64,000 bases of DNA from a virus. Shown here one piece after another: positions 1 to 64,000 of the stretch. How positions within the stretch are numbered: position 1 is the first letter of the stretch; every line of letters starts with the position of its first letter. The notes beneath the pieces were generated by a model. That model saw nothing but the letters and a program-made list of their open reading frames with translations, did not search any database and was not told where the DNA came from. The stretch spans positions 19,088 to 83,087 of the IMG/VR virus record IMGVR_UViG_3300019360_000007. One strand, given 5' to 3'. The position numbers and the translations under genes were made by a program.

Positions 1-1
1 C

Positions 2-1024
2 GAAACCCCGGTACGAGTAGAAGATCCTCTGCCCGGCGAAGGTGTCCACGAAGGCCGGGTTCCACACGAGCTGTCCGCTGGCCTGGCCCACGATGCCGGC
101 GAGCGTGGGGTCGGTCGAGAAGTCGAACTCCTCTGCCTCGTCGTCCGTGACGACCTTGATGCCGCCGAACCCGGACACGCCGACAGGCTGTGCCACGGGA
201 ATCGAGGAAGCGTCCGGTCGCGTGCCGATCCTGACCATCGAGTAGGAATCGGGCGCGGAGCTGTCTCCCGGCAGGAAGTCGCCGAGGATCACGTGCGACG
301 GAGCCGGTGCCAGAACGTAACTCCCGTCGACGAGGAGCACGCCGAGATCTCGCGGAGGAGTGCCTCGCAGGGGGCGCCATCGCTGGACCCTCCCGTCCCA
401 CTTGAAGCGGTTCTCGTAGCGGTCGTTCCGAGACCACCAGAATGCCGGGGGCGAGATGGTGTAGTCCGTGTCCGTCGCTCGATCTCCGCGCTGGCTGGAC
501 ACTCCTCCCCCGAGCGTCGCGAGCGTCACCGGATCCGTGATCGTGAACACCCCGCTGACGGGATCGAAGTCGCCGTGCCCGACGAGCTGGACCTCCTCTC
601 CGGTGTCGCCTCGGCGCACCACGAGACTGACGACGCTCACGATGGTCCGGTTGGCGTCGTCGATGATGATGGAGGAGTTAGAACCTGACGCGCCGAACGG
701 ATTGTCCGCGACCAGGACCACCAGATCTCCCTGCGGGAAGGAGACCGTCGCGTCGCTCACGACGAACTCGCCCGCGTCGCGCAGGTCGGCCGTGTTGGCG
801 GCCCAGACCAGGTACTCCGTCTGCCCGTCGTCCGGGCGCAGGAGCACGGCCGCGCGGTACTGGTCGGCGGACAGCTCGACGAGGTCGGGGGACGGCAGGA
901 CGTAGTCCCCCGAGAGGGGTTTGAAGTCGCGGTCGACACCGTTCGACGCCTCGTCGGTCGTCGTGGCGTTCGCCGGCGCCGTGCGAGGCGCCCTGAGCAC
1001 GAATCCTGTGAAGTCGAATCCCAT
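2..1024 (-). CDS. Large virion/baseplate structural protein, N-terminal part (runs off left edge)
   Basis: ATG at 1024 read manually (MGFDFTGFVLRAPRTAPANATTTDEASNG...), open to the window edge with GC3-rich codons; follows the spike genes. Absent from the ORF track because it has no stop in the window. Confidence 0.75.
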   Translation of the reverse strand, partial: MGFDFTGFVLRAPRTAPANATTTDEASNGVDRDFKPLSGDYVLPSPDLVELSADQYRAAVLLRPDDGQTEYLVWAANTADLRDAGEFVVSDATVSFPQGDLVVLVADNPFGASGSNSSIIIDDANRTIVSVVSLVVRRGDTGEEVQLVGHGDFDPVSGVFTITDPVTLATLGGGVSSQRGDRATDTDYTISPPAFWWSRNDRYENRFKWDGRVQRWRPLRGTPPRDLGVLLVDGSYVLAPAPSHVILGDFLPGDSSAPDSYSMVRIGTRPDASSIPVAQPVGVSGFGGIKVVTDDEAEEFDFSTDPTLAGIVGQASGQLVWNPAFVDTFAGQRIFYSYRGF

Positions 1025-1049
1025 CGGTGCAGCTCAAAGTGGGGGCGGC

Positions 1050-1634
1050 TCAAAATACCAAGCTGATGCTCGTCCCCGTCGCGGGGACGGGCGACGGCGA
1101 CCCGGTCACTCCCCCGAACCCGAAACCCGTCTGGACCATGTCGGCGATGCCGATCCCGAGACCCTGAGCGACCCTGGGAGCCATCTGCCCATTGACGCCG
1201 GATGCCTGGAGATTCGCGAGGAGGATCCCGATGAGCGTCGCCGAGTTGGACAGGCTGATCTTCGACACGTCTCCGCCCACGCCCACGCCCGCCGAGATGC
1301 CGCTGTACTGCGCGGCGGAGTTGAGGACCGTGGCCAGCCCGGACCCTACCGCCGTGCCGAGCCCGGCCGCGGACTGTCCGTTGATTCCCGCCTGCTGGAG
1401 GCCGGCGATCACGAGCGCAGTCCCCCCCGCGAAGAACAGCTTGCCGTTCACGGAGCCGGCCCCGGCCACGCCGACCGTCGATCCCTTCACGAGCACGTTG
1501 GTGGGGAGAGGGATCCAGCTCGGGACGGACTTGCCCACCGCGGACGCGATGCGCGGGAGGTCCTGAGACCCCGGGAACACGGCCTGTCCGGCAGTGATGA
1601 TGGCCGACGTGATGGCCGCGCTCACGAGGGCCAT
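1050..1634 (-). CDS. Gly/Ala-rich baseplate/spike-associated protein (194 aa)
   Basis: Start MALVSAAITS overlaps the upstream stop (TGATG at 1634-1636); the longer N-terminus in the ORF track is off-frame shadow sequence. Confidence 0.7.
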   Translation of the reverse strand: MALVSAAITSAIITAGQAVFPGSQDLPRIASAVGKSVPSWIPLPTNVLVKGSTVGVAGAGSVNGKLFFAGGTALVIAGLQQAGINGQSAAGLGTAVGSGLATVLNSAAQYSGISAGVGVGGDVSKISLSNSATLIGILLANLQASGVNGQMAPRVAQGLGIGIADMVQTGFGFGGVTGSPSPVPATGTSISLVF

Positions 1635-4060
1635 CAGATCGGCACCCCCAGCCGGTGACCCTGGCTGCCCATGCCGAAGAAGGACAGGGGAAGGTTGGTG
1701 AGGGGATCCCGGTCGGCGCTGCTCACGATGGCTCCGACGTTGCCGTTGCCTCCGAGCGTCGTCACGGTGCCCGACAGCTTGGTGAACCCGTTCGACTTGA
1801 GGGTGAGGGACGCCAGCGCCTGGACCGTCGTGGCGAGGGTCGTCTGGACCAGTAGCGTGCCTGTGGGGACGGTCACCCGGACCCCGGAGCTGGTGTCGAC
1901 GGTGATCTGGTTGACCCCCGCTCGCGCGGTGAACGTCCCCACGCCGGTGCGCCACGTGATGTTGCCGACGAGGACCGTCGTGGTGTGGTCGCCGAGGTCG
2001 ATCCTCTCGACACGGTCCCCGAAGAGCATCGTGTACTCGTCGGTCTTGCCTCCCGCATGGCCCGTCAGAGGCGTCCCGATGAACTTGGTCTCGCGCAGCG
2101 GAGCGTTGCTCGGGAGGAAGCTCTTGGGACCTGAGTAGAGGTTGGTCTCGCGGCCGAGGACAGACTTGTCCACAGTGTTCGACTGGAGGAGGAGCTTGTC
2201 CGTGAGTACATTAGTGCTCTGCTTCGATGTGATGAGCACCTCGTTCGTGTCCGTGATCTGGACCGCGTTGGCGCCTGAGATCTTGGCGATGCGGGCGGCC
2301 GTCACGTGGACGTTTCCGTTCGGGCTCTCGACCGCGACGGCGGGGAGCGTGCTCTCCTGGAGAGCGTCGGTCCCCGTCCTCGCGGAGAAGCTGCCCCGCG
2401 TGGTCGGGGCGTTCCCGCGGATCAGGACTGCCCCCGTCTCCGTGCCCACCGTCAGCGCGAAGTTGTCCGTGGGATCTCCGTTGCGGAGGTTGAAGACCAG
2501 GTTGGGCGCGTTGATGACGACGGGACCGTTCGCGTCGAGCCTCATGCCGCCGTTAAGGGCCATCTCCAGGGAGTCTCGGTCCTGGGGTCCGCTGAGGAAC
2601 GCCTTGAAGCGTCCATCCTTCGTGGCGCTGACGAATGCCGGGGGAACGCGCGACGGATCGTCGACGGGAGGGGTGATCTGGAACAGCGAGGCGGCGTGGT
2701 CTCCGATGGGAGACCCGATGCCCGATTCCAGGCGAGGATCGATGCGCGTGCCGTCGAAGATCCTCGGGGCGAGCGGAAGACCGTAGAGCAGCCGACCACG
2801 TGTCGTGTACGGATCGTTGCCCACAACGGATCCGAGGACCCAGAGGAGAAATGGGCCTCCAGCGGCCACGGACGTGTCCTGGACAGCGTCGGCGGGCAGA
2901 CGGTCGGCATCGAGTCCGTCCATCTGCTCCGTGACCGGCAATCTCCCATCCCACGTGTGGTCCATCTCGATCCTGTACTCGGTCAGCGTCTCCGACTCTC
3001 CCTGTTCCTCGGCGATGGCTGCATTGGCAGGGATGGACGTGTTCTCAGGATTCGGGTCGAGGGAGACGCGATACAGCGGCTTGCCGCCATACTCGGCATC
3101 TGACGTGACTCGACTCGGGTCCAGGGCGTATCCGTCGGTACCGATGTAGAAACCGCGAGAGAGGAACGAGTACGGGTCGATGTTGTCCTGCAGGAAGACC
3201 CCGCTGTCCGGGAACGGCAGGCTTGAGTCAGAGCGGAAGAAGACAGCGTGTGGGGTCAAGACGTTCTGTGCCGTCGAGCTCGCGCCCAGGGTGGCGGGAG
3301 GGAGAGGATTGCCGGACTCGTCCTGTTGGACACCCGCCGTCCAGTCGACCCCGTCGCTGAACATGCGCGCGGGGAGGAACGTGGCGTCTCGCTGGACCAT
3401 GCCGGCGTAGATCCGGGCGCCTCCGATGGCGTGGAACTGTTGGAGAGACCTGAACAGGATCGCCTGATCCTGGTCTCGGAGCCGCACCTCGTTCGCCCTG
3501 CGGCTGGCGATGAGGACGCCCTCGTCGAGGACCACGTCCGAGCCCTGACTCGACGACAGCACGACATTGCCTGGCAGCATGGGGACGGTCTTGAAGCGTC
3601 GACGACCGTAGATGCCCTCGAAGTGGGCCTGCTTCTTCGGATTCAGGTCGGTCTCGGATGGCAGGAAGCTCTGTACGGGAAGCCATTCGATGCCGGCCTC
3701 CACGCCGATGGGCAGCCATGCCAAGATGACCGGGAACTTGCTCTCCGCCGCAAGCCACCCGACGACGCAGACGTCACCTGGCTCCGGCAAGGCCCCCATG
3801 AAGTGGCGTGCTCCCGCGGCCGCGGCCGTCACCGGAATCGGGACCCACTCGAAGATGTCCGACTCGCCAGTCATAACTTGGAGAACGGCCTCCTGACGGG
3901 CATAGTCGACCCGCACCACCCGAGCGATCGAGAGGCCGTACGCGGCCGGCCCTGTGCTGAGGTCCTTCGACTTGACTCTATGCTCAGGAGAGACGTCGAA
4001 GGAGATCTGCGCGGACGGGACGGGACGGTCGACGTCCATCGTTGAAGGAGGTCTCGGCAT
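1634..4060 (-). CDS. Baseplate central spike, gp5/VgrG-like (OB-fold plus C-terminal beta-helix)
   Basis: N-terminal ARVVRVDY...WVPIP...LPEPGDVCVVGW fits the gp5/VgrG OB-fold pattern; Thr/Val/Gly-rich beta repeats at the C-terminus; directly after the hub gene. Confidence 0.75.
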   Translation of the reverse strand: MPRPPSTMDVDRPVPSAQISFDVSPEHRVKSKDLSTGPAAYGLSIARVVRVDYARQEAVLQVMTGESDIFEWVPIPVTAAAAGARHFMGALPEPGDVCVVGWLAAESKFPVILAWLPIGVEAGIEWLPVQSFLPSETDLNPKKQAHFEGIYGRRRFKTVPMLPGNVVLSSSQGSDVVLDEGVLIASRRANEVRLRDQDQAILFRSLQQFHAIGGARIYAGMVQRDATFLPARMFSDGVDWTAGVQQDESGNPLPPATLGASSTAQNVLTPHAVFFRSDSSLPFPDSGVFLQDNIDPYSFLSRGFYIGTDGYALDPSRVTSDAEYGGKPLYRVSLDPNPENTSIPANAAIAEEQGESETLTEYRIEMDHTWDGRLPVTEQMDGLDADRLPADAVQDTSVAAGGPFLLWVLGSVVGNDPYTTRGRLLYGLPLAPRIFDGTRIDPRLESGIGSPIGDHAASLFQITPPVDDPSRVPPAFVSATKDGRFKAFLSGPQDRDSLEMALNGGMRLDANGPVVINAPNLVFNLRNGDPTDNFALTVGTETGAVLIRGNAPTTRGSFSARTGTDALQESTLPAVAVESPNGNVHVTAARIAKISGANAVQITDTNEVLITSKQSTNVLTDKLLLQSNTVDKSVLGRETNLYSGPKSFLPSNAPLRETKFIGTPLTGHAGGKTDEYTMLFGDRVERIDLGDHTTTVLVGNITWRTGVGTFTARAGVNQITVDTSSGVRVTVPTGTLLVQTTLATTVQALASLTLKSNGFTKLSGTVTTLGGNGNVGAIVSSADRDPLTNLPLSFFGMGSQGHRLGVPI

Positions 4061-4063
4061 CGG

Positions 4064-7000
4064 TCAGCTTCCCTCCGGCGGAGTCGCCGCCGGACCGGCA
4101 TTGTTGTTGTTGAACGCCTTTGCGTCCGGCGACGCGCCGTCGAGCACCTCGCCGCGATATCGTCGCTGCTGCAGGGCATGCTGCGAGGTCCTCTTGATGA
4201 TCTCCTCGCTGTGGAATGCCTCCGCCTTCTGCCCGCCCTGGTCGATGTCCTCGACGGCCACGAAATGCTCGCGCCCGTACGCGGCGAGGACCACATCGGC
4301 GAGTGACCCGCGACAGACGCAGGAGTCTCCGGCCCTCGCCGCGAGGTGGGCCGTGAGGTCGGCCAGCTTGTAGGCGGCGTTGGAAATCGTTGTCTGGAAG
4401 ACCGGGCTCTTGCCGTAGTTGGCGGCGAATCCGATGAAGTTGCGCACGAACTGCGTGTCCGAGATGTCGAAGGACTCCTGGTCGACGAGGTTGGGATCGT
4501 CTCCGTTCGCTGCGAGCATTTCCCTCAGAACATCCCGTCCAGTTGGAGTCGTCCCGAGAGCCGAGACAGTCAGGGCGAGGTTCTCTGCCGACTCCTCCAG
4601 ATCGGCCCGTTCCCGATCATCGGCGACGGCTCGATCCACGACTCTGGACGCGTCTATCGTCGCTTCCCCTCCTTCCTGGCCGAGATTCTGGGACAACGGG
4701 GTCTCCCGCTCCCCCAGAAACTTGGCGAGGAAATCAGACACCGCATTCCTGACCCCCGACAGGAGGTTGGCTCCTGGGCTGGTGCGGCCCTCCGTCGCCA
4801 GGGTGAACTCGCGGAGGAACTCCTCGGCGGTCTGCGCCGTCACGTTCCGGAACGGATCCTGGCCGCTGTGAATATACGCAAAGGTTCCTCCGGGCTCCAC
4901 AGACAGGCCGCGTCCGTAACGGAACGCGCCATAGTGCTGGTAGCCCTTCTCGTCCGAGACAGGGAACACAGGGCTGTGTAGAGGGAGATCCTTCTTGCCC
5001 TCCTTGACAGCCTTGTCCTCGGTGAAGAAGGACACCACCGCAGCGATGGCGTCGTCCAGACCAAAGGTCTTGGAGAGTATTTCGTTGAAGTCTCCGCGGA
5101 TCTCTGACAGGCGCATGTCCTTGCCCGTGGCCGGATCCAGTGCCGCGGCCACCACCTCGTCGAACTTCTGCTCGATTACCCTGGCAATGCCGACGGCGAA
5201 GTTGGCGGCGAGCGCTTCCACGGCCCGCGTCCACGCACGTCCGTCGTCTTTCTGCGCCCCGAAAGGCTTGTAGCCAGGGAGCATGGCGACGTCGGAGATC
5301 CTGAGATCCGGGATCTCGATAAGATCGGGAGCATCCCCCAGCTGCTGCGAGATCACCTGGACCGCGCTTGCCGGTACCTGATCGGGCGAGAGAGGGGCAA
5401 TGATGTCCTCGAGAGGAGGGAGTTCCACGAGCGTCAAGCCCACGAGATCGCCGTTGTCGTAGATGGGCAGGTCCACAGTCCCCACGTCCAGCCCGATCTG
5501 CTCGTACACGGGCCCGAAGACCTCCTGGACCGTCTTCGACGGATCGTCGAGGTCCTGCGCGGCATCGAGGAACATCTGGGTGATCTGCTTGGATACTCCC
5601 TGTCCGTTGAACGTGATGGATCCCGCGGTCTGCGAGGTCCCTACCACCTCCGTGAACTTGCTCCCCTCGTGGCGCATGAACGATATCGTATGAATCTGGT
5701 CAGTCGTGAGGACCCGCGGTGTACGCTGGGGCCCCTGGGCGATGTTGAGCCCTACACGGCACTTCCCCACGCCGATCTCCGCCTCCGGGTATCTTAGGTT
5801 CTGGTTCGGACGCGTCACCTCCGACTTGAACTGGACTACGAGACGATCCGTCGGCGTGAAGGCGGGTCGCGTGGTCACACTGGGCGGGTTCTCCAGCTCG
5901 GGGGCTTCCTGCGCAGGCTGCTCGGGAGAATTGGCGTTCGATGCGACCGTGGTAGGAGGAGGACTGTCGGAAAGCGTGATCCTCCCGGGAGAAGGGATCA
6001 GGGGGATGTCCTCCCTCTCGCCCTTCTTTCCGCGCTTCGTTCGGGCTCCGAATCTGGTCACCCAATTGTTGGCCTCCGCCGAGGGTTCCGCCCAGAAGCT
6101 CCTCGTATCAGGAAACGGTGCTTTCGGCTCGTCCACGGCTCCTGTGTCCGGGTCGAGCCCCAGGCGCTTGAAGAACTTCTTGCGCTCCTTGGGATTTTTC
6201 GGCGGGTTGAGCTGACCGTTCAGATACTGCTCTCGCTTGTCCTGGTTTCGCTGCTGGATCTCGGCCGCAGTAGCATCGTCTCGCCGATCCATGTGCATGA
6301 ATGTGGAGGGAGGTCCCTTCCCCCCCTTAGGACGTATGGAATAGAATCCCATCCCGGAGATCAAGCCCTCGTTGAAGCCCCTCGCCACTTCCTCTCGAAT
6401 GGCATTGACGGCCACGTCGTATGGACCAGGGGAGATTCCGTTGTCCTTGGCCGTGGCGAACGTCTGGTTGGCGAACAGGACGTCGATGGCCACGCCCGCC
6501 GAGTGGTACGCCTCGGAATCCGAGGGCTCAAACTCGGGGCGGAATCCAGAGAACAGCTGTGGATTCGCGAAGATCAGGCCGTTAGAACTCGCCACTGCTT
6601 CCTGGTAGTCGCTTCGAGCCAATATCCTGTTCACGACTTCATTAACAGCGGCGGTGATGTCCAGGAGACGCTGCGCGTGCGTGGCATCCATGTTCCTCGA
6701 CGCCGCTTCCCCCCTAGTCTTCGTCTGTCCCAGCAGTTTGTCGAACTCGGCCGGCATGTCTAGCCACCCATCGATCCCGGGCAGAGTAGGGACGAGTTCT
6801 CGCAGCTGGGTAAACAGGTCTGCTCCGATGCCCACGATGTTGCCCGTCAGCACATTGGAGAGAGCGCTGGCCGCCCTCCGTACCGTCGACCTGGTCCTGG
6901 CCTTAGCCCGATCTCCGTCGTCGAACACGATGATGGGTGCGCCCTGCATATCCGGGTCGGGGTGCGAGCACGAGTAGTACCTGTACTGCCCGTTGACGGA

Positions 7001-9544
7001 CCCGCACAGATACTGGCCTTTGAGATGGCTGAGAGTCTCGAAGTAAGCGAGAGTGACTTCCCCGCCGTGGATACCGTCGACCTTTCTCTTGATGGGGTCG
7101 TTGCGATTGGGCTGGAGAGCCTCGAAGACGAGAGCGAGTTTCTGGATGCTGCCGTTCTCTCCCAGAATGCTGTTGAACTTCTGTCTCTCGCTCTCCAGCT
7201 CTCCCTCAAGCACACCGAGCTGGTCGCGGAGCGGATCTCGCTGGGATGCTCCCGCGGCGACCGCCCTCGTCTTCGACGTCTCCTGCAGTCCTAGTCTTCT
7301 CGCCAAATCGGCAGCGTTGGCGAATCCGCTGGCGATGGCCGCTTGCCGCTCGACCTTGTCGATCTCGGCCTCCGTCCCCCTGAGCGGCCCGAGAGCTTCA
7401 CCCAGCTCCCGGAAACTCCGCTTCAGGTCCTCGATGTCGAACACGAAGGACTGCTGTGGATTCTGGCTGTAAGTGAGCCGAAACTTCGTGATGTCCCTGG
7501 GGTCCGTCGTGACGGCTCCTTCCTCGTTGAGCGGCTCGAAGGCCCTGACATTGTCGAAGTCTCTCTTGAGGAGTCCCCAGAGGACGTCGGCGTCTCCCTC
7601 GACGGCATTGAAGTAATCGAGGCCGACTCCGACCACGGTGTAGTTGGGGTTGAGCTGTTGGGGATCAATAGCCATCACGACGTTGGGAAAGCCCACGATC
7701 CTGGGGACGAAGATCGGCTTGTCCGTGTTGCCGGGCATCACGCTCTGGAACACCTCCAGGGGGCGTGGCGGCAGATCGGGCCGGTTCAGCTTGATCTGCC
7801 AGATGGCACTCTTGCCCTCGGCCGGTGCCTCCAGCACGCCGGGGGCGTGGAACTTGGCCCTGCGGCAGGTCAAAACCAGATTCGTCGTGCATTGGCCGCC
7901 GAACGCGAACTGATGGCTGATCTGCGAGATGTAGTAGTAGCAGTCGATGAACGGGATGTAGACAGGGTAGCCTGGTCGAAGTTCGGGACGGATCGGAATC
8001 GTGGCGCTCGCGCTGTACGTGTCCACGTTCGCGAGATCGAGTCGCGAGACGGCCATCCAGAAGAGAACCTTGGGATCCGTCTGATACGTGACGTCGAGGG
8101 AGGCCGCAGGGCGCCAGCCGAATTGCGCGACCAGCTTGTAGTCGACATACATGCCCCTCTTGAGCAGCTCTGCTCCCTCCGCGAGGCCGGTAAATCCGCC
8201 AATCCACACGCCCTTGACGATGGCGTAGGTTGCCTCAGGTTCCTTCTCGACGACCGAGATGTTGATGATGTCCTCGTCCTGGAGTCGGTAGTACCTGTTC
8301 GTCGACGTGTCCAGGTTGTAGAACGGAGGCTTGAACACGAGGTCGCCGTCGACGTCCTGGTAGAACTCGTAACCGGTCACGTCACACACGGCAGTGGCGA
8401 GGTCCATCTTGGTCTGGTACGTCGATTGCCATTCGTTCACTGCTCCAACCTCGGAGATCGCCTGTGAGAAGGCGAACATGTCCAGGACAGACAAGTCGAC
8501 CAGCTCTCCATCCTGCCGAATCACCGGCGAGTAAACGAGGTCAGAGCCGAGGTTGGCGAGACCCAGGGACTTGGCCACGGACCATCGCGCAGAGAACGGA
8601 TCTTTCTCTCGACGCTGGGCAGACGGATCGCTGAACGTGGAGCTGGTCAGGAGACCCTGGATGTCACTCACGTCATGCTTCGCCAACCAAGCCTGCTGCG
8701 TGGCGTTGAACAATCGACCGTTGACCCCGAACATGCGCAGGTTCTGGATACGTGTCTTGAACCTCTGTTCCCAGTAGAGGACAGCCATGTCGTAGATCTG
8801 GCGTCCCGCGGGACCCGTCGATTCCGCGACGCTTGTCAGGTTCGATTCCTGATCTAGGGCGAATTCCACGCCCGCCGCAGCCCCGGCCACGTCCCTGTAG
8901 AGGGTATAGATGATGGCGAACGGGTGCATGGAGTTGAAGACGTTCCCGACCAGGGTCGTCCGCGCCGGGTCGTTCGTCGGTCTCTCGCCGAGCTGCGCGG
9001 CCGAGGTGGCTACGTTCTGGAAACGCCAGAAGTGCAAGAGAGACGCACACTGCAGGGAACCGTGGTAGAATCCGTCCGAGTACTCGTAGGTAACCTGCGT
9101 CACTACTCCGTGGAAAACTGGGTAATACGGGTAGGAGGCATACTTGGAGAGGTCAAGACGGTCATTGGCCGTCGGGTTGGGGAATGAGATGTCGGGGCTG
9201 GCGAGGTGGGAAAACATCCCGCGCACGGGAAAGTAACCACGCATGAAGATGTGGACTTCAAGACCTGGGCGCAGGATGTTGTAGCCGTCGACGAAGACCT
9301 GCTGACCCTGCACGCGGGGCAGAGTCAGGTTAATGTTCGCCGAGTGCGACCCGGGCTGTGTGCCCGTCTCGACGTTGAGAGAGGTCACGAAATGCTGGAT
9401 GTCGACGCGTCCTCGACATCGGGGACAACCGGGGATGGACGTGTCGCCGTTGATGAACACCAGGGCGTCGGGTGTGTACTTGACGACCGCGCGGTTGTTG
9501 AGGCGCCACGTGCCCGCGTAGGGTCTGTTCTCGATGCCGGCCAT
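4064..9544 (-). CDS. Baseplate hub (gp27/gp44-like) with inserted M15-type Zn peptidase domain
   Basis: Hub motifs GYEFYQDVDGDLVFKPP and IRPELRPGYPVYI; internal SGFRP..YHSAGVAIDV..GMGFY..FMHMDRR (LAS peptidase signature). Confidence 0.8.
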   Translation of the reverse strand: MAGIENRPYAGTWRLNNRAVVKYTPDALVFINGDTSIPGCPRCRGRVDIQHFVTSLNVETGTQPGSHSANINLTLPRVQGQQVFVDGYNILRPGLEVHIFMRGYFPVRGMFSHLASPDISFPNPTANDRLDLSKYASYPYYPVFHGVVTQVTYEYSDGFYHGSLQCASLLHFWRFQNVATSAAQLGERPTNDPARTTLVGNVFNSMHPFAIIYTLYRDVAGAAAGVEFALDQESNLTSVAESTGPAGRQIYDMAVLYWEQRFKTRIQNLRMFGVNGRLFNATQQAWLAKHDVSDIQGLLTSSTFSDPSAQRREKDPFSARWSVAKSLGLANLGSDLVYSPVIRQDGELVDLSVLDMFAFSQAISEVGAVNEWQSTYQTKMDLATAVCDVTGYEFYQDVDGDLVFKPPFYNLDTSTNRYYRLQDEDIINISVVEKEPEATYAIVKGVWIGGFTGLAEGAELLKRGMYVDYKLVAQFGWRPAASLDVTYQTDPKVLFWMAVSRLDLANVDTYSASATIPIRPELRPGYPVYIPFIDCYYYISQISHQFAFGGQCTTNLVLTCRRAKFHAPGVLEAPAEGKSAIWQIKLNRPDLPPRPLEVFQSVMPGNTDKPIFVPRIVGFPNVVMAIDPQQLNPNYTVVGVGLDYFNAVEGDADVLWGLLKRDFDNVRAFEPLNEEGAVTTDPRDITKFRLTYSQNPQQSFVFDIEDLKRSFRELGEALGPLRGTEAEIDKVERQAAIASGFANAADLARRLGLQETSKTRAVAAGASQRDPLRDQLGVLEGELESERQKFNSILGENGSIQKLALVFEALQPNRNDPIKRKVDGIHGGEVTLAYFETLSHLKGQYLCGSVNGQYRYYSCSHPDPDMQGAPIIVFDDGDRAKARTRSTVRRAASALSNVLTGNIVGIGADLFTQLRELVPTLPGIDGWLDMPAEFDKLLGQTKTRGEAASRNMDATHAQRLLDITAAVNEVVNRILARSDYQEAVASSNGLIFANPQLFSGFRPEFEPSDSEAYHSAGVAIDVLFANQTFATAKDNGISPGPYDVAVNAIREEVARGFNEGLISGMGFYSIRPKGGKGPPSTFMHMDRRDDATAAEIQQRNQDKREQYLNGQLNPPKNPKERKKFFKRLGLDPDTGAVDEPKAPFPDTRSFWAEPSAEANNWVTRFGARTKRGKKGEREDIPLIPSPGRITLSDSPPPTTVASNANSPEQPAQEAPELENPPSVTTRPAFTPTDRLVVQFKSEVTRPNQNLRYPEAEIGVGKCRVGLNIAQGPQRTPRVLTTDQIHTISFMRHEGSKFTEVVGTSQTAGSITFNGQGVSKQITQMFLDAAQDLDDPSKTVQEVFGPVYEQIGLDVGTVDLPIYDNGDLVGLTLVELPPLEDIIAPLSPDQVPASAVQVISQQLGDAPDLIEIPDLRISDVAMLPGYKPFGAQKDDGRAWTRAVEALAANFAVGIARVIEQKFDEVVAAALDPATGKDMRLSEIRGDFNEILSKTFGLDDAIAAVVSFFTEDKAVKEGKKDLPLHSPVFPVSDEKGYQHYGAFRYGRGLSVEPGGTFAYIHSGQDPFRNVTAQTAEEFLREFTLATEGRTSPGANLLSGVRNAVSDFLAKFLGERETPLSQNLGQEGGEATIDASRVVDRAVADDRERADLEESAENLALTVSALGTTPTGRDVLREMLAANGDDPNLVDQESFDISDTQFVRNFIGFAANYGKSPVFQTTISNAAYKLADLTAHLAARAGDSCVCRGSLADVVLAAYGREHFVAVEDIDQGGQKAEAFHSEEIIKRTSQHALQQRRYRGEVLDGASPDAKAFNNNNAGPAATPPEGS

Positions 9545-9548
9545 CGTC

Positions 9549-10988
9549 CTAGAATGGGTTGAGAGTCGTCGGCGCGAAGGGATTGACGGCCTGCGACCCC
9601 GGAGACGGTACCGCGGTGGGACCGTTGAACGTCCGTGGATCGACGAGCGGGTCGAGGACGGCGGTGGAGGGAGCCGCGGAAGGGGCGAACGGGTCGACAG
9701 CGCTGGAGACGAACGGATTGATGGTGCGCATCGCGTTCGCCTCCTGGTTCGGAACGAAGGGAACTTGGCCGCGCTGGACCGAGCTGGGGCTGGGCATAGG
9801 AGGGGAAACGTACGGCCGGACGGCGCCGGACTGCGATCTGTCGAACATGAAGGACACCGTGAACTCGAAGCTGAAGTCCACGGCCCCGTGCTGCCTGCCC
9901 TCGTCGTAGCTGTACTGGAAGTTCTCGAACTGCCCCAGGTAGACGAACTGGTCGTAGGTGATCTCGACGTGGCCGATGAACAGGTGGGCCTCGGAGCGAG
10001 GCCTACCCGCGGTGTCGTAGATGTACCCGTTGTTCCTGTAGAACGTGAACAGCCCCATCAGATTCTGCCAAGCGGCCGAACTCCACTTGGACGCGTACTG
10101 ATACCCGCTGACTCCCACGGTCTCGAACGGGACGACCCCATGCGCCGTCGAGGCTTGACGAGCCGTCCCACGACTCCCGGCGACGAATCCGGCGGACCTA
10201 CCGGACACGCTCATCCTCACCTGCTCCTCGCCCCACGACTGGAAGACGTAATTGTACCTATTGCGGTCCTGGTAGACCTGCTTCTTCGCGTACGTGATGG
10301 TGAGGTTCTGGGGGTTGACGAGCAGGGTGAGCGCGGGCGTGACCGCGATGCGGTTGACCTGCACGATCACGTCCAGGGCTTGGATGAGGTCCGAGACCGC
10401 CGCCTGGTTCGCCTGTGACTGCTCGACCGCCAGTGGATCGAACTGGATCCCGTTGGCCGCGATCATCTTGTCGAGACGAGACAGAGTCGCCCCCCTGGTC
10501 GGTCCCGATGCGAAGAAATTGGACTGCCTGAACTGCCTGCGACGTTCCGTCACCTTGGAGAAGTTGTTCGACGCTCTGAGCGCCGTGTCGATGATCTCGA
10601 TGTTCTGGTCTCCCGTGATGGGCGGACGAGTACCCAGGAGAGCTTGACGAGCCTCCTCGATCTCGGCCGGCGACGATGTCGGGTCGGCAAGCACGGTGTC
10701 CAGGTTGCGCTGAGCATCCTCGAAGGCGAGCCGGAGAGGCCCGTCGAAAGCGCCGCTCGTCTGCGCCTGTCCTCGTCCGAGCAACGCGTCGAGGAGGATG
10801 TCGGGCGGCACGATCCTGAACGTGAATGGCGATCCGAGACGCGAGGACCGCAGACGCTGGAGAGTCCCGTCGACCGCGCTGGACTCGGCGGAGAGGGTGT
10901 TCGCGATCCAGTTGGGGCCCGTGTCCAGTCCAGCGTAGCTGCCGAGAGGTTGGAACTTCGTGAGAGATGTCTGGCTGGCGTCTGCCAC
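9549..10988 (-). CDS. Baseplate tube-initiator-like protein (paralog of next gene)
   Basis: GTG start at 10988 just after the upstream stop; LLVNPQNLTITYAKK and FYRNNGYIYD are shared with 10990..11763; lies between tape measure and hub. Confidence 0.65.
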   Translation of the reverse strand: MADASQTSLTKFQPLGSYAGLDTGPNWIANTLSAESSAVDGTLQRLRSSRLGSPFTFRIVPPDILLDALLGRGQAQTSGAFDGPLRLAFEDAQRNLDTVLADPTSSPAEIEEARQALLGTRPPITGDQNIEIIDTALRASNNFSKVTERRRQFRQSNFFASGPTRGATLSRLDKMIAANGIQFDPLAVEQSQANQAAVSDLIQALDVIVQVNRIAVTPALTLLVNPQNLTITYAKKQVYQDRNRYNYVFQSWGEEQVRMSVSGRSAGFVAGSRGTARQASTAHGVVPFETVGVSGYQYASKWSSAAWQNLMGLFTFYRNNGYIYDTAGRPRSEAHLFIGHVEITYDQFVYLGQFENFQYSYDEGRQHGAVDFSFEFTVSFMFDRSQSGAVRPYVSPPMPSPSSVQRGQVPFVPNQEANAMRTINPFVSSAVDPFAPSAAPSTAVLDPLVDPRTFNGPTAVPSPGSQAVNPFAPTTLNPF

Positions 10989-10989
10989 G

Positions 10990-11763
10990 TCAGGACTCCT
11001 CGAACGGGTTGATGGTCGTGGGAAAGGACACGGCCGTGGGGCCCGAGAATGCGCGTGGATCTCCCACGAATGGGTCAAGGAGCGCAGTGGAGGGAGAACC
11101 CGCCGCCTCGCTTTCGCCCGTCGAGAGCGTGGAGGCTGGACCCAGGGATACGGGCCTGGCCGACTGGAACCTCATGATCTCGCGGTCGATGAGGAACCGG
11201 GCGCTGAGGTTGAACTGGTACGGGGTCTCGGCCGCCTCGGCCACGGTGAACTGGCCATCGAACCACCCGATGTGCGACGCGCCGTCGAACGTGATCTTGA
11301 TGTACCCCTGCGCGGCGATGTTCCCGAAGACATCGTAGATGGCCCCGTTGTTGTGAAACAGCGCCAGGAGGTCGAGGTACTTGTCGTAGGCTATGGTCTC
11401 CCGGCGTCCCTGATCTCCCGAGGATGATCCGCCGATGTTGGACAGGCCCGTGTAGAGCCGCATGAATCCCCCAGTCGCCGCCTCGAAGGAAATCTCCTCG
11501 GTGGCGTCCCCCCAGTGGAACTCGACGAACCCGGCCCTGGTCTGCACGCGCTCGATCTGCTTCGCGTAGCTGAGTTGCATCGTTCTCGGGTTCACGTGGA
11601 GGACGAGGCGAAGGCCTCCAGCGACCTGATCGAGCAGACTGGTCTCCCTGTCCGGGAGGAGGATGTCGAAGATGACAGGGCGGCGACCTCGCCTGGGCCC
11701 TCCCTCCTCGCCCTTGAGAGGACCTGAGAACGCTCCTCGGAAGACTGGAAGCTGGCTAGGCAT
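10990..11763 (-). CDS. Baseplate tube-initiator-like protein (gp48/gp54-type position)
   Basis: LHVNPRTMQLSYAKQ...HWGD...LFHNNGAIYD; immediately downstream of tape measure. Confidence 0.65.
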   Translation of the reverse strand: MPSQLPVFRGAFSGPLKGEEGGPRRGRRPVIFDILLPDRETSLLDQVAGGLRLVLHVNPRTMQLSYAKQIERVQTRAGFVEFHWGDATEEISFEAATGGFMRLYTGLSNIGGSSSGDQGRRETIAYDKYLDLLALFHNNGAIYDVFGNIAAQGYIKITFDGASHIGWFDGQFTVAEAAETPYQFNLSARFLIDREIMRFQSARPVSLGPASTLSTGESEAAGSPSTALLDPFVGDPRAFSGPTAVSFPTTINPFEES

Positions 11764-14700
11764 TGCCGGTCGCCCTCAACGCGCGCATGACGGTGCTGTA
11801 GATTCGTCGCTGGTCCCCGCCGTGGATGTTGACGTTGACCGTCCCGCGCGTCCGTGGGCCGCCCGCCATGCCCGTCGCGATGGGTCCTCCAGGACGCATG
11901 GCCATCACCGTGTCGCGCTCGTCGGTGATGATGGGCCGTCCACCTCCAGCCGGCAGGATGAGGTCCTTGGCCGCTTGGGCCGTCTCAAACACTTGGAGAT
12001 TCTTGAGATCGTTTGCTTTGCGCGCCGTGTCCAGCGTGGCGACGGCGATCTCCGCTAGATTGACGTTCGCCTCCTGCTGAAGCTGCTTCGTCGGATCCGA
12101 GGCCTCCTGCATCGCCTGTCCAACCGCATCTCGGACACGCTCAAAGAACTGTTCTTGCGTCTCCCCTACATAGGTCTGGCCGGCTGCCTCTGCCGCTCGT
12201 TCCTGCACTCGCAGACCCTGGGTGGTCGTCATGCCCGACGCCATGGTCACCCGCCGCGCGAAATCCTTCGCGGCCTCGGTCCACTGCGTCTCGAACTTGT
12301 TCTCGATGGTATCCGGCATGTCCTCCATCATCGCCATCATCTCCTCGTACCCGGCACTGAGGTTGGGCGAGATGGCCTCCAAGGCCATTCCCTGTTCTCG
12401 CATCTTCTCCTCGATCGCAAGGAGGATCTGGCTGGTGTACATCCCCTCGGTGTCCATGTGCGACAGGATCTCCGACCCTCTCTCAGCAGTCTCGCCCATG
12501 TGTCTCATGTCCTCGTTAGCCTGTGCCAGAACCTCGATCTGGTCGTCGAAGCCTTTCTTGAGAATGGGATCCTGCGTCCCCTCCCTGGACTTCTGCAGAC
12601 CCTGGATGAGCTTGTTGTTGGCCTCGATCGCATTGGTCACGTCGGTCTGCGTCTTGGCCAAGTTTCGCTCGACCGTGGCACGTCCCTTGACCCCCGGATC
12701 TTCCGGGCTGAAGACGTGCCACCAGTCGAGGAAGCTCATCCAGAAGTCGTGGACCTCTTTCCATATCTTATTGAGGATCTTGGCGATGTTCGCCTCCAGC
12801 ACGTTGGACAGCTTCTCCGTGTTCTGCGATATTTGCCGCGCGAGTTCGATGTCCTCGGACACCGCTTGTCCTGCGGCCTTCTGGTATCGGTCGTTCTGCG
12901 CGAGCATCAGGCCCTGCTCGTCCGTGACCTGCTTGCCAAGAATGACTGTGTTCGACTTGGAGTCGAAAGTCGCACCGACGATCTCGCCTGTCTGGGTGAC
13001 AACGGCCCCGTACAGCTCGGCCATCGCTCGCATATCCTCGTTGGCGATCTTTTGCTGTCCGCTCTGTATTCGACCCTGAATCGCCCGAAGCGACTTCAAA
13101 TCGGCGGCTGTGGCCCTGGAGGCGTCGATCAACGCATCGAGCTGCTTCCCGGAAAATCCCGTGACCTGCTCGGCGGCAGCCCGTCCTGGGGCTCCCTCCT
13201 CCGCGATGAAGCGGTGGAGCATCCGACCCGAGAAGACCTGGCTCTGCGTGAGCATCGCCAGCGTCGCGGCCGGTCCGACCCGACCCATCGCCTCGACTTG
13301 CTGTCCCAGGTCACCCTGGCCTGCCTGGATCGTCTCAATCAGGTTGTCCATCCGCTGGACCATCTCCGGCTCGTACCCGATCCGCTTGAGCTTGGCCATC
13401 AGCTTCTCCCGCTCCTCCTCTCCCATCTTCCCGAGACTCTTGACCAGAGAAGCTCCGCTCGTGATGCCCGCCTTCTCCCAGAGATTCTTGTCGGAGAGAT
13501 TCTTGGTGAGGTCTGCGTAGATCCCCTCGGCCTCGGCCTCGGCCACGTCGGCGAATATGCGGGCCGTCTCGGCCTGACCCGTAAGCAAGATCTGCTTGAG
13601 GCGAGCCTCCGTGGTCGCGTCCGTCCACGTATTGGTGAGGGACTTGAACAGCTCGACTCCGGCCGTCTCCCCCATGATGTTGCTCAGGTACTTGAGCATC
13701 TTGCCCGCCTCCTCAAGGCGCACGGCGTAGAAGCCCATGCCCGACGTGGCCTCGAGGATCGTCGAGTAGAATCGTTTCGTGGAGAATCCGGACAGCGCCG
13801 CCTCTCGGTGGACGGTCGAGAGTCCCTCGGCGATCTGGCCGAGACCTACGCCGAAGTCGTTGGCGAGATCCCCCATATTGGTGCCCACCATCTGCAGGTC
13901 GATACCGAACAGCTTCGAGTACGTGATGGCCAGCTCGGCCGCGTCCGCGTAGTCGTGCATGTTCGCCGCGCCCCGGTCTATCTCCTCTCGCATCTTCCTG
14001 AACTGGTAGTTCGCCTCGTTCATCGCCCCGAGCACGCGGAACATGTCCTGTGCATTGACGCGGAACCCATTGATCTTGCTGGCGGCGTCCGTGATCTGCG
14101 TGCGAATCGTCTCCAGTTCCTGACCGAAGCGCTGCCCGGCCTCCACGGGTCGTCCTCCGATGCCGAAGTCTGCAATGCCCGCCGTGTCTGCGATGGCCTT
14201 GTTCATCTCAACGATGCGGTCGTTGAGGTCCATGAACAGCTTGACCAGGGCCATGACGGCCCCGGCCACGGCAGCTATCGCCACGAGGGCACCCCCGAAA
14301 CCGGCCACGGCCCTTCCGGCAACGGCCATCCCTCTGGCCTGGGTGGGGTCGACCTCCCTGATCCTCCGTGCTCTATCCTGTTCCGCTCGTCCTCGCTGCT
14401 GAATTCTCCCAGCGATCCCTCGACCGAGACCCAATATTCCCTCGGGCGAAGATATCCCCGCCTGGATCTCCTGGACAGAGTCCTTGAAAGCGTCGGCGCT
14501 CTCGCTGAATGTCCTGACCTGACGTCTGCTCATCGCCTCAAATGCTTCGGCCTGAGCCTCGACCTCACGGGCAAATCGCTTGGACCTTTGATCGAGCGTG
14601 CGCTCGATCTTCTCGGCCTCGGCGACCTTCCCCTCAAGCATGAGCTTGTGCCACTTCTCTGCGGCACCGATGATGTTCGTGTCGAGAAACTTCCTGATGG

Positions 14701-14887
14701 CCTCCCCTGATCGCCCTGAGGCAAGCGCGAGCTTCATACCGTCGGACATCCCCGACGCGACCTTGCGTTTCACGTCGGCGGCGAAGTCCTTGGCCGCTTC
14801 ACTCAGGCCTCGCCCGAGATTGTTGACGACGTCGTCGATCGATTTCTTGTCGAAAAGGAATTCGGCTACAATGCGGGGATTCGCCAC
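11756..14887 (-). CDS. Tail tape measure protein (1043 aa)
   Basis: Long helical Ala/Glu/Lys/Gln-rich protein with a hydrophobic stretch (FGGALVAIAAVAGAVMALVKLF); canonical position after tube and chaperones. Confidence 0.85.
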   Translation of the reverse strand: MANPRIVAEFLFDKKSIDDVVNNLGRGLSEAAKDFAADVKRKVASGMSDGMKLALASGRSGEAIRKFLDTNIIGAAEKWHKLMLEGKVAEAEKIERTLDQRSKRFAREVEAQAEAFEAMSRRQVRTFSESADAFKDSVQEIQAGISSPEGILGLGRGIAGRIQQRGRAEQDRARRIREVDPTQARGMAVAGRAVAGFGGALVAIAAVAGAVMALVKLFMDLNDRIVEMNKAIADTAGIADFGIGGRPVEAGQRFGQELETIRTQITDAASKINGFRVNAQDMFRVLGAMNEANYQFRKMREEIDRGAANMHDYADAAELAITYSKLFGIDLQMVGTNMGDLANDFGVGLGQIAEGLSTVHREAALSGFSTKRFYSTILEATSGMGFYAVRLEEAGKMLKYLSNIMGETAGVELFKSLTNTWTDATTEARLKQILLTGQAETARIFADVAEAEAEGIYADLTKNLSDKNLWEKAGITSGASLVKSLGKMGEEEREKLMAKLKRIGYEPEMVQRMDNLIETIQAGQGDLGQQVEAMGRVGPAATLAMLTQSQVFSGRMLHRFIAEEGAPGRAAAEQVTGFSGKQLDALIDASRATAADLKSLRAIQGRIQSGQQKIANEDMRAMAELYGAVVTQTGEIVGATFDSKSNTVILGKQVTDEQGLMLAQNDRYQKAAGQAVSEDIELARQISQNTEKLSNVLEANIAKILNKIWKEVHDFWMSFLDWWHVFSPEDPGVKGRATVERNLAKTQTDVTNAIEANNKLIQGLQKSREGTQDPILKKGFDDQIEVLAQANEDMRHMGETAERGSEILSHMDTEGMYTSQILLAIEEKMREQGMALEAISPNLSAGYEEMMAMMEDMPDTIENKFETQWTEAAKDFARRVTMASGMTTTQGLRVQERAAEAAGQTYVGETQEQFFERVRDAVGQAMQEASDPTKQLQQEANVNLAEIAVATLDTARKANDLKNLQVFETAQAAKDLILPAGGGRPIITDERDTVMAMRPGGPIATGMAGGPRTRGTVNVNIHGGDQRRIYSTVMRALRATGNA

Positions 14888-14890
14888 GGC

Positions 14891-16129
14891 CTATTCCTCC
14901 CCACCATCGCCATCGAAGGATGCTGTAGGCCGTCTGCGCTCTATGTTCTCCTGAAGCGTTCTCCGATCCTCGTCAGGGCGGACGAGCATGCGTAACATCT
15001 CAGGATCCGCAGATACGTCGGGCGAAATGTGCCCCGCGTCATCGACCTTGAGGGTTCCCGACGAGGGTCTCGACTTGATGTACTTGTCGTATGCCCTGTT
15101 GTGAGTGTTGTCGAGGAGAACGCGTGAGCCCGGGAGTCGGTCTCTCAATCTCGCGATCAGCTCCCGACCAGCGTCGCCCGACAGCGGGACCATCTGCGAC
15201 CTGGGAACGCCTTCCTCGTCGAGCGCTCTCTGCAGAGCGCGCTGGCTATCGATCGCCTCCGCGCGGCGGCGCTCGACGTCGTTCCGGATCTTGTCCTTGA
15301 CAGACTCCACGACAAGGTCGTGGTCGTCTTTAATCCCGAGGACCCAGCGACGCATTTCCTCGCGCATCTCCTCGGGACTCTCGGCTTGACGGAACTCCTG
15401 GAACGCACGTTTCTTCGCCCGCGGAGCACCGTCCCGCTTCGGTTTGAGCACGCCCGTGGCCTCGTAATAGACGCGATCCATCGTAGCCTGACGTTGGCGG
15501 CGGCGATCGGCGTCCCGCTTCGAGTCCTGCGCCGCGATCTTCTTGACTCCTTTGGGGGCGTGGGGTCCGACAAGGAACTTGGCGATGGCCCACTCGTAAT
15601 CGTTGGCCTCTCTTTCGTCCTCCAGGTTATTGAAGTACGTCCACACGCGTCTCACTGGATTGGTCCCGAGGCAGACCCCGTGCAGACTTCTTCCCTCGGC
15701 GACTCGGTTACGTTCGGCCGTCCAGAGCAGTCTGGACTCCGCCTCGTAAATGAACGCCTCCACCCTCTCCGTCGCCTCGTGTACCTGATTCATCAGGGCA
15801 GTCACAATCGCGTTGAGATCATCGAGCACCGTCACGGGGATCTGACGACACATCTCGTACAGGCGGTAGATAGCCTCGTCGTCACCGAGAACGACCTGAC
15901 CATCGACCATCCATGTGGCCGATGCAACGAGCCACGCGCTCCAATCTCGAGGCGTCGTACCCCATGTTCTCGTCCTCAGGATGAACCAGTCGTCATCGCT
16001 CAGGGAGCGCAACACGAGGCGTGTCCCGCTTACCGCCACGTGATGGAGCAGGAACCCAGGGTAGACCAGGGCCCGAACTCCCTCGTAGATCCGGTGGCGC
16101 TGCTCGGGGCCGGTGACGGCAAGCTGCAT
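14891..16129 (-). CDS. Putative tail assembly chaperone 2
   Basis: Position between tube and tape measure; good coding ORF. Confidence 0.55.
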   Translation of the reverse strand: MQLAVTGPEQRHRIYEGVRALVYPGFLLHHVAVSGTRLVLRSLSDDDWFILRTRTWGTTPRDWSAWLVASATWMVDGQVVLGDDEAIYRLYEMCRQIPVTVLDDLNAIVTALMNQVHEATERVEAFIYEAESRLLWTAERNRVAEGRSLHGVCLGTNPVRRVWTYFNNLEDEREANDYEWAIAKFLVGPHAPKGVKKIAAQDSKRDADRRRQRQATMDRVYYEATGVLKPKRDGAPRAKKRAFQEFRQAESPEEMREEMRRWVLGIKDDHDLVVESVKDKIRNDVERRRAEAIDSQRALQRALDEEGVPRSQMVPLSGDAGRELIARLRDRLPGSRVLLDNTHNRAYDKYIKSRPSSGTLKVDDAGHISPDVSADPEMLRMLVRPDEDRRTLQENIERRRPTASFDGDGGEE

Positions 16130-16132
16130 GGC

Positions 16133-17410
16133 CTACGGCTCGCCCGGACCCCTGAACCGCTCGTTCCTTGCGCCAGGGGTGGGATTCACAGTCGGAGGAT
16201 CGTTGCCACGTCCGTGCGCGTTGGGTCTGTCTAGCGTCTGCGCGGGCATTTTGAAGACCGGCTTGCCGTGAAGCTGGACGGGCGGGTCCTGTCCCGACCG
16301 GGGGGGCTGCGGCTTCCCGGTCCTGACTGCTCCCGCCCGACCATCGACGAGAGCATCGTTGATGTTGCTCGCAGCCCGCATCCCCTCCGTTCGCGTGTCG
16401 AGCGACGTCGCTTGTGGGCGTCCTCCGCGACGCTGGGCCTCTCGGGCCTGCGCCGCGCGGTCGGCCGTCGTGGGGAGCCCTGCTTCAGCCCGCGCGTTCT
16501 CGTGCTCCTGACGAGCACGTTGGCGCTCTTGGTGCTGCTGTCGGAGCAGCGCCTGTCGTCTCGTTTCGCTCCGCAATGCCTCGTCGGGATCCGTGGGATC
16601 GAAAAACGAATCCCCATCGTGAGGCAGCGGGATCCCAGTCTCCTCGGGAACTTGCGTCGTGGACGGGACCTGTGGTCCTGCCGCCGGAGATGACGGCTCC
16701 TGGGATCGCGCCGGAGCCGTCGCCGCCGCGGGCACAGCGGAACGACGTCCAGGCGCCCGCTCTGGGGGAGGTTCGGACTCGGGAGCGGGCTCAAGCAGAT
16801 CGTCCACGGCCTTCTGGACCGCCTCCACGGCCGATGTGTCCGGGGAGGTCGGCCTCGGACCGCCGGGAGTTCTTCCGTCCTGCTTGGCCTTGGTGTCGCG
16901 GAGTTCCTTGATGCGCTTCTCCAGCCTGGTGATCTCCTCCTCGACATCAATCGGCTCAAACTTGATGCTGCGCGACGCATTGATCTCAATGCGCCCGACG
17001 AGTTCACCGTACTTGGCGAACACCTCCGTCAGCATGGTCCTCGACCACTCGCGCGCGATCATGTCTCTGATCGCCTCCCACTTCGGGACGGACACGCTCT
17101 TGCCACCGTCGAGTTCCCCCGTCTCGATGTACTCGACACCTCGAAGGTCGAGATCACCGATCTGGACCAGCGAGAACCCCAGAGCCGCATGACGCATGCG
17201 GTCCATGAAGTCTGTGAATGCGGCTTGGTCCGGTTTCTTCTCGGACCCCGTCTCCATCGCGGCCTGAGCGTACCGCTGGACCTCTGTCTCCTGGTCGGGA
17301 CGAAGGGCTCTCAGGGTGATCTGAAGACCTTGTGCCTCAAACGTGAATTCAAGGTCGCGGATGCTCTCGACTCTGGTGATCGCGGCCTCTAGGGCCTTCA
17401 GGTTGACCAT
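16133..17410 (-). CDS. Putative tail assembly chaperone 1 with disordered C-terminus
   Basis: ATG 17410 preceded by GGAGAG; ITLRALRPDQETEV chaperone-like N-domain; Pro/Arg-rich tail. Confidence 0.6.
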   Translation of the reverse strand: MVNLKALEAAITRVESIRDLEFTFEAQGLQITLRALRPDQETEVQRYAQAAMETGSEKKPDQAAFTDFMDRMRHAALGFSLVQIGDLDLRGVEYIETGELDGGKSVSVPKWEAIRDMIAREWSRTMLTEVFAKYGELVGRIEINASRSIKFEPIDVEEEITRLEKRIKELRDTKAKQDGRTPGGPRPTSPDTSAVEAVQKAVDDLLEPAPESEPPPERAPGRRSAVPAAATAPARSQEPSSPAAGPQVPSTTQVPEETGIPLPHDGDSFFDPTDPDEALRSETRRQALLRQQHQERQRARQEHENARAEAGLPTTADRAAQAREAQRRGGRPQATSLDTRTEGMRAASNINDALVDGRAGAVRTGKPQPPRSGQDPPVQLHGKPVFKMPAQTLDRPNAHGRGNDPPTVNPTPGARNERFRGPGEP

Positions 17411-17498
17411 GACTCTCTCCACATCGTGGTGGAGCAGGTCGGTGGATCGTGCTCACAGCGCAAACGATTCACATGTGTGAGTGCCCGTGTACATGTAC

Positions 17499-17528
17499 GT
17501 CTGACCGTCCCACGTTGGGGAGGATGCG
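17499..17528 (-). promoter_or_regulatory. Conserved bulged-hairpin element, copy A
   Basis: CGCATCC-TCCC-CAACGT-GGGA-CGGTCAGAC; related copies at 31870 and 52954. Confidence 0.6.
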
Positions 17529-17613
17529 GACAGCTCGAAGTGGGATTCTTGCATTCCCATCTGATTCACGTTCACGTCTGCGTCTGTGACGCTTCCACCG
17601 ATTGCTCGGGTTG

Positions 17614-17633
17614 AAAAACCCCCTGGCGGGAGG
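17614..17633 (-). terminator. Possible weak intrinsic terminator after the tube gene
   Basis: CCTCC-CGCCA-GGGGG followed by TTTTT on the minus strand. Confidence 0.35.
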
Positions 17634-17676
17634 CGCTGGCTTGGGCAGGATCACGAGACCGTACCCGAGAACTGGA

Positions 17677-18468
17677 CTAGACCGTCACGAAGTCGGAGGC
17701 GGCTCTCTGATCGCCCACGTTGTAGCGCACCGAGCCGACCTGGCCGATGGTCGGGTCGTTGCCGGTGGCGAGGAACTCGCCGTACTCGGACGAGAAGTCG
17801 TGCACGTCGGAGATCGTGATGTCCCCGGTCTCCATGAGCATGCCAGTGTCGCGGCCCAGGTTCGTCAGAGACCACGAGTTGAACCAGCACGTCTCGTAGA
17901 GCGTGATGATGGCCGTGTGGCCGCGCAGGTCGCCGGGGAAGTTGTTCGGGTCGTTCGTGACCTGCGGGTAGGTGATCTCCTTGACGCCGCCGTCGAAGGT
18001 CCCGCCCCCGCCGTTGAACCCGACTCCGGCCTGTCCGGTGAGGTCGAAGTCCGCCAGCGTGGAGAAGACGAGCTGCTGCTCCACGTCGAACGGCCAGCGA
18101 TGGTGACGCAGGGAGCGCACCGGTCCGCTGATCCCGCCCGCGTAGCCAGTCGCCTGCCAGAGGTTCGAGAGGTAGAGGAGAGCCCGCTCGAAGCCGGCAG
18201 TCATCGCCTCGGTCACGCTCGGGACGAGCTCGGCGATCATGTCGCCGAAGCCGATGCCGCGGAGAGTGTCGATGGTGCGCGTCTCGTTCGGGGTGAAGCT
18301 CGACAGCACGCCCATCTGGAACAGGAGGTTCGCGTCGCTGCCGTAGGCCGGCGTCAAGACGCGGACCTTCTGGCTGACTGCCGTCCTCGTCTGCGGCGAC
18401 GTGCCGTAGTCGTAGATGTAGCTGGAGCCCTGAACTCCCTGCGCCGGGTTGAGGTCTTTGTTGGCCAT
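17677..18468 (-). CDS. Tail tube protein
   Basis: 263 aa, strongly biased codons, RBS GAGGAAGG; motifs LRGIG..IAELVP, RWPFDVEQ, TLYETCWFNSWS typical of myophage tubes; upstream of chaperones and tape measure. Confidence 0.8.
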   Translation of the reverse strand: MANKDLNPAQGVQGSSYIYDYGTSPQTRTAVSQKVRVLTPAYGSDANLLFQMGVLSSFTPNETRTIDTLRGIGFGDMIAELVPSVTEAMTAGFERALLYLSNLWQATGYAGGISGPVRSLRHHRWPFDVEQQLVFSTLADFDLTGQAGVGFNGGGGTFDGGVKEITYPQVTNDPNNFPGDLRGHTAIITLYETCWFNSWSLTNLGRDTGMLMETGDITISDVHDFSSEYGEFLATGNDPTIGQVGSVRYNVGDQRAASDFVTV

Positions 18469-18558
18469 GATCGCCTTCCTCTCGTCAGGCGGCCGACCCC
18501 GGGGGGCCGTTCACCGCGCAAAGTGGGGACGAGGGAGTCCCCTCCGAGAGAGAGGCGC

Positions 18559-19203
18559 CTATAGCCTGGCAAGCGAGACCAGCCAGCGGCGGGCAATGCG
18601 CGCGGCCACGCCCTCCGCGGCTCGCGGAGAGTCCCCAGGACCGGCACCTTCGCCCCTCGCCGCCCTCGCCAGCGGGTTGCCTTCCACGAGCCTCCAAGCC
18701 TCCAGGGCTCGCCTCATGGCCTTCCGCTTCTCGGGGTCCTTCTCGGACCGCAGACGACGTGCCAGCTCGGTCGGCGGCACGTTAATGAAGGTGGCCAGCG
18801 AATCAGAAGATCCACCTCTCGCGAGCGACGCCTCTCGCGCCGCGATCTGCCGCCGCAGGCCGGGATGCAGGATGTTCCAGTGGGCGCGGATCCAGGCGGC
18901 GTCCGCCCAGACACAGGCGTCGTGCTCGCCGCACAGCGTCGGGGTCCATCCCACGTTCTCGCTCGTGGCCATGACCAGACAGTACGCTCCGTCGCGCGCC
19001 ATCTCCAGGACATCGTGCGGAGGCAGGTGTCCCGTCTCCTCCGCGAACTCCCTCTCCGCCGCCGCGAGCGGGGACTCGCCGTTCTCCAGGTGTCCTCCTG
19101 GAACGGACCAGAGCCCGACATCGTCGGCATCAGGCCCCGGTGCCCGTCGAACGAGGAGAACGACCTTCCCGTCAGTGAGCCAGAGCCCTGCGCGCTCGAT
19201 CAT
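18559..19203 (-). CDS. NUDIX hydrolase with C-terminal RIARRW tail
   Basis: Nudix box GGHLENGESPLAAAEREFAEETG. Confidence 0.9.
   Translation of the reverse strand: MIERAGLWLTDGKVVLLVRRAPGPDADDVGLWSVPGGHLENGESPLAAAEREFAEETGHLPPHDVLEMARDGAYCLVMATSENVGWTPTLCGEHDACVWADAAWIRAHWNILHPGLRRQIAAREASLARGGSSDSLATFINVPPTELARRLRSEKDPEKRKAMRRALEAWRLVEGNPLARAARGEGAGPGDSPRAAEGVAARIARRWLVSLARL
18561..18577 (-). promoter_or_regulatory. Putative phage late promoter (CTCGCT-N7-CTAT)
   Basis: One of seven matches to (C/A)TCGNT-N7-YKAT upstream of gene starts. Confidence 0.55.
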
Positions 19204-19225
19204 GCGGCGCCCGTACGCCGTCGGC

Positions 19226-19552
19226 TCACCGGCGGCCGGCTGCCCTCGGCGGAGTGAAGCGGTACTTCTCGGGGTCGACCAGGCCGGACTCGTCGGGCTC
19301 CATGCCGACGCGCTCGTCCTCGATCCTGTCGGCGATGCGCACCAGGTCCGTGTAGACCTGTGGCCGGAGATTCAGCGCCCGGGCCACCAGCGCGAGCTGC
19401 TTGATCAGGGCGGCGAGGGCGACGTCCTCGAAGTGCTCCTCGGCGAGGAGGTCGCGGACGAGACCCGGCAGGGGACGCAGCGTCGAACGATAGTCGAGCG
19501 CGCGCTTGACCCTGCGCAGGAAAGTCCAGTCGTCGAGAATCTGCATGGCCAC
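19226..19552 (-). CDS. Hypothetical protein
   Basis: Fills the gap in the operon with host-like codon usage. Confidence 0.6.
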   Translation of the reverse strand: MAMQILDDWTFLRRVKRALDYRSTLRPLPGLVRDLLAEEHFEDVALAALIKQLALVARALNLRPQVYTDLVRIADRIEDERVGMEPDESGLVDPEKYRFTPPRAAGRR

Positions 19553-19557
19553 CTGAA

Positions 19558-19830
19558 TCAGATTCGATGCTTGGCGATGGCGGCGACCATCGCCTCTTCC
19601 ATGGCCTTCTCCGCCTCTTCTGCCGTTGCAGCACCGTTGTAGGCGGCCTCGGCAGCACGGTAGATCTTGGGAATGTCCATGATGTTGACCTGAACGCGCT
19701 GCCCGTGCTTGTAGTAGGTCTTCGAGATCAGCGCCTCGAGCTTCTTGCCCTTGAGCTTGGCCGTCGACTTGGCCCAGTGCTCGGACGCCTCGCGCAGCAG
19801 ACGACGTGCTTCTTGGATGTTCGGCTTCAT
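19558..19830 (-). CDS. Hypothetical protein (shares ARxLLREAS with upstream gene)
   Basis: Start overlaps the upstream stop (ATGA). Confidence 0.7.
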   Translation of the reverse strand: MKPNIQEARRLLREASEHWAKSTAKLKGKKLEALISKTYYKHGQRVQVNIMDIPKIYRAAEAAYNGAATAEEAEKAMEEAMVAAIAKHRI

Positions 19831-29400: not shown

Positions 29401-30887
29401 ATGCCGAACCCCCAGAACGCCTGGACCAAGTTCGGGTTGTTGGTCGGCAGGTCGATGCGGGTGTTCGAGACCGAGAGGAACACGTCCTGCCCGAGCGGCG
29501 TGTCGCGCCCGTTGCCCGTCGTCGGCTGCGCGGGGAGACGGAACTGCGTGCGGCTCTCCACGGCGGGAATCACCGTGTCGACGACGACGACCTCCGTCGG
29601 CGCCATGAACCAGCGGTTGTCGATCAGGAGGGCCGAGATCTGCGTGGGCCCGAAGGGCGGAGCCCCCGGAGTCGTGATCCCGGGCGAGATCAGGAAGGCG
29701 GCTCCCCAGACGATCAGGTCGTCCTTGAGAACGAAGTCCGCGCCCTCGATGAAGTCGTTGTTGCCGGGCACGATGCCGCAGCGGATGACCTCCGTGACGT
29801 TGATGTTCGCGAGGTAGTCGAACGTGTCCTGCCAGGTGTTGAAGAAGTATTGGATCGTGACGGTGTCGCCGACCGCCGGGGCGAAGGGCAGCGTCACGGC
29901 CCTGTTCTGGCCGTCGACCTCCGTCGGGATGACCTGGACCGAGTTGACGCGCACGGTCACCTTCGACGTGTCGGTCGTGGTGATGCCGCCGTTCGAGCCG
30001 TCGACGATAGGCCCGTTGAAGGTGAAGAACGTGCGGTTCCGACGCGTGTTCTGGTTCTGCGTGAAGCCGAGAACCGAGTTGGCCGTGCCGTTCCCGATCA
30101 GGAGACCGTTGTCGGCGACGAGGCGCACCGCCGTGAGGCCGAAGTTGTTGGTGTAGGTCGACGCCACCAGCGACGTGCCGGCCGCGGCCCCGTTGATCAG
30201 GGAGACCACCGTGGCGGCCGTGACGCTGCCGGTGGGGAACGTGGCGGTCACGACCTGCTGCGTAGTTGCCGACTGGTCGAAGTCCACCGTCACGAGGAAC
30301 TGGTTGTTGGAGGAGGTGAACTCGTAGGCGTTGCCGATGGCCCCGTCGAGGATCGCTCCTTGCGTGGACACCTGGTCGGACAGGTTGTCCGTGATCTGCG
30401 TGTCGGTCCGCTTGAAGAAGTAGGTGACCCGGACGTCGTCGCCGAAGTCGGGCGCCGTGCTGATCTCGATCACGCCGATGTCGGCGCGGGCCACGCTCAG
30501 GACCACGTCGGGGCGACCGTTGATCGTGACCAGGATCGAGCTGGGGTCCGTGGCCGTCTTGCCGGAGCCTGACCCGTCCGTGATCGGGTAGTTGCGGACC
30601 CGGATACGGCGGCGCTCACCGTTGAAGTCGCCGAGGATGACCTCGCCGGTCATCGTGATCTCGACGACCGCGCGACCGGTCTCGTCCTCCTGGGGGACCT
30701 GCTGGTCGACCGAGCTGCTCGATCCGCGGATGACCTCCAAGTCTCGCTGCTGGAGCAGCTCGTTGCCCGTCCCGATGAGCACCGGAATGCGGACGCCCGC
30801 GAGGACGCCGGAGACCGGCGAGTCGAACAGGGTTCGGGTATAGACGCCAGGTGGCGCGTAAATGGTCCCAGGAAAATCCGCGGGCAT
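23445..30887 (-). CDS. Giant tail sheath protein (2480 aa) with nested domain insertions
   Basis: N-terminal PPGVYT; C-terminal sheath domain (AAFLAFLNGA, RAERTGIIG, RVRQGLTT, YQPIFPLLYIVITFNL). Confidence 0.9.
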   Translation of the reverse strand: MPADFPGTIYAPPGVYTRTLFDSPVSGVLAGVRIPVLIGTGNELLQQRDLEVIRGSSSSVDQQVPQEDETGRAVVEITMTGEVILGDFNGERRRIRVRNYPITDGSGSGKTATDPSSILVTINGRPDVVLSVARADIGVIEISTAPDFGDDVRVTYFFKRTDTQITDNLSDQVSTQGAILDGAIGNAYEFTSSNNQFLVTVDFDQSATTQQVVTATFPTGSVTAATVVSLINGAAAGTSLVASTYTNNFGLTAVRLVADNGLLIGNGTANSVLGFTQNQNTRRNRTFFTFNGPIVDGSNGGITTTDTSKVTVRVNSVQVIPTEVDGQNRAVTLPFAPAVGDTVTIQYFFNTWQDTFDYLANINVTEVIRCGIVPGNNDFIEGADFVLKDDLIVWGAAFLISPGITTPGAPPFGPTQISALLIDNRWFMAPTEVVVVDTVIPAVESRTQFRLPAQPTTGNGRDTPLGQDVFLSVSNTRIDLPTNNPNLVQAFWGFGIEDALNRGAVSVTKVEGTIITLENPVPVGADVFATFWYNIMVDEEYTVQVETSGPSGIGTYFLFDKNGNPIYTPKFGSKGPALTGVTIEFPSGSELTPDVHFEGGTQGPVEETVTVQFADKDATIAKFTVPGAGPYFFVSGASDRARFTIDSSALAGGAAGIDLSAPHGIQGLGFYASLLGEEIQYTDDSGKTTYDILSGINDNVSFTVDGVVVTVTVPSQTAVNADAYVEAINAEAKLVANNPFLDGTTRFLGSTVITAGRYDKLVFNYTGVTNGPTGPVTATIAPGTYTSPTTMAAAVDSALQTAIGALPASFSGMDITCTANADGGMRFTFSATPTDLGTFATGTVTSALAVLGDTVTIDGVTLTGDLAQISGAQNFDTGQARATLMPMGVQPGDTFTIDAGGGPVLITAAGAQTPGGLNFNEGTRATGTITVAGPIPGDTVTVDGQVFLGVSGAPAANEFDVGTRASGTATLMGVQYGDTITIDTSVVGGGPVTLTASNTLTPGGLDFNVGTAATGTVGFSGVRVASAAPYPVVAADTLTLNGNVLTPVDVARTSGADDFFAGVRALSTLTVVTTALPSTGVLYGDTITIAGIPLTADNVTTPGGLNFDAGTQATATITVTASPSSATITIDTGAIAGGPYVLVPAGGPRTPGANDYDNTLGTTAAIAADIAAALNDPLNSFAAFSSAAVGPGPNDVTVTWTVPGMAANAVANLSSDGTVTISATFAGGVGDEITTATAIVAAILDPLNGLTSTVQAHNTGGTSATVDLRAITPGTGGNSISTVSTAPARLTFAGATLAGGLGTNTSARDDAIAAVNDVANSFAVDVTATSSGATTMVLTAVTPGAVGNTITLSTTAAGRFVLSGATLTGGVGDDISAATSLVAAIADAGNGLVGGVVATNAGGTSNVVTIMSFTPGTVGNGILLMESTGATRITLSAGTLLGGVGDNTTVATSLGASITASLPALVFTGVVAAVVTITAVTPGNAGNTIVLASSSATRLIRSGPTLAGGVGTNLTVASSIVAAINDLGNGLAAAVSADNAGGTSTTVTVWSDTPGVIGNTYTIASSTGVRLPVSGATFVGGATTVQVASSLVAAISDALNGLVGIVTADNSSGTSAVVDITAAVPGPTGNFITLASSTAIRLPVSGATLTGGSGLGGGVWEFLDGATVAEDFAIICGLSTDALPSQEQTKIVDGDIARRFTVSGTSGRLIYDRIIMRNRVLPGSGSLEPQSQVAQTSLITQGTNAVTETGLQPKAVGLAGIEATLRPASLFGEVGFKDGQVPAGTFADARDGQPRVRFYGSGGVNPQNNVWKVNIDGTAFTVVFKDSVGAAIPAAGQADVPLGPITFPNTVLKQIQDAAVGAGLPASVVAQEGAGIRLVSGIVTTNSAITLGNGNANNVLGFSEGATAARSTVDPELVASALMMHHSSTINGAILDYQMPDLTWFAAQALAGVERDSANNEFLFIESQANNIVGLGSSSNILFETATTADWLLTGTGLGVTSGQGAAGESGFQGFFVTSSDPVDGSGSANTSCFNSGVGQDGMISQSYRDTVTGLVFTILPRTGGADYPTGAGASFTFQVRKLVTTDANIPVNSISGLELIVANTEGSSIPQGDTAIVETFDRGGQEPAVGDSYFITYNYAKTAADFETMLFTSQRAVERNYGDTTPDNQVSLAAFLAFLNGAVVLGIKQVPKIPGSNQASTQSYSDALNDLRGSLPGGAVLDTITPMRGDDIDLFLQLSNHCDIQSSIRFRAERTGIIGVASGTQPTEVGGIAQQIENTRIRLVYPDIVTLTIQDALGNFKQFLVDGTYLAAAMAGNRASPNIDVATPWTRARIVGFDELARKLDAVEQNQVAVQGVTVMEQRGTVIRVRQGLTTDPTNILTKLPTVITIADEVQRAARRDLDRFIGIKFLPGVLSEIEGQLATTMKALKNAEIIAAFTGIQARTTNDPTVVEVEAFYQPIFPLLYIVITFNLRSNLGG
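25933..28373 (-). repeat. Seven N-half repeats followed by seven C-half repeats (nested domain array)
   Basis: 7x A(T/S)xT..GDT(V/I)TI..(N/D)FxxG, then 7x AxxxxAAI..PG..GN.I..SGATLxGG. Confidence 0.85.
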
Positions 30888-30888
30888 G

Positions 30889-31617
30889 TCAGCTTCCTTT
30901 CAGTGCGGCTCGGAAGGCGTCGAGGGAGATCCGCGTGAAGTGGAATCCGCGACACGGAGTTCCACGACGAATCGACTTGGCGACGGCATCGAAGGACAGG
31001 CCAAGGGCCTTGGCTGCTTCGGTCGCCGACGAAAAAACGGAACCGTCGGAGCGTCGGACGGGATTCGCGTTGCCTTCACGAATGCGACGCTTGTGTTCCT
31101 CGGTGAAGGCCTGTCCCGTATGGGCGGCAGACATCTTGGCGCGCGTCTCTTCCGATGGCACACGACCCGAATGGCTCGTGGACATTCGCGCCCTGCTCTC
31201 CGCGGAATGCCTTCGTCCCTTCCAGAAATCACCGCGCCCATTCTCCAAGTTGGCGAGCTGTCTCGCGGAGACCCCGCGAGCCTTGGCCGAGGTCGACATC
31301 CTCTTGCGCGTCTCCTCGCTCGCGACAACTCCGTCTCCGCCCTTGGTCAGGTTGTAACCATGCGCGCGCTCGGCCGAACGGTAGAGGGCGATATAGTGCC
31401 GCTCCCGTTCGTTGGCCTCGGCGAGGGTCGCGATTCCCTTCTCAAGCACTTCCCAGGCCATGGCGGGTCCGTACTTGCGAAGAGCCGCGGAGAAATGGCG
31501 ACTCCTCGTGCGAGCCAGGTAGAGGTGCTCGATCTTGCGCTGGTCGAGACTGCGCCGCGTGATCCCGACGTAGACCTTCCCGCTGGGCGACGTGACCCTA
31601 TAGACCACGTACGTCAC
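30889..31617 (-). CDS. GIY-YIG homing endonuclease with NUMOD3 repeats and NUMOD1-like HTH
   Basis: VVYRVTSPSGKVYVGIT, GYNLTKGG, (H/P)SEETRxxMS repeats, VFSSATEAAKALG; GTG 31617 after AAGGAG; its 3' end supplies the sheath RBS. Confidence 0.9.
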   Translation of the reverse strand: MTYVVYRVTSPSGKVYVGITRRSLDQRKIEHLYLARTRSRHFSAALRKYGPAMAWEVLEKGIATLAEANERERHYIALYRSAERAHGYNLTKGGDGVVASEETRKRMSTSAKARGVSARQLANLENGRGDFWKGRRHSAESRARMSTSHSGRVPSEETRAKMSAAHTGQAFTEEHKRRIREGNANPVRRSDGSVFSSATEAAKALGLSFDAVAKSIRRGTPCRGFHFTRISLDAFRAALKGS

Positions 31618-31869
31618 GTCCGCAGGACGCTCCTTCCCGCTCGCGCTCGACTCGGAGGAGGAGCACGTCGCGTCGGGCCACGGGGTCGCCGTGGCGAGTT
31701 CGGTGGAGGTCTGGAGCATCGAGGTCGGCTGTTCGCTCGGGATCACTCCCGTCTGTCGGGCGCACTTCTCCTGCGAGCGCGTGACGCCCTGGGTGCAGTC
31801 GCGGATCGCGCTCGGTAGAGCGCCTTGGTTCACGTCTCCGTGCCCGTCTCCGTCGGTCTGTCGGTTCAC

Positions 31870-31899
31870 GTCTAGCCGTCCCCTCGCGGGGAGGAAGCG
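31870..31899 (-). promoter_or_regulatory. Conserved bulged-hairpin element, copy B
   Basis: CGCTTCC-TCCCC-GCGA-GGGGA-CGGCTAGAC (GNRA loop). Confidence 0.6.
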
Positions 31900-31997
31900 T
31901 TCTGCGGGCCTGCTAGGCAGGCTGCGTTCACATCTCGTCTGTCGGTCTGGTCACGTCTGGGTCCTCCCTGCGGGAGGCCGGGGTTGCGACTGTCGCC

Positions 31998-32459
31998 TCA
32001 GCGAGCAGCCTCCTCGGGAGCGGAGCCGGAGCGCCCCTCCCGCCAAGCCTTGAAACGGTGCATGACCTCCTGGTTGACCAGTCGGGCCTTCTTGGCGGCG
32101 CGGCGCTCGGTCTCGGTCATGACGAAGTACTCGCCGCTGTCGAGCCGACTGAGGTGGTCCCCGGTCGTATCGTTCGCGGAGATCACGCGACGCTTGTAGT
32201 CCTGGCGTCGCTGGAACTCCCTGAGGTTCGCCTCCGCGCTGCGGCCGATGACCACGTCGACGTCGTGATCCACCGAGCTGGCTCCCGTGTTCTGGGGACG
32301 GGGCGCATCGGGCACGTGGGCGAACTTGAAGCTCGGCGTGGGGATGCGCCTGTCGGCACCCTCGCCGCAACGCTTGCACGGGATCGTGTCCCTGACCTTC
32401 CCGGCCGGCTGCATTGACCCGAACCGCAGACCGCAGCTCGGGCACTGGTAATCGAACAT
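31998..32459 (-). CDS. FmdB-family zinc-ribbon protein
   Basis: MFDYQCPSCGLRF...IPCKRCG. Confidence 0.8.
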   Translation of the reverse strand: MFDYQCPSCGLRFGSMQPAGKVRDTIPCKRCGEGADRRIPTPSFKFAHVPDAPRPQNTGASSVDHDVDVVIGRSAEANLREFQRRQDYKRRVISANDTTGDHLSRLDSGEYFVMTETERRAAKKARLVNQEVMHRFKAWREGRSGSAPEEAAR

Positions 32460-32492
32460 CGGCAAGGTCGCTCCGTCTACTAGGTCGCCCCT

Positions 32493-32509
32493 ATAGACAC
32501 GAAAACGAG
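32493..32509 (-). promoter_or_regulatory. Putative late promoter (CTCGTT-N7-CTAT)
   Basis: Motif match in an intergenic region. Confidence 0.55.
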
Positions 32510-32512
32510 CGC

Positions 32513-33772
32513 CTAGCGCAGCATCTCGCCCGTCCCGTAGACCCCCGAGCGGCCCAGCTTGCCGACGAAGAACGGGTCCCACGGAGCCCGGAGACCGAGG
32601 GACGCCAGGGTGCGGAAGTTCGTCTGGATCTTCGCGATCTCCTCGTCGGAGAGCCCGGCGATCTGCTCGATGAACGGGGCGATGAGGGGGGCCTGGCCCT
32701 GCGGCACGGGCTCGCCCCCGGCCTGCTCCACCCCGCGGATCGTGATGCCGAGGGGGACGTGGATGCTCCAGTCGGTCTGGAGCTGCAGGCTGAAGCTGGC
32801 GTTGTAGAACCAGTCGTCAGCGACCTCGTCGTACTGCTCCTCCGTCTCGCCGCCCATGTTGACCGAGGCGATCTCGATCCCCATGCTGGAGAGCCGTGGT
32901 CGCGCGGTCGCCCAGAGGTACAGAGCGGTCTGGTCGAGGATCTCGCGCTGAGACAGAGGGTCGCGGGCGATGACGTCGAAGTCCAGGGTCAGGTCCCAGC
33001 GACCCCCGAACTCAAGTGCCGAGATGGTGCGCTTGTCCTGGACCACGACGGCCAAGCGGTCCCCGGCCGTGATGCGCCTCCCGAACGCAAGGACCGTCCC
33101 GGGAACGGGTTCCCGTAGAGCTCGGTCCTCGCGAACCTTCCACGGGCCCGTCGTCTCGCCCGGGCAACGGTAGTCGGCGGACAGGAACTCCTCGTCGGCC
33201 AGCTCGTCGATCAGGTCGATCTCGCCCGTGTCCGGGTCGGCCGTGTAGTTGGGGCCCTCGTAGAGCCGGAGGTTCCCGGGCATCCGGTAGAGGCGCAGCG
33301 TGCCGGAGAGGAACTTCCCCTTCTGGAGCTGGTACTGGGTGTCGTTGATCTTGAGGACCGTCTCGTCGATCACGTCGAGGAGCGGGTCCACGAAGAACTC
33401 CTGGTCGGTCGGCGAGCCATTCGCGTCGCAGAAGTCGAGGAAGTAGATGCCGGCCGCCGAGGGGAAGAACCCGCCGTTGTTCTGGATGGCGACGAAGTCC
33501 TCGCGCACCCACTCGACGGAGAGGTTCGGGTACCCCTCGACGTGGGCGAGGTACACGTAGCTCATCACGTGGCCCTGGAAGTTGTCGGCGGCGAGCGCGA
33601 CCTGGTTGCCGGCAGAGTTCTTGATCACGATGCCGAACTGCGGGCGCTCGCGGAAGCTGTACTTCCCCTGGATGTGCTGGACGATGTCCTTGTACTTCGG
33701 GTGGTACGACCAGTATCGGCGAAGCTCCTCGATGAACTTCCGATGCACCTGAGTTGTGAGGAAATAGTACAT
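32513..33772 (-). CDS. Putative tail terminator/completion protein
   Basis: Position between neck genes and sheath; WDLTLDFDVIARD..WFYNASFSLQLQTDW is beta-sandwich-like; AGGAG upstream. Confidence 0.5.
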   Translation of the reverse strand: MYYFLTTQVHRKFIEELRRYWSYHPKYKDIVQHIQGKYSFRERPQFGIVIKNSAGNQVALAADNFQGHVMSYVYLAHVEGYPNLSVEWVREDFVAIQNNGGFFPSAAGIYFLDFCDANGSPTDQEFFVDPLLDVIDETVLKINDTQYQLQKGKFLSGTLRLYRMPGNLRLYEGPNYTADPDTGEIDLIDELADEEFLSADYRCPGETTGPWKVREDRALREPVPGTVLAFGRRITAGDRLAVVVQDKRTISALEFGGRWDLTLDFDVIARDPLSQREILDQTALYLWATARPRLSSMGIEIASVNMGGETEEQYDEVADDWFYNASFSLQLQTDWSIHVPLGITIRGVEQAGGEPVPQGQAPLIAPFIEQIAGLSDEEIAKIQTNFRTLASLGLRAPWDPFFVGKLGRSGVYGTGEMLR

Positions 33773-33864
33773 CTCCTACCCCTCGATCTCCGAGACCAGG
33801 ACGTGGTCGCTCACAGCGCGAGGGCTCCGGGAGTGCTCACCTGGAGGCCTTCCGCATAGGACGA

Positions 33865-34884
33865 CTAGGGCTCGTCGTCCTCGTACTCCTGGAGAGCCTG
33901 GACGAGGAGACCGCGCGCGACAGCCTCCAGCGGATCGCGGGCCGCCCTGATCTCGCTGACCTCGATGGGAAAACGCCTGCGCTTCTCCTCGAACACCTTC
34001 TTGAAGAACTCCAGGAACCCGCCAGCCTTGCTCGTGCCCCCCGAGACCACGATGGGGATGGCCTTCGGCAGGGCGAACCGGCTGCGCACCTTCTCGAACT
34101 CGCTCGCGATGGTGTCGAGCGTGTACTCGATCAGGTTCTTGTAGTAGACGACCAGGGCCTCCTGGTCGCGGTCGGTCGGGTGCAGGAGATCGAGACCCTT
34201 CTCCTTGAGCGCGCACGTGCGGGCCTGGGTGGAGCCGACGCTCCTCGCGGCCCCGGCATCGATCCAGTCTCCTCCGCGACCGACGCTCGCGGTGAATCCC
34301 TCGACCGTGTTGATCGCCAGCGCGATGTTCGTCATCCCGGCGCCGTAGCTCAGCGCGACCCCGCTGAATCCTTCCTTGGCGCACTCGCTGTAGACGATGG
34401 CCATTGCCTCGTTGCCGGGGACCGCACGGTAGCCGCACTCCTCCACGATCCTCTGGAGAACGCCTCGGTGGTAGATGACGTCACGCGACGGGTCATCCAC
34501 CGGCGCGGCGGGCACGCTGAAGCAGCAGACCTCGCGCTCCTCTGCGGGATCGCCCAGGACGTGGCGCACGAGGACACCGAGGATCTCGAGCGCGTCGACC
34601 TCGCCCGCCGAGACGAGGCCAGACTGGAGCGGTCGCCTGACCTCGGCCCCGAGCATGTTGGCCATGTCGTAGGCCGCGTCGCCGACGATCACGAGCCTGT
34701 CGTTCTTCTCCACGTAGTTCACGTTGGAGAGCCGCAGCATCTTCCGGTGCTCGCGAGGGAAGTCGATGAAGGCGTCGCGCATCCTGTTGGTCACGACGCC
34801 GTCGCCCGTACGACGGGCGGAGACCACGTTCATCGTCCCCAGGTCTAGCCCCCTTCCGGGGATCGGTCCTTCACGCTCTGCCAT
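33865..34884 (-). CDS. Actin-like (ASKHA: MreB/Hsp70/ParM superfamily) ATPase
   Basis: Phosphate-1 GLDLGT, connect-1 NEAMA, phosphate-2 SYGAGMT, adenosine VVSGGTS, connect-2 AVARG. Confidence 0.85.
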   Translation of the reverse strand: MAEREGPIPGRGLDLGTMNVVSARRTGDGVVTNRMRDAFIDFPREHRKMLRLSNVNYVEKNDRLVIVGDAAYDMANMLGAEVRRPLQSGLVSAGEVDALEILGVLVRHVLGDPAEEREVCCFSVPAAPVDDPSRDVIYHRGVLQRIVEECGYRAVPGNEAMAIVYSECAKEGFSGVALSYGAGMTNIALAINTVEGFTASVGRGGDWIDAGAARSVGSTQARTCALKEKGLDLLHPTDRDQEALVVYYKNLIEYTLDTIASEFEKVRSRFALPKAIPIVVSGGTSKAGGFLEFFKKVFEEKRRRFPIEVSEIRAARDPLEAVARGLLVQALQEYEDDEP

Positions 34885-34941
34885 GGATCGGTGCCTCGTT
34901 CATGTCCGACCGCCGCGATGTATCGCGGGGACTGGCCTATC

Positions 34942-35586
34942 CTACCCGCCTCGCTTCCTGATAGCCCTCAGCGCCTCCGCAGCGTCGTCCACGTCGCCGC
35001 CCCCGTCCGACGACCGGCGCTCCACGGCGATCCTGGCCTTCGCGTCGGGATCGACGATGCGCTGGGGCATGTAGAGCGGCTCCTCGGGAGCCTTCCGGGC
35101 CGCGACGGGAGCGCCCACGGGCGCGGGCGTTCCGGCGGGCAGCAAGCGACGGAGAACGTGTTCCAGGGCCGTCTCGAGCTGGCCCTGGTCGACCGTGCCG
35201 CCCTGCGCCTGAACGGTCGCGAGGGCTCGGCCCACCTCCTCCGCGATGGCCGGCCTCAGGTCTCCCATGAGCTCGGCCTTGACCTTCCTCGCGATGGCGT
35301 CGGCGTCGACGTCCACGCGCTCGGGAGCTGGGGCCTCCGGCCGCGGACGCGGTACCGGCCTGCCCAACGAGACGAACGGGGGCTGCGGAAGCCGGGGCGC
35401 CTTGTCGAGTCCTCGTCTGGGCTTGCGGTACACGCGTACGTTTCCCTTCGACTGCTCCTTGCGCAGGTCAGCGGACCCTGCGGCCACGTCCAGGGACACC
35501 CACCGCTCCTCGCCCCGCAGGAGACGCAGGCCGAGATCCGGGATCTCGCACGGGTGCGAGCAGATGATCTGTGCCTCCTGCTTCAC
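34942..35586 (-). CDS. Hypothetical protein
   Basis: GTGA overlap with the upstream gene. Confidence 0.7.
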   Translation of the reverse strand: MKQEAQIICSHPCEIPDLGLRLLRGEERWVSLDVAAGSADLRKEQSKGNVRVYRKPRRGLDKAPRLPQPPFVSLGRPVPRPRPEAPAPERVDVDADAIARKVKAELMGDLRPAIAEEVGRALATVQAQGGTVDQGQLETALEHVLRRLLPAGTPAPVGAPVAARKAPEEPLYMPQRIVDPDAKARIAVERRSSDGGGDVDDAAEALRAIRKRGG

Positions 35587-36122
35587 GTGATCGGGAGCTT
35601 GTTGAGCACGGCGATGGTCTCGTCCTCAAGCATGGCCTCCATCTTGCGGCGCGCTCGCTCGTAGCCTCTGCGGACGAAGTTGTGCTTGCGGAACCCAGGA
35701 TGGATCCACGCCTCGGCCTTGGTCGCGGGCGTGCTCTTGATGAGCACCGTACCCGCCGGTCCCTTCATGGGCACGCGCGAGACACCCTCCTGTCGCGTGA
35801 GCCAGTCCATGGGGTAGGGACGCCTTCCCTCGGTGATCTGCTCGATCCACGGCCAGTCCGAGTAGACCTCGACCGTGGACCCCGAGACCTCGAAGCGGAA
35901 CGAGGCGAAGAATCTCTCTGAATCCGGGATCCCCTCAGGGAACCCTCTGGGCGTGGGACGACCGCCCTGCTTCGCGAAGTCCTTGCGGGCCTCGGCCACG
36001 ATACTGTCGACGAGCACCTTGCCCACGCGCTTCAGGAAGGCGGGAGTGACGATGTCCTTCTGCTCCAGAGTGGCCCAGGTCTTCCCGTAGGACTTCCTGA
36101 TCCTGATGCCTGTCTCCGCCAT
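35583..36122 (-). CDS. Putative neck/tail-completion protein (HK97 gp10-like)
   Basis: ATG 36122 (MAETGIRIRK); basic protein with ITEGRRP..WIHPGFRKHNFV pattern. Confidence 0.6.
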   Translation of the reverse strand: MAETGIRIRKSYGKTWATLEQKDIVTPAFLKRVGKVLVDSIVAEARKDFAKQGGRPTPRGFPEGIPDSERFFASFRFEVSGSTVEVYSDWPWIEQITEGRRPYPMDWLTRQEGVSRVPMKGPAGTVLIKSTPATKAEAWIHPGFRKHNFVRRGYERARRKMEAMLEDETIAVLNKLPIT

Positions 36123-36124
36123 CG

Positions 36125-37096
36125 TCAGATCGCCACTTCCTCGACTGGGCACCAGTTGCGGTAAATCCTCTGCGACGACCCGAGGCGGCTCATCAACCCT
36201 TTGAAGTGCGTGAGCGCGCTGCCGTCGTGGATCTCGGTCTCCGAGTAGCGCGCGACGCTGTACCCGAGATCGAAGAATGCCAAGGCCGTCTCCCGGTCCC
36301 CGTCGATACGCGCTTGGGGGTCGCCACGGATGACCTTCGGGCCGTGGAACGCCTCCCCATCGCAGAGCACCACGATCTTGCGCCCGTCGCCGACGGCCAC
36401 CTTGATGTCGGCCTCGCGCTTGACCTTCCGGTTGCCGATGCGCAATGTCGTCCACGAGTTTCTACCCGCGATCTCATAGCCCGTCCCCTCTAGTTGTGAG
36501 GCGAAAGTGTGTTCTAACTGGCTGTCCGTGCGTGCCGATTCAATGTTGTTCATTATGGTCTCGACCTTGCGTCCCAACATCCGTTCGTCGAAATCTGGAA
36601 AAGCGTGCTCTCCGATGGATCGGATGATCTGGTACGTCACGCCAAGGCGACGTGCGATGTCGTTGAGACGCTCCCCTCCCTCAACTGCCGCAACCACTTG
36701 GCAGTAGAGTGGGTCCCCGCGAAGCCATCGCACACTGCGTGAAGCGAGACCGTCCCACTGTGCCTTGCTCCCTTGGGCTGTCATGAACTGACGAGGATCG
36801 GGGGGTTTGTCGAACGACAACGCCTCGTAAGCGCGTTTGCTCATCGTCGCGCGAAGTACCTCGCACTGAGCACACCGTTTCCGGTCGTTCTCGGTCTTGT
36901 CGGTGATCTTGAACAGGCCGCCACACTTGCGGCACCGCAGCGTGGCCCGATATTCGGTCCTCCACGCGTACCACCGTTGCTTCAGTTCTTGGTGTTCTGC
37001 GTCAATGTTGTGTCGAAGATGCCCCGCAAGCCCGCGGTAATTCCTGAGGATCTTGCCGCAGATCTCACAAGATCCTAAGAACGGAAGCAAGCCCAT
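36125..37096 (-). CDS. Homing endonuclease: Zn fingers plus Vsr/EDxHD-like nuclease (323 aa)
   Basis: Likely start ATG 37096 (MGLLPFLGSCEICGK); EADI..IVVLCDGEAFHG; lower GC. Confidence 0.75.
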   Translation of the reverse strand: MGLLPFLGSCEICGKILRNYRGLAGHLRHNIDAEHQELKQRWYAWRTEYRATLRCRKCGGLFKITDKTENDRKRCAQCEVLRATMSKRAYEALSFDKPPDPRQFMTAQGSKAQWDGLASRSVRWLRGDPLYCQVVAAVEGGERLNDIARRLGVTYQIIRSIGEHAFPDFDERMLGRKVETIMNNIESARTDSQLEHTFASQLEGTGYEIAGRNSWTTLRIGNRKVKREADIKVAVGDGRKIVVLCDGEAFHGPKVIRGDPQARIDGDRETALAFFDLGYSVARYSETEIHDGSALTHFKGLMSRLGSSQRIYRNWCPVEEVAI

Positions 37097-37122
37097 CTCC
37101 AACCAATACCACGAACGCCCGC

Positions 37123-38649
37123 TCAGGTGGAAATATTTTCCCATACCGGCGTGCGGCCGCGCTGCTCTCTCTCGTCCGGGATGTTGTCCTTCTCGGTCTG
37201 CATCGGCGTCTGCTGGTAGTTCGCTCCCACGGGATACGGCCCGAGCGGTGGGTACTCGGTCTGCCAGCCTCCGCCCTGCATGATGGCCGGGCGCCCCCTG
37301 CACTCGGGCCAGCACAGCTCCGTCGTGTCGAACAGGGGGATCTTGTAGCGGATGTCGTTCTCCTCCAGGTAGGCGATCTGGAAGTGCTGCTGCATGATGT
37401 TCCCGCGCGCGGACGGCTTGCGCACGGGGCCGATGCTGTAGCGCTCGTTCGTCTGCTTGACGATGAAGTCGCGCTGCGTGAGCAGGGGCGACGGCCCTGT
37501 CCACACGTCCTGAACGTGTTCGAGCCGCCTTCCCGTCGGGGTCTGCCGCACGGCCCGGTCGTTGTCGTCGGGCGAGAGGATCATGTCGTACGGTCCCTCG
37601 TACCCGCCGACGAAGGACGTCCCGAAGCATACCTCGCATCTGGAGTCGGGCTGCTGGTTGAACTCTATCGTGCGCGGGTCCCTGCCGCAGAAGCACTGCT
37701 CGCCGCTCTGCTTGCGGATGAACACCTTGACGCGCTCGCCGCCCTGCTCGAGGATCCAGTTGTTGCGCCGGATGGCCTCGCGCCAGATGTAGTCCATCCG
37801 CTCGACCGCCCTGTAGGTGACCGGCTCGGCGAAGTCTAGCGGCGTTTCCCTGAACCCCGTGGGCGACGATCCGTCCCTCGACACCGTCGTGACCCTGTAC
37901 CATGCCTTGTGGTCGAGCTCGGTCTTCACGGCGTTGCGGTTGTAGTAGTAGGTGATCGAGACGGCCGTCTGCGGACCCTGCGGGATCGTGGGCTCGATCC
38001 AGCGCTCGGTCGCGAAGTCGTAGCCTCTCGTGTTGATGAGCGTGACCTCGCCCGTGGGGCCGAACACCGCGTGGACGGGGACGATCTTGTTGTCGATGAT
38101 CAGCTGGACGTCCATGGGAACGTCCGCCGCGATGGCCTGGCCCGACTTCTTCACGATGGGCCAGCTCTTCGTGCGGAAGACCCACGGCCTCTCGTTCGCC
38201 GACTCACCCCGGTTGATCCACGCGGTGTCCCAGTCGACGACCTCGTTCTGGACCAGTACGTTGTCGGTGTAGTCCCGGTAGAAGGTGCCTCCAACCGGCG
38301 TGGCGTTGAGGCGATGGTACGGACCTCGCTCGCTCGTGTCGCTGCGGTAGACGTTGACGCCGACGACGGCGAACTTGCTGTTCTTCGCCAGGATGGAAGG
38401 CTCGTCCCATCGCAGATCGAGGGTCCCCGTGAACAGGGGGCTCACGACCTCGACGTTGGTGGGCGCAACGGGACACTCGTTCGGGCCGACCTCCCACCCG
38501 ATGCAGCTGGGGCCGAAGGGGCCGGGACTGGGGCCGGGATCAGGGCACGGCGGCGTCGGACCGGGCGGCGTGGGCGTGGGGCACGAGACCGGCTCGAGCG
38601 GGTTCGGCTTCTGGATCCACGGTTCCTGGCCCTGGTTGACGCACGTCAT
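37123..38649 (-). CDS. Putative head-closure/neck protein with FN3-like N-domain
   Basis: APTNVEV..LRW..NVYRS (FN3-like); GGERVKVFIRK..CFC..CEVCFGTSFVGGY. Confidence 0.65.
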   Translation of the reverse strand: MTCVNQGQEPWIQKPNPLEPVSCPTPTPPGPTPPCPDPGPSPGPFGPSCIGWEVGPNECPVAPTNVEVVSPLFTGTLDLRWDEPSILAKNSKFAVVGVNVYRSDTSERGPYHRLNATPVGGTFYRDYTDNVLVQNEVVDWDTAWINRGESANERPWVFRTKSWPIVKKSGQAIAADVPMDVQLIIDNKIVPVHAVFGPTGEVTLINTRGYDFATERWIEPTIPQGPQTAVSITYYYNRNAVKTELDHKAWYRVTTVSRDGSSPTGFRETPLDFAEPVTYRAVERMDYIWREAIRRNNWILEQGGERVKVFIRKQSGEQCFCGRDPRTIEFNQQPDSRCEVCFGTSFVGGYEGPYDMILSPDDNDRAVRQTPTGRRLEHVQDVWTGPSPLLTQRDFIVKQTNERYSIGPVRKPSARGNIMQQHFQIAYLEENDIRYKIPLFDTTELCWPECRGRPAIMQGGGWQTEYPPLGPYPVGANYQQTPMQTEKDNIPDEREQRGRTPVWENIST

Positions 38650-38655
38650 GACGGC

Positions 38656-38997
38656 CTAGCTGGGAGGGGAGGCTCCTCCCGTCGTCTCATTCTGGCGCGT
38701 CTGAGGCGGCGAGACCAGCCGGATCGTCCCGTCGGCGAGAGCGACCCACTGCTGGCCGTCCTGGACGCCCAGGCGGCGGCTGATGCCGTTGATGATCTCC
38801 TGCAGCTTCCTCTCGATCTCGTCGAGTTGTCCGAGGACCCTCACCTTGCGCACCTCGTGCTCGCCCACCTGCTGGAGCAGCCGCGCGGACTCCTGGCGGA
38901 GACTCGTGATGGCCCCCTGCTCCTCGGGGGACATGCGACCGATGTTCCCCGGGATCTCGGGCTGCGGCGACGGTGTGTTCGGGCTGTCGGTTTCCAT
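38656..38997 (-). CDS. Small coiled-coil hypothetical protein
   Basis: Compact ORF in the operon. Confidence 0.7.
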   Translation of the reverse strand: METDSPNTPSPQPEIPGNIGRMSPEEQGAITSLRQESARLLQQVGEHEVRKVRVLGQLDEIERKLQEIINGISRRLGVQDGQQWVALADGTIRLVSPPQTRQNETTGGASPPS

Positions 38998-39006
38998 CTT
39001 CCGACT

Positions 39007-39240
39007 CTACCCGCCGTTGAGAGCCTTCTCCTGCTCCTCGTCGAGGAGATAGCGCCGGACGGCGCGAAGCTCGGCGACGTAGTTGTCGAAGTGCGTCCCT
39101 ACCCGGTCACCCAGGGTCATCGTGTGCGAGTGCGTCACGACGGAGGGGAGCTTCTCGAAAGACCAGAACGTGACGCCGTCCTGGTTCGTGTACTCGTACA
39201 CCCGGTTCCCGCGCCCGATGGTGGCGTCCTTCTCGGTCAC
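39007..39240 (-). CDS. Hypothetical protein (77 aa)
   Basis: GTG 39240 after GGAGG, overlapping the upstream TGA. Confidence 0.65.
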   Translation of the reverse strand: MTEKDATIGRGNRVYEYTNQDGVTFWSFEKLPSVVTHSHTMTLGDRVGTHFDNYVAELRAVRRYLLDEEQEKALNGG

Positions 39241-39764
39241 GGACCCTCCGGCCTCGGCGCCTCGGCGCCCTTGTCCTGGCGCTGCTCGAGGATGCGGATG
39301 ATCTCGTCCAGGTCGTCCTCGCTCTTGCGCGCCTGGACGATCTGCTGCTCGATGAGGGCCGTGCTCGCGTCCGAAGAGTCGCGAACGTCGCCGGGGTTCT
39401 TGACCTTCGCGAGCACCTCGTCGTCCTTCTTTTCCAGGGCCTTCTTCATGGTCTTCTTCGGCGTGCACCTGCCGTCGAACCACAGGTGGCCCTCGGGACA
39501 CGCGGCGTCAAGCACGGCGTCGACGACGTCCGCGGGGTTCGCGCGGGGCTGTGGGTCCTCTGCGATTTCCGGCGTCGAGGTCGATGCCTCGACGTCGACC
39601 TCCTCCGTCCCCTCGTCCGCGACACTGTCCGCTTTCTCTTCCACGCGTGTTGTGGGGGACATGATGTCCGACTCGGGACGCGGATCGGCACGCGTCTCGC
39701 ACGCGAGACACAGGAGGGCCGCCACGCTACTGGCGCGGAGCGTTGAGGAGCTTCTTGACCTCAT
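39237..39764 (-). CDS. Putative lipoprotein (o-spanin candidate)
   Basis: Basic n-region followed by VAALLCLA-C lipobox-like sequence. Confidence 0.5.
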   Translation of the reverse strand: MRSRSSSTLRASSVAALLCLACETRADPRPESDIMSPTTRVEEKADSVADEGTEEVDVEASTSTPEIAEDPQPRANPADVVDAVLDAACPEGHLWFDGRCTPKKTMKKALEKKDDEVLAKVKNPGDVRDSSDASTALIEQQIVQARKSEDDLDEIIRILEQRQDKGAEAPRPEGP

Positions 39765-40026
39765 CGATCTTCTCGTCCAGGCTGTCGAGCTTGCCCTCGA
39801 GCCTGACCATGGCGAGGGCGTTCTTCTGAACCGCGTCGGTCACGTAGGAGAGCTTGTCGAGATCCTCCTGGAGCTCGCTGATCCTCTCGTCCTGGATGGC
39901 GTTCTTCACCTCGAGCTTGACGCCCCAGACGATGAGAGGGACCACGAGGACCGACAGCACCTTGAGGGCGATGTCGAGCAGCTTGCCGCCCCCGTCCTTG
40001 CCTGACTGACTCGATCCAGTTCCCAC
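39727..40026 (-). CDS. Single-TM coiled-coil membrane protein (holin/i-spanin candidate)
   Basis: GTG 40026 after GGAGGA; IALKVLSVLVVPLIVWGV followed by heptad repeats. Confidence 0.65.
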   Translation of the reverse strand: MGTGSSQSGKDGGGKLLDIALKVLSVLVVPLIVWGVKLEVKNAIQDERISELQEDLDKLSYVTDAVQKNALAMVRLEGKLDSLDEKIDEVKKLLNAPRQ

Positions 40027-40027
40027 G

Positions 40028-40393
40028 TCATCCTCCCCCGACCCTGCGGAGACAGCTCGCCAGGAACCGTCTCGTGACCCTGGCGACCTTGTCGAGGGAG
40101 ACGCGACCGGCCTCGACACGGATCCACCCGTCCTTGCTGAGCGTGTCCACGGCCTGCCGGAAGAAGTTCTCGCCCTCTCCGTGGAACGGGTAACGCTGCG
40201 AGATGTTCTCTGCCATGGTCTCGAGATCCATGAGTTCCTCCGCGGGGAGGGACTCCAGGTAACGCAGGATAATACTCTGAGCCTGCTGCAGCGTGTTCCC
40301 GGCGAAGTCGTTGCGGAGGTCCGTGTCGTCCGTCATGCGCGGCGCGAGGTCCCCCTGGAGCAGAGGCGTCGTCTGGTTCTCACGCTTGGGCAT
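40028..40393 (-). CDS. Hypothetical wHTH-like protein with C-terminal RVTRRFL motif
   Basis: ORF downstream of a promoter motif. Confidence 0.65.
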   Translation of the reverse strand: MPKRENQTTPLLQGDLAPRMTDDTDLRNDFAGNTLQQAQSIILRYLESLPAEELMDLETMAENISQRYPFHGEGENFFRQAVDTLSKDGWIRVEAGRVSLDKVARVTRRFLASCLRRVGGG

Positions 40394-40446
40394 CGCGATC
40401 CTCGGATTCTTTCACGTCACGGAGCTGCGGCCACCCTAGGTGGCCG

Positions 40447-40463
40447 ATAGGGAGTCCACCGAG
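40447..40463 (-). promoter_or_regulatory. Putative late promoter (CTCGGT-N7-CTAT)
   Basis: Motif match in an intergenic region. Confidence 0.55.
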
Positions 40464-40474
40464 GGCCGCACCGG

Positions 40475-41368
40475 TCAGATGAGGGCGTCGAAGACCGAAG
40501 CCACGGCGTCTGCGATCTCCTGCCAGTGGTCCTGTCGTGCTTGGTAGGACTGATCGATCTGCACCCCTCCAGTCCCGCCAGATGTGATCCAGTTGGTCAG
40601 GTTGTCGGGGTTGTCACCGCCGAACTCGTCCTCGGCGGTGGCCACGCGGACAGGGATCGACGGGACGACGACGGCCGCAATGGCATCGCGAACCCGCTCC
40701 TTGAGCGACTGCGACGCACCGCCGCCGATCAGGATCTCGCTGTCGGTGAACCCGTGGAAGGCCACCGCATACTGGAAGCCTCGACTGCCGATGGAGTCAA
40801 GGAGCGGGAACGAGCGCCGAGAGATCTCGGTGCTCGTGATGTGCCAGCGGTCGAAGGCGCCCCCTCCCGATCTCCAGCCCTTGCAGCGCCACGACGACAC
40901 CCCCTTGGCTGCGAGCTGCGACGCCACCCTCTCGGCCTGATCGTCGGTCCAGTTCTCGAGGGCACCGCCGTGTGGAGCGAGCGCCACGAGGCCCGTGTGG
41001 ATCCCGTCGTCGTCGAGGCGCTCGAGGAGGATATTGGCGTTGTCGTCGAAGAGCGCCGTCGTGGTCTCTGCGGCCTTCTCCCCGCCGTGGACGGCCACGG
41101 CGGCGTCGACCTCCGCCTCGTCGGCCGGCGGGATCGATGCCTCGACGAAGTTGATCGTCAGGTTGTCGTCTCCCGTCTCGACCGAGGTGAGCGTCACGCT
41201 CAGGCCGAGTGCCACGATGTCGTCGTGGAGCTTGCGTCCCTCGACCTTTCCGTTGGCGGTGTCGTTGGCGATGCTGTACAGGAGGATTGCCATCAGAAGA
41301 TCTCCATCACGATGAGGCGCCTTTCCGTTGGCGGTGTCGTTGGCGATGCTGTACAGGAGGATTGCCAT
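40475..41368 (-). CDS. Poly-gamma-glutamate hydrolase (PghP/DUF867-like) fused to a virion-type N-domain
   Basis: APHGGALE, HITST, AFHG, GGVQIDQS; start at 41368, or at 41293 because of the duplication. Confidence 0.85.
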   Translation of the reverse strand: MAILLYSIANDTANGKAPHRDGDLLMAILLYSIANDTANGKVEGRKLHDDIVALGLSVTLTSVETGDDNLTINFVEASIPPADEAEVDAAVAVHGGEKAAETTTALFDDNANILLERLDDDGIHTGLVALAPHGGALENWTDDQAERVASQLAAKGVSSWRCKGWRSGGGAFDRWHITSTEISRRSFPLLDSIGSRGFQYAVAFHGFTDSEILIGGGASQSLKERVRDAIAAVVVPSIPVRVATAEDEFGGDNPDNLTNWITSGGTGGVQIDQSYQARQDHWQEIADAVASVFDALI

Positions 41369-41396
41369 CAGAAGATCTCCATCACGATGAGGCGCC
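41245..41396. repeat. Exact 75-bp tandem duplication across a gene junction
   Basis: 41245-41319 equals 41320-41394, with CC microhomology. Confidence 0.95.
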
Positions 41397-42054
41397 GTTC
41401 CGTGAGCCTCGCCCGGGCCGTTCCTCCCAGGACGCGCCACCTGATCTCGTAGGTGTGCGACGCCTGCGTGGGAGCGATGTCGAGGAACTGGACAACCCCA
41501 GGACCGTCGGCGTTGCCGAGGAGGCCTAGAATACCGGAGACACTGAACTCCAGGGCCCGGACCGTGTCTGCGATCTGCGCGCCGTCATTGTAGAGGGTGA
41601 TGAGGAACTCGTCTCCGTCCTGGACGTTGAACGTCCCGTGAAATAGAATCAGGACATCTCCTCCGTTGGGAGTCACCGTGCGCGTCATCTCGGGGATCAC
41701 CACGAAGCTGGCGCTGGTGGTCGTCGGAGAGCTGGTTGTCCCGACCACTTGGCTCCTCACCGGAGCGCTCCCGACCATGAACACGCGTGCCCAGCCCGTG
41801 GTCGTCCCGTTCGTGTTGACCCAGAGCTGGCCGGTACCGGCCAGCGTCCTCTGGTAGACGTCGCCCTCGTTGCCCGCGAGGAGCGCGACGTTGGGGTCGG
41901 CGGTCCCGCGCTTGATGTTGTCCGCCGTGAGGATGCCGCCGCTCTGCAAGGTCAGATCGACGGACAAGACGATGCTGTCCGCTGCCACGTCCACGGTGCG
42001 GGGGAGCCCCGTCGTGTCGTCGTCGAGCAGGAGATTGTCGATTTGGCTGGCCAT
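41368..42054 (-). CDS. Virion fibre/receptor-binding-like protein
   Basis: N-terminus NLLLxDxTTGLPR shared with the 537-aa protein; C-terminal beta-sandwich (HTYEIRWRV..RRLIVMEIF). Confidence 0.65.
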   Translation of the reverse strand: MASQIDNLLLDDDTTGLPRTVDVAADSIVLSVDLTLQSGGILTADNIKRGTADPNVALLAGNEGDVYQRTLAGTGQLWVNTNGTTTGWARVFMVGSAPVRSQVVGTTSSPTTTSASFVVIPEMTRTVTPNGGDVLILFHGTFNVQDGDEFLITLYNDGAQIADTVRALEFSVSGILGLLGNADGPGVVQFLDIAPTQASHTYEIRWRVLGGTARARLTERRLIVMEIF

Positions 42055-42057
42055 CGG

Positions 42058-42276
42058 CTAGGTCTTCGTGACAGGCACGACCTCCACCGAGTCGACGGTC
42101 ACCTCCCACCCGGTCGAGACCGGGTCGCCCCCGAGCTCGCGCCCGAGGAGGCTCTGGAGGCGATTGCGAGCGTGACGCCGGAGCATTCCCACGATGCTCT
42201 CCTTGTCCTTCCCGGACAGAGCTTCCTCAGGCTTCGTCGGAATCGCGTCGAACGTCAGCGTGTACTTGACCTTCAT
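42058..42276 (-). CDS. Hypothetical protein
   Basis: 72-aa ORF in the operon. Confidence 0.65.
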   Translation of the reverse strand: MKVKYTLTFDAIPTKPEEALSGKDKESIVGMLRRHARNRLQSLLGRELGGDPVSTGWEVTVDSVEVVPVTKT

Positions 42277-42283
42277 GCTGCAC

Positions 42284-43897
42284 CTACGGCCGCTGTGCGA
42301 TGAACTCCGGTTGGTAGAGGACGTCAGGAGTGGTCGTCACGCCGTTGGCGCCCTGGAGGATCCCGAGCTTGTAGACGATGCTGCCGGGAAGGATCGGGGG
42401 AGTCAGCGTTCCCTGCCCCGCCGTCCCGCTCAGGAACACCAACGATCCGTTGCTAGCGCCGGCAGGTGCCGCGGCGAACAGGATCGGGATCAGCGACCCG
42501 GCCACGGTGTAGATCTTGGCGGGGCTCGCGGCGGCGGCTCCGGCCGAGGCGACGCCGGCGACGATCCCGTCGAGGAGAGTGCCCGTGTTGGCGTCGGCCA
42601 GGATGGCGTTCCCGCTGCTGTTGATGCGTACGACGTTGCCGGTGACGAGCACGGCTCCCGCGGTCAGCGTGACCCCTGCACCCGCTCCGACGATATCGAG
42701 GAACTGGTTGACCTCCACGGCGAGGCTGCCGGTGGTCGAGTCGAACGTGACGAAGTTGCTCGTCCCGTTGTCGATGACCATCGCCGTGGCGTTGTTCGTC
42801 TCGAAGGTCATCTGGATGTCGTCTGCCGAGGTGATGTCCACCGTGCCGCTCGTGAGCGTGGATAGCGTAAGAGACCCGCTCGTCGCGCTCACGTTCGACG
42901 CGCCCGTGCCGTCAATGGAGAATGCTCCCGTTGACAGGAAGTCCATCGTTCCCGTGACGTCCACGTCTAGGTTGGCCCCGGCGTTCACGTCCATCAGGCC
43001 GGCCGACGTGATCTCCACCGTTCCCGATCCGGTGGTGGACAGAGTCAAGTTCCCGGTGTCGACCGTGAAGTTGGAGTCCGTGTCCGCATCGAGCGAGATG
43101 CTGGCCGTCGTATCGACGAGCACGTCGCTCAGCGTGACGACGAAGTCCTCGGTGCCGGTAAAGATGATGTTTCCCTCGGCGGCGGAGGTCGTGATCGTAT
43201 TGCCCTGCTCGTACGCCTCCTGGAGATCGACCACCCCCTGCGCCGATAGCGTGTTGAACACGATGCCCGAGGTGCTGCTGTCGAACGCGATCTCGAAGGT
43301 GCCCGACGATGTGCCGCGGAGAACGGCAACGTTGACGATCCTGATGTCACCTCCGGCAGTCGCGTCGGTCACGAACTGGTTGGAGACGAAGTCGACGGTA
43401 GCGCCCACGGTACCAACGCCGCGGATCGTGAGCGTCGTGCCCACGTGCGACTGGACCTCAAACAGCCCGTCGTTCGCCTGGTTGTTGGCCCCCGAGATCT
43501 GGATAAGGTCCCCCGCCGCGAAGGTGGCGGATCCGGTCGTGACGACCGTCGGGTTGCTCGTTGCCGCGACGCCTGCCGTGAAGCCTCCGGCCGCGACCGT
43601 GTCGGACGTCGCGGTGGGCAGCACGTTGATGACGATGCCTCCCGTCTGCCCGACCGTCGTCGTGTAGTCGGCATTGAGGTAGAGGTGGTTGTCGGAGATG
43701 TTGACCTGCTCGGAGTGGACCGTGGTCGTCGTGCCGTTGACGACCAAGTCTCCGTCGACGAGCACGTTGGCGCCGGAGATAAGCTGGAAATCCACGGAGA
43801 GCTGGATCGTGTCCGGCGTGCCACCTGTCTCCGGCGACCTGGGGAGCCCGGTGGTCAGATCGAGGAGGAGGAGATTGTCCGTCTGGTTTCCTGCCAT
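42284..43897 (-). CDS. Virion fibre protein with C-terminal capsid-cement-like domain
   Basis: Thr/Gly/Ser beta repeats; GDLVVNGTTTTV; C-domain paralogous to 43910..44878. Confidence 0.7.
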   Translation of the reverse strand: MAGNQTDNLLLLDLTTGLPRSPETGGTPDTIQLSVDFQLISGANVLVDGDLVVNGTTTTVHSEQVNISDNHLYLNADYTTTVGQTGGIVINVLPTATSDTVAAGGFTAGVAATSNPTVVTTGSATFAAGDLIQISGANNQANDGLFEVQSHVGTTLTIRGVGTVGATVDFVSNQFVTDATAGGDIRIVNVAVLRGTSSGTFEIAFDSSTSGIVFNTLSAQGVVDLQEAYEQGNTITTSAAEGNIIFTGTEDFVVTLSDVLVDTTASISLDADTDSNFTVDTGNLTLSTTGSGTVEITSAGLMDVNAGANLDVDVTGTMDFLSTGAFSIDGTGASNVSATSGSLTLSTLTSGTVDITSADDIQMTFETNNATAMVIDNGTSNFVTFDSTTGSLAVEVNQFLDIVGAGAGVTLTAGAVLVTGNVVRINSSGNAILADANTGTLLDGIVAGVASAGAAAASPAKIYTVAGSLIPILFAAAPAGASNGSLVFLSGTAGQGTLTPPILPGSIVYKLGILQGANGVTTTPDVLYQPEFIAQRP

Positions 43898-43909
43898 TGG
43901 TTTTGCTCC

Positions 43910-44878
43910 CTACGTCCTGAGAGCCATGACCTGAGGACGAAAGACGACGGTCGGCGTGAACGAGACCCCGTCCGCGCCCCGCAGGACGCCGACCGCGAAG
44001 ACGGCATTGCCGGTCGCCGTCGGGGGCGTCAAGGTCGCCAACCCCGACGTGGAGTCCAGGAAGACAGTGCTTCCGTTCTGCGCCATGGCTGGCGCGGCGC
44101 CGAAGCGCGTCGCGGGGCTCGATCCAGATTTCGTGTAGACCTGCACGCTCGCACCGAGGATGACTGTCTCGCGAGAGACGCCGACGACCTCCCAGATCCC
44201 GCCCGCGATAGAAGAACTCGCGCGGACCACCTCTCCGGCGGTGTTGAGGGTGACGAGATGCCCGACAGACAGCGCCTCGCCAGCGATGAAGACCTCGATG
44301 GATCCGAGGTCCTGCGTGAGTATCTCGTCGAGGGCGTCCTGGACGTTCGTGGACGTGAGGACGGTGCTGGAGCTGTCGTAGCCGATGTCGACCACGCGTC
44401 GGCTCGCTATCAGGTTCCAGTTCGTGGTGGCGGCGTCCGAGATGATCCTGATCGCGTCACCTTGCAGGGTGAGCGACTGCGACACGGCACCGTCGACCGT
44501 GTCCGCGCCAGAGCGCATCACCGTCACGGCGTTCGTCGAGCTGTCGGTCTTCATCACGACGAGCTCGTCTCCGAACCTCGCCGTCGTGAGAGGAACGTCC
44601 ACTTGGATGGGTCCTCCCGAAGCGTCGACCAGGACGACCGACTCGGTCCCCATCGTGTGGTTCATCGATGCCACGACCACGGGACCGGTCGTGTCGGGCA
44701 CATACCCGAGCCGCGCCATGCACTCGTCGAGGTCCGGCTGGCGCGAGTTGTCGACGAGAGTCACCTCGGTCCAGGGAGGTCGAGCGAGCAAGTCCGCGGT
44801 CGCCCCAGAGCCCGCCTCGATGAACTTGTCGAGGTGCGACGCCGATACGCCCGCGAGCCTGTAGCGGAACGTGCTCAT
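43910..44878 (-). CDS. Virion structural protein with capsid-cement-like C-domain
   Basis: KTDSSTNAVTV..DTVDG module, TNVQDALDE, AGEALSVG..VFL..G..TLTPP. Confidence 0.7.
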   Translation of the reverse strand: MSTFRYRLAGVSASHLDKFIEAGSGATADLLARPPWTEVTLVDNSRQPDLDECMARLGYVPDTTGPVVVASMNHTMGTESVVLVDASGGPIQVDVPLTTARFGDELVVMKTDSSTNAVTVMRSGADTVDGAVSQSLTLQGDAIRIISDAATTNWNLIASRRVVDIGYDSSSTVLTSTNVQDALDEILTQDLGSIEVFIAGEALSVGHLVTLNTAGEVVRASSSIAGGIWEVVGVSRETVILGASVQVYTKSGSSPATRFGAAPAMAQNGSTVFLDSTSGLATLTPPTATGNAVFAVGVLRGADGVSFTPTVVFRPQVMALRT

Positions 44879-46638
44879 GCCGCGAACTCCATGCTGGCCG
44901 CGACGTCGACCCCTCCGGCCCCGATGCTGAGAGCCTTGGTCACCTCGATGTCGATGAGATCCCCCGCGGCCACGACCACGCTGTCGACGAGATCGGATCC
45001 GTCCGCGGCAGTCGAGGCGAGGCTGACGGCCAGCAGCGTGGCCACCCCGTTGACGCGCAGCGTGTAGACGATGGCGTTACCGTTCCCCACCAGACTGTTG
45101 TGCCTAACCCGCATGTTCCTGAGGGTGCCAGCGCGCGGCACTCTCCACTGGAGAGGAGCGAGAGGCGCCGTGCTGTCCTCCCACCACGGACTCAGGTAGC
45201 GCGTGGCCGTGCTCGCGGCGACCGACGCGTTGCCCCACGCGAGGACGGCCGTGGCCGCTCCGAGCGCGATGTCGATGCCGTTGAGATGGGAGGTCAGTTC
45301 CTCAAGACTCGTCGTCGGCGGAGTCAGGGTCCGCGTGTAGTTGACGGGGACGAAGTCGATGTCGAGGAGGTCACCGTCGATCTCGTCGGTCGCGGCGTGC
45401 ACGTGCGTCGAGGCGTGCAGTGCCGGCGTCGGGTTCCCGAAGCTGAGGACCCCCGCCCCGTTCGTGATGATCGCCTGGTTGGCCGCTCCGTCGGCCGAGG
45501 GCCAAGTCAGGCCGTCGATGATGACGTTGTCGCCGCCTCCACCACCAGGACTGAGGACGAGGTCGGTCACGCCCGCGATCACGTCGCCGGTCGACACCAG
45601 GATGTCGGTGCCACCGGTCGTGTTGCCGTTGGACAGGATCTGCGCCAGGGTCGAGATGACCGAGAGGGTCGCGTTGCCGCCTGCGCCGCCATCCGCTAGG
45701 CTGAGGCCCGTCCCGGCTGTCAGGACACGCTCGTCCGTCAACGTCGGGTTGAGCGACATCACGACGTACTCGGCGTTGGTCGGTGCTCCGCCCCCTCCCG
45801 GGATCGTCACGTCGACCGACCCCGGCCCCGTGCTCGACGCCGTGACTCCCGCGCCCACGAAGTTGAGGAGCGTGGCGGCCGGCTCGATGAGGATTCCCTC
45901 GTCCTCGATGGAGATGGCTCCGCCACCACCGCCGGAGAACGGGAGGAGCTGGCCAGCGACGTACCCGAAGATATTGGTCCCGAACCCGCTGAGATCGCCG
46001 TCGCTCTCAAACTGGACGGTGACACGTCCCTCCGTCAGGCAGAGGAGAACGCCGGCCGGGTGGATGGCGGCGGCGATGTCCGGGCCAGAGGAAGGGACGA
46101 CGACGAGGTAGGAACCAGGGTCCGCTCCTCCAAGCCCCGTCCCCATCGCCACGCTCAAGATCTCGTACTCGCCGTTGAGGTCCCGGAAGGCACCGACGAG
46201 TCCGGTGACCTCGATGGGCTCGCCGACGAGGTACCCGGCCGAGTCCACGTTCGTCGGCGGGTTGACGTTCGGGATGACCATCCTGAGGAGGCCGCCCACG
46301 CGCTCGATATTCAGGACGCCCGGACGAAGCGTCTGGCCCACGCCCGCTGGACCGCCGCAGTGCTCCTTGTCGCGGAGCTGGAGGATGATCTCGGTCCTGA
46401 TGAGGCCCAGCCGCGCGAGCTGGCAGATGGACCCCTCGTGCCAGCTGACGAACGTGCGCGTGGACATGGGGATGTCCACGGTGCTGTTCGGAGGGATCGG
46501 GACGTAGCGCGTCCGGTTCTTCTGGATCGTGATCTCGTCGAGGTCGTAGATCGTGACGGAGGCCGTGTTCGGGCGTCCGTCCGCGTACACCCCCGTGTGG
46601 GTACAGCGCACGATCAGGACGGAGACGATATTGCGCAT
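44875..46638 (-). CDS. Virion fibre-like structural protein
   Basis: ATG 46638 (MRNIVSV); fibre motifs IEDEG..LNFVGAGVTA, WPSADG, HASTH...DEI. Confidence 0.7.
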   Translation of the reverse strand: MRNIVSVLIVRCTHTGVYADGRPNTASVTIYDLDEITIQKNRTRYVPIPPNSTVDIPMSTRTFVSWHEGSICQLARLGLIRTEIILQLRDKEHCGGPAGVGQTLRPGVLNIERVGGLLRMVIPNVNPPTNVDSAGYLVGEPIEVTGLVGAFRDLNGEYEILSVAMGTGLGGADPGSYLVVVPSSGPDIAAAIHPAGVLLCLTEGRVTVQFESDGDLSGFGTNIFGYVAGQLLPFSGGGGGAISIEDEGILIEPAATLLNFVGAGVTASSTGPGSVDVTIPGGGGAPTNAEYVVMSLNPTLTDERVLTAGTGLSLADGGAGGNATLSVISTLAQILSNGNTTGGTDILVSTGDVIAGVTDLVLSPGGGGGDNVIIDGLTWPSADGAANQAIITNGAGVLSFGNPTPALHASTHVHAATDEIDGDLLDIDFVPVNYTRTLTPPTTSLEELTSHLNGIDIALGAATAVLAWGNASVAASTATRYLSPWWEDSTAPLAPLQWRVPRAGTLRNMRVRHNSLVGNGNAIVYTLRVNGVATLLAVSLASTAADGSDLVDSVVVAAGDLIDIEVTKALSIGAGGVDVAASMEFAA

Positions 46639-46679
46639 GGCGCGAGCCGCCGGCGTACGGCTCCTGTCGAGCCGCACCT

Positions 46680-46696
46680 ATCGAGCGATTATCGAG
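46680..46696 (-). promoter_or_regulatory. Putative late promoter (CTCGAT-N7-CGAT)
   Basis: Motif match upstream of 46638. Confidence 0.5.
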
Positions 46697-46966
46697 ATCC
46701 GACGACTCTGCGCTGGGCGGACGACGCGTACAGGAACTCGTCCTCGACTTCGCGAGGAGGAGCGAATCCTCCTCCCGCGTCCCACGCCTCGACCAGCTCG
46801 ACGTCGGTCGGCTCTCGCCGGTCTGCTCGACCCTCCCCGCGACACGCTGGGCACCTCGCGAGAGAGAGAGCAGCGTGGACTCCAGCCATCGTGGGCAGCC
46901 GGCGGGCACGACCATCACGGTGCCAGACCCGCGGCACGTGTGGCACGGCGCAGGGACCGTGGCCAT
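46689..46966 (-). pseudogene. DnaJ-type zinc-finger gene frameshifted at a (CT)5 tract
   Basis: CHTCRGSG and CPACRGEG lie in different frames; removing one CT at 46861-46870 joins them into a 91-aa ORF. Confidence 0.65.
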
Positions 46967-47030
46967 CTCATGACGGAGGTGGAGATAGCCAGACAAGCGG
47001 CGCGACAGGTTCGATCCGGGTACAACGAGC

Positions 47031-47297
47031 ATGGTGGAGGACGCGGACAACCCCTGCCTGACGTGCGGTGCGTGCTGCGGACCCGTGCTACAGCTGCGCG
47101 GCGTGGTCCGCAGCGACGGAGAGCCGTGCGTCACCCACCGTGGCCGCGTCATGTGCTCGGGGCTGCGCGGGAACGTAGGAGTCCACGTGTCGTGCTCGAT
47201 CTACGAGCATCGCCCAGAGGCGTGCCAGATGTTCCAGCCCGGCTCAGCGGCGTGCAACGACGCGCGGAAGATGCACGGCCTCGGTTCGCTAACCTGA
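47031..47297 (+). CDS. YkgJ-family CxxCxxCC cysteine-cluster protein
   Basis: NPCLTCGACC...CSIYEHRPEACQMF. Confidence 0.85.
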   Translation: MVEDADNPCLTCGACCGPVLQLRGVVRSDGEPCVTHRGRVMCSGLRGNVGVHVSCSIYEHRPEACQMFQPGSAACNDARKMHGLGSLT

Positions 47298-47519
47298 GCT
47301 GTCGTCGGTCTCGTCGTCCTTTCCCATGTGCCGACCATTGGGGAGGAGCGACGACGGCAAGACACCTCCGCTCCGTGTCTCCTCATAGCGGGCGCAGCGA
47401 GCGAACTCCGACGAACAGTAGGCCCCCAGCCAGTACCCGAGGGCCTCTCGCTCTCTCAGGATGGGAAACAGCGAGCACCTGCCTCGGACGGGACAGAGAC
47501 CGGGATCCTCGTCGCTCAT
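47289..47519 (-). CDS. Small Cys-rich hypothetical protein
   Basis: CP..CSLF..YC..CARY..LLPNG pattern. Confidence 0.65.
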   Translation of the reverse strand: MSDEDPGLCPVRGRCSLFPILREREALGYWLGAYCSSEFARCARYEETRSGGVLPSSLLPNGRHMGKDDETDDSSG

Positions 47520-47523
47520 GGCC

Positions 47524-47712
47524 TCATCTGCGGGTGCCGAAGGCGAGCTTGGAGTTGAGCCACCTGCGTCGCTGTTCGCAGGATCCGCACGTCCTCATGC
47601 CGACGGCGCCCGTCACCTTCCTGACGACGTCACCGGCTCCGATCTGCCGGATCGGGAGCGGGACGACGACCTTGGATGGCTGGCCGGGCTTCGACTTGTG
47701 GATGCAGGCCAC
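47524..47712 (-). CDS. Small phage protein (GAGDVV..CGSCEQRRRWLN)
   Basis: Resembles a common small phage family, GxGD..CxxC.RR..LN. Confidence 0.65.
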   Translation of the reverse strand: MACIHKSKPGQPSKVVVPLPIRQIGAGDVVRKVTGAVGMRTCGSCEQRRRWLNSKLAFGTRR

Positions 47713-47781
47713 GATGTTCCTGTAGAGAACTACGCCATAACCGAGCCACCGAGAAGGCCGCCGACCGCATCCGCAGAACCG

Positions 47782-48147
47782 TCACTGCAACGTCTCAGTT
47801 CCCCCCTCGACCTTCCCGAACCGCTCCAAAGCGAAGATCCTGCGACGATAGTAAAGGGCCATGGGTGCCGCCGTGCGGTAATGCGGATTAGGAAGCAGAA
47901 GGTCGGGTTCGATCCGCGAGATCTCGCTCAGACGCCAGCCACGTTCGCGAAGTTGCTTTTTTGTGAAGTGTCCGTTGCACCGATTGGGACACAAGTGGGC
48001 CGTGTAGCCTCCTCGTCTCGCCCACTCCTCTCCACACTCCAAACATCTGTAAACCTTCGCGTCACGCACAATCTGTTGCAGACGCAGCTCCCTATCATCA
48101 GGAACCTTCTGTGGCCCGAAAGGGATGTTCTTGCGGTCCCCGTCCAT
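47782..48147 (-). CDS. Zinc-ribbon hypothetical protein
   Basis: ATG 48147 after GGGAGAGG; YRCLECG..CPNRC. Confidence 0.55.
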   Translation of the reverse strand: MDGDRKNIPFGPQKVPDDRELRLQQIVRDAKVYRCLECGEEWARRGGYTAHLCPNRCNGHFTKKQLRERGWRLSEISRIEPDLLLPNPHYRTAAPMALYYRRRIFALERFGKVEGGTETLQ

Positions 48148-48203
48148 CGTCGTGTGCCTCTCCCGAAATGCGGAGTTCGTCGGATGCCCGGACAGCGAGC
48201 TGT

Positions 48204-50522
48204 CTACCCCACCTGGACCTCGCCAAGGAAGGCCGCCAACCTGGTCCGCACGGCCTCGCGATCCCCATTCACCTCGGACTCCCAAATGACCAGGCACTCA
48301 AGCCCAACCTCGGCGTACGCGGCCACCAGCTCGGACTCGTGCTCAAAAGGCGCCTTCCCCGTGAACATCCGCGAGTGCCAAAAGTCCCCGAACGCCTCGA
48401 CGACCTTGGTGACTCCCTTCCTCGGTTTCTTCGGATCGGGTCCGGGCAAGATGAAGTCCGGGTTCTTGAAGTGACCGAGCTTCGGAAGCCAACGCCAGAA
48501 TTTCCGGTCACCCGTGTACCGCAGCCGGGACTCCAGCGAGGCCACCCGACGCTCAAGCCCGTTCGGACCGAACTTCGTGGACTCGCCCATCTGATAGAGG
48601 AAGTAGGACGCGTAGTCCCTGTCTTGGAGCGGATGCGTGATCCCGTAACGCTCAAGGAGGTCCTCTTCGGAAGCAGCAGGAGGATCGGGATCTGAGAACA
48701 TCTTACCAACCTTGGAGAGGCAGGTGCGGATGGTCTTCTCTTTGATTTGCGGGGCTTCTTGGACAGTCGGAACGCCATACCTCTCCAAGCAGGTGGCAAC
48801 CACCTTCGCCATGATCTCCGGGCTCTGAAGCGGGCTGTCAACGCCATAGCGTTCTTGGCAGGTCTCTCTGCGCCTTTCCAGGAACTCGGCGAGCTGGAGC
48901 GGGTGCGTGACCCCGTACTTGGCCACGAATCGCTCGACCTGCTGTTCCCAGAACCCCTCGACCTGCGCGTAGTAGTCCACGCCGTACTTGGCCTGCATCC
49001 CCTCGATCACGCGACGCTTGCCTTCCTCAGAAGCGAAGAAGTGCGAGCCATAGTTCGCCTCCATCGTTTCGAGTTGCTTGCGCCTCACGTCAGGAACCAT
49101 CGCCGTCCACGAGACACCGTAACATTCAAGGTTGGTCTGGCGCTGCCTCTCCACGACCTCGGGCGAACACGACGGAGCAGGACCCCCGTAACGCTCCTCG
49201 TTCGTTGCCACGATCTTCTCCCGAATCTCGGGGGCAGCCAGAGACTCCTCGTGCCCGTAACGCTCAAGATTCGTCGCCCTGGTGCGAGCCCGAATCTCAG
49301 GCACCTGTTGCGGGTTCTCGGCCCCGTAACGCTCGCGCATGGTGTCTCGAATCTTCTCCTGCACCTCGGGCTGCGCAAACGGGTTGTCCTCGCCGCGGAG
49401 TACAGGTCGTTTCCCTTCCAAGGACGCCTGCACATCGTCGAACAGATTCGACTCTCGGGCAAACACACTTTCGGCTCCGTAACGCTCAAGGTTCGTGGCC
49501 GATGCCTTGGCCCGAACCTCGTCCGACTGCATCGGGTTCTCCACGCCGAACCTGTCCAGATTCGTTCGCAACCTTCTGGCTCTGGCAACCGCGTCTGCGT
49601 CCCTCGTCTGCCAGACCACACAGATTCCCTGATGCCGCTTCATCTGCGTCAAGCTCGTGCTCTCATGCCCACACAAGCACGGCTCCGGGCCTTGCGTATC
49701 AGGCCATCCCTCGCAGATGGCCTTGTGACGACTCGTGACCTTCGTGAATGCCTCGTCGCAGTGAGGGCAGATCTCGTAGGCACCTGACGCGATCAGATCT
49801 TCACGATGCAACCGTTCTCGTTCGGCACGCTTCCTCGCCAACTCCAAGTACCACGCCGGAGAGTGGAGGAAAGAGGATGCCCCGTGGCGCGCAGCGTTTG
49901 TCTGCTCCATGCGTCTCCTGATTCTTGGCGCCTGTTGCGGATTCTCGACCCCGTGACGCTCAAGATTCGTCGCACGGATCTTGTCCTTGATCCCCTCGGA
50001 CGCGAACACGTTCACTACTCCGTATCGCTCAAGGTTCGTCTCAGCACGACGTTGCTTCACCCCCTCAGCCTGGAGGTGATGCTCGACTCCGTACTTCTCT
50101 CGAGAAGCCTGGCGTGTCCTCTCCTTGACTTCCTCGCTCTGACCAATGTTGTCCACTCCATACTTGGCCCGCGTGGTCTCCACACGCTGGGCCTCGGAGC
50201 CCTTGGCCACCACCGGAGCCCCAGGGAACTTGGCCTCGTAGTGGCTCCGAGTCAGGCCGTTATGGAGGCGCTTGAGGTGGTCCGCTAGACGCTTCACGCG
50301 GACCTCTGTGCCTCCCGCGTGGCAGATCCGGCATGACACGTAGTCCTGGCCCTCGACCTTCCCAGGAGCCCACAGGCCGCGCTGGAAGTGCCGGTCGAAG
50401 TCGAACTGCGAGGGGGGAATCCCGATCACTGTATCCCACGCAGAACAACCGTTCGTGTGCTTCGGAATAGCTTTCGGTGACGAGAGGATCTTCTGGCAAG
50501 CGGGGCAACAGAGTTCGGGCAT
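48204..50522 (-). CDS. Homing endonuclease: Zn fingers, about 17 NLERYG-type repeats, C-terminal Vsr-like nuclease
   Basis: TNLERYGVEN-type repeats; NPDFIL..VVEAFGDFWH..LVIWESE; start ATG 50522 (or 50534). Confidence 0.8.
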   Translation of the reverse strand: MPELCCPACQKILSSPKAIPKHTNGCSAWDTVIGIPPSQFDFDRHFQRGLWAPGKVEGQDYVSCRICHAGGTEVRVKRLADHLKRLHNGLTRSHYEAKFPGAPVVAKGSEAQRVETTRAKYGVDNIGQSEEVKERTRQASREKYGVEHHLQAEGVKQRRAETNLERYGVVNVFASEGIKDKIRATNLERHGVENPQQAPRIRRRMEQTNAARHGASSFLHSPAWYLELARKRAERERLHREDLIASGAYEICPHCDEAFTKVTSRHKAICEGWPDTQGPEPCLCGHESTSLTQMKRHQGICVVWQTRDADAVARARRLRTNLDRFGVENPMQSDEVRAKASATNLERYGAESVFARESNLFDDVQASLEGKRPVLRGEDNPFAQPEVQEKIRDTMRERYGAENPQQVPEIRARTRATNLERYGHEESLAAPEIREKIVATNEERYGGPAPSCSPEVVERQRQTNLECYGVSWTAMVPDVRRKQLETMEANYGSHFFASEEGKRRVIEGMQAKYGVDYYAQVEGFWEQQVERFVAKYGVTHPLQLAEFLERRRETCQERYGVDSPLQSPEIMAKVVATCLERYGVPTVQEAPQIKEKTIRTCLSKVGKMFSDPDPPAASEEDLLERYGITHPLQDRDYASYFLYQMGESTKFGPNGLERRVASLESRLRYTGDRKFWRWLPKLGHFKNPDFILPGPDPKKPRKGVTKVVEAFGDFWHSRMFTGKAPFEHESELVAAYAEVGLECLVIWESEVNGDREAVRTRLAAFLGEVQVG

Positions 50523-50523
50523 C

Positions 50524-50540
50524 CGTGCTAGCATAGCACG
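50524..50540 (-). promoter_or_regulatory. Hairpin containing an extended -10 (TGcTATGCT) just upstream of the endonuclease ATG
   Basis: CGTGCTA-TGC-TAGCACG-G-ATG. Confidence 0.55.
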
Positions 50541-50581
50541 ACAGAAAACTGAAGGAAGTCACTGCGATGTGAGAAACCTCA

Positions 50582-51475
50582 CTAAACGAAACTCCTAGGT
50601 GAAAGAATCCCCCGGCCGACCGCGGGTCCAAAGGAGGACCTCACCCCGAAACCAAACTTCGGCTGCTGCAGGCCACGGATGAACTTGACGGTCCTCGACT
50701 TCGCCTCGGTCGCCTTGTCGAGCTGGCCCTCGGCGTTGCTCTTGAGAGACTCGTACTTGCTCGACTTCTCCAAGCTCAGCGAGATCCCGCCGATGGAGTA
50801 GTCGAACTCGTCGTGTACCCAGTTGACGCTGAGGGCGAACAGAGCATGCACCGCGGCTGCCCACAGGATGAACGTCCTCCACACAGGCTTTCGGGCGCAC
50901 AGGTCGTTGAGCGTCCTGATGCCCTCCGTCTCGGGGGGGAAGGCGTTGAACCAGTCCAGTCCCATCTGCAGATAGCAGAGCAGCTCGTAGTCCTCCCAGA
51001 TGTACCCGAACACGCGGTTGTACTTCTTAACCACGCCCTCCTGCTCGGGCGGGCGGAAGTGGTAGTTGCGATCCGGAGAGTTGCTGACGACGGCCTTGGA
51101 ACGATGGAGCACGAAGTTGTGCCAGTCCTCCGCCGTCAGGTCGTACATGTGACGCCGGTCTTCGATCCGCCGCACGACGAGAATACAGGGGCTTCCCACG
51201 GTTTCCTTGAAGACACCGAGGACGGCCTGTCCAGGGTGTAGCTTCTCCATCTCAACTTTCTCCGTGGGCGACACGAAGACGCGATGGCCTCCCGTGAGGA
51301 CCATGGACCCATGCTCGGTGGTTGCCTCCCAGATCGACTCCGAGATCACCTCGGCCCGGTGGGCGGCGAGAATCCGTTTCCAGCGGAGAGCCCCCTCGGG
51401 AGAGACCGAACGCACGCGGAGTTCTCCAGCTTGAAACGCGGAGTGCAGCTTGGCTTGGGTCTCAGCAGAGAGCAT
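50582..51475 (-). CDS. Split neck/head-tail adaptor gene, C-part: IntC (132 aa) plus C-extein
   Basis: RBS GGGAGG; intein block B LTGGH, block F MYDLT..HNF, block G VVSN/S at 51080. Confidence 0.85.
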   Translation of the reverse strand: MLSAETQAKLHSAFQAGELRVRSVSPEGALRWKRILAAHRAEVISESIWEATTEHGSMVLTGGHRVFVSPTEKVEMEKLHPGQAVLGVFKETVGSPCILVVRRIEDRRHMYDLTAEDWHNFVLHRSKAVVSNSPDRNYHFRPPEQEGVVKKYNRVFGYIWEDYELLCYLQMGLDWFNAFPPETEGIRTLNDLCARKPVWRTFILWAAAVHALFALSVNWVHDEFDYSIGGISLSLEKSSKYESLKSNAEGQLDKATEAKSRTVKFIRGLQQPKFGFGVRSSFGPAVGRGILSPRSFV

Positions 51476-51605
51476 CCCGTAGCCCTCCCCTCTCGGTCCA
51501 GACGTGAAAGGACCAACGGGGGCGCCCCTTCTTGGAGAACACCTCCCAAGAGATGTCGTGCTTGCGCAGGAAAGGCACGAGCGCGCAGTGGGGGTCACTG
51601 AACAT
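51462..51605 (-). CDS. 47-aa ORF between the intein halves (possible endonuclease remnant)
   Basis: MFSDPHCALVPFLRKHDISWEVFSKKGRPRWSFHVWTERGGLRDALC; GGAGG upstream; overlaps both halves. Confidence 0.4.
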   Translation of the reverse strand: MFSDPHCALVPFLRKHDISWEVFSKKGRPRWSFHVWTERGGLRDALC

Positions 51606-52104
51606 CCTTCAGAGCCTCCCACAAGTCGTCCATACGTACAATCATCCGTTCGCCGTCCACGTCCAATTCAATGGTTTCCTCGGCTCCAACACAGTTGTCC
51701 CTCAACATCACGCGGAGCTTGTCCACGAGCCCGGCTTCGCAGCTCGAGAGCAGGGGCTGTCCGTCCGTACACGCCGCCGGGTCGCTGACCCCGAACTCCT
51801 GCACGACTTCCTGGAACTCGTCCATGAGCGTCTTGCGGAACCTCCACCTGATCCGGTACTCGCCCGCGGAGGCGCCGGGAGGCACGAGGAGCGCCGCGTA
51901 GTACTCGCCGATGGACGGATTGACGGGCACGCGATCCATGGGTCCGATGAGGACCTCGACGCCCGGAGGACCCATGCTCTGGTCCACGAAGAAGATGGAG
52001 TAGAAGATCTCAGCGGCGTTCATCGGAACGCCGAGCTCGTCGACCAGGAAGATCTTGAGGTCGTTGCGGCCTAACTCGGTCCCAGGGGGGAAGCAGACGG
52101 CCAT
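51595..52104 (-). CDS. Split neck/head-tail adaptor gene, N-part: N-extein plus IntN (32 aa)
   Basis: ...LRVMLRDN/CVGAEETIEL..VRMDDLW (intein block A), then a stop. Confidence 0.85.
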   Translation of the reverse strand: MAVCFPPGTELGRNDLKIFLVDELGVPMNAAEIFYSIFFVDQSMGPPGVEVLIGPMDRVPVNPSIGEYYAALLVPPGASAGEYRIRWRFRKTLMDEFQEVVQEFGVSDPAACTDGQPLLSSCEAGLVDKLRVMLRDNCVGAEETIELDVDGERMIVRMDDLWEALKDVQ

Positions 52105-52108
52105 CGGC

Positions 52109-52672
52109 TCACAGCCTCACGTCTCCGAGGTCGAAGTCCTGGTCGTCGGCGAGGGGAACCTCCTCGTCCGCGGCGGGTGCACCGAGGTTGCGTATGTCGT
52201 AGGGTGGATCATCGTCCACTTCCTCGGACTCCACTTCCTCGTCGGCGTTGATCACCTCGACCTCGACTCCGGCGTCGTTCTTGACCTTGACCCCCACCTC
52301 GCTCTTGAGCTTCACGGCATCGTCGTCCGCACCGCCGGTGAGCGTCTCCCTGGTCCTCCGTCCCCACTCGTCCAGGACGGCCAAGAGATCGTTGAGATAC
52401 TGGGAGTCGCCCTGGTCGATGGACTTGTAGCTGATCAGGCGCGTGTAGACCTGGTTCTTCGCGCGGAACGCCTGCTCGATGGCAGCCTTCGTGGAGTCGC
52501 ACAGCTCGTCCACGGTCGAGGGACTCGAGACGCCCTCCTCGATCTGCGGAAGGATCTCTCGCTCCACGGCCTCCCTCGCGTACGAGGACACGAGCAGGGC
52601 CTCCTTCGCCCGCTCTTCCGCGACGTGGCGCTGGACGATGTCGTTCCCCGATATCAGCTCGTCCAGACGCAA
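52109..52672 (-). CDS. Acidic-tailed hypothetical protein
   Basis: TTG start after GGGGAG. Confidence 0.7.
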   Translation of the reverse strand: MRLDELISGNDIVQRHVAEERAKEALLVSSYAREAVEREILPQIEEGVSSPSTVDELCDSTKAAIEQAFRAKNQVYTRLISYKSIDQGDSQYLNDLLAVLDEWGRRTRETLTGGADDDAVKLKSEVGVKVKNDAGVEVEVINADEEVESEEVDDDPPYDIRNLGAPAADEEVPLADDQDFDLGDVRL

Positions 52673-52673
52673 C

Positions 52674-52931
52674 CTAGTCTCCCCTGCCCTCGTGCGTGAG
52701 GGCCTTCATGACCTTGATCTCGTCGGCATAGGTCAGCGCCGGCACCTTGCTTGAGCGGTTGTAGTACTGGTCGCGCAGGTCCCTGACGCCGTCTCCATCG
52801 TTCTCCTCGAAGACGAAGAACACCCTGCCGCCCTCCCTCTGCGTCCCGAGGAGCTTCATCCCGGCGACTTTGAGGTAGGCGGCGTAGTACATGTCGGAGG
52901 TCCGGTACCCGCTCAGCTTCTCGTCTGTCAT
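52674..52931 (-). CDS. Small DUF5659-like protein
   Basis: YRTSDMYYAAYL..G..L....GRVFFVFE (family recalled from memory). Confidence 0.75.
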   Translation of the reverse strand: MTDEKLSGYRTSDMYYAAYLKVAGMKLLGTQREGGRVFFVFEENDGDGVRDLRDQYYNRSSKVPALTYADEIKVMKALTHEGRGD

Positions 52932-52953
52932 CGTCACATCTTCCTTCTGTGAA

Positions 52954-53001
52954 GTCTGACCGTCCCCGTGCGGGGAGGAAGGTGGGCGCCTCGGCGCCCA
53001 C
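52954..53001 (-). promoter_or_regulatory. 9-bp GC hairpin followed by conserved bulged-hairpin element, copy C
   Basis: GTGGGCGCC-GA-GGCGCCCAC then CTTCC-TCCCC-GCAC-GGGGA-CGGTCAGAC. Confidence 0.6.
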
Positions 53002-53004
53002 GAG

Positions 53005-53691
53005 CTAGAGCACCGTGCCGGTCTGCGAGTAGACGACGATGGCGGCGCCCATGGTGCCGGCGTAGGTGAAGGTCGCGCCCTTCATGAGCGAGAGGTTCCC
53101 GTACGTGTTCGACACGATGAACCCGTCGTTGTCGTAGATCTGCCGGTACGTCGTGTCGTCGAAGGTCCCCACGCGACCCGCGAAGGCCCCCGCTCCGTCG
53201 GAGAGGAGCGAACCGGCCGCGATGTTGTAGACGTGGCCGGCGAGGATGCTCAGCACCTCTGCGACGGATCCGGTCGAGCCTCCCGCGTCGATCGTCGTGC
53301 CGGCGAGAGCTCCGGCACCGACCAGGATGGCCGCGATGGCGGCCGAGTCCAGGACGGCCCCGGCCTGTGCCGCGACGATCGTTGCCGCCGCAGCCGCATC
53401 GGCGATGGGCGGGGTCAGGGCCGGGCCACCGGGAGCCGCGCCCTGATCGACGTTGCCGATGTAGTAGGCGGCGAGACCCGTGAGGTCGGCCGTCGCCGAG
53501 AGTGGAGGGCCGGGGGCGACGAACGGCGTGATCGCCGGGCTCGCGGCGATGTTGCGGACGTAGCCCGTCTGGCCTCCCTGCGTGTTCGGCGTGTAGATGT
53601 AGTTGCGGTTCGACGTGTTCGGCTTGAGGTCGACCTGCTGGAGCACCCCGTCGGGGATGTCGGTGCGGCGCATCACGAGGAAGACTTGCAT
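53005..53691 (-). CDS. Virion protein, paralog 3 of a tandem triplet
   Basis: RTDIPDGVLQ..DLKPN.S.RNY; AIVVY..GT.L. Confidence 0.8.
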   Translation of the reverse strand: MQVFLVMRRTDIPDGVLQQVDLKPNTSNRNYIYTPNTQGGQTGYVRNIAASPAITPFVAPGPPLSATADLTGLAAYYIGNVDQGAAPGGPALTPPIADAAAAATIVAAQAGAVLDSAAIAAILVGAGALAGTTIDAGGSTGSVAEVLSILAGHVYNIAAGSLLSDGAGAFAGRVGTFDDTTYRQIYDNDGFIVSNTYGNLSLMKGATFTYAGTMGAAIVVYSQTGTVL

Positions 53692-53703
53692 GGTCCGGTC
53701 TCC

Positions 53704-54768
53704 TTACGGGGTGAAGATGGTTCCGTCGTCGTTGTAGACGACCACGGCCTCGCCGTTGGGGCTCCCCGCGACGCCCGCGTAGACGAATCCCGAGTCGAGG
53801 AACCCGGCGAGCTCGCCTCCCGCCACGGAGAGATTGAGCGCGCCCGTCGGGAAGATGTCGCGGAGAGTGCCCGCGACGAATCCCGGACCGTTCGGAGCGC
53901 CGACGTTGGGGACGACGTCGAAGACGCCGCCCGCCGTCTCGATCTGCGTGTCCTTCGGAACCTGGTAGATCCGCCCCGCGAGAACGTCGAGGAGGTCGGA
54001 GAGCTGAGCCGCGGTGATGGACGCGGTGGCGACGACGGCCGCGATGACGACGTTGACCGAGGCCAGATCCGCGGCGACCGCCGGCAGCGTGAGATCGCCG
54101 AACCTGATGATGTCGTCGAGGATGTCGGTGGCGATGGTGTTCGCCTCGAGGGCCGTCAGCGCGGCCGCGTCCGCGCCGCCCGCGAGCGTCGCACCCGATG
54201 GGGTGATGTTCGCCGACATATCGGCGAGGGTGATCGCGTTCGACGCCGCGCCTGGCTCGACGGCCGTGATCGTCACGACGGCGGCCGCCACGGTGCCCGT
54301 CACGTAGGGTGTGAGGCCCAGGGCGGGATTGTTCAGGATCACGTTGAAGTTGCCAGCCGTCGCCGAGTTCGTCGTGCCGATGAGGACCTCCGTCGGCAGC
54401 ATCGGGGCGTCCCGGAAGGTGAACGTCACCGTAGGACCCCCGACGGGTCCCGTGCCGACGGTGATCGTCTCTCCGTCCGCCACGGCGGCGGGGCCGAACG
54501 TGAAGGTCCCGGACGCGAACGCGCCCGTGCCGTCGCTGACGTTCGTGATGATCCACGCAGCGAGACCCCTGATGGGGCGGAAGATCGACGGTCCCGCCGC
54601 CCCCGACGGGTCGTAGACCACGACCGTGTCGTTCAGGACCGGATCGACGTACTTGGTCTGGCCCGGAGGATCGACCACGTAATTGCGCAGGGACGTGTTC
54701 GGCTCGAGGTCGAGCACCTGGAGCGTCCCGGCCGGGATGTCGTCGCGCTTGAGGATGATGTACGGCAT
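53704..54768 (-). CDS. Virion protein, paralog 2, carrying one intact copy of the sheath repeat module
   Basis: Same termini as its neighbours plus an insert ASGTFTF..DGETITV..SGATLAGG (54175-54519). Confidence 0.8.
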   Translation of the reverse strand: MPYIILKRDDIPAGTLQVLDLEPNTSLRNYVVDPPGQTKYVDPVLNDTVVVYDPSGAAGPSIFRPIRGLAAWIITNVSDGTGAFASGTFTFGPAAVADGETITVGTGPVGGPTVTFTFRDAPMLPTEVLIGTTNSATAGNFNVILNNPALGLTPYVTGTVAAAVVTITAVEPGAASNAITLADMSANITPSGATLAGGADAAALTALEANTIATDILDDIIRFGDLTLPAVAADLASVNVVIAAVVATASITAAQLSDLLDVLAGRIYQVPKDTQIETAGGVFDVVPNVGAPNGPGFVAGTLRDIFPTGALNLSVAGGELAGFLDSGFVYAGVAGSPNGEAVVVYNDDGTIFTP

Positions 54769-54789
54769 CTTCTGGTCTCCTTGGGCTCG

Positions 54790-55461
54790 CTACAGGAGGG
54801 TCCCGTCGTCGTCGAGCACGACAACGGCCGGCCCGAGCACGGCGTTCCACTCGAAGTCGGGACGCTTGCAGTTGAAGAGATCGCCCGCGCCGTTGGAGAC
54901 GTTGAAGGCTCCCGTCTGCAGCACGAGGCGCGTGTGCGGGGGCATCTCGAAGCTCCCGCGCGGACCCGGCACGAACGCATTGGCGCCGTCCTCGATGGTG
55001 CTTCCGCCGGGCAGCATGTACTTCGCACCCGCCAGGATGGCGAGGACGTCGGCGAGGCTGCCCGTCGAGTTACCTGCCGTGAGGTTCGTGCCCGCTCCCG
55101 CTCCCGCGGCGACGAGCTCCGCGGCCACATCGGCGAAGGTCACCGTCTGCCCTCCGCGGGCCCTGCCGATGATCTCGGCCGACGCCGTGTTGGCGATGGC
55201 GGCGGTCAGGGCCGGCGTGCCGACGGACTGGTCCTCGACATTGTCGATCAGGTAGGCCGCGAGGCCGCAGTAGTCCCGGACGGTGAGGATCGGGCCGGCG
55301 CCCGTCGTGGCCACGGTCTGGTTCTCCGGGACCTGGCGCACGTACCCGCTCTGACCGGGAGGATCGTAGATGTAGTTGCGCTGGCTGTCGTTGGGCCAGA
55401 GGTCGTCGATCTGCAGGACCCCGTTCGGGATGTCCGCGCGACGCATGATGATGTACGGCAT
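54790..55461 (-). CDS. Virion protein, paralog 1
   Basis: MPYIIMRRADIPNGVLQ..; RBS GGAGGA. Confidence 0.8.
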   Translation of the reverse strand: MPYIIMRRADIPNGVLQIDDLWPNDSQRNYIYDPPGQSGYVRQVPENQTVATTGAGPILTVRDYCGLAAYLIDNVEDQSVGTPALTAAIANTASAEIIGRARGGQTVTFADVAAELVAAGAGAGTNLTAGNSTGSLADVLAILAGAKYMLPGGSTIEDGANAFVPGPRGSFEMPPHTRLVLQTGAFNVSNGAGDLFNCKRPDFEWNAVLGPAVVVLDDDGTLL

Positions 55462-55513
55462 GTCGTGGTCCTCCGTGGTCCCAGGGGAAGCGCTCTGTCG
55501 ATCTGGCGTCCCT

Positions 55514-55530
55514 ATAAAGGGAATACCGAT
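55514..55530 (-). promoter_or_regulatory. Putative late promoter (ATCGGT-N7-TTAT)
   Basis: Motif match in an intergenic region. Confidence 0.55.
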
Positions 55531-55539
55531 AACGCGCCG

Positions 55540-56289
55540 TCAGCGCACGACGCTGGCCACGCAGGCGACGAGCAGCGAGAAGGCCGGGTTTCCTCCGGTC
55601 GCGCAGATCACCAGCTCGTCCTTCATGCCCGTCGTGTGGCTGATGGTCGTGTTGGGAGGGACCACGGCGAGGGGCTGGTAGCGGCCGGTCGCGTAGAAGA
55701 GATCGAGCGCGCCGTCGAGGTTGGTGAGCACGAGCGAGTCGCCGAACGCCGGGAGGTGGAAGATCATCGCCTCGGGAGGCGCCGGGAGACCCGCCGCCGC
55801 CGTGGCCAGGCTGGGAGCAGTCCCGGCCAGGGTGAGAGCAGGACGCGGCACGACGAAGAACGCCGGATCCTGCACGATCAGGATGTCGCTCTGGTTCGAC
55901 GCCGTGGCAGCGCCCGGGAACGCGGGAGAGGCCACCGTCCGTACCTGGACACGTACGAACCACATCTGGCTGTCGGCCGGGACTTCGGGGGAGAGGCCGA
56001 AGAACTCGTTCGGGTCGAACGTCGCCCGCGTGTGTCCGCGCGTCGTGTCGCCCATGATGGCGGTCCTGCGCAGGCGAATGGGCTTCGTGATGAGAGACTG
56101 GTCCCGGCTCACGTCGAAGAGGGCCGTCGTCCCGACTCCGCCCACGCCGTTGAAGGCCCCGTACGCGTTGTCCAGGGAGTTGGCCACGCGGATGCGGTAG
56201 CCGAGGATGTTCGAGTCGTTCCTGAACTGGAAGGTCAGGTACGCGGGAGCCCTGTCCAGGACGTTCGGGATGGGGATCGGAGAACTCAT
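55540..56289 (-). CDS. Putative virion structural protein (beta-rich)
   Basis: ATGA overlap; biased codons. Confidence 0.7.
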   Translation of the reverse strand: MSSPIPIPNVLDRAPAYLTFQFRNDSNILGYRIRVANSLDNAYGAFNGVGGVGTTALFDVSRDQSLITKPIRLRRTAIMGDTTRGHTRATFDPNEFFGLSPEVPADSQMWFVRVQVRTVASPAFPGAATASNQSDILIVQDPAFFVVPRPALTLAGTAPSLATAAAGLPAPPEAMIFHLPAFGDSLVLTNLDGALDLFYATGRYQPLAVVPPNTTISHTTGMKDELVICATGGNPAFSLLVACVASVVR

Positions 56290-56678
56290 GCGGTCTTCGC
56301 CTTCTCCTCGCGGGCTCTGTTCTCGTATCCCGAGGAGTCGAGACCGCGGTCCTTCGCGAGCCGGGCAGCGTCAGACCACGAGTCCGCCTGCTCTCCGCCC
56401 ACGTTCGGCAGGAGACGAGGGACCGTGCCGTCGCCTCTCATCTCGCGCTCGCGCGCGGCGAGGCGCTCGTTCTTCCTCCGCATCTGCCCGGCGATCCGCA
56501 GGTTCTTGCTCGTCCAGCCGTCTCCCGCGAGGACGAAGCCGGGGAACCGGTCACCCACGACGCGGGGCGCAGGCTCGCCGCAGCTCGGACACGGCTGCGG
56601 CTTCTGGTAGTCGGCCATCGGAGCCATCTCGTCGAAGGCGAGGTCGCACGGAGAGCAGCGGTAGCTGTAGAGCGGCAC
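56286..56678 (-). CDS. FmdB-family zinc-ribbon protein
   Basis: GTG 56678, PLYSYRCSPCDLAF..PCPSCG. Confidence 0.85.
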   Translation of the reverse strand: MPLYSYRCSPCDLAFDEMAPMADYQKPQPCPSCGEPAPRVVGDRFPGFVLAGDGWTSKNLRIAGQMRRKNERLAAREREMRGDGTVPRLLPNVGGEQADSWSDAARLAKDRGLDSSGYENRAREEKAKTA

Positions 56679-56679
56679 G

Positions 56680-59600
56680 TCAGTCCCCTCCCTCGCCAAG
56701 ATACCGTCGCAGTACCCGCCTGCCGATCTCGCGCTCGGCGACTCGGAGCGCCACGTTGGATGGAATCGGGGACAAGATCTCGACCTCGATCCTCTCGTCC
56801 CTATCGACGGAAAACCGAGCGAGACGCCGGAGCGGGGACTTCTCGGGCCGTACGAAGAAGTCGCGCGACCGCCGTAGGACGGCGTAGGCGTGCTTGCAGA
56901 CGGGCCTCCAGTGGGCCGGATCGCGAACTCTAGGAGGGGTGGCCGTCCCCCTCGGGTTCCCGCGCAGGTAGTTGGCCTTCTGCGCCCAGTGCTCGGGGCC
57001 CCACCACTGCCAGAACGGGCACGAGCACGAGACCCGCAGGTTGAGCTTGTCGATGTTGGTGGCGCGGCCGCGCTTGAACGCCTGCACCCGGACCACGTGC
57101 TTCCCGACACGCCACGTCCAGATCCAGTTCTTCGTGTCGGTGCGCTCGAGCCTGGGATCGAGCCCCGTCGCCCTGGTCTTGATCTTGGAGTCGACCCGGT
57201 CGAGGATCTCGGGCAGCGTGTAGGCCGTCTTCACCTCGAAGTTGTCGTTGCGCACGTACCTGTCCTGGCGGCCGTCGGGCACCTGCTGCGTGTTGTTGAC
57301 GAAGTCCCCCCACATCGGGATGACCTTGCCCGAGCCGCTGCCGGGATTGTTCACCTCGCGGATCGGGTACGTGCCTCCCGGCGCCGCGGGCTCGATCTTC
57401 CACTGGAGACCCTTCTGCGGCTTGCGGTCCAGGTCGGGAGCTCGGAGAGGCTCGCCCTTCTGCTTCTCGGGGTCCTTGCGCGGGACCGTGCCGCGTGGCT
57501 GCGACGGCGCGTAGTTCTGGTCGAGCTGCTCGGGCGGCTCGACCTTCTTGTGGTGGGTGTTCCAGTCGACGGGCCAGTTTCCCGCGAGGACGTCGAGGCC
57601 GAGGATCTCCATCGCCTCCGCGAGTGCCTCCAGGCCGGCGACGTGAGAGGCCGCGCGACGCTCCTGGAGAGCCTGCTCCCGTCTCCACTCGCGAGACCGC
57701 TCGGCGGGAGTCATCGGGCCGAGCCCCCGACGCTTGTACCGGAGCGGATAGAGACGTCTGTACTTGCGCCGCAGCTTGTCGCGCGGATCGAACTTGAGCC
57801 TAGTCCTGTACTTGACTCTCTCCCGGCGCTTGATCGGCTCGCGATGGCGCAGGTACCACTGCTTGTAGTAGACGCGGGACGGGCCTCTCTGGCTCTTCTG
57901 GTGAACGACGGGGAACAGGCCCGCCGCCTCCCGCTCGCCGTCCTCGCCAGCGGTGACGTCCTGGCGCCGCCTCACGTAGTTGTAGTCGAGCTTCGTCGGG
58001 TGCCCGTACTCCTCTCCCGGCTCGGACTTGGTCCTGTACGGCACCTTCCGATTCTTGTTGTAGTAAGTGGGCCCGATCCTCTTCTCCCTCTTCTCGTCGT
58101 TGTCGGACGGCAGGGGAAGAGCCCGCTCCTTCTCGCGCGGCTGCCGTAGCTCCACGGGCCAGATGTGGTCGAGCTTGTCCTGCCCGCGCCCAGGATAGTC
58201 ATCCTCCGTGTCGCTCGGGAGGATGCCCTTCTCCGACTTCTCGTCCACGAGCGTCTTGTAGCCCGGCCATTCCTGCCACTGTGACCTGTATGCACGGCGC
58301 ACCGTCTCCGCGATGTCCGAGATCTCCTGGATCGCGGCCTTCTTCTTCTTGCTCGCTTCGGCGATCTCCGGGAAGCCGTAGTCCGCGAGCACCACGGCAT
58401 CGCTCTCCGCAAGCTCCTTGTCGTCCAGGCGAGCATAGTCCCACCGCACCATCTCGCCCGTCGCCGGATGGAGGACGTCGAGGACGACCTTCCCGTCCGA
58501 GACCTTGTCCACGCGCCCCACGTACCAGCGCCCCTGGAACCTGTAGCCGATCTCGTCACCCTGGTGCAGGTCCGCGACGCGAGCCTTCGTTCCCGAGAAT
58601 CCTTCCGGGCGTTCCCTCGGGGCCTTCCGCGCGGTGATGTGGGGAACGGCTCCGAACGACGGCACGAACTTGGCTCGCTCCTTCTCCTCCCGCTCCTTCT
58701 CCTCCCGCTCCTTCTCCCTGCGGTCGTGCTCCTCCCACTCGGCGCGCGTCTTCACGACGGCTGGAATGCGCTTCCATCCGCTGAGACGCGCGTTCGTGAA
58801 CGTCGAGTTCCCATCGCGGACCGTGTACGTTCCGTCTCCGTTGTCGATCAAGCTGATCGGATCTCGAGGGAGTCCCTTCTTCCGCGCGGCTTCCATCAGA
58901 TCGTTCGCGTGCATCACCCCGCGGAGACGGACCTTTCCCGGCTTGACCTGTCCGATGTCGACGGGCTTCGATCCAGGCACCTGCCGGAAGTAGAGCTTGG
59001 GGTCCTCCGGGAGCCGGCGCAGGCTCTTGAGTACCTGGAGGATGTTGTCCTTCTTCGGATCCTCGGGGGCGTGCTCGTCGTCGACACGATGGACGTCGAA
59101 CCCCCTCATGTCGTGAGCTCGCAGCTCGTCGAACACGGGCTCCAGGATCCGCCCCGTCTCCGGATCGATGGGGAGGACCGAGATCTTGTGCGGCTTCGCC
59201 TCGATCACTCGGCCGTGGTGCACCTCGCCGCCCGAGTGGTAGGCGACCACGTCGCCCTCTCTCAGATCGGAGACCTTGTCGACGGGCTTGCCTGTCTTGC
59301 CCATCCTCTCCACGGCCTTCTTCCTCGCCTTCTCTCTCTTCTCCTCCTCTTCCCTCTTTCGCTTGGCCTCCTCCTCCAGCTTCTTCCTCTGCTCGGGAGA
59401 CAGCACGGGCGCACTCTTGCCCGGTGCGTCCCCCGCGGGGACGAGCTTGGCACGTCGTTCCTTGATCTTCTCCTCGTCGAAGGAGAACTCCCTGGTCGAC
59501 GACCGGCGTCCCGTCTCGGGATCGATGGGGACGACCCAGAACTTCGTGGCCTTCTCCTTCGTCCCCTGGCTCCTCACGACGCGTCCCATGAACGTCTCGC

Positions 59601-59871
59601 CGTCGTGCTCGTAGACGATCACGTCGTCGTCGTAGATGTCGTCCATCCGCACGGGTTTCCAGTGCTTCTTGGTCTCGACCTTCGCTCGAGACTTCCCTGG
59701 CGACTTCCCGTCCTCCTCCGAACGCTTCCAGTCCTCGTAGATGCGGTGCTGCTCCGCCATCGGGAGGGACGTGTAGAGCACCATGTTCCCCGTCTCGGGG
59801 TGGCGGAACTTCTTCCCCTCGACGGCCTTGCCGAACTCGGACTGAGCCGTCCTGATGCCGAAGTCCGGCAC
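56680..59871 (-). CDS. Multi-domain protein: three SH3/KOW-like repeats, ParB/Srx-like domain, C-terminal SWIM Zn finger
   Basis: (G/D)D.(I/V).Y..G..GRV..P.TG three times; PISL..GTYTVRDGNST; VSCSC...CKH. Confidence 0.75.
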   Translation of the reverse strand: MPDFGIRTAQSEFGKAVEGKKFRHPETGNMVLYTSLPMAEQHRIYEDWKRSEEDGKSPGKSRAKVETKKHWKPVRMDDIYDDDVIVYEHDGETFMGRVVRSQGTKEKATKFWVVPIDPETGRRSSTREFSFDEEKIKERRAKLVPAGDAPGKSAPVLSPEQRKKLEEEAKRKREEEEKREKARKKAVERMGKTGKPVDKVSDLREGDVVAYHSGGEVHHGRVIEAKPHKISVLPIDPETGRILEPVFDELRAHDMRGFDVHRVDDEHAPEDPKKDNILQVLKSLRRLPEDPKLYFRQVPGSKPVDIGQVKPGKVRLRGVMHANDLMEAARKKGLPRDPISLIDNGDGTYTVRDGNSTFTNARLSGWKRIPAVVKTRAEWEEHDRREKEREEKEREEKERAKFVPSFGAVPHITARKAPRERPEGFSGTKARVADLHQGDEIGYRFQGRWYVGRVDKVSDGKVVLDVLHPATGEMVRWDYARLDDKELAESDAVVLADYGFPEIAEASKKKKAAIQEISDIAETVRRAYRSQWQEWPGYKTLVDEKSEKGILPSDTEDDYPGRGQDKLDHIWPVELRQPREKERALPLPSDNDEKREKRIGPTYYNKNRKVPYRTKSEPGEEYGHPTKLDYNYVRRRQDVTAGEDGEREAAGLFPVVHQKSQRGPSRVYYKQWYLRHREPIKRRERVKYRTRLKFDPRDKLRRKYRRLYPLRYKRRGLGPMTPAERSREWRREQALQERRAASHVAGLEALAEAMEILGLDVLAGNWPVDWNTHHKKVEPPEQLDQNYAPSQPRGTVPRKDPEKQKGEPLRAPDLDRKPQKGLQWKIEPAAPGGTYPIREVNNPGSGSGKVIPMWGDFVNNTQQVPDGRQDRYVRNDNFEVKTAYTLPEILDRVDSKIKTRATGLDPRLERTDTKNWIWTWRVGKHVVRVQAFKRGRATNIDKLNLRVSCSCPFWQWWGPEHWAQKANYLRGNPRGTATPPRVRDPAHWRPVCKHAYAVLRRSRDFFVRPEKSPLRRLARFSVDRDERIEVEILSPIPSNVALRVAEREIGRRVLRRYLGEGGD

Positions 59872-60285
59872 CTACGCCCTCCCGTGCCTGTCGGCCACGC
59901 GGCGGGCGAGATGACGCTCGGCAACCCTGCGGGCGGATCCCCGCAGCATGTGCGATCCGAACGCCGGTGCCCCCTCCACGGTCTCGTCCACCCTCGTTCT
60001 CCGGCTGAGCTGGAGCCGGTCCTTGAGGTGGTCTCTGCCCATGATCGACAGCGCATAGCTCGTCTCGTCGAGCTGCTGCTCCAGCCTCTCGATGGTCTGC
60101 GGCACGACCACGAGGAGGTCGCCAGCCACCTGGAAAATGTGCTCGCGAGCCGGGCTCGTCTTCACGAGCTTGACCACCTTCCCGATGAGCTGGTGGAGTC
60201 GGTGGACGTCTACCCGGGCGGCACTCACGCCGCCCGAGATGAGCGCCCATCCGGCCTGGCTGCCGGCCTTTCGCGAGCGTGACAT
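59872..60285 (-). CDS. Hypothetical helical protein with tandem RRVAxRH motifs
   Basis: ATG 60285 after GAGGGG. Confidence 0.75.
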   Translation of the reverse strand: MSRSRKAGSQAGWALISGGVSAARVDVHRLHQLIGKVVKLVKTSPAREHIFQVAGDLLVVVPQTIERLEQQLDETSYALSIMGRDHLKDRLQLSRRTRVDETVEGAPAFGSHMLRGSARRVAERHLARRVADRHGRA

Positions 60286-60308
60286 GGCCCCTCGCACGAG
60301 GGATCCCC

Positions 60309-60325
60309 ATCAAGCGAAAACCGAG
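60309..60325 (-). promoter_or_regulatory. Putative late promoter (CTCGGT-N7-TGAT)
   Basis: Motif match in an intergenic region. Confidence 0.55.
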
Positions 60326-60326
60326 A

Positions 60327-61853
60327 TTAGCCGGTCTTCGTCTCGGCGAGACGCTTCTTGATCTCCGCGCGAGCGAGATCCGTCTCCACCGCCAGGATCC
60401 CTCTGAAGAAGGGATCGTTGTCCGCGTGCTTCATCGCGTCCTCGATCCTCTGCTTGAGAGGCCGATCTCGGTTCCACTCGAAGTCCGGCAGCACGGCTCG
60501 CACCACGTCGTAGGCCGCCTTCACCTCTGGGGGCATCTCGCTCCGAGGAGCCGGGCCTGTGGCAGCGTCCGGCAAGATCTCGGGAAGATCATCGCCAGAG
60601 ATGGCCTCCTGGACGTCGCCCGTGGCGACCCCGCCGCGAGTACGGGCGATCTTCGCGACCACGCCGGCCTCCTGCTCCTCCGCGTGGACCGGGAACTTCT
60701 CGACGCGAAGCTGCGCTCCCTCCTGCGTCCTCTCTATGGCCGAGCTGGACGTGTTGCTGTCGTCCGCGACGAACCGCCTGTGGGTAGGGGACAGGATGCG
60801 CCCGACCGCGACTCCCTCCTGGCCGCTCTCCTCCGTCGACCCTCGGGCCTCCCTCCTGCCCACCTCGACGTCACCCATCCTGATCGACTCGTGGCTCGTG
60901 CTCGCCACGGCAGCCTCCTCCATGCGGATGGGACCCTGCCCCGACAGGCGGATCGCCCCCACGTCGCGCTCCTCGTCCACGACGATGGCTCCGCTCCCGC
61001 CGAGTCGCGGGCTGGGCTTCGGGCTCTCGTAGACCGGCTTGGCCGGGGCGATGTCTCCGAGGTCGATGTCCTGCTGGCGCTCGACTGGCATCCGTCTCCG
61101 ACCTCCCACCGCGCCCACGGCAGAGCCGGGCTGACCGAAGTCGTCGACGATCTCCTTGTTCCCTCCGAGGGTCACGTGCAGGTCTTCCTGGCGCTCGACG
61201 GCGTACCGCTTCCCGGCAGCCTGCGCCGCCCTCGGAGCGGGACGAGCTTGGCCGACGGTGAGGGCTTCGATGGACGCCAGCAGATCGAGCAGGTCCGCCT
61301 CGCCCGATACCTCGGACTTCCTGGGCGCGACGGAAGGTTCGGTCCTGTTGACCTGTCCCAGCTCGAGTTCCATCTCCCGGACCATCTCCAGGACTTCCCT
61401 GTCTGGCTTCATGGCGAGCCACGCCGAAGTCGACTCGACGGGGACGCGCCTGGCGGCGTCCGCATTCTTCGACTCTCTGCGCCTGCGCCTGTCGTCCACC
61501 GAGAGGACGACGTCCTCCTCGGCACGCTGCGTCTCGACCGAGAAGACGGGAGCACGTTCTCTGCCGTGCTGTTCTGTCCCGCGCACGCGGATCCCGGCCG
61601 GTCGCGGGCGATAGACGGGAGCGACCTCGTCGAGGGGCACGAACCATCGTTCTCGGATGGCGCTGCGCAGCTGCGGGACGTCGGCGAACTCTCGCCCGTC
61701 GCTCAGTACGACGGTCGTGCCGTCGTACTGGAGCGTCTCCCCCTTCCGAGGACTGTATCCTCCCGATCCGGTCGCGATGAAACCGAGGCTGATGCCATCG
61801 ATGGCCGCCCGGTACGTTCGGAACTGGTTGGCTTGGAAATCGATCTCGGGCAT
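60327..61853 (-). CDS. Hypothetical, largely disordered protein
   Basis: 508-aa ORF with recurring VE.Q motifs. Confidence 0.75.
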   Translation of the reverse strand: MPEIDFQANQFRTYRAAIDGISLGFIATGSGGYSPRKGETLQYDGTTVVLSDGREFADVPQLRSAIRERWFVPLDEVAPVYRPRPAGIRVRGTEQHGRERAPVFSVETQRAEEDVVLSVDDRRRRRESKNADAARRVPVESTSAWLAMKPDREVLEMVREMELELGQVNRTEPSVAPRKSEVSGEADLLDLLASIEALTVGQARPAPRAAQAAGKRYAVERQEDLHVTLGGNKEIVDDFGQPGSAVGAVGGRRRMPVERQQDIDLGDIAPAKPVYESPKPSPRLGGSGAIVVDEERDVGAIRLSGQGPIRMEEAAVASTSHESIRMGDVEVGRREARGSTEESGQEGVAVGRILSPTHRRFVADDSNTSSSAIERTQEGAQLRVEKFPVHAEEQEAGVVAKIARTRGGVATGDVQEAISGDDLPEILPDAATGPAPRSEMPPEVKAAYDVVRAVLPDFEWNRDRPLKQRIEDAMKHADNDPFFRGILAVETDLARAEIKKRLAETKTG

Positions 61854-61904
61854 GGTCGCGTCGAGGCTCGCGAAAAGCCTCTCATCGTCACCTTACCCGC
61901 ACGT

Positions 61905-62207
61905 TCAGCCCCGCATCGCGCCGTCAGCGCCCTGTCTGAACACGATGCTGGGCTCCGCCGACGGTCCCAGGTCCTCTCCGTTGAACTCCAGCATGGCCTC
62001 GCCGAGGCGCTCGCGTATCGCGCCCAGGAAGTCTCGGCGAACACGTACCCGGGCGACCACCGTCGCCGCTCCCTCCGCCGCCGAGTACACGAGGAAGTCG
62101 AGGAAGCAGTCAGGCCCGACCTCGTCGACGACGCGGAAGGCGTTCGCGAAGGCTCCGAACCGCACGGATGGCTCCACCTTCACCGTCGTGTGTTGCGGAC
62201 TCGACAT
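61905..62207 (-). CDS. Hypothetical protein (DUF3467-like)
   Basis: ATG 62207; GAFANAFRV..FLDF. Confidence 0.6.
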   Translation of the reverse strand: MSSPQHTTVKVEPSVRFGAFANAFRVVDEVGPDCFLDFLVYSAAEGAATVVARVRVRRDFLGAIRERLGEAMLEFNGEDLGPSAEPSIVFRQGADGAMRG

Positions 62208-62226
62208 CGCGCTTCCCGACCGCACT

Positions 62227-62508
62227 CTACCTCCGCGCTTTCTGGCGAACGACGATCTCGCCGTCCTCGTCCACGAACCAGTCGCCGGGGCAGATGCTGT
62301 GCGGACGCTCGACACAGGGTCTCTGGTACGGCTCCCTGTAGTCGTACCCTCCTCGGATCTTGAATTCTCCCTGCGACGCCGGCGGCGATGTCCGCTCAAC
62401 CTGCTCCCAGAGCCAGTTCGCCGACCAGCCGTTCGACGGGCAGTACGGATCGAACTCGACGTCTACTGGACCGTCCTCGGCGCCTGGACTTGCCGAGTAG
62501 GCGAGCAC
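62227..62508 (-). CDS. Hypothetical protein
   Basis: Fills the gap in the operon. Confidence 0.5.
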   Translation of the reverse strand: MLAYSASPGAEDGPVDVEFDPYCPSNGWSANWLWEQVERTSPPASQGEFKIRGGYDYREPYQRPCVERPHSICPGDWFVDEDGEIVVRQKARR

Positions 62509-62547
62509 GAGTCGAACTGTCGTGGCGAAGCTCAGGGGTGCCTACGT

Positions 62548-63117
62548 TCAGGGCTCCTCTATTGGGGAATCACCGCACTCTCGCAAATAGGCCCGCAGCT
62601 CGGGCGCGTCCTGGAACCACTCTGCGCCGAGCCGGAGATGCGCGAAGCGCTCGTGAGTCGTCGCCTCGTCCCGCATCTTTCCTGGCACGACGGCGACCAG
62701 CGACAGTCGCGAGGCGTTTGCGACCTGGAGCTCGGCGATGCGTCGGGGAACGTCCTGGGACCATCCGATCTTGATGGGGCCTTGTTGGCCGGCCTGAACG
62801 AAGTAGACGAACCCATCTCGCTCGGAAGGCCGCACGTAGTCGGGACGATAGACGACGGATTCCTCGCGGACCACGCCGTGCCGTTCCAGGCACTGCCACT
62901 TCCCTCCCGGGATGACGGCGTACGTCGGGGTCTCCGCGAGGGGCGTCCGCGCGAACCTGATCCCGCGGGCATCTGCCGGATCCAGATGAACCAGGTCCTC
63001 TCGGAGAACCTCTCCGGTCCTCGCGTCGCAGAGTCGCACGCGGTGCGTCGGGACGAAGTCCCGAGGAGCATCCGGATACATCCCCTCTACCTCGCGCCAC
63101 GCGACCACGACGCTCAC
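62548..63117 (-). CDS. T5orf172/MUG113-type GIY-YIG-like protein
   Basis: FVYFVQ..IKIGWS..RRIAELQ..H..F...R..EWF. Confidence 0.85.
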   Translation of the reverse strand: MSVVVAWREVEGMYPDAPRDFVPTHRVRLCDARTGEVLREDLVHLDPADARGIRFARTPLAETPTYAVIPGGKWQCLERHGVVREESVVYRPDYVRPSERDGFVYFVQAGQQGPIKIGWSQDVPRRIAELQVANASRLSLVAVVPGKMRDEATTHERFAHLRLGAEWFQDAPELRAYLRECGDSPIEEP

Positions 63118-63764
63118 GGGACGCTCTCCACGTCGAGCATCCACACGTCGATGGCTCCCTGCACGGCGCATTCCCGCGGCATCTGATCGAGATCGTAGTT
63201 GTCATAGAGGCTCTCGGCCCGGGGCCGCATGAGACCGAGGACGACGTCCTCGGAGATCCCGAACGTCCTCATCACACGAAAGCTCTCGCGGTACGCCTGC
63301 ACCTCCAGAGCCCAGCGACCCTCGGCGAACGCGTACACGACGAGGAACCTCTCCACGCCGAGACGCTCGTATTCCCGCACGTGGACGCGCTCATGCCAGA
63401 GGATCTCGGCCCTCTCCGCCACGGACCAGGTCGGGAAGTCGCGGCCGAGGAAGATCGTGTCCGGGAACGTCGTCGTGAACTTGGACCAGTCCTCGATCCC
63501 GGACGCCTTGGGAACGAGCGCGATCCCTTGAGACTCCAGATCGTCCAGGACGCGGTCGAGCGCCACGTCTGGATCGGAGGACACCTCTCCCGGCGCGGAC
63601 ATGTCCTCGGTGCTGGCGGCGAGGTCGTGGTAGAAGCGGTGCGTCGGGACACAGTCCTCGTACGACGGAGGCCTGGGGATCCCGTGGGCCGCTCGGCACG
63701 CGGTCGAGAGCGTCACCAGCAGCGTCCACGCGGCGCGCACCAGCCATGTTACCGGCGTAGGCAT
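63114..63764 (-). CDS. Putative lipoprotein Zn-metallopeptidase (HExxH)
   Basis: LSTA-C lipobox; ILWHERVH...LEVQAY. Confidence 0.7.
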   Translation of the reverse strand: MPTPVTWLVRAAWTLLVTLSTACRAAHGIPRPPSYEDCVPTHRFYHDLAASTEDMSAPGEVSSDPDVALDRVLDDLESQGIALVPKASGIEDWSKFTTTFPDTIFLGRDFPTWSVAERAEILWHERVHVREYERLGVERFLVVYAFAEGRWALEVQAYRESFRVMRTFGISEDVVLGLMRPRAESLYDNYDLDQMPRECAVQGAIDVWMLDVESVP

Positions 63765-63799
63765 GCTGGACTTGAACGGGTATACTTCTCGTTGAACGG

Positions 63800-64000
63800 G
63801 TGATCGGACTCGCCCACAAGATCCCCCTCTATCCCGACCAACAGGGAGATGCCCACTTCCGTCGCGCCGCGGGCATAGCCCGCTTCGCCTGGAACTGGGC
63901 CCTAGCCCGCTGGAAGGCCAAGTACGAGGCGGGAGAACGAGGGATGTCGGGCTACTCCCTCGTCAAGGAGTTCAACGCCATCAAGGCGTCCGATTTCCCC
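63800..64000 (+). mobile_element. tnpB: TnpB (IS200/IS605/IS607 OrfB) N-terminus, truncated by window edge
   Basis: Manual translation MIGLAHKIPLYPDQQGDAHFRRAAGIARFAWNWALARW..KEFNAIK..FP matches the OrfB HTH N-terminus; TATACT at 63781. Confidence 0.8.

Follow-up and report, generated by a model that had tools for sequence, protein, structure and literature searches.

A short bulged hairpin recurs in three intergenic leaders of a huge phage, which raises the question of what kind of signal it is, whether it acts as RNA or as DNA, and what might read it. Gene control in huge phages, which are uncultured and have genomes of hundreds of kilobases, is almost unknown, and a small conserved RNA signal at three fixed places in the tail-gene block provides a handle on it; the hairpin could serve as bait for its regulator, and could mark, in metagenomic contigs, the units in which giant tail genes are expressed. 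The DNA under study is a stretch of 64,000 nucleotides (the window), taken from a record of 83,087 bp.

Three copies of a bulged hairpin

Our pattern search of the 83,087-bp record located three copies, all intergenic, at the positions where an earlier note on this DNA had described three non-coding, sense-strand copies. All are on the minus strand, which is the sense of the genes, every gene there being encoded on that strand. The full pattern (tail, clamp, stem, loop of 3-10 nt, stem, GGA) has exactly three matches in the record, and none on the opposite strand. The element folds into a 2-bp CC/GG clamp, a 4-5-bp stem, a variable loop and one bulged pyrimidine on the 3′ side, and is followed by a YYAGAC tail:

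17499..17526, minus strand: core module A (CC clamp, UCCC stem, 6-nt loop, GGGA, bulged C and GG at 17505-17523; tail UCAGAC at 17499-17504)
31870..31897, minus strand: core module B (CC-UCCCC-GCGA-GGGGA-C-GG at 31876-31894; tail CUAGAC at 31870-31875)
52954..52980, minus strand: core module C (CC-UCCCC-GCAC-GGGGA-C-GG at 52960-52978; tail UCAGAC at 52954-52959)

The modules score 43.7 bits (A), 49.3 bits (B) and 45.8 bits (C) with covariance model R1. The conserved stem and variable loop noted previously are present in all three, except that the innermost (fifth) stem pair of module A is a C/U mismatch, and the loop is otherwise one of 6 nt.

The 13-nt core GTCTRRCCGTCCC, with up to one mismatch, gives three matches where 0.80 are expected, and 6 of 100 shuffles also reach three, so that this pattern is weak by itself. 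A looser scan, in which the clamp could be any 2 bp and which required a stem of 4 bp or more, a 3′ bulge of 1 nt and an (YY)AGAC tail, returned eight matches (at seven places) on the sense strand and none on the antisense strand; the four intergenic matches are A, B, C and a hairpin at 31960-31979, and the other intergenic gaps of the window contain no such element. The thermodynamic stability of the three 46-nt cores is unexceptional (z = -0.19, -1.26 and +0.44), and the terminator scan flags none of the three, the tail being YYAGAC or YCAAAU with no U run.

A search of Rfam 15, as the earlier note had proposed, found no match over the whole window at the gathering score, and none in the A gap at E values up to 10; near the B gap there are just two plus-strand matches at its upstream edge, both far below threshold (15.7 against 37 bits and 13.2 against 80 bits). 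No description of this leader hairpin was found in our literature search, and the element is very likely a previously undescribed gene-control signal.

Conservation and base pairing in related phages

Related huge-phage records in IMG/VR contain three strong copies at syntenic places, i.e., before the 429-aa gene, the giant sheath-like gene and the DUF5659 gene. For example, the three best covariance-model matches score 27.0, 26.8 and 24.9 bits in G004 (618,736 bp, 92% complete) and 29.2, 28.2 and 25.0 bits in G006, in both cases on the same strand and syntenic, and the A, B and C copies of G005 score 23.3, 31.4 and 16.7 bits. Orthologues of module A were identified in G002, G004, G005, G006, L018 and L019. 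The weaker matches that we examined (L091, L092, L093, L095 and L100) all lie inside open reading frames.

Among 30 copies (29 distinct), 98.5% of cells pair and four of the seven pairs show changes on both sides, in an alignment that was fitted to the model and in which compensatory cells are few (six). None of 500 shuffles reaches the observed level, and slid controls give 0-1. Most pairs show little covariation because the stem hardly varies among members of the close clade; in more distant relatives the clamp and bulge are kept while the stems are quite different. In one lineage, the clamp of both hairpins of the sheath leader is swapped to GC...U-GC (L184, L186). The loops across copies and relatives include GCAC, GCGA, CAACGU, CUCG, UUCG, UCC, CCU and UUUCU, and are often UUCG, CUCG or GCGA. 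Between the conserved halves the hairpin measures 12-14 nt, and more in distant members, whose stems also contain G-U pairs.

A strict scan for CC...Y-GG in the 135 nt upstream of DUF5659 genes was positive at 17 of 48 distinct loci; the controls were 951 other windows (56 positive), the opposite strand (4 of 48) and shuffles (mean 1.66). A more general scan was positive for 29 of 75 leaders, where shuffles averaged 6.68. The comparison across relatives that the earlier note had suggested returned conservation with compensatory changes, and not a random distribution of strand and position. The covariation, RNA-type tetraloops, G-U pairs and syntenic conservation support the element as a base-paired, RNA-level signal.

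The leaders and their genes

Module A is part of a structured leader in front of a 429-aa open reading frame:

17411..17676, minus strand: A leader, the gap upstream of the 429-aa open reading frame, containing module A
17614-17632, minus strand: terminator-like hairpin with a T run, upstream of module A, placed at 17619-17632 by the terminator scan
17594-17613, minus strand: invariant 20-nt box, from the leader alignment
17580-17592, minus strand: GCGUC-ACA-GACGC hairpin
17570-17579, minus strand: AGACGUGAAC
17567-17582 with 17459-17475, minus strand: predicted long-range helix
about 17404-17448, minus strand: extended hairpin with the SD and ATG inside
16133..17410, minus strand: 429-aa open reading frame served by the A leader

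Mean column identity of this leader over seven relatives is 80% at the nucleotide level, whereas the protein encoded downstream has 43-54% amino acid identity, i.e., the noncoding part is the better conserved. The downstream gene had been read as the start of a chaperone/tape-measure block; this reading is not supported, as the 429-aa open reading frame has no Pfam, PHROG or PDB match.

The B leader lies in front of the block of endonuclease and sheath genes that the earlier note had recognized:

31998..32582, minus strand: Zn-ribbon open reading frame of 194 aa (pI 9.8), adjoining the B leader on its upstream side; the Pfam match, PF09723, scores 33.7 bits, just below the 34.4 cut-off
31740..31997, minus strand: B leader, from the stop of the Zn-ribbon open reading frame to approximately the end of homology with the sheath leaders of relatives
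31949..31979, minus strand: second bulged hairpin, GG-CCUCCC-GCA-GGGAGG-A-CC (31960-31979), then CAGACGUGACC
31932-31958 and 31834-31873, minus strand: two units, each a bulged hairpin with four A(G/A)AY repeats
31908-31922, minus strand: variable hairpin
30889..31650, minus strand: gene of a GIY-YIG/NUMOD3 homing endonuclease, an insertion that separates the B leader from the 2480-aa gene; domain from about 31611, start not fixed
23445..30887, minus strand: 2480-aa gene, giant and sheath-like, served by the B leader in relatives

RNAalifold, applied to a MAFFT alignment of eight B leaders, recovers the same bulged hairpin as module B, and the second bulged hairpin, with covarying stems, is also present in the B leaders of L173, L174, L177, L178, L179 and L180. 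The leader also contains a GCGC hairpin and, by prediction, a long-range helix of GGUCGC with GCGAC. The A(G/A)AY units number 4 + 4 in the B leader (with spacings of 10, 8 and 5 nt and of 14, 10 and 12 nt), four in the A leader and two in the C leader. The richness in CAGAC claimed previously is borne out, the B gap being the AGAC-densest of 4142 windows of 260 nt (9 against a mean of 1.08). Of the flanks said to be shared by A and B, AGACGTGAAC (3 of 3 occurrences) and AGATG[GT]GAA[TC]GCA (2 of 2) fall inside the A and B gaps, but ACGGGCAC is nonspecific, with 13 copies in the record. The homing endonuclease is missing at this place in L171, L173, L174, L178, L179 and L180. The N-terminus of the 2480-aa protein has a match in Tunturiibacter phage Tunturi_5, to a gene with a tail-sheath annotation; searches of Pfam, PHROG and PDB with the protein itself gave no match.

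The C leader is short, and the gene that follows is the small DUF5659-like gene reported earlier:

52938..53004, minus strand: C leader, with a GC hairpin, core module C and an SD
52982-53001, minus strand: GC hairpin GUGGGCGCC-GA-GGCGCCCAC, with no T run
52674..52937, minus strand: DUF5659 gene (85-87 aa), immediately downstream of module C; Pfam PF18903, E 4.6e-9

The statement that A and C both follow terminator-like hairpins is correct for A (a hairpin with a T run) and not for C. The AAGGAAG SD of the DUF5659 gene lies 13 nt downstream of module C, and in every lineage read by eye the hairpin of C-type leaders ends 1-22 nt upstream of this SD, which places it within the ribosome landing zone. 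In some low-GC lineages a plain terminator takes the place of the hairpin upstream of DUF5659 (L124).

What may read the element

Our preferred reading, which we rate at close to an even chance, is that the module is a docking site for a trans-acting RNA-binding regulator of translation or stability. The element would be a cis-acting RNA module within messenger RNA, made up of a short hairpin with a 2-bp clamp, a C or U bulged on the 3′ side just above the clamp and a free loop; the stem would be free to change in sequence provided that pairing holds, and the tail would be single-stranded and A/C-rich (YCA-R-A-Y, here YYAGAC), and would extend as an A(G/A)AY run in the longer leaders. The invariant clamp, bulge and tail are what a sequence-specific reader would use. 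Such a module, lying in the intercistronic leader of each of three virion-module units (those of the 429-aa gene, the giant sheath-like gene and the DUF5659 gene), would be read at these parts by one factor, probably phage-encoded, which would set the translation, and perhaps the mRNA stability, of all three units jointly. The A and B cores are about 85 to >200 nt from the main start codon, which is too far for simple steric repression.

Several known systems share parts of this design. The coat-protein operator hairpins of RNA phages (MS2, PP7) carry a purine bulge in the stem and a conserved loop, and they enclose the start codon of the gene that they regulate. The element resembles them as a small hairpin with a single bulged base in a leader, here a candidate protein-recognition site, but differs in that its bulge is C or U on the 3′ side beside a 2-bp clamp, its loop is variable, its single-stranded tail is conserved, and the start codon is outside the hairpin, at a downstream distance of 22-33 nt in C-type leaders and of at least 85 nt in A and B. 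In phage T4, autogenous translational operators (gene 32, RegA targets) place the same signal on several messages so that one factor controls a gene set; the element is likewise repeated on several messages, its C-type site being near the ribosome-binding site and its A and B copies at a distance from the main start. The leaders of Bacillus trp genes that bind TRAP contain 9-11 (G/U)AG triplets spaced 2-3 nt apart, and the sense-strand runs of a short purine-rich unit beside hairpins seen here similarly suggest a multimeric RNA-binding protein, although the unit is A(G/A)AY, with four per run at irregular spacings of 5-14 nt, and no TRAP-like gene was seen. The hairpin-plus-handle form might also suggest a CRISPR repeat mimic (RNA anti-CRISPR), which would be similar to a CRISPR repeat of host or phage and would occur as a solitary repeat unit independent of particular genes; no array is present, and the three copies in a 618-kb genome stand in fixed syntenic leaders.

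Other explanations could account for part of these observations. The element could be a processing or stability signal, in which an endoribonuclease cuts the A/C-rich tail and the leftover 3′ hairpin protects the upstream message, so that levels of neighboring cistrons differ. The copies are all intercistronic, directly after highly conserved upstream genes and with another hairpin just upstream of each, the tail is single-stranded and A-rich beside a stem, the usual setting of RNase E-type sites, and the plain terminator at the same place in low-GC relatives suggests an expression-level boundary. A protective hairpin, however, needs no invariant clamp, bulged pyrimidine or conserved tail, and stems of 6-7 bp are short and not unusually stable, and we consider this unlikely. 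Processive antitermination, the nut/boxB-like function proposed previously, would have the nascent hairpin, with or without a factor, modify RNA polymerase so that the terminators of the following units (about 21 kb, 14 kb and >36 kb) are read through. Like lambda nut and HK022 put sites, the element is a short hairpin that recurs at the heads of long phage transcription units (here three long same-strand gene runs), is conserved between paralogous sites, and has C/A-rich, unstructured surroundings; a conserved hairpin with a T run precedes A, and the leader sequence between hairpins is C/A-rich and G-poor, as are the rut sites around lambda boxB. Lambda boxB, a hairpin sited with boxA between promoter and terminators, is read by N protein through its conserved GNRA-like pentaloop, whereas the present element has a variable loop and a conserved stem base, bulge and 3′ tail, and the analogy thereby fails in one defining feature. 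In addition, the copies lie downstream of the nearest terminator-like hairpins and not between a recognizable promoter and terminator, the promoter and terminator scan found no sigma-70-like promoter in the gaps, no N-like protein was found, terminator-like sites over 40 kb are not enriched over shuffles (12 against 8.5; 6 against 7.8), and the window's remaining gaps are without the element. What survives of the earlier RNA regulatory interpretation is a conserved, strand-specific, base-paired signal in three leaders; antitermination itself appears quite unlikely.

A self-contained RNA switch with no protein reader would place the A and B hairpins in a larger fold, whose long-range closing helix alternates with an RBS-hiding stem in response to a ligand, temperature or co-transcriptional folding. 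The closing helix of the A leader, together with the stem that hides the SD and start codon, does resemble a riboswitch-type expression platform: the helix has a C-G to U-A exchange at one pair (3 of 7 sequences), the extended hairpin holding the SD and ATG is invariant, a 7-mer within the invariant 20-nt box is complementary to the 5′ arm of that hairpin, and a closing helix is predicted in the B leader too. The C copy, however, keeps the same core alone in a short leader with no larger fold, there is no known aptamer and no Rfam riboswitch match, and the helices are almost invariant, which leaves covariation uninformative for them; a switch is improbable. At the DNA level, the element could be the operator of a DNA-binding protein, or a promoter that a phage-specific polymerase or sigma factor uses, and its high conservation over three loci and relatives, like that of phage promoters, would fit in gaps where no sigma-70-type promoter was found; compensatory stem changes, variable spacing of the halves, tetraloops and G-U pairs do not suit duplex DNA, so few copies occur in 618 kb, and no polymerase-like protein was found, the 3645-aa open reading frame having no PDB, Pfam or PHROG match, so that we judge a DNA site very improbable. 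Least likely, and likewise very improbable, is that the 3′ arm is a Shine-Dalgarno-like sequence of a short upstream open reading frame, masked by the CCUCC arm, whose translation opens a downstream stem. Outside the window's lineage, an AUG does follow the clamp by 4-5 nt in A-type leaders (G004, G005, G006, L018, L019, L104, L106, L107 and L109) and in four of the five B leaders read, and several A leaders encode M-K-M-K-M-G...K-F-A-L-stop, with UGA changed to UAG in L107 and L109. The window's own copies, G001/G002 and C-type leaders have no start codon there, however, other lineages have AUU, AUA or ACG at that spot, the frames differ among G002, L018, G005 and L106, with a 1-nt indel between the window and G002 in B, and GGGGACGG would make a poor SD next to the GGAGG or AAGGAG sites that the phage itself has.

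It is possible, though on balance doubtful, that the bulged hairpin and A(G/A)AY tail form the RNA address code of a huge-phage post-transcriptional regulon, in which one small phage protein, acting on three leaders, couples the output of its own gene to that of the sheath gene and the post-tube tail operon, and times or proportions the assembly of a very long contractile tail, with DUF5659 or the basic Zn-ribbon protein as candidates. Should a single factor read all three sites, the system would exemplify, in compact form, how stoichiometry can be controlled in virion assembly. The DUF5659 protein (pI 5.8), whose homologues form 121 clusters with 59-92% identity, is a candidate hairpin binder by co-occurrence: the two GenBank phages with a homologous sheath gene, which are also the most distant relatives, have neither the hairpin nor DUF5659. 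The element also points to a function for DUF5659, which is among the best-conserved small proteins of this phage group. The Zn-ribbon protein is a candidate trans-acting factor by position, and the place of its open reading frame before the B leader is syntenic in relatives.

Three copies of a bulged hairpin in one virus record

Our search of the 83,087-bp virus record whose bases 19088-83087 form the window (16% complete by CheckV, GC ~65%) confirmed the presence of three intergenic copies of a bulged hairpin where the earlier note had placed them. All three read on the minus strand, which is also the strand on which every gene-like frame with high third-position GC is located. These copies (A, B and C), an additional hairpin in the gap containing copy B, and two of the genes involved are listed below, with hairpins written on the gene strand.

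Hairpins and adjoining genes in the window
17499-17526, minus: copy A, CAUCC-UCCC-CAACGU-GGGA-C-GG-UCAGAC, between a 263-aa ORF and a 429-aa ORF
31870-31897, minus: copy B, CUUCC-UCCCC-GCGA-GGGGA-C-GG-CUAGAC, after a Zn-ribbon ORF and before a homing endonuclease gene
52954-52980, minus: copy C, CUUCC-UCCCC-GCAC-GGGGA-C-GG-UCAGAC, between a 228-aa ORF and the DUF5659 gene
31960-31979, minus: extra hairpin in the B gap, GG-CCUCCC-GCA-GGGAGG-A-CC-CAGAC
30889-~31650, minus: GIY-YIG/NUMOD3 homing endonuclease (PHROG 314, E 2.9e-29), between the sheath leader and the 2480-aa gene
52674-52937, minus: DUF5659 gene (PF18903, E 4.6e-9)

The 13-nt core by itself is within chance (3 found vs 0.80 expected, with 6 of 100 shuffles reaching 3); the complete pattern occurs at three places only in 83 kb, and at none on the opposite strand. 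A looser structural scan required a 2-bp clamp of any sequence, a stem of 4 bp or more, a single bulged nucleotide on the 3′ side and a (YY)AGAC tail. Its 8 hits, at 7 places, are all on the sense strand, with none antisense; 4 of them are intergenic, namely A, B, C and the extra hairpin. The flanking sequences said to be shared by A and B held up in part: all three occurrences of AGACGTGAAC and both of the 13-mer AGATGKGAAYGCA fall within these gaps, whereas ACGGGCAC is found 13 times in the record. The reported richness in CAGAC was borne out, with AGAC present 8 times in the 258 nt of the B gap vs 4.19 times per kb overall, and 0 times antisense; the AGAC-densest 260-nt window among 4142 is in this gap. 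Predicted stability of the three 46-nt cores is ordinary (z = -0.19, -1.26 and +0.44), so the case rests on conservation and not on energy.

Conservation and base pairing across relatives

Related loci (handles beginning with L) were gathered from IMG/VR and one metagenome pattern scan, using DNA patterns and flanking proteins. One pattern search returned 60 stretches, of which 18 were judged family members by their flanks, 12 were AT-rich, and 30 that were coding-like or single were dropped. The AT-rich look-alike (12 IMG/VR loci including L020, L029 and L030), a 22-mer fitting the search pattern 6 nt after TATAAT, was taken as chance because there is no open frame downstream on its strand. 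A search returning 8 stretches gave 4 relatives, with 4 others (L007-L010) excluded as chance, and one returning 9 gave 8 A leaders (5 distinct) and one unrelated coding match (L108).

A covariance model, R1, built from seven copies of the 14-nt form, was run on five whole records. Exactly three hits, all on one strand, stand out in the window's own record (49.3, 45.8 and 43.7 bits), in the related IMG/VR record G006 (29.2, 28.2 and 25.0 bits) and in the 618-kb record G004 (27.0, 26.8 and 24.9 bits). The model also found all three copies in G005 (A 23.3, B 31.4 and C 16.7 bits), and A and B only in G002, a record in which the C region has no counterpart; those weaker hits that we inspected lie inside high-GC3 ORFs. 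The same three genes follow the three copies in every genome. The GenBank phages Tunturi_5 and LR745208.1 encode a homologous sheath N-terminus, but their leaders are without such a hairpin.

Covariation was found: in 30 copies (29 distinct), aligned to the model and thus with a bias toward pairing, 98.5% of cells are standard pairs, and in 4 of 7 pairs one or more sequences carry changes to both partners (6 cells). None of 500 shuffles reached these values, and sliding the partner left 0-1 such pairs. In the raw sequences, the top pair changes from C-G to G-C in copy A of G002, the third from C-G to U-A in copy B of G006 and in L116, the second from C-G to U-A in copy C of G004, and the first from U-A to C-G in L177. 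Given eight B leaders aligned by MAFFT alone, RNAalifold predicted the same bulged hairpin, and also the first hairpin of the B leader with several compensatory pairs. Within the 30-copy set the CC/GG clamp is invariant and the bulged base is C or U; the hairpin measures 12 to 14 nt, and its loop is variable in sequence, often UUCG, CUCG or GCGA. Clamp, bulge and tail are retained while the upper stem and loop drift. These analyses demonstrate a sense-strand element in which pairing is selected for.

Beyond these relatives, a strict scan (CC, stem of at least 4 bp, loop of 3-12, stem, C or T bulge, GG) identified a hairpin upstream of DUF5659 in 17 of 48 distinct loci, a few of which are farther upstream and may be other hairpins. 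As controls, the scan was positive in 56 of 951 windows elsewhere in these loci and in 4 of 48 when the opposite strand was read, and shuffles averaged 1.66 (maximum 7). A general scan of B- and C-type leaders scored in 29 of 75, vs 6.68 in shuffles (maximum 14) and 6 in the reverse complement. Stem sequences in this wider clade are highly diverse and stem length ranges over 4-9 bp, with G-U pairs in L125, L146 and L159; clamp, pyrimidine bulge and a YCA-R-A-Y tail are kept. Some low-GC lineages have only a classical terminator ahead of the DUF5659 gene (L124). In one lineage (L183, L184 and L186) the sheath leader contains two hairpins, with the clamp changed to GC...U-GC, loops of GCGA or UUCG, and a tail that is CAGATAAGAAC in L184 and L186 (identical) and CAAAT-type in L183. 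The L184 and L186 sheath leaders belong to 372-kb and 497-kb records and carry a lineage-specific version of the module.

Leader architecture and the genes downstream

Identity in the A leader is 80% (seven relatives, 302 columns), and in the 429-aa protein behind it only 43-54%. The leader includes a T-run hairpin, a 20-nt box that is invariant, a GCGUC-NNN-GACGC hairpin and the core module, with a predicted long-range helix in which C-G is exchanged for U-A in 3 of 7 sequences; the Shine-Dalgarno (SD) sequence and ATG of the 429-aa ORF lie inside an invariant extended hairpin (window 17404-17448, minus). The box (17594-17613, minus), located after the terminator, contains CGGTGGA, complementary to TCCACCG in the 5′ arm of the extended hairpin, and an A to G change at this complementarity in L018 would keep a G-U pair. 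Several relatives' A leaders (L104, L107, L109, L019, G004 and G006) also contain a 15-codon frame, M-K-M-K-M-G...K-F-A-L-stop, 4-5 nt past the core, with the stop changed from UGA to UAG in L107 and L109; this frame is not kept in the window, G002, L018, G005 or L106. The B leader contains two units, each a bulged hairpin followed by four A(G/A)AY repeats, along with a predicted closing helix and a variable hairpin whose sequence is different in each lineage. In the short C leader a single GC hairpin is followed by the core and then by the SD sequence; among the C-type leaders read, 1-22 nt separate the end of the hairpin from the SD downstream.

The endonuclease stop abuts the ATG of the 2480-aa gene, which comes directly after it. 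Six related loci (L171, L173, L174, L178, L179 and L180) have no endonuclease at this place, and there the B leader continues straight into the ATG of the sheath-like gene; the endonuclease was therefore inserted in the lineage to which the window, G001 and G002 belong. The longest endonuclease frame begins at a GTG right after the core module, but a 1-nt indel in G002 argues that the stretch after the module is non-coding. The 2480-aa protein, whose N-terminus is MPADFPGTIYAPPGVY, matches over residues 1-330 a gene of Tunturi_5 annotated "tail sheath" (34% identity, E 4e-18); searched in its own right, the protein matches nothing in Pfam, PHROG or PDB.

Pfam and PHROG searches of 25 flanking proteins identified only DUF5659, GIY-YIG/NUMOD3, a near-threshold Zn ribbon, NUDIX, Baseplate_J and an HNH-like hit, and otherwise just a few PHROG families of unknown function; the 263-aa and 429-aa ORFs had no match in either. 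PDB sequence searches gave nothing meaningful for the 429-aa, 2480-aa (queried whole, as an N-terminal profile and as its C-terminal 400 aa), 3645-aa or DUF5659 proteins. Further genes observed among or near the tail genes were the following.

Other genes of the region
G000:C1:9174-20111 of the window's own record (window up to 1024): 3645-aa ORF, tail-gene block, no Pfam, PHROG or PDB sequence match
4064-9544, minus: 1826-aa ORF, tail-gene block, no Pfam, PHROG or PDB sequence match
18559-19203, minus: NUDIX hydrolase among tail genes
21617-23317, minus: 566-aa ORF immediately following the sheath-like gene; weak PHROG hit (HNH endonuclease)

No tRNAs were found, and no GenBank phage is a near match. 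Protein matches point to very large phages, with a 508-aa protein matching LR745208.1 (485 kb), Tunturiibacter phage Tunturi_5 (309 kb) and Bacillus phage G; the IMG/VR relatives include a 618,736-bp record rated 92% complete.

Possible function and candidate readers

A sense-strand element selected for pairing, with RNA-type loops and wobble pairs, a sequence-specific clamp, bulge and tail, and positions in three fixed leaders, presents the pattern of a binding site for one factor. We suggest that a single RNA-binding factor, specific for both sequence and shape, would dock on the element and thereby set the translation, and possibly the stability, of the three units. On this pattern, and because the site in the C leader abuts the ribosome landing zone, we tentatively favor such a shared operator. 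A signal for RNA processing and stability we regard as unlikely. The nut/boxB-like antitermination raised in the earlier note, alongside processing and a translational operator, appears quite unlikely. Known systems for comparison are lambda nut, HK022 put, MS2/PP7, T4 RegA/gp32, TRAP, N4 promoters, RNase E sites and RNA anti-CRISPRs. The closest in their working are nut/put sites and phage operator hairpins (MS2/PP7, and T4 gene 32 or RegA), but the element lacks the defining features, where testable, of each. Searches of the literature on jumbo-phage intergenic stem-loops and tail sheath found no such motif described in the titles or opening of abstracts among the papers listed, and no paper on cis-regulatory RNA in huge phages was found. 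No Rfam family matches the element. It represents a new family of RNA motifs, although its general kind is known.

The complementarity between box and extended hairpin in the A leader could form an ON/OFF switch; a protein-free RNA switch operating in the long leaders is, as an account of the element, very unlikely. A site acting at the DNA level is highly improbable, and an upstream-ORF device extremely so. An N4-like hairpin promoter read by a giant virion polymerase, considered on account of the 3645-aa ORF, was rejected: the ORF has no polymerase similarity, the sites are within a structural-gene block, and UUCG-type loops and G-U pairs point to RNA. Variable spacing ruled out a two-part promoter spanning the hairpin.

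Returning to the shared operator, we infer both that a protein binds the element and which protein this may be. The DUF5659 protein, which the earlier note had speculatively proposed as an autoregulated binder, is a candidate reader. It is 59-92% identical in 121 clusters on contigs of up to 618 kb, far above the conservation of its neighbors; a literature search for DUF5659 found no paper, and the ESM Atlas returned only unnamed viral clusters at 0.80 or below. The hairpin precedes this very conserved gene in the lineages read, three further IMG/VR records of the clade carry DUF5659, and Tunturi_5 and LR745208.1 have neither the sheath-leader hairpin nor a DUF5659 homologue, although this co-occurrence is confounded with relatedness because these two are the most distant relatives. 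The protein is, however, mildly acidic (pI 5.8). A basic protein (pI 9.8), the product of the Zn-ribbon ORF immediately ahead of the B leader, may equally be the reader.

Follow-up and report, generated by a model that had tools for sequence, protein, structure and literature searches.

One protein appears to be encoded in two pieces in the 64,000-nucleotide stretch of viral DNA analyzed here (the window), each piece fused to part of an intein, and the question that this locus raises is whether the phage rejoins the two products by trans-splicing or whether the break has some other explanation. We favor trans-splicing: the locus is very probably a naturally and atypically split class-1 intein whose host is a late structural gene, a fractured gene that has lost its homing endonuclease, and the phage that carries it is large and uncultured.

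All parts of the locus lie on the minus strand. Gene 1 (51595-52104, 169 aa) begins with a 137-aa N-extein (51694..52104) ending in ...VMLRDN and passes directly into an IntN of 32 codons (51595..51693; Cys1 ... DLWEALKDVQ), which is closed by a TGA stop at 51595-51597. The 32-aa IntN peptide, CVGAEETIELDVDGERMIVRMDDLWEALKDVQ, has a net charge of -7 and comprises block A and an N2-like DLWE helix. From this stop to the ATG of gene 2 there is a spacer of 119 nt (51476..51594), in which a search of the minus strand found no promoter-like or terminator-like sites. Gene 2 (50582-51475, 297 aa) has its own ribosome-binding site, a Shine-Dalgarno-like GGGGAGGG (51483..51490) placed 7 nt ahead of the ATG at 51475. 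Its first 132 codons are IntC (51080..51475), with block B as LTGGH at gene-2 residues 60-64 (T61, H64), block F as MYDLTAEDWHNF (D112, H119) and block G as VVSN (S131, N132). SPDRNY... follows directly, as the C-extein (50582..51079) starts with Ser+1, continues with PDRNYHF... and extends for 165 codons plus a stop. This anatomy is observed directly, as are the homology, conservation, selection and remnant described below. The sequence-only reading had reported a first gene ending in LRDN, a Cys-first peptide and a stop, and a second gene that has blocks B, F and G and is preceded by a ribosome-binding site of its own; each of these features was recovered at the same positions.

The intein pattern is far beyond chance. 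At E<=1e-3 the database contains 1379 relatives of gene 2, and a profile built from 77 IntC-first proteins among them matches solved inteins, best of all Mja KlbA (2jmz, E 4.1e-10) and also Pho RadA (4e2u, E 7.7e-7) and Spl DnaX (7cfv, E 2.3e-5). Among the intein matches the family profile alone was strong; the single IntC sequence fell below the curated cut-off of Pfam PF14890 (E 0.004) and scored 15.4 bits against TIGR01443, where the cut-off is 15.6. In the profile search IntC residues 19-132 aligned with chain residues 31-140 of Npu DnaE (4kl5), so only about the first 30 residues of an intein are absent from IntC. The catalytic positions are strongly conserved: T61, H64, D112 and N132 are invariant in the 77 IntC sequences, H119 is present in 75 of them, Ser stands at +1 in 63 and Cys in the other 14, and Cys1, which here stands directly after ...LRDN, occurs in all 21 IntN peptides examined. 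A penultimate His in block G is common but not universal among class-1 inteins. As the sequence-only reading had noticed, it is absent here, where the residue is Ser131; since Ser also occupies this position in 58 of the 77 family members (His in 8, Gly in 7 and Lys in 4), we regard it as a family trait. The two parts also show charge pairing, IntN being acidic in 21/21 cases (net -4 to -8) and the first 48 residues of IntC having a charge of at least zero in 19/21. IntC begins with a Met start codon in 70/77 family members, and in contiguous relatives the break is spanned by 4-10 residues, so its position fits a loop. The atypical split that had been proposed, with a short IntN (block A and the DLWE helix) and a long IntC (blocks B, F and G), is thus not peculiar to this phage but conserved in its relatives.

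Uninterrupted homologues of the exteins, the search for which had been suggested as a check, do exist, and they read ...LRDN-NPDRNY... across the insertion site. By sequence comparison, exact removal of the intein restores a host protein colinear with them, and the site is flanked by the invariant host residues R135, D136, P139, N142 and Y143. Among 62 distinct loci, 39 are intein-free at the site, 22 are split, with a stop after an IntN of 30-41 aa and a separate IntC gene, and one (L041) carries a contiguous intein of 158 aa; these are non-identical loci rather than independent lineages, and they include near-duplicates (L045 with L046; L034 with L036, L048 and L057). The 120 gene-2 matches listed comprise 92 IntC-first and 22 intein-free proteins, a sample biased toward intein-bearing forms because the query contained IntC. 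Further contiguous relatives are P0008, P0020 and P0106, and P0098, scored otherwise in the 120-protein tally, is contiguous at the site by its own sequence.

Even a conserved intein might no longer splice, and of the alternatives to trans-splicing this is the one that survives best. The locus could be a decaying pseudogene, or the two halves could simply stay associated non-covalently through the intein parts. The missing penultimate His is in keeping with such a loss, as is the decay of the homing endonuclease (described below), which implies that the element is past its mobile phase. We nevertheless consider loss of splicing improbable, for the following reasons: (i) the catalytic residues are all present and are invariant in the family; (ii) in comparison with the closest locus (L001), dN/dS is 0.051 for IntN (30 codons) and 0.111 for IntC, as low as in the N-extein (0.097) and the C-extein (0.062), and both intein parts are under purifying selection; (iii) every one of the 77 intein-bearing alleles has Ser or Cys at +1, whereas intein-free ones almost always have Asn, a pattern expected only if the nucleophile is used; (iv) the exteins remain close to uninterrupted homologues, the N-extein sharing 74% identity (137 aa) with the N-half of the intein-free homologue L002 and the C-extein 93-94% with the C-halves of such homologues; and (v) the host gene is present as a single copy within the 83-kb contig.

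The spacer gives an indication of how the break arose. In 19 of the 22 split relatives a free-standing endonuclease gene lies between the halves. In 18 of them it is an intact gene of about 300 aa for a TnsA-like endonuclease (Pfam PF08722, 34.7 bits for L008 against a cut-off of 26.5; NF033179, E 4.5e-10), these genes being found in the break within L007-L065, and in the remaining one, L001, it is an HNH gene. No such free-standing gene separates the halves in the window; in its place there is a 47-aa ORF in the third frame (51462..51605, minus strand) with homology to the TnsA-like endonuclease. This ORF retains about 30 N-terminal and about 9 C-terminal endonuclease codons, and it shares 11 nt with the end of gene 1 and 14 nt with the start of gene 2, just as the intact gene overlaps its neighbors in relatives. 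BLASTP against intact copies gave E 5e-10 (L013) and E 2e-6 (L008), and a five-sequence endonuclease HMM found the ORF with E 9.4e-7 as its sole match in both the window and the 83-kb contig. The C-terminal 9 aa taken alone are insignificant (BLASTP E 0.019; HMM domain E 3.7-33), and we accept them because of their position and a shared DNA motif: in 14 of the 16 relatives listed, TGGAC.GA.AAGGA, corresponding to the endonuclease WTEK codons, precedes the IntC start by a few nt, and the gene-2 Shine-Dalgarno-like GGGGAGGG sits within the last codons retained here (..VWTER..). At the DNA level a blastn-short comparison of the spacer with relatives returned nothing beyond matches of 14-17 nt; the remnant is detectable in the protein and in the motif ahead of the start codon. 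Relatives supply a graded series of decay, from intact genes through frameshifted and internally deleted copies (L012, L036 and L030) to a remnant only (L043, whose spacer is short, 81 nt, lacks an endonuclease and contains a stop). By this sequence comparison, the spacer ORF is the remnant of a TnsA-like homing endonuclease gene.

It could be objected that the ORF is a chance one, as stop-free runs are common at 62-65% G+C, or that it is a small functional gene, for example a translational coupler of the two halves. Its start codon, its overlap with both genes and its gene-like GC3 would suit a gene still being expressed, too. We find it very improbable that the ORF is anything other than a remnant, since its N-terminal 30 aa match the N-terminus of the endonuclease (E 5e-10), it is the only HMM match in the 83-kb contig and has the expected place, strand and register, and the relatives show the decay series outlined above. 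An origin as a remnant is compatible with a residual role in coupling, which the ORF may still have.

The sequence-only reading had named an assembly error and a -1 frameshift product as findings that would overturn it. In either case the intein would really be contiguous, with the split produced by an assembly or sequencing indel or bypassed by programmed -1 ribosomal frameshifting. The idea draws on the existence of contiguous relatives (L041, P0008, P0020 and P0106) and on the gene-2 frame, which, as that reading had said, is open through the gap; it extends upstream as far as 51667, 24 codons before the gene-1 stop. It also draws on the public data: a search of sequencing runs listed one that contains part of the stretch, a cave-metagenome DNA run (word share 0.18), and no RNA run. 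Over 50500-52200 the contigs of this run gave low-depth cover of 50895-51443 and none lay within 51469-51753, a result that favors neither view of the spacer, so the sequence of the 119 nt comes from the present assembly alone. The spacer itself speaks against a contiguous intein. Its GC3 is 0.85 in the third frame, in line with the two genes (0.84 and 0.82), whereas the gene-2 and gene-1 frames have 0.59 and 0.51, respectively, and it is the third frame that matches the endonuclease of relatives, which speaks against an intein made contiguous by frameshifting. The overlap contains no X_XXY_YYZ heptamer, and the sole one in gene 1, at 52090, falls where the gene-2 frame is closed. A frameshift product would also carry a linker of 49 aa rich in Ser, Cys, Arg and Gly, as opposed to the 4-10 aa of contiguous relatives. 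Moreover, the same split recurs in 22 distinct loci with IntC having its own start (Met in 70/77), and L043 independently has its 81-nt endonuclease-less spacer with a stop. Given the third-frame GC3, the lack of a slippery heptamer and the 22 split loci, we regard a contiguous intein as extremely improbable. Read-through of the TGA was considered as well and rejected: the gene-1 frame stays open yet is out of frame with IntC.

As for the host, the claim that the broken gene encodes a virion neck protein needs qualifying. By tblastn an intein-free homologue (P0059) matches gp319 of Tunturiibacter phage Tunturi_5 (E 5e-23, 26.8% identity, 94% coverage), which is called a 'head-tail connector protein' in GenBank, an annotation that is itself unverified; the C-extein of our phage matches gp319 too. 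There is also a weak match to PHROG 17327, found in 13 of 37 family members (best E 0.0031). The gene order is that of Tunturi_5, where the connector is followed by 'minor tail', 'tail terminator' and sheath genes; their homologues in the window lie at 37123-38649 (E 3e-35 versus Tunturi_5), 32513-33772 (E 4e-10) and 23445-30887 (E 5e-21), respectively. The extein family profile had no match among PDB sequences at E<=10, searches of Pfam, NCBIfam and PHROGs gave nothing or weak matches only, and in the Atlas the extein falls in unnamed viral protein clusters only. PHROGs also gave names to few of the neighboring genes. From the annotated 27%-identical homologue, the weak PHROG match and the gene order we infer that the host is a probable head-tail neck or connector protein.

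With trans-splicing as the preferred reading, a plausible sequence of events can be proposed, in which we infer the association of the halves and the chemistry. Gene 1 and gene 2 would probably be co-transcribed and translated separately, yielding an N-precursor of 169 aa (the 137-aa host part plus the acidic 32-aa IntN) and a C-precursor of 297 aa (the 132-aa IntC plus a 165-aa host part). Docking of IntN onto IntC would complete the Hint fold, after which Cys1 would form a thioester and the N-extein would be transferred to Ser+1. Cyclization of Asn132 and an O-N shift would then leave a normal peptide bond (...LRDN-SPDRNY...) in a 302-aa protein colinear with the intein-free homologues. The TnsA-like gene between the halves was presumably lost here through an in-frame internal deletion, and the last codons of the leftover 47-aa ORF would still provide the ribosome-binding site of the IntC gene. 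After the loss of the endonuclease the gene is still in two pieces, with neither re-fusion nor loss of the intein, and purifying selection acts on both parts.

Other atypically split inteins include the TerL-type and VidaL-type, to which we liken the present one by name and not by sequence comparison. PolB16 OarG is an atypically split intein with an IntN of 15 aa (Pasch 2023, PMC10189870). Like these types, our intein pairs a short N-fragment, which has block A, with a long C-fragment that has blocks B, F and G; they are all of phage or metagenome origin, and an N-fragment of 28-32 aa is within reach of peptide synthesis. It differs from them in its extein and insertion site, in the length of IntN (32 versus 15 aa in PolB16) and in its nucleophiles (here Cys1 and Ser+1). 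No solved atypically split intein was among the 17 PDB sequences matched by the family profile at E<=0.1, and the best match was the contiguous Mja KlbA; by sequence, therefore, this is a separate intein family.

There is precedent for the arrangement as a whole, which is already known. In Dassa 2009 (PMC2677866), 'fractured genes' are described with a free-standing homing endonuclease gene between the halves, together with a gp41-7 locus from which the endonuclease gene has been lost, step III of the authors' model, and one terminase case with an unusual split point and a long C-part of 122 aa; the fractured-gene layout, including the endonuclease-lost stage, is thus established there. Our relatives, whose halves are separated by an endonuclease gene overlapping both, resemble these fractured genes, and our locus, like gp41-7, is at the endonuclease-lost stage. 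Judged by this analogy, it matches a fractured gene after loss of the homing endonuclease. There are three differences from what that paper reports. Our host is probably a virion connector, whereas theirs are DNA synthesis and repair enzymes, a terminase and one protein of unknown function (which may be related); the endonuclease is TnsA-like, PD-(D/E)xK (HNH in L001), rather than GIY-YIG or Vsr-like; and the loss of the endonuclease is, in contrast, backed by a sequence remnant in the spacer. Precedent for inteins in phage structural genes comes from contiguous examples such as those of mycobacteriophage portal proteins (Kelley 2016, PMC5050341), a paper according to which all of its phage intein hosts bind nucleic acid. 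Those portal inteins, like ours, occupy a conserved site in a tailed-phage virion or assembly protein; ours is split, and its connector-like host has no known role with nucleic acid. Our literature search, which was thin on subscription papers and supplements, found no report of a phage neck or connector gene that carries a split intein.

With this family the range of split inteins would reach beyond nucleic-acid enzymes to a protein that is probably a structural part of the virion. Few atypically split inteins have an N-fragment of peptide size, and such inteins are sought for semisynthesis and labelling (PMC10189870). The present family would supply natural variants in the hundreds, their core IntN being about 28-32 aa long and their predicted chemistry Cys1/Ser+1. 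In the wider family, paralogous atypically split inteins occur at at least two sites in one small protein, and relatives have three-piece genes; where relatives have such a second, paralogous intein in one protein, the pair offers candidates for orthogonal three-segment ligation. At a single insertion site the family also presents stages documented by sequence, namely intein-free, contiguous, split with an intact endonuclease, split with a decayed one and split with a remnant only, and this series bears directly on the gene-breaking model of Dassa 2009 (PMC2677866). A further and doubtful suggestion is that the split intein has passed its selfish phase and is now a fixed step in making the neck, with the family forming a set of short-IntN inteins that are naturally orthogonal to one another. 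If that were true, trans-splicing could serve as a checkpoint, holding back the finished connector until enough of both halves is present.

The split locus lies entirely on the minus strand. Gene 1 (51595-52104, minus strand, 169 aa) carries a host part ending ...KLRVMLRDN, followed at its 3' end by a 32-aa IntN that begins with Cys and finishes ...DDLWEALKDVQ before a TGA stop. After a 119-nt spacer, gene 2 (minus strand, 297 aa) runs from an ATG at 51475 to 50582; its start is preceded by GGGGAGGG and a 7-nt gap, and its first 132 residues (IntC) hold LTGGH, MYDLTAEDWHNF and a terminal ...VVSN, with SPDRNYHF... next. The sequence-only reading, which had proposed a split intein with parts of exactly these lengths, proved correct in every detail of its description of the locus when the sequence was re-read. 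The split intein is real, and we consider it very probable that it trans-splices.

Single-sequence searches of IntC gave weak library matches (Pfam Intein_splicing, E 0.004, under the cut-off; TIGR01443, 15.4 bits with the cut-off at 15.6); the family evidence pointing to an intein is strong. A database search returned 1379 relatives of gene 2 at E<=1e-3, and a profile was built from 77 of them that start with the same C-part. Among solved inteins, this profile matched Mja KlbA (2jmz, E 4.1e-10), Pho RadA (E 7.7e-7) and Spl DnaX (E 2.3e-5). In the alignment to Npu DnaE, query residues 19-132 correspond to chain residues 31-140. All that IntC is missing from a Hint domain is thus roughly its first 30 residues, and the 32-aa IntN supplies these. 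The penultimate IntC residue is Ser in 58/77 family sequences, so the absence of His at this position is a family trait. Cys1 is present in 21/21 IntN peptides, whose net charge ranges from -4 to -8, and the opening residues of IntC are mostly basic; acidic/basic charge pairing is usual between split-intein partners.

Removal of the intein restores a real host protein: related proteins of about 302 aa, P0059 and P0080 among them, are uninterrupted across the insertion site and read ...LRDN-NPDRNYHF.... Invariant host residues surround the insertion point, and the Asn of intein-free alleles occupies the position of the Ser/Cys nucleophile in intein-bearing ones. For a census of this site we took 84 loci from viral and metagenome contigs. 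After setting aside 18 exact duplicates and 4 loci that defied classification, 62 remained; these comprise 39 intein-free loci, 22 split as in the window and a single contiguous case (L041, with a 158-aa intein). As to the host protein, an intein-free homologue matched gp319 of the 308-kb Tunturiibacter phage Tunturi_5, annotated 'head-tail connector protein' (E 5e-23, 26.8% identity, 94% coverage), gp165 of Bacillus phage G (E 6e-9) and a 485-kb uncultured phage. PHROG 17327 (connector) was matched weakly by 13/37 family members, and the gene order is that of Tunturi_5: connector, 'minor tail', 'tail terminator', sheath. The best reading, held with moderate confidence, is that this is a neck or connector protein. 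An extein profile searched against 1.84 billion proteins found 725 cluster representatives at E<=1e-3, many of them pieces ending or beginning at intein sites. In several relatives the N-extein also has a second, weaker match (25-33% identity) upstream of the connector gene (L007:1650-1952, L008:1209-1379, L010:2183-2479, L013:1699-2037, L014:575-883, L015:3237-3542 and L020:3290-3592, the last a tandem fusion), and this N-terminal domain therefore has a paralogue encoded in a neighbouring gene.

In split relatives the two genes lie 0.55-0.93 kb apart, L043 excepted, and in 18/22 split loci an intact gene encoding some 300 aa stands between the intein halves. Its product combines a helix-turn-helix-like region at the N-terminus with a TnsA-like PD-(D/E)xK nuclease domain at the C-terminus (PF08722, 34.7 bits for the L008 protein, cut-off 26.5; NF033179, E 4.5e-10). 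The same slot in L001, the closest locus to the window (82-86% identical), holds an unrelated HNH endonuclease gene (L001:3175-4011, PF01844 E 1.6e-9) with no detectable trace of a TnsA-like gene; at least two endonuclease families have therefore occupied the break. Endonuclease copies are frameshifted or internally deleted in L012, L036 and L030, and all that the 81-nt spacer of L043 retains is the final ~30 codons. The endonuclease C-terminal motif is encoded by TGGAC.GA.AAGGA, which in 14 of 16 relatives compared falls a few nt 5' of the IntC start and looks like its ribosome-binding site.

We infer that the window's spacer is itself a collapsed endonuclease gene, neither intein linker nor random DNA. 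Our reasoning for this is that: (i) the first ~30 residues of a 47-aa ORF in its third reading frame (51462-51605, minus strand) match the endonuclease N-terminus (BLASTP E 5e-10 to L013, 2e-6 to L008; endonuclease HMM E 9.4e-7, the sole match of this HMM in the 83-kb contig); (ii) residues 31-39 (WSFHVWTER) resemble the C-terminal W-D-F-x-V-W-T-E-K motif, though at only E 0.019 when taken alone; (iii) GTCTGGACCGAGAGGGGAGGG is retained at the position of the relatives' TGGAC.GA.AAGGA; and (iv) spacer GC3 is 0.85 in the ORF's frame, while the remaining frames have 0.51 and 0.59, and for the flanking genes 1 and 2 it is 0.84 and 0.82.

The split could be apparent only, a contiguous intein having been frameshifted or mis-assembled, as the sequence-only reading had allowed. 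The gene-2 frame is indeed open upstream, as far as 51667, and the single sequencing run identified contributes no contig across the spacer. This explanation is nevertheless contradicted by the frame-specific GC3 signature of the spacer, by an overlap without a slippery heptamer, and by relatives that show the same split, with IntC having its own start codon. That the intein is dead is contradicted by its invariant catalytic residues (T61, H64, D112 and N132, each in 77/77 family sequences), by low dN/dS versus L001 (IntN 0.051 and IntC 0.111; exteins 0.097 and 0.062) and by the replacement of Asn at +1 by Ser (63/77) or Cys (14/77).

Gene 2 is immediately followed by a homing-endonuclease-like gene (48204-50534, minus strand, 776 aa, PHROG 3339 E 7e-55) whose product has five DUF7487 repeats and a Vsr-like C-terminus (...EAFGDFWH...); L011 and L017 have the same neighbour after their connector genes. 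At the 3' end of gene 2 (50585-50608), 6/8 of the last sense codons end in A/T, against a GC3 of 0.82 for the gene. Another homing-endonuclease-like gene (30889-31869, minus strand, PHROG 314 E 2.9e-29, with matches to GIY-YIG-type families too) adjoins the 2480-aa sheath gene. Among relatives, the connector gene is in three pieces in L013 (2634-6282), L012, L044, L045/L046 and L065 (proteins P0217, P0225, P0236 and P0254). These carry a second, paralogous, atypically split intein at ...DEF|S...AHN|SYSIGG, its IntC 24-28% identical to the first and its IntN of ~30 aa starting with Ser; middle pieces of 256 aa carry the first intein's IntC and the second's IntN, and in L013 a separate Vsr/DUF559-like endonuclease gene lies between the second intein's halves. 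Additional sites in the same small protein occur in P0216, P0255, L019:2-1339 and L024:3590-4996, including a split site six residues downstream of the main one (...PDRNY|S...), a contiguous intein close to the C-terminus in L019 (...GIGLS|...TSN|S...) and a contiguous form of the second-site intein in L024. The order is permuted in L023:3650-5100, where the second IntC and the C-terminal extein piece precede the N-terminal two-thirds and IntN. Protein P0098 is contiguous at the main site through a ~35-aa linker retaining the ...KEEG.PRWL tail that ends the separate IntN of L009 (2576-3106), and may have arisen when a split intein re-fused once its endonuclease had been lost.

A conventionally described PolB split intein accompanied by an HNH gene is present in a jumbo phage. 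Mycobacteriophage portal genes are noted in Kelley 2016 (PMC5050341) as having contiguous inteins, and atypically split inteins are called few and recently identified in Pasch 2023 (PMC10189870). Our full-text search of a largely open-access literature collection turned up no split intein reported for a neck or connector gene. Dassa 2009 (PMC2677866) defines fractured genes as those in which a free-standing endonuclease gene separates the two halves of a split intein, names DNA-metabolism enzymes and terminase as hosts, and includes one terminase case whose 122-aa C-part lacks only motif N1. In the model set out there, locus gp41-7, which has lost its endonuclease gene, represents step III. 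The window corresponds to this same stage, with the remnant still readable, and its particular value is that the endonuclease-lost state is documented.
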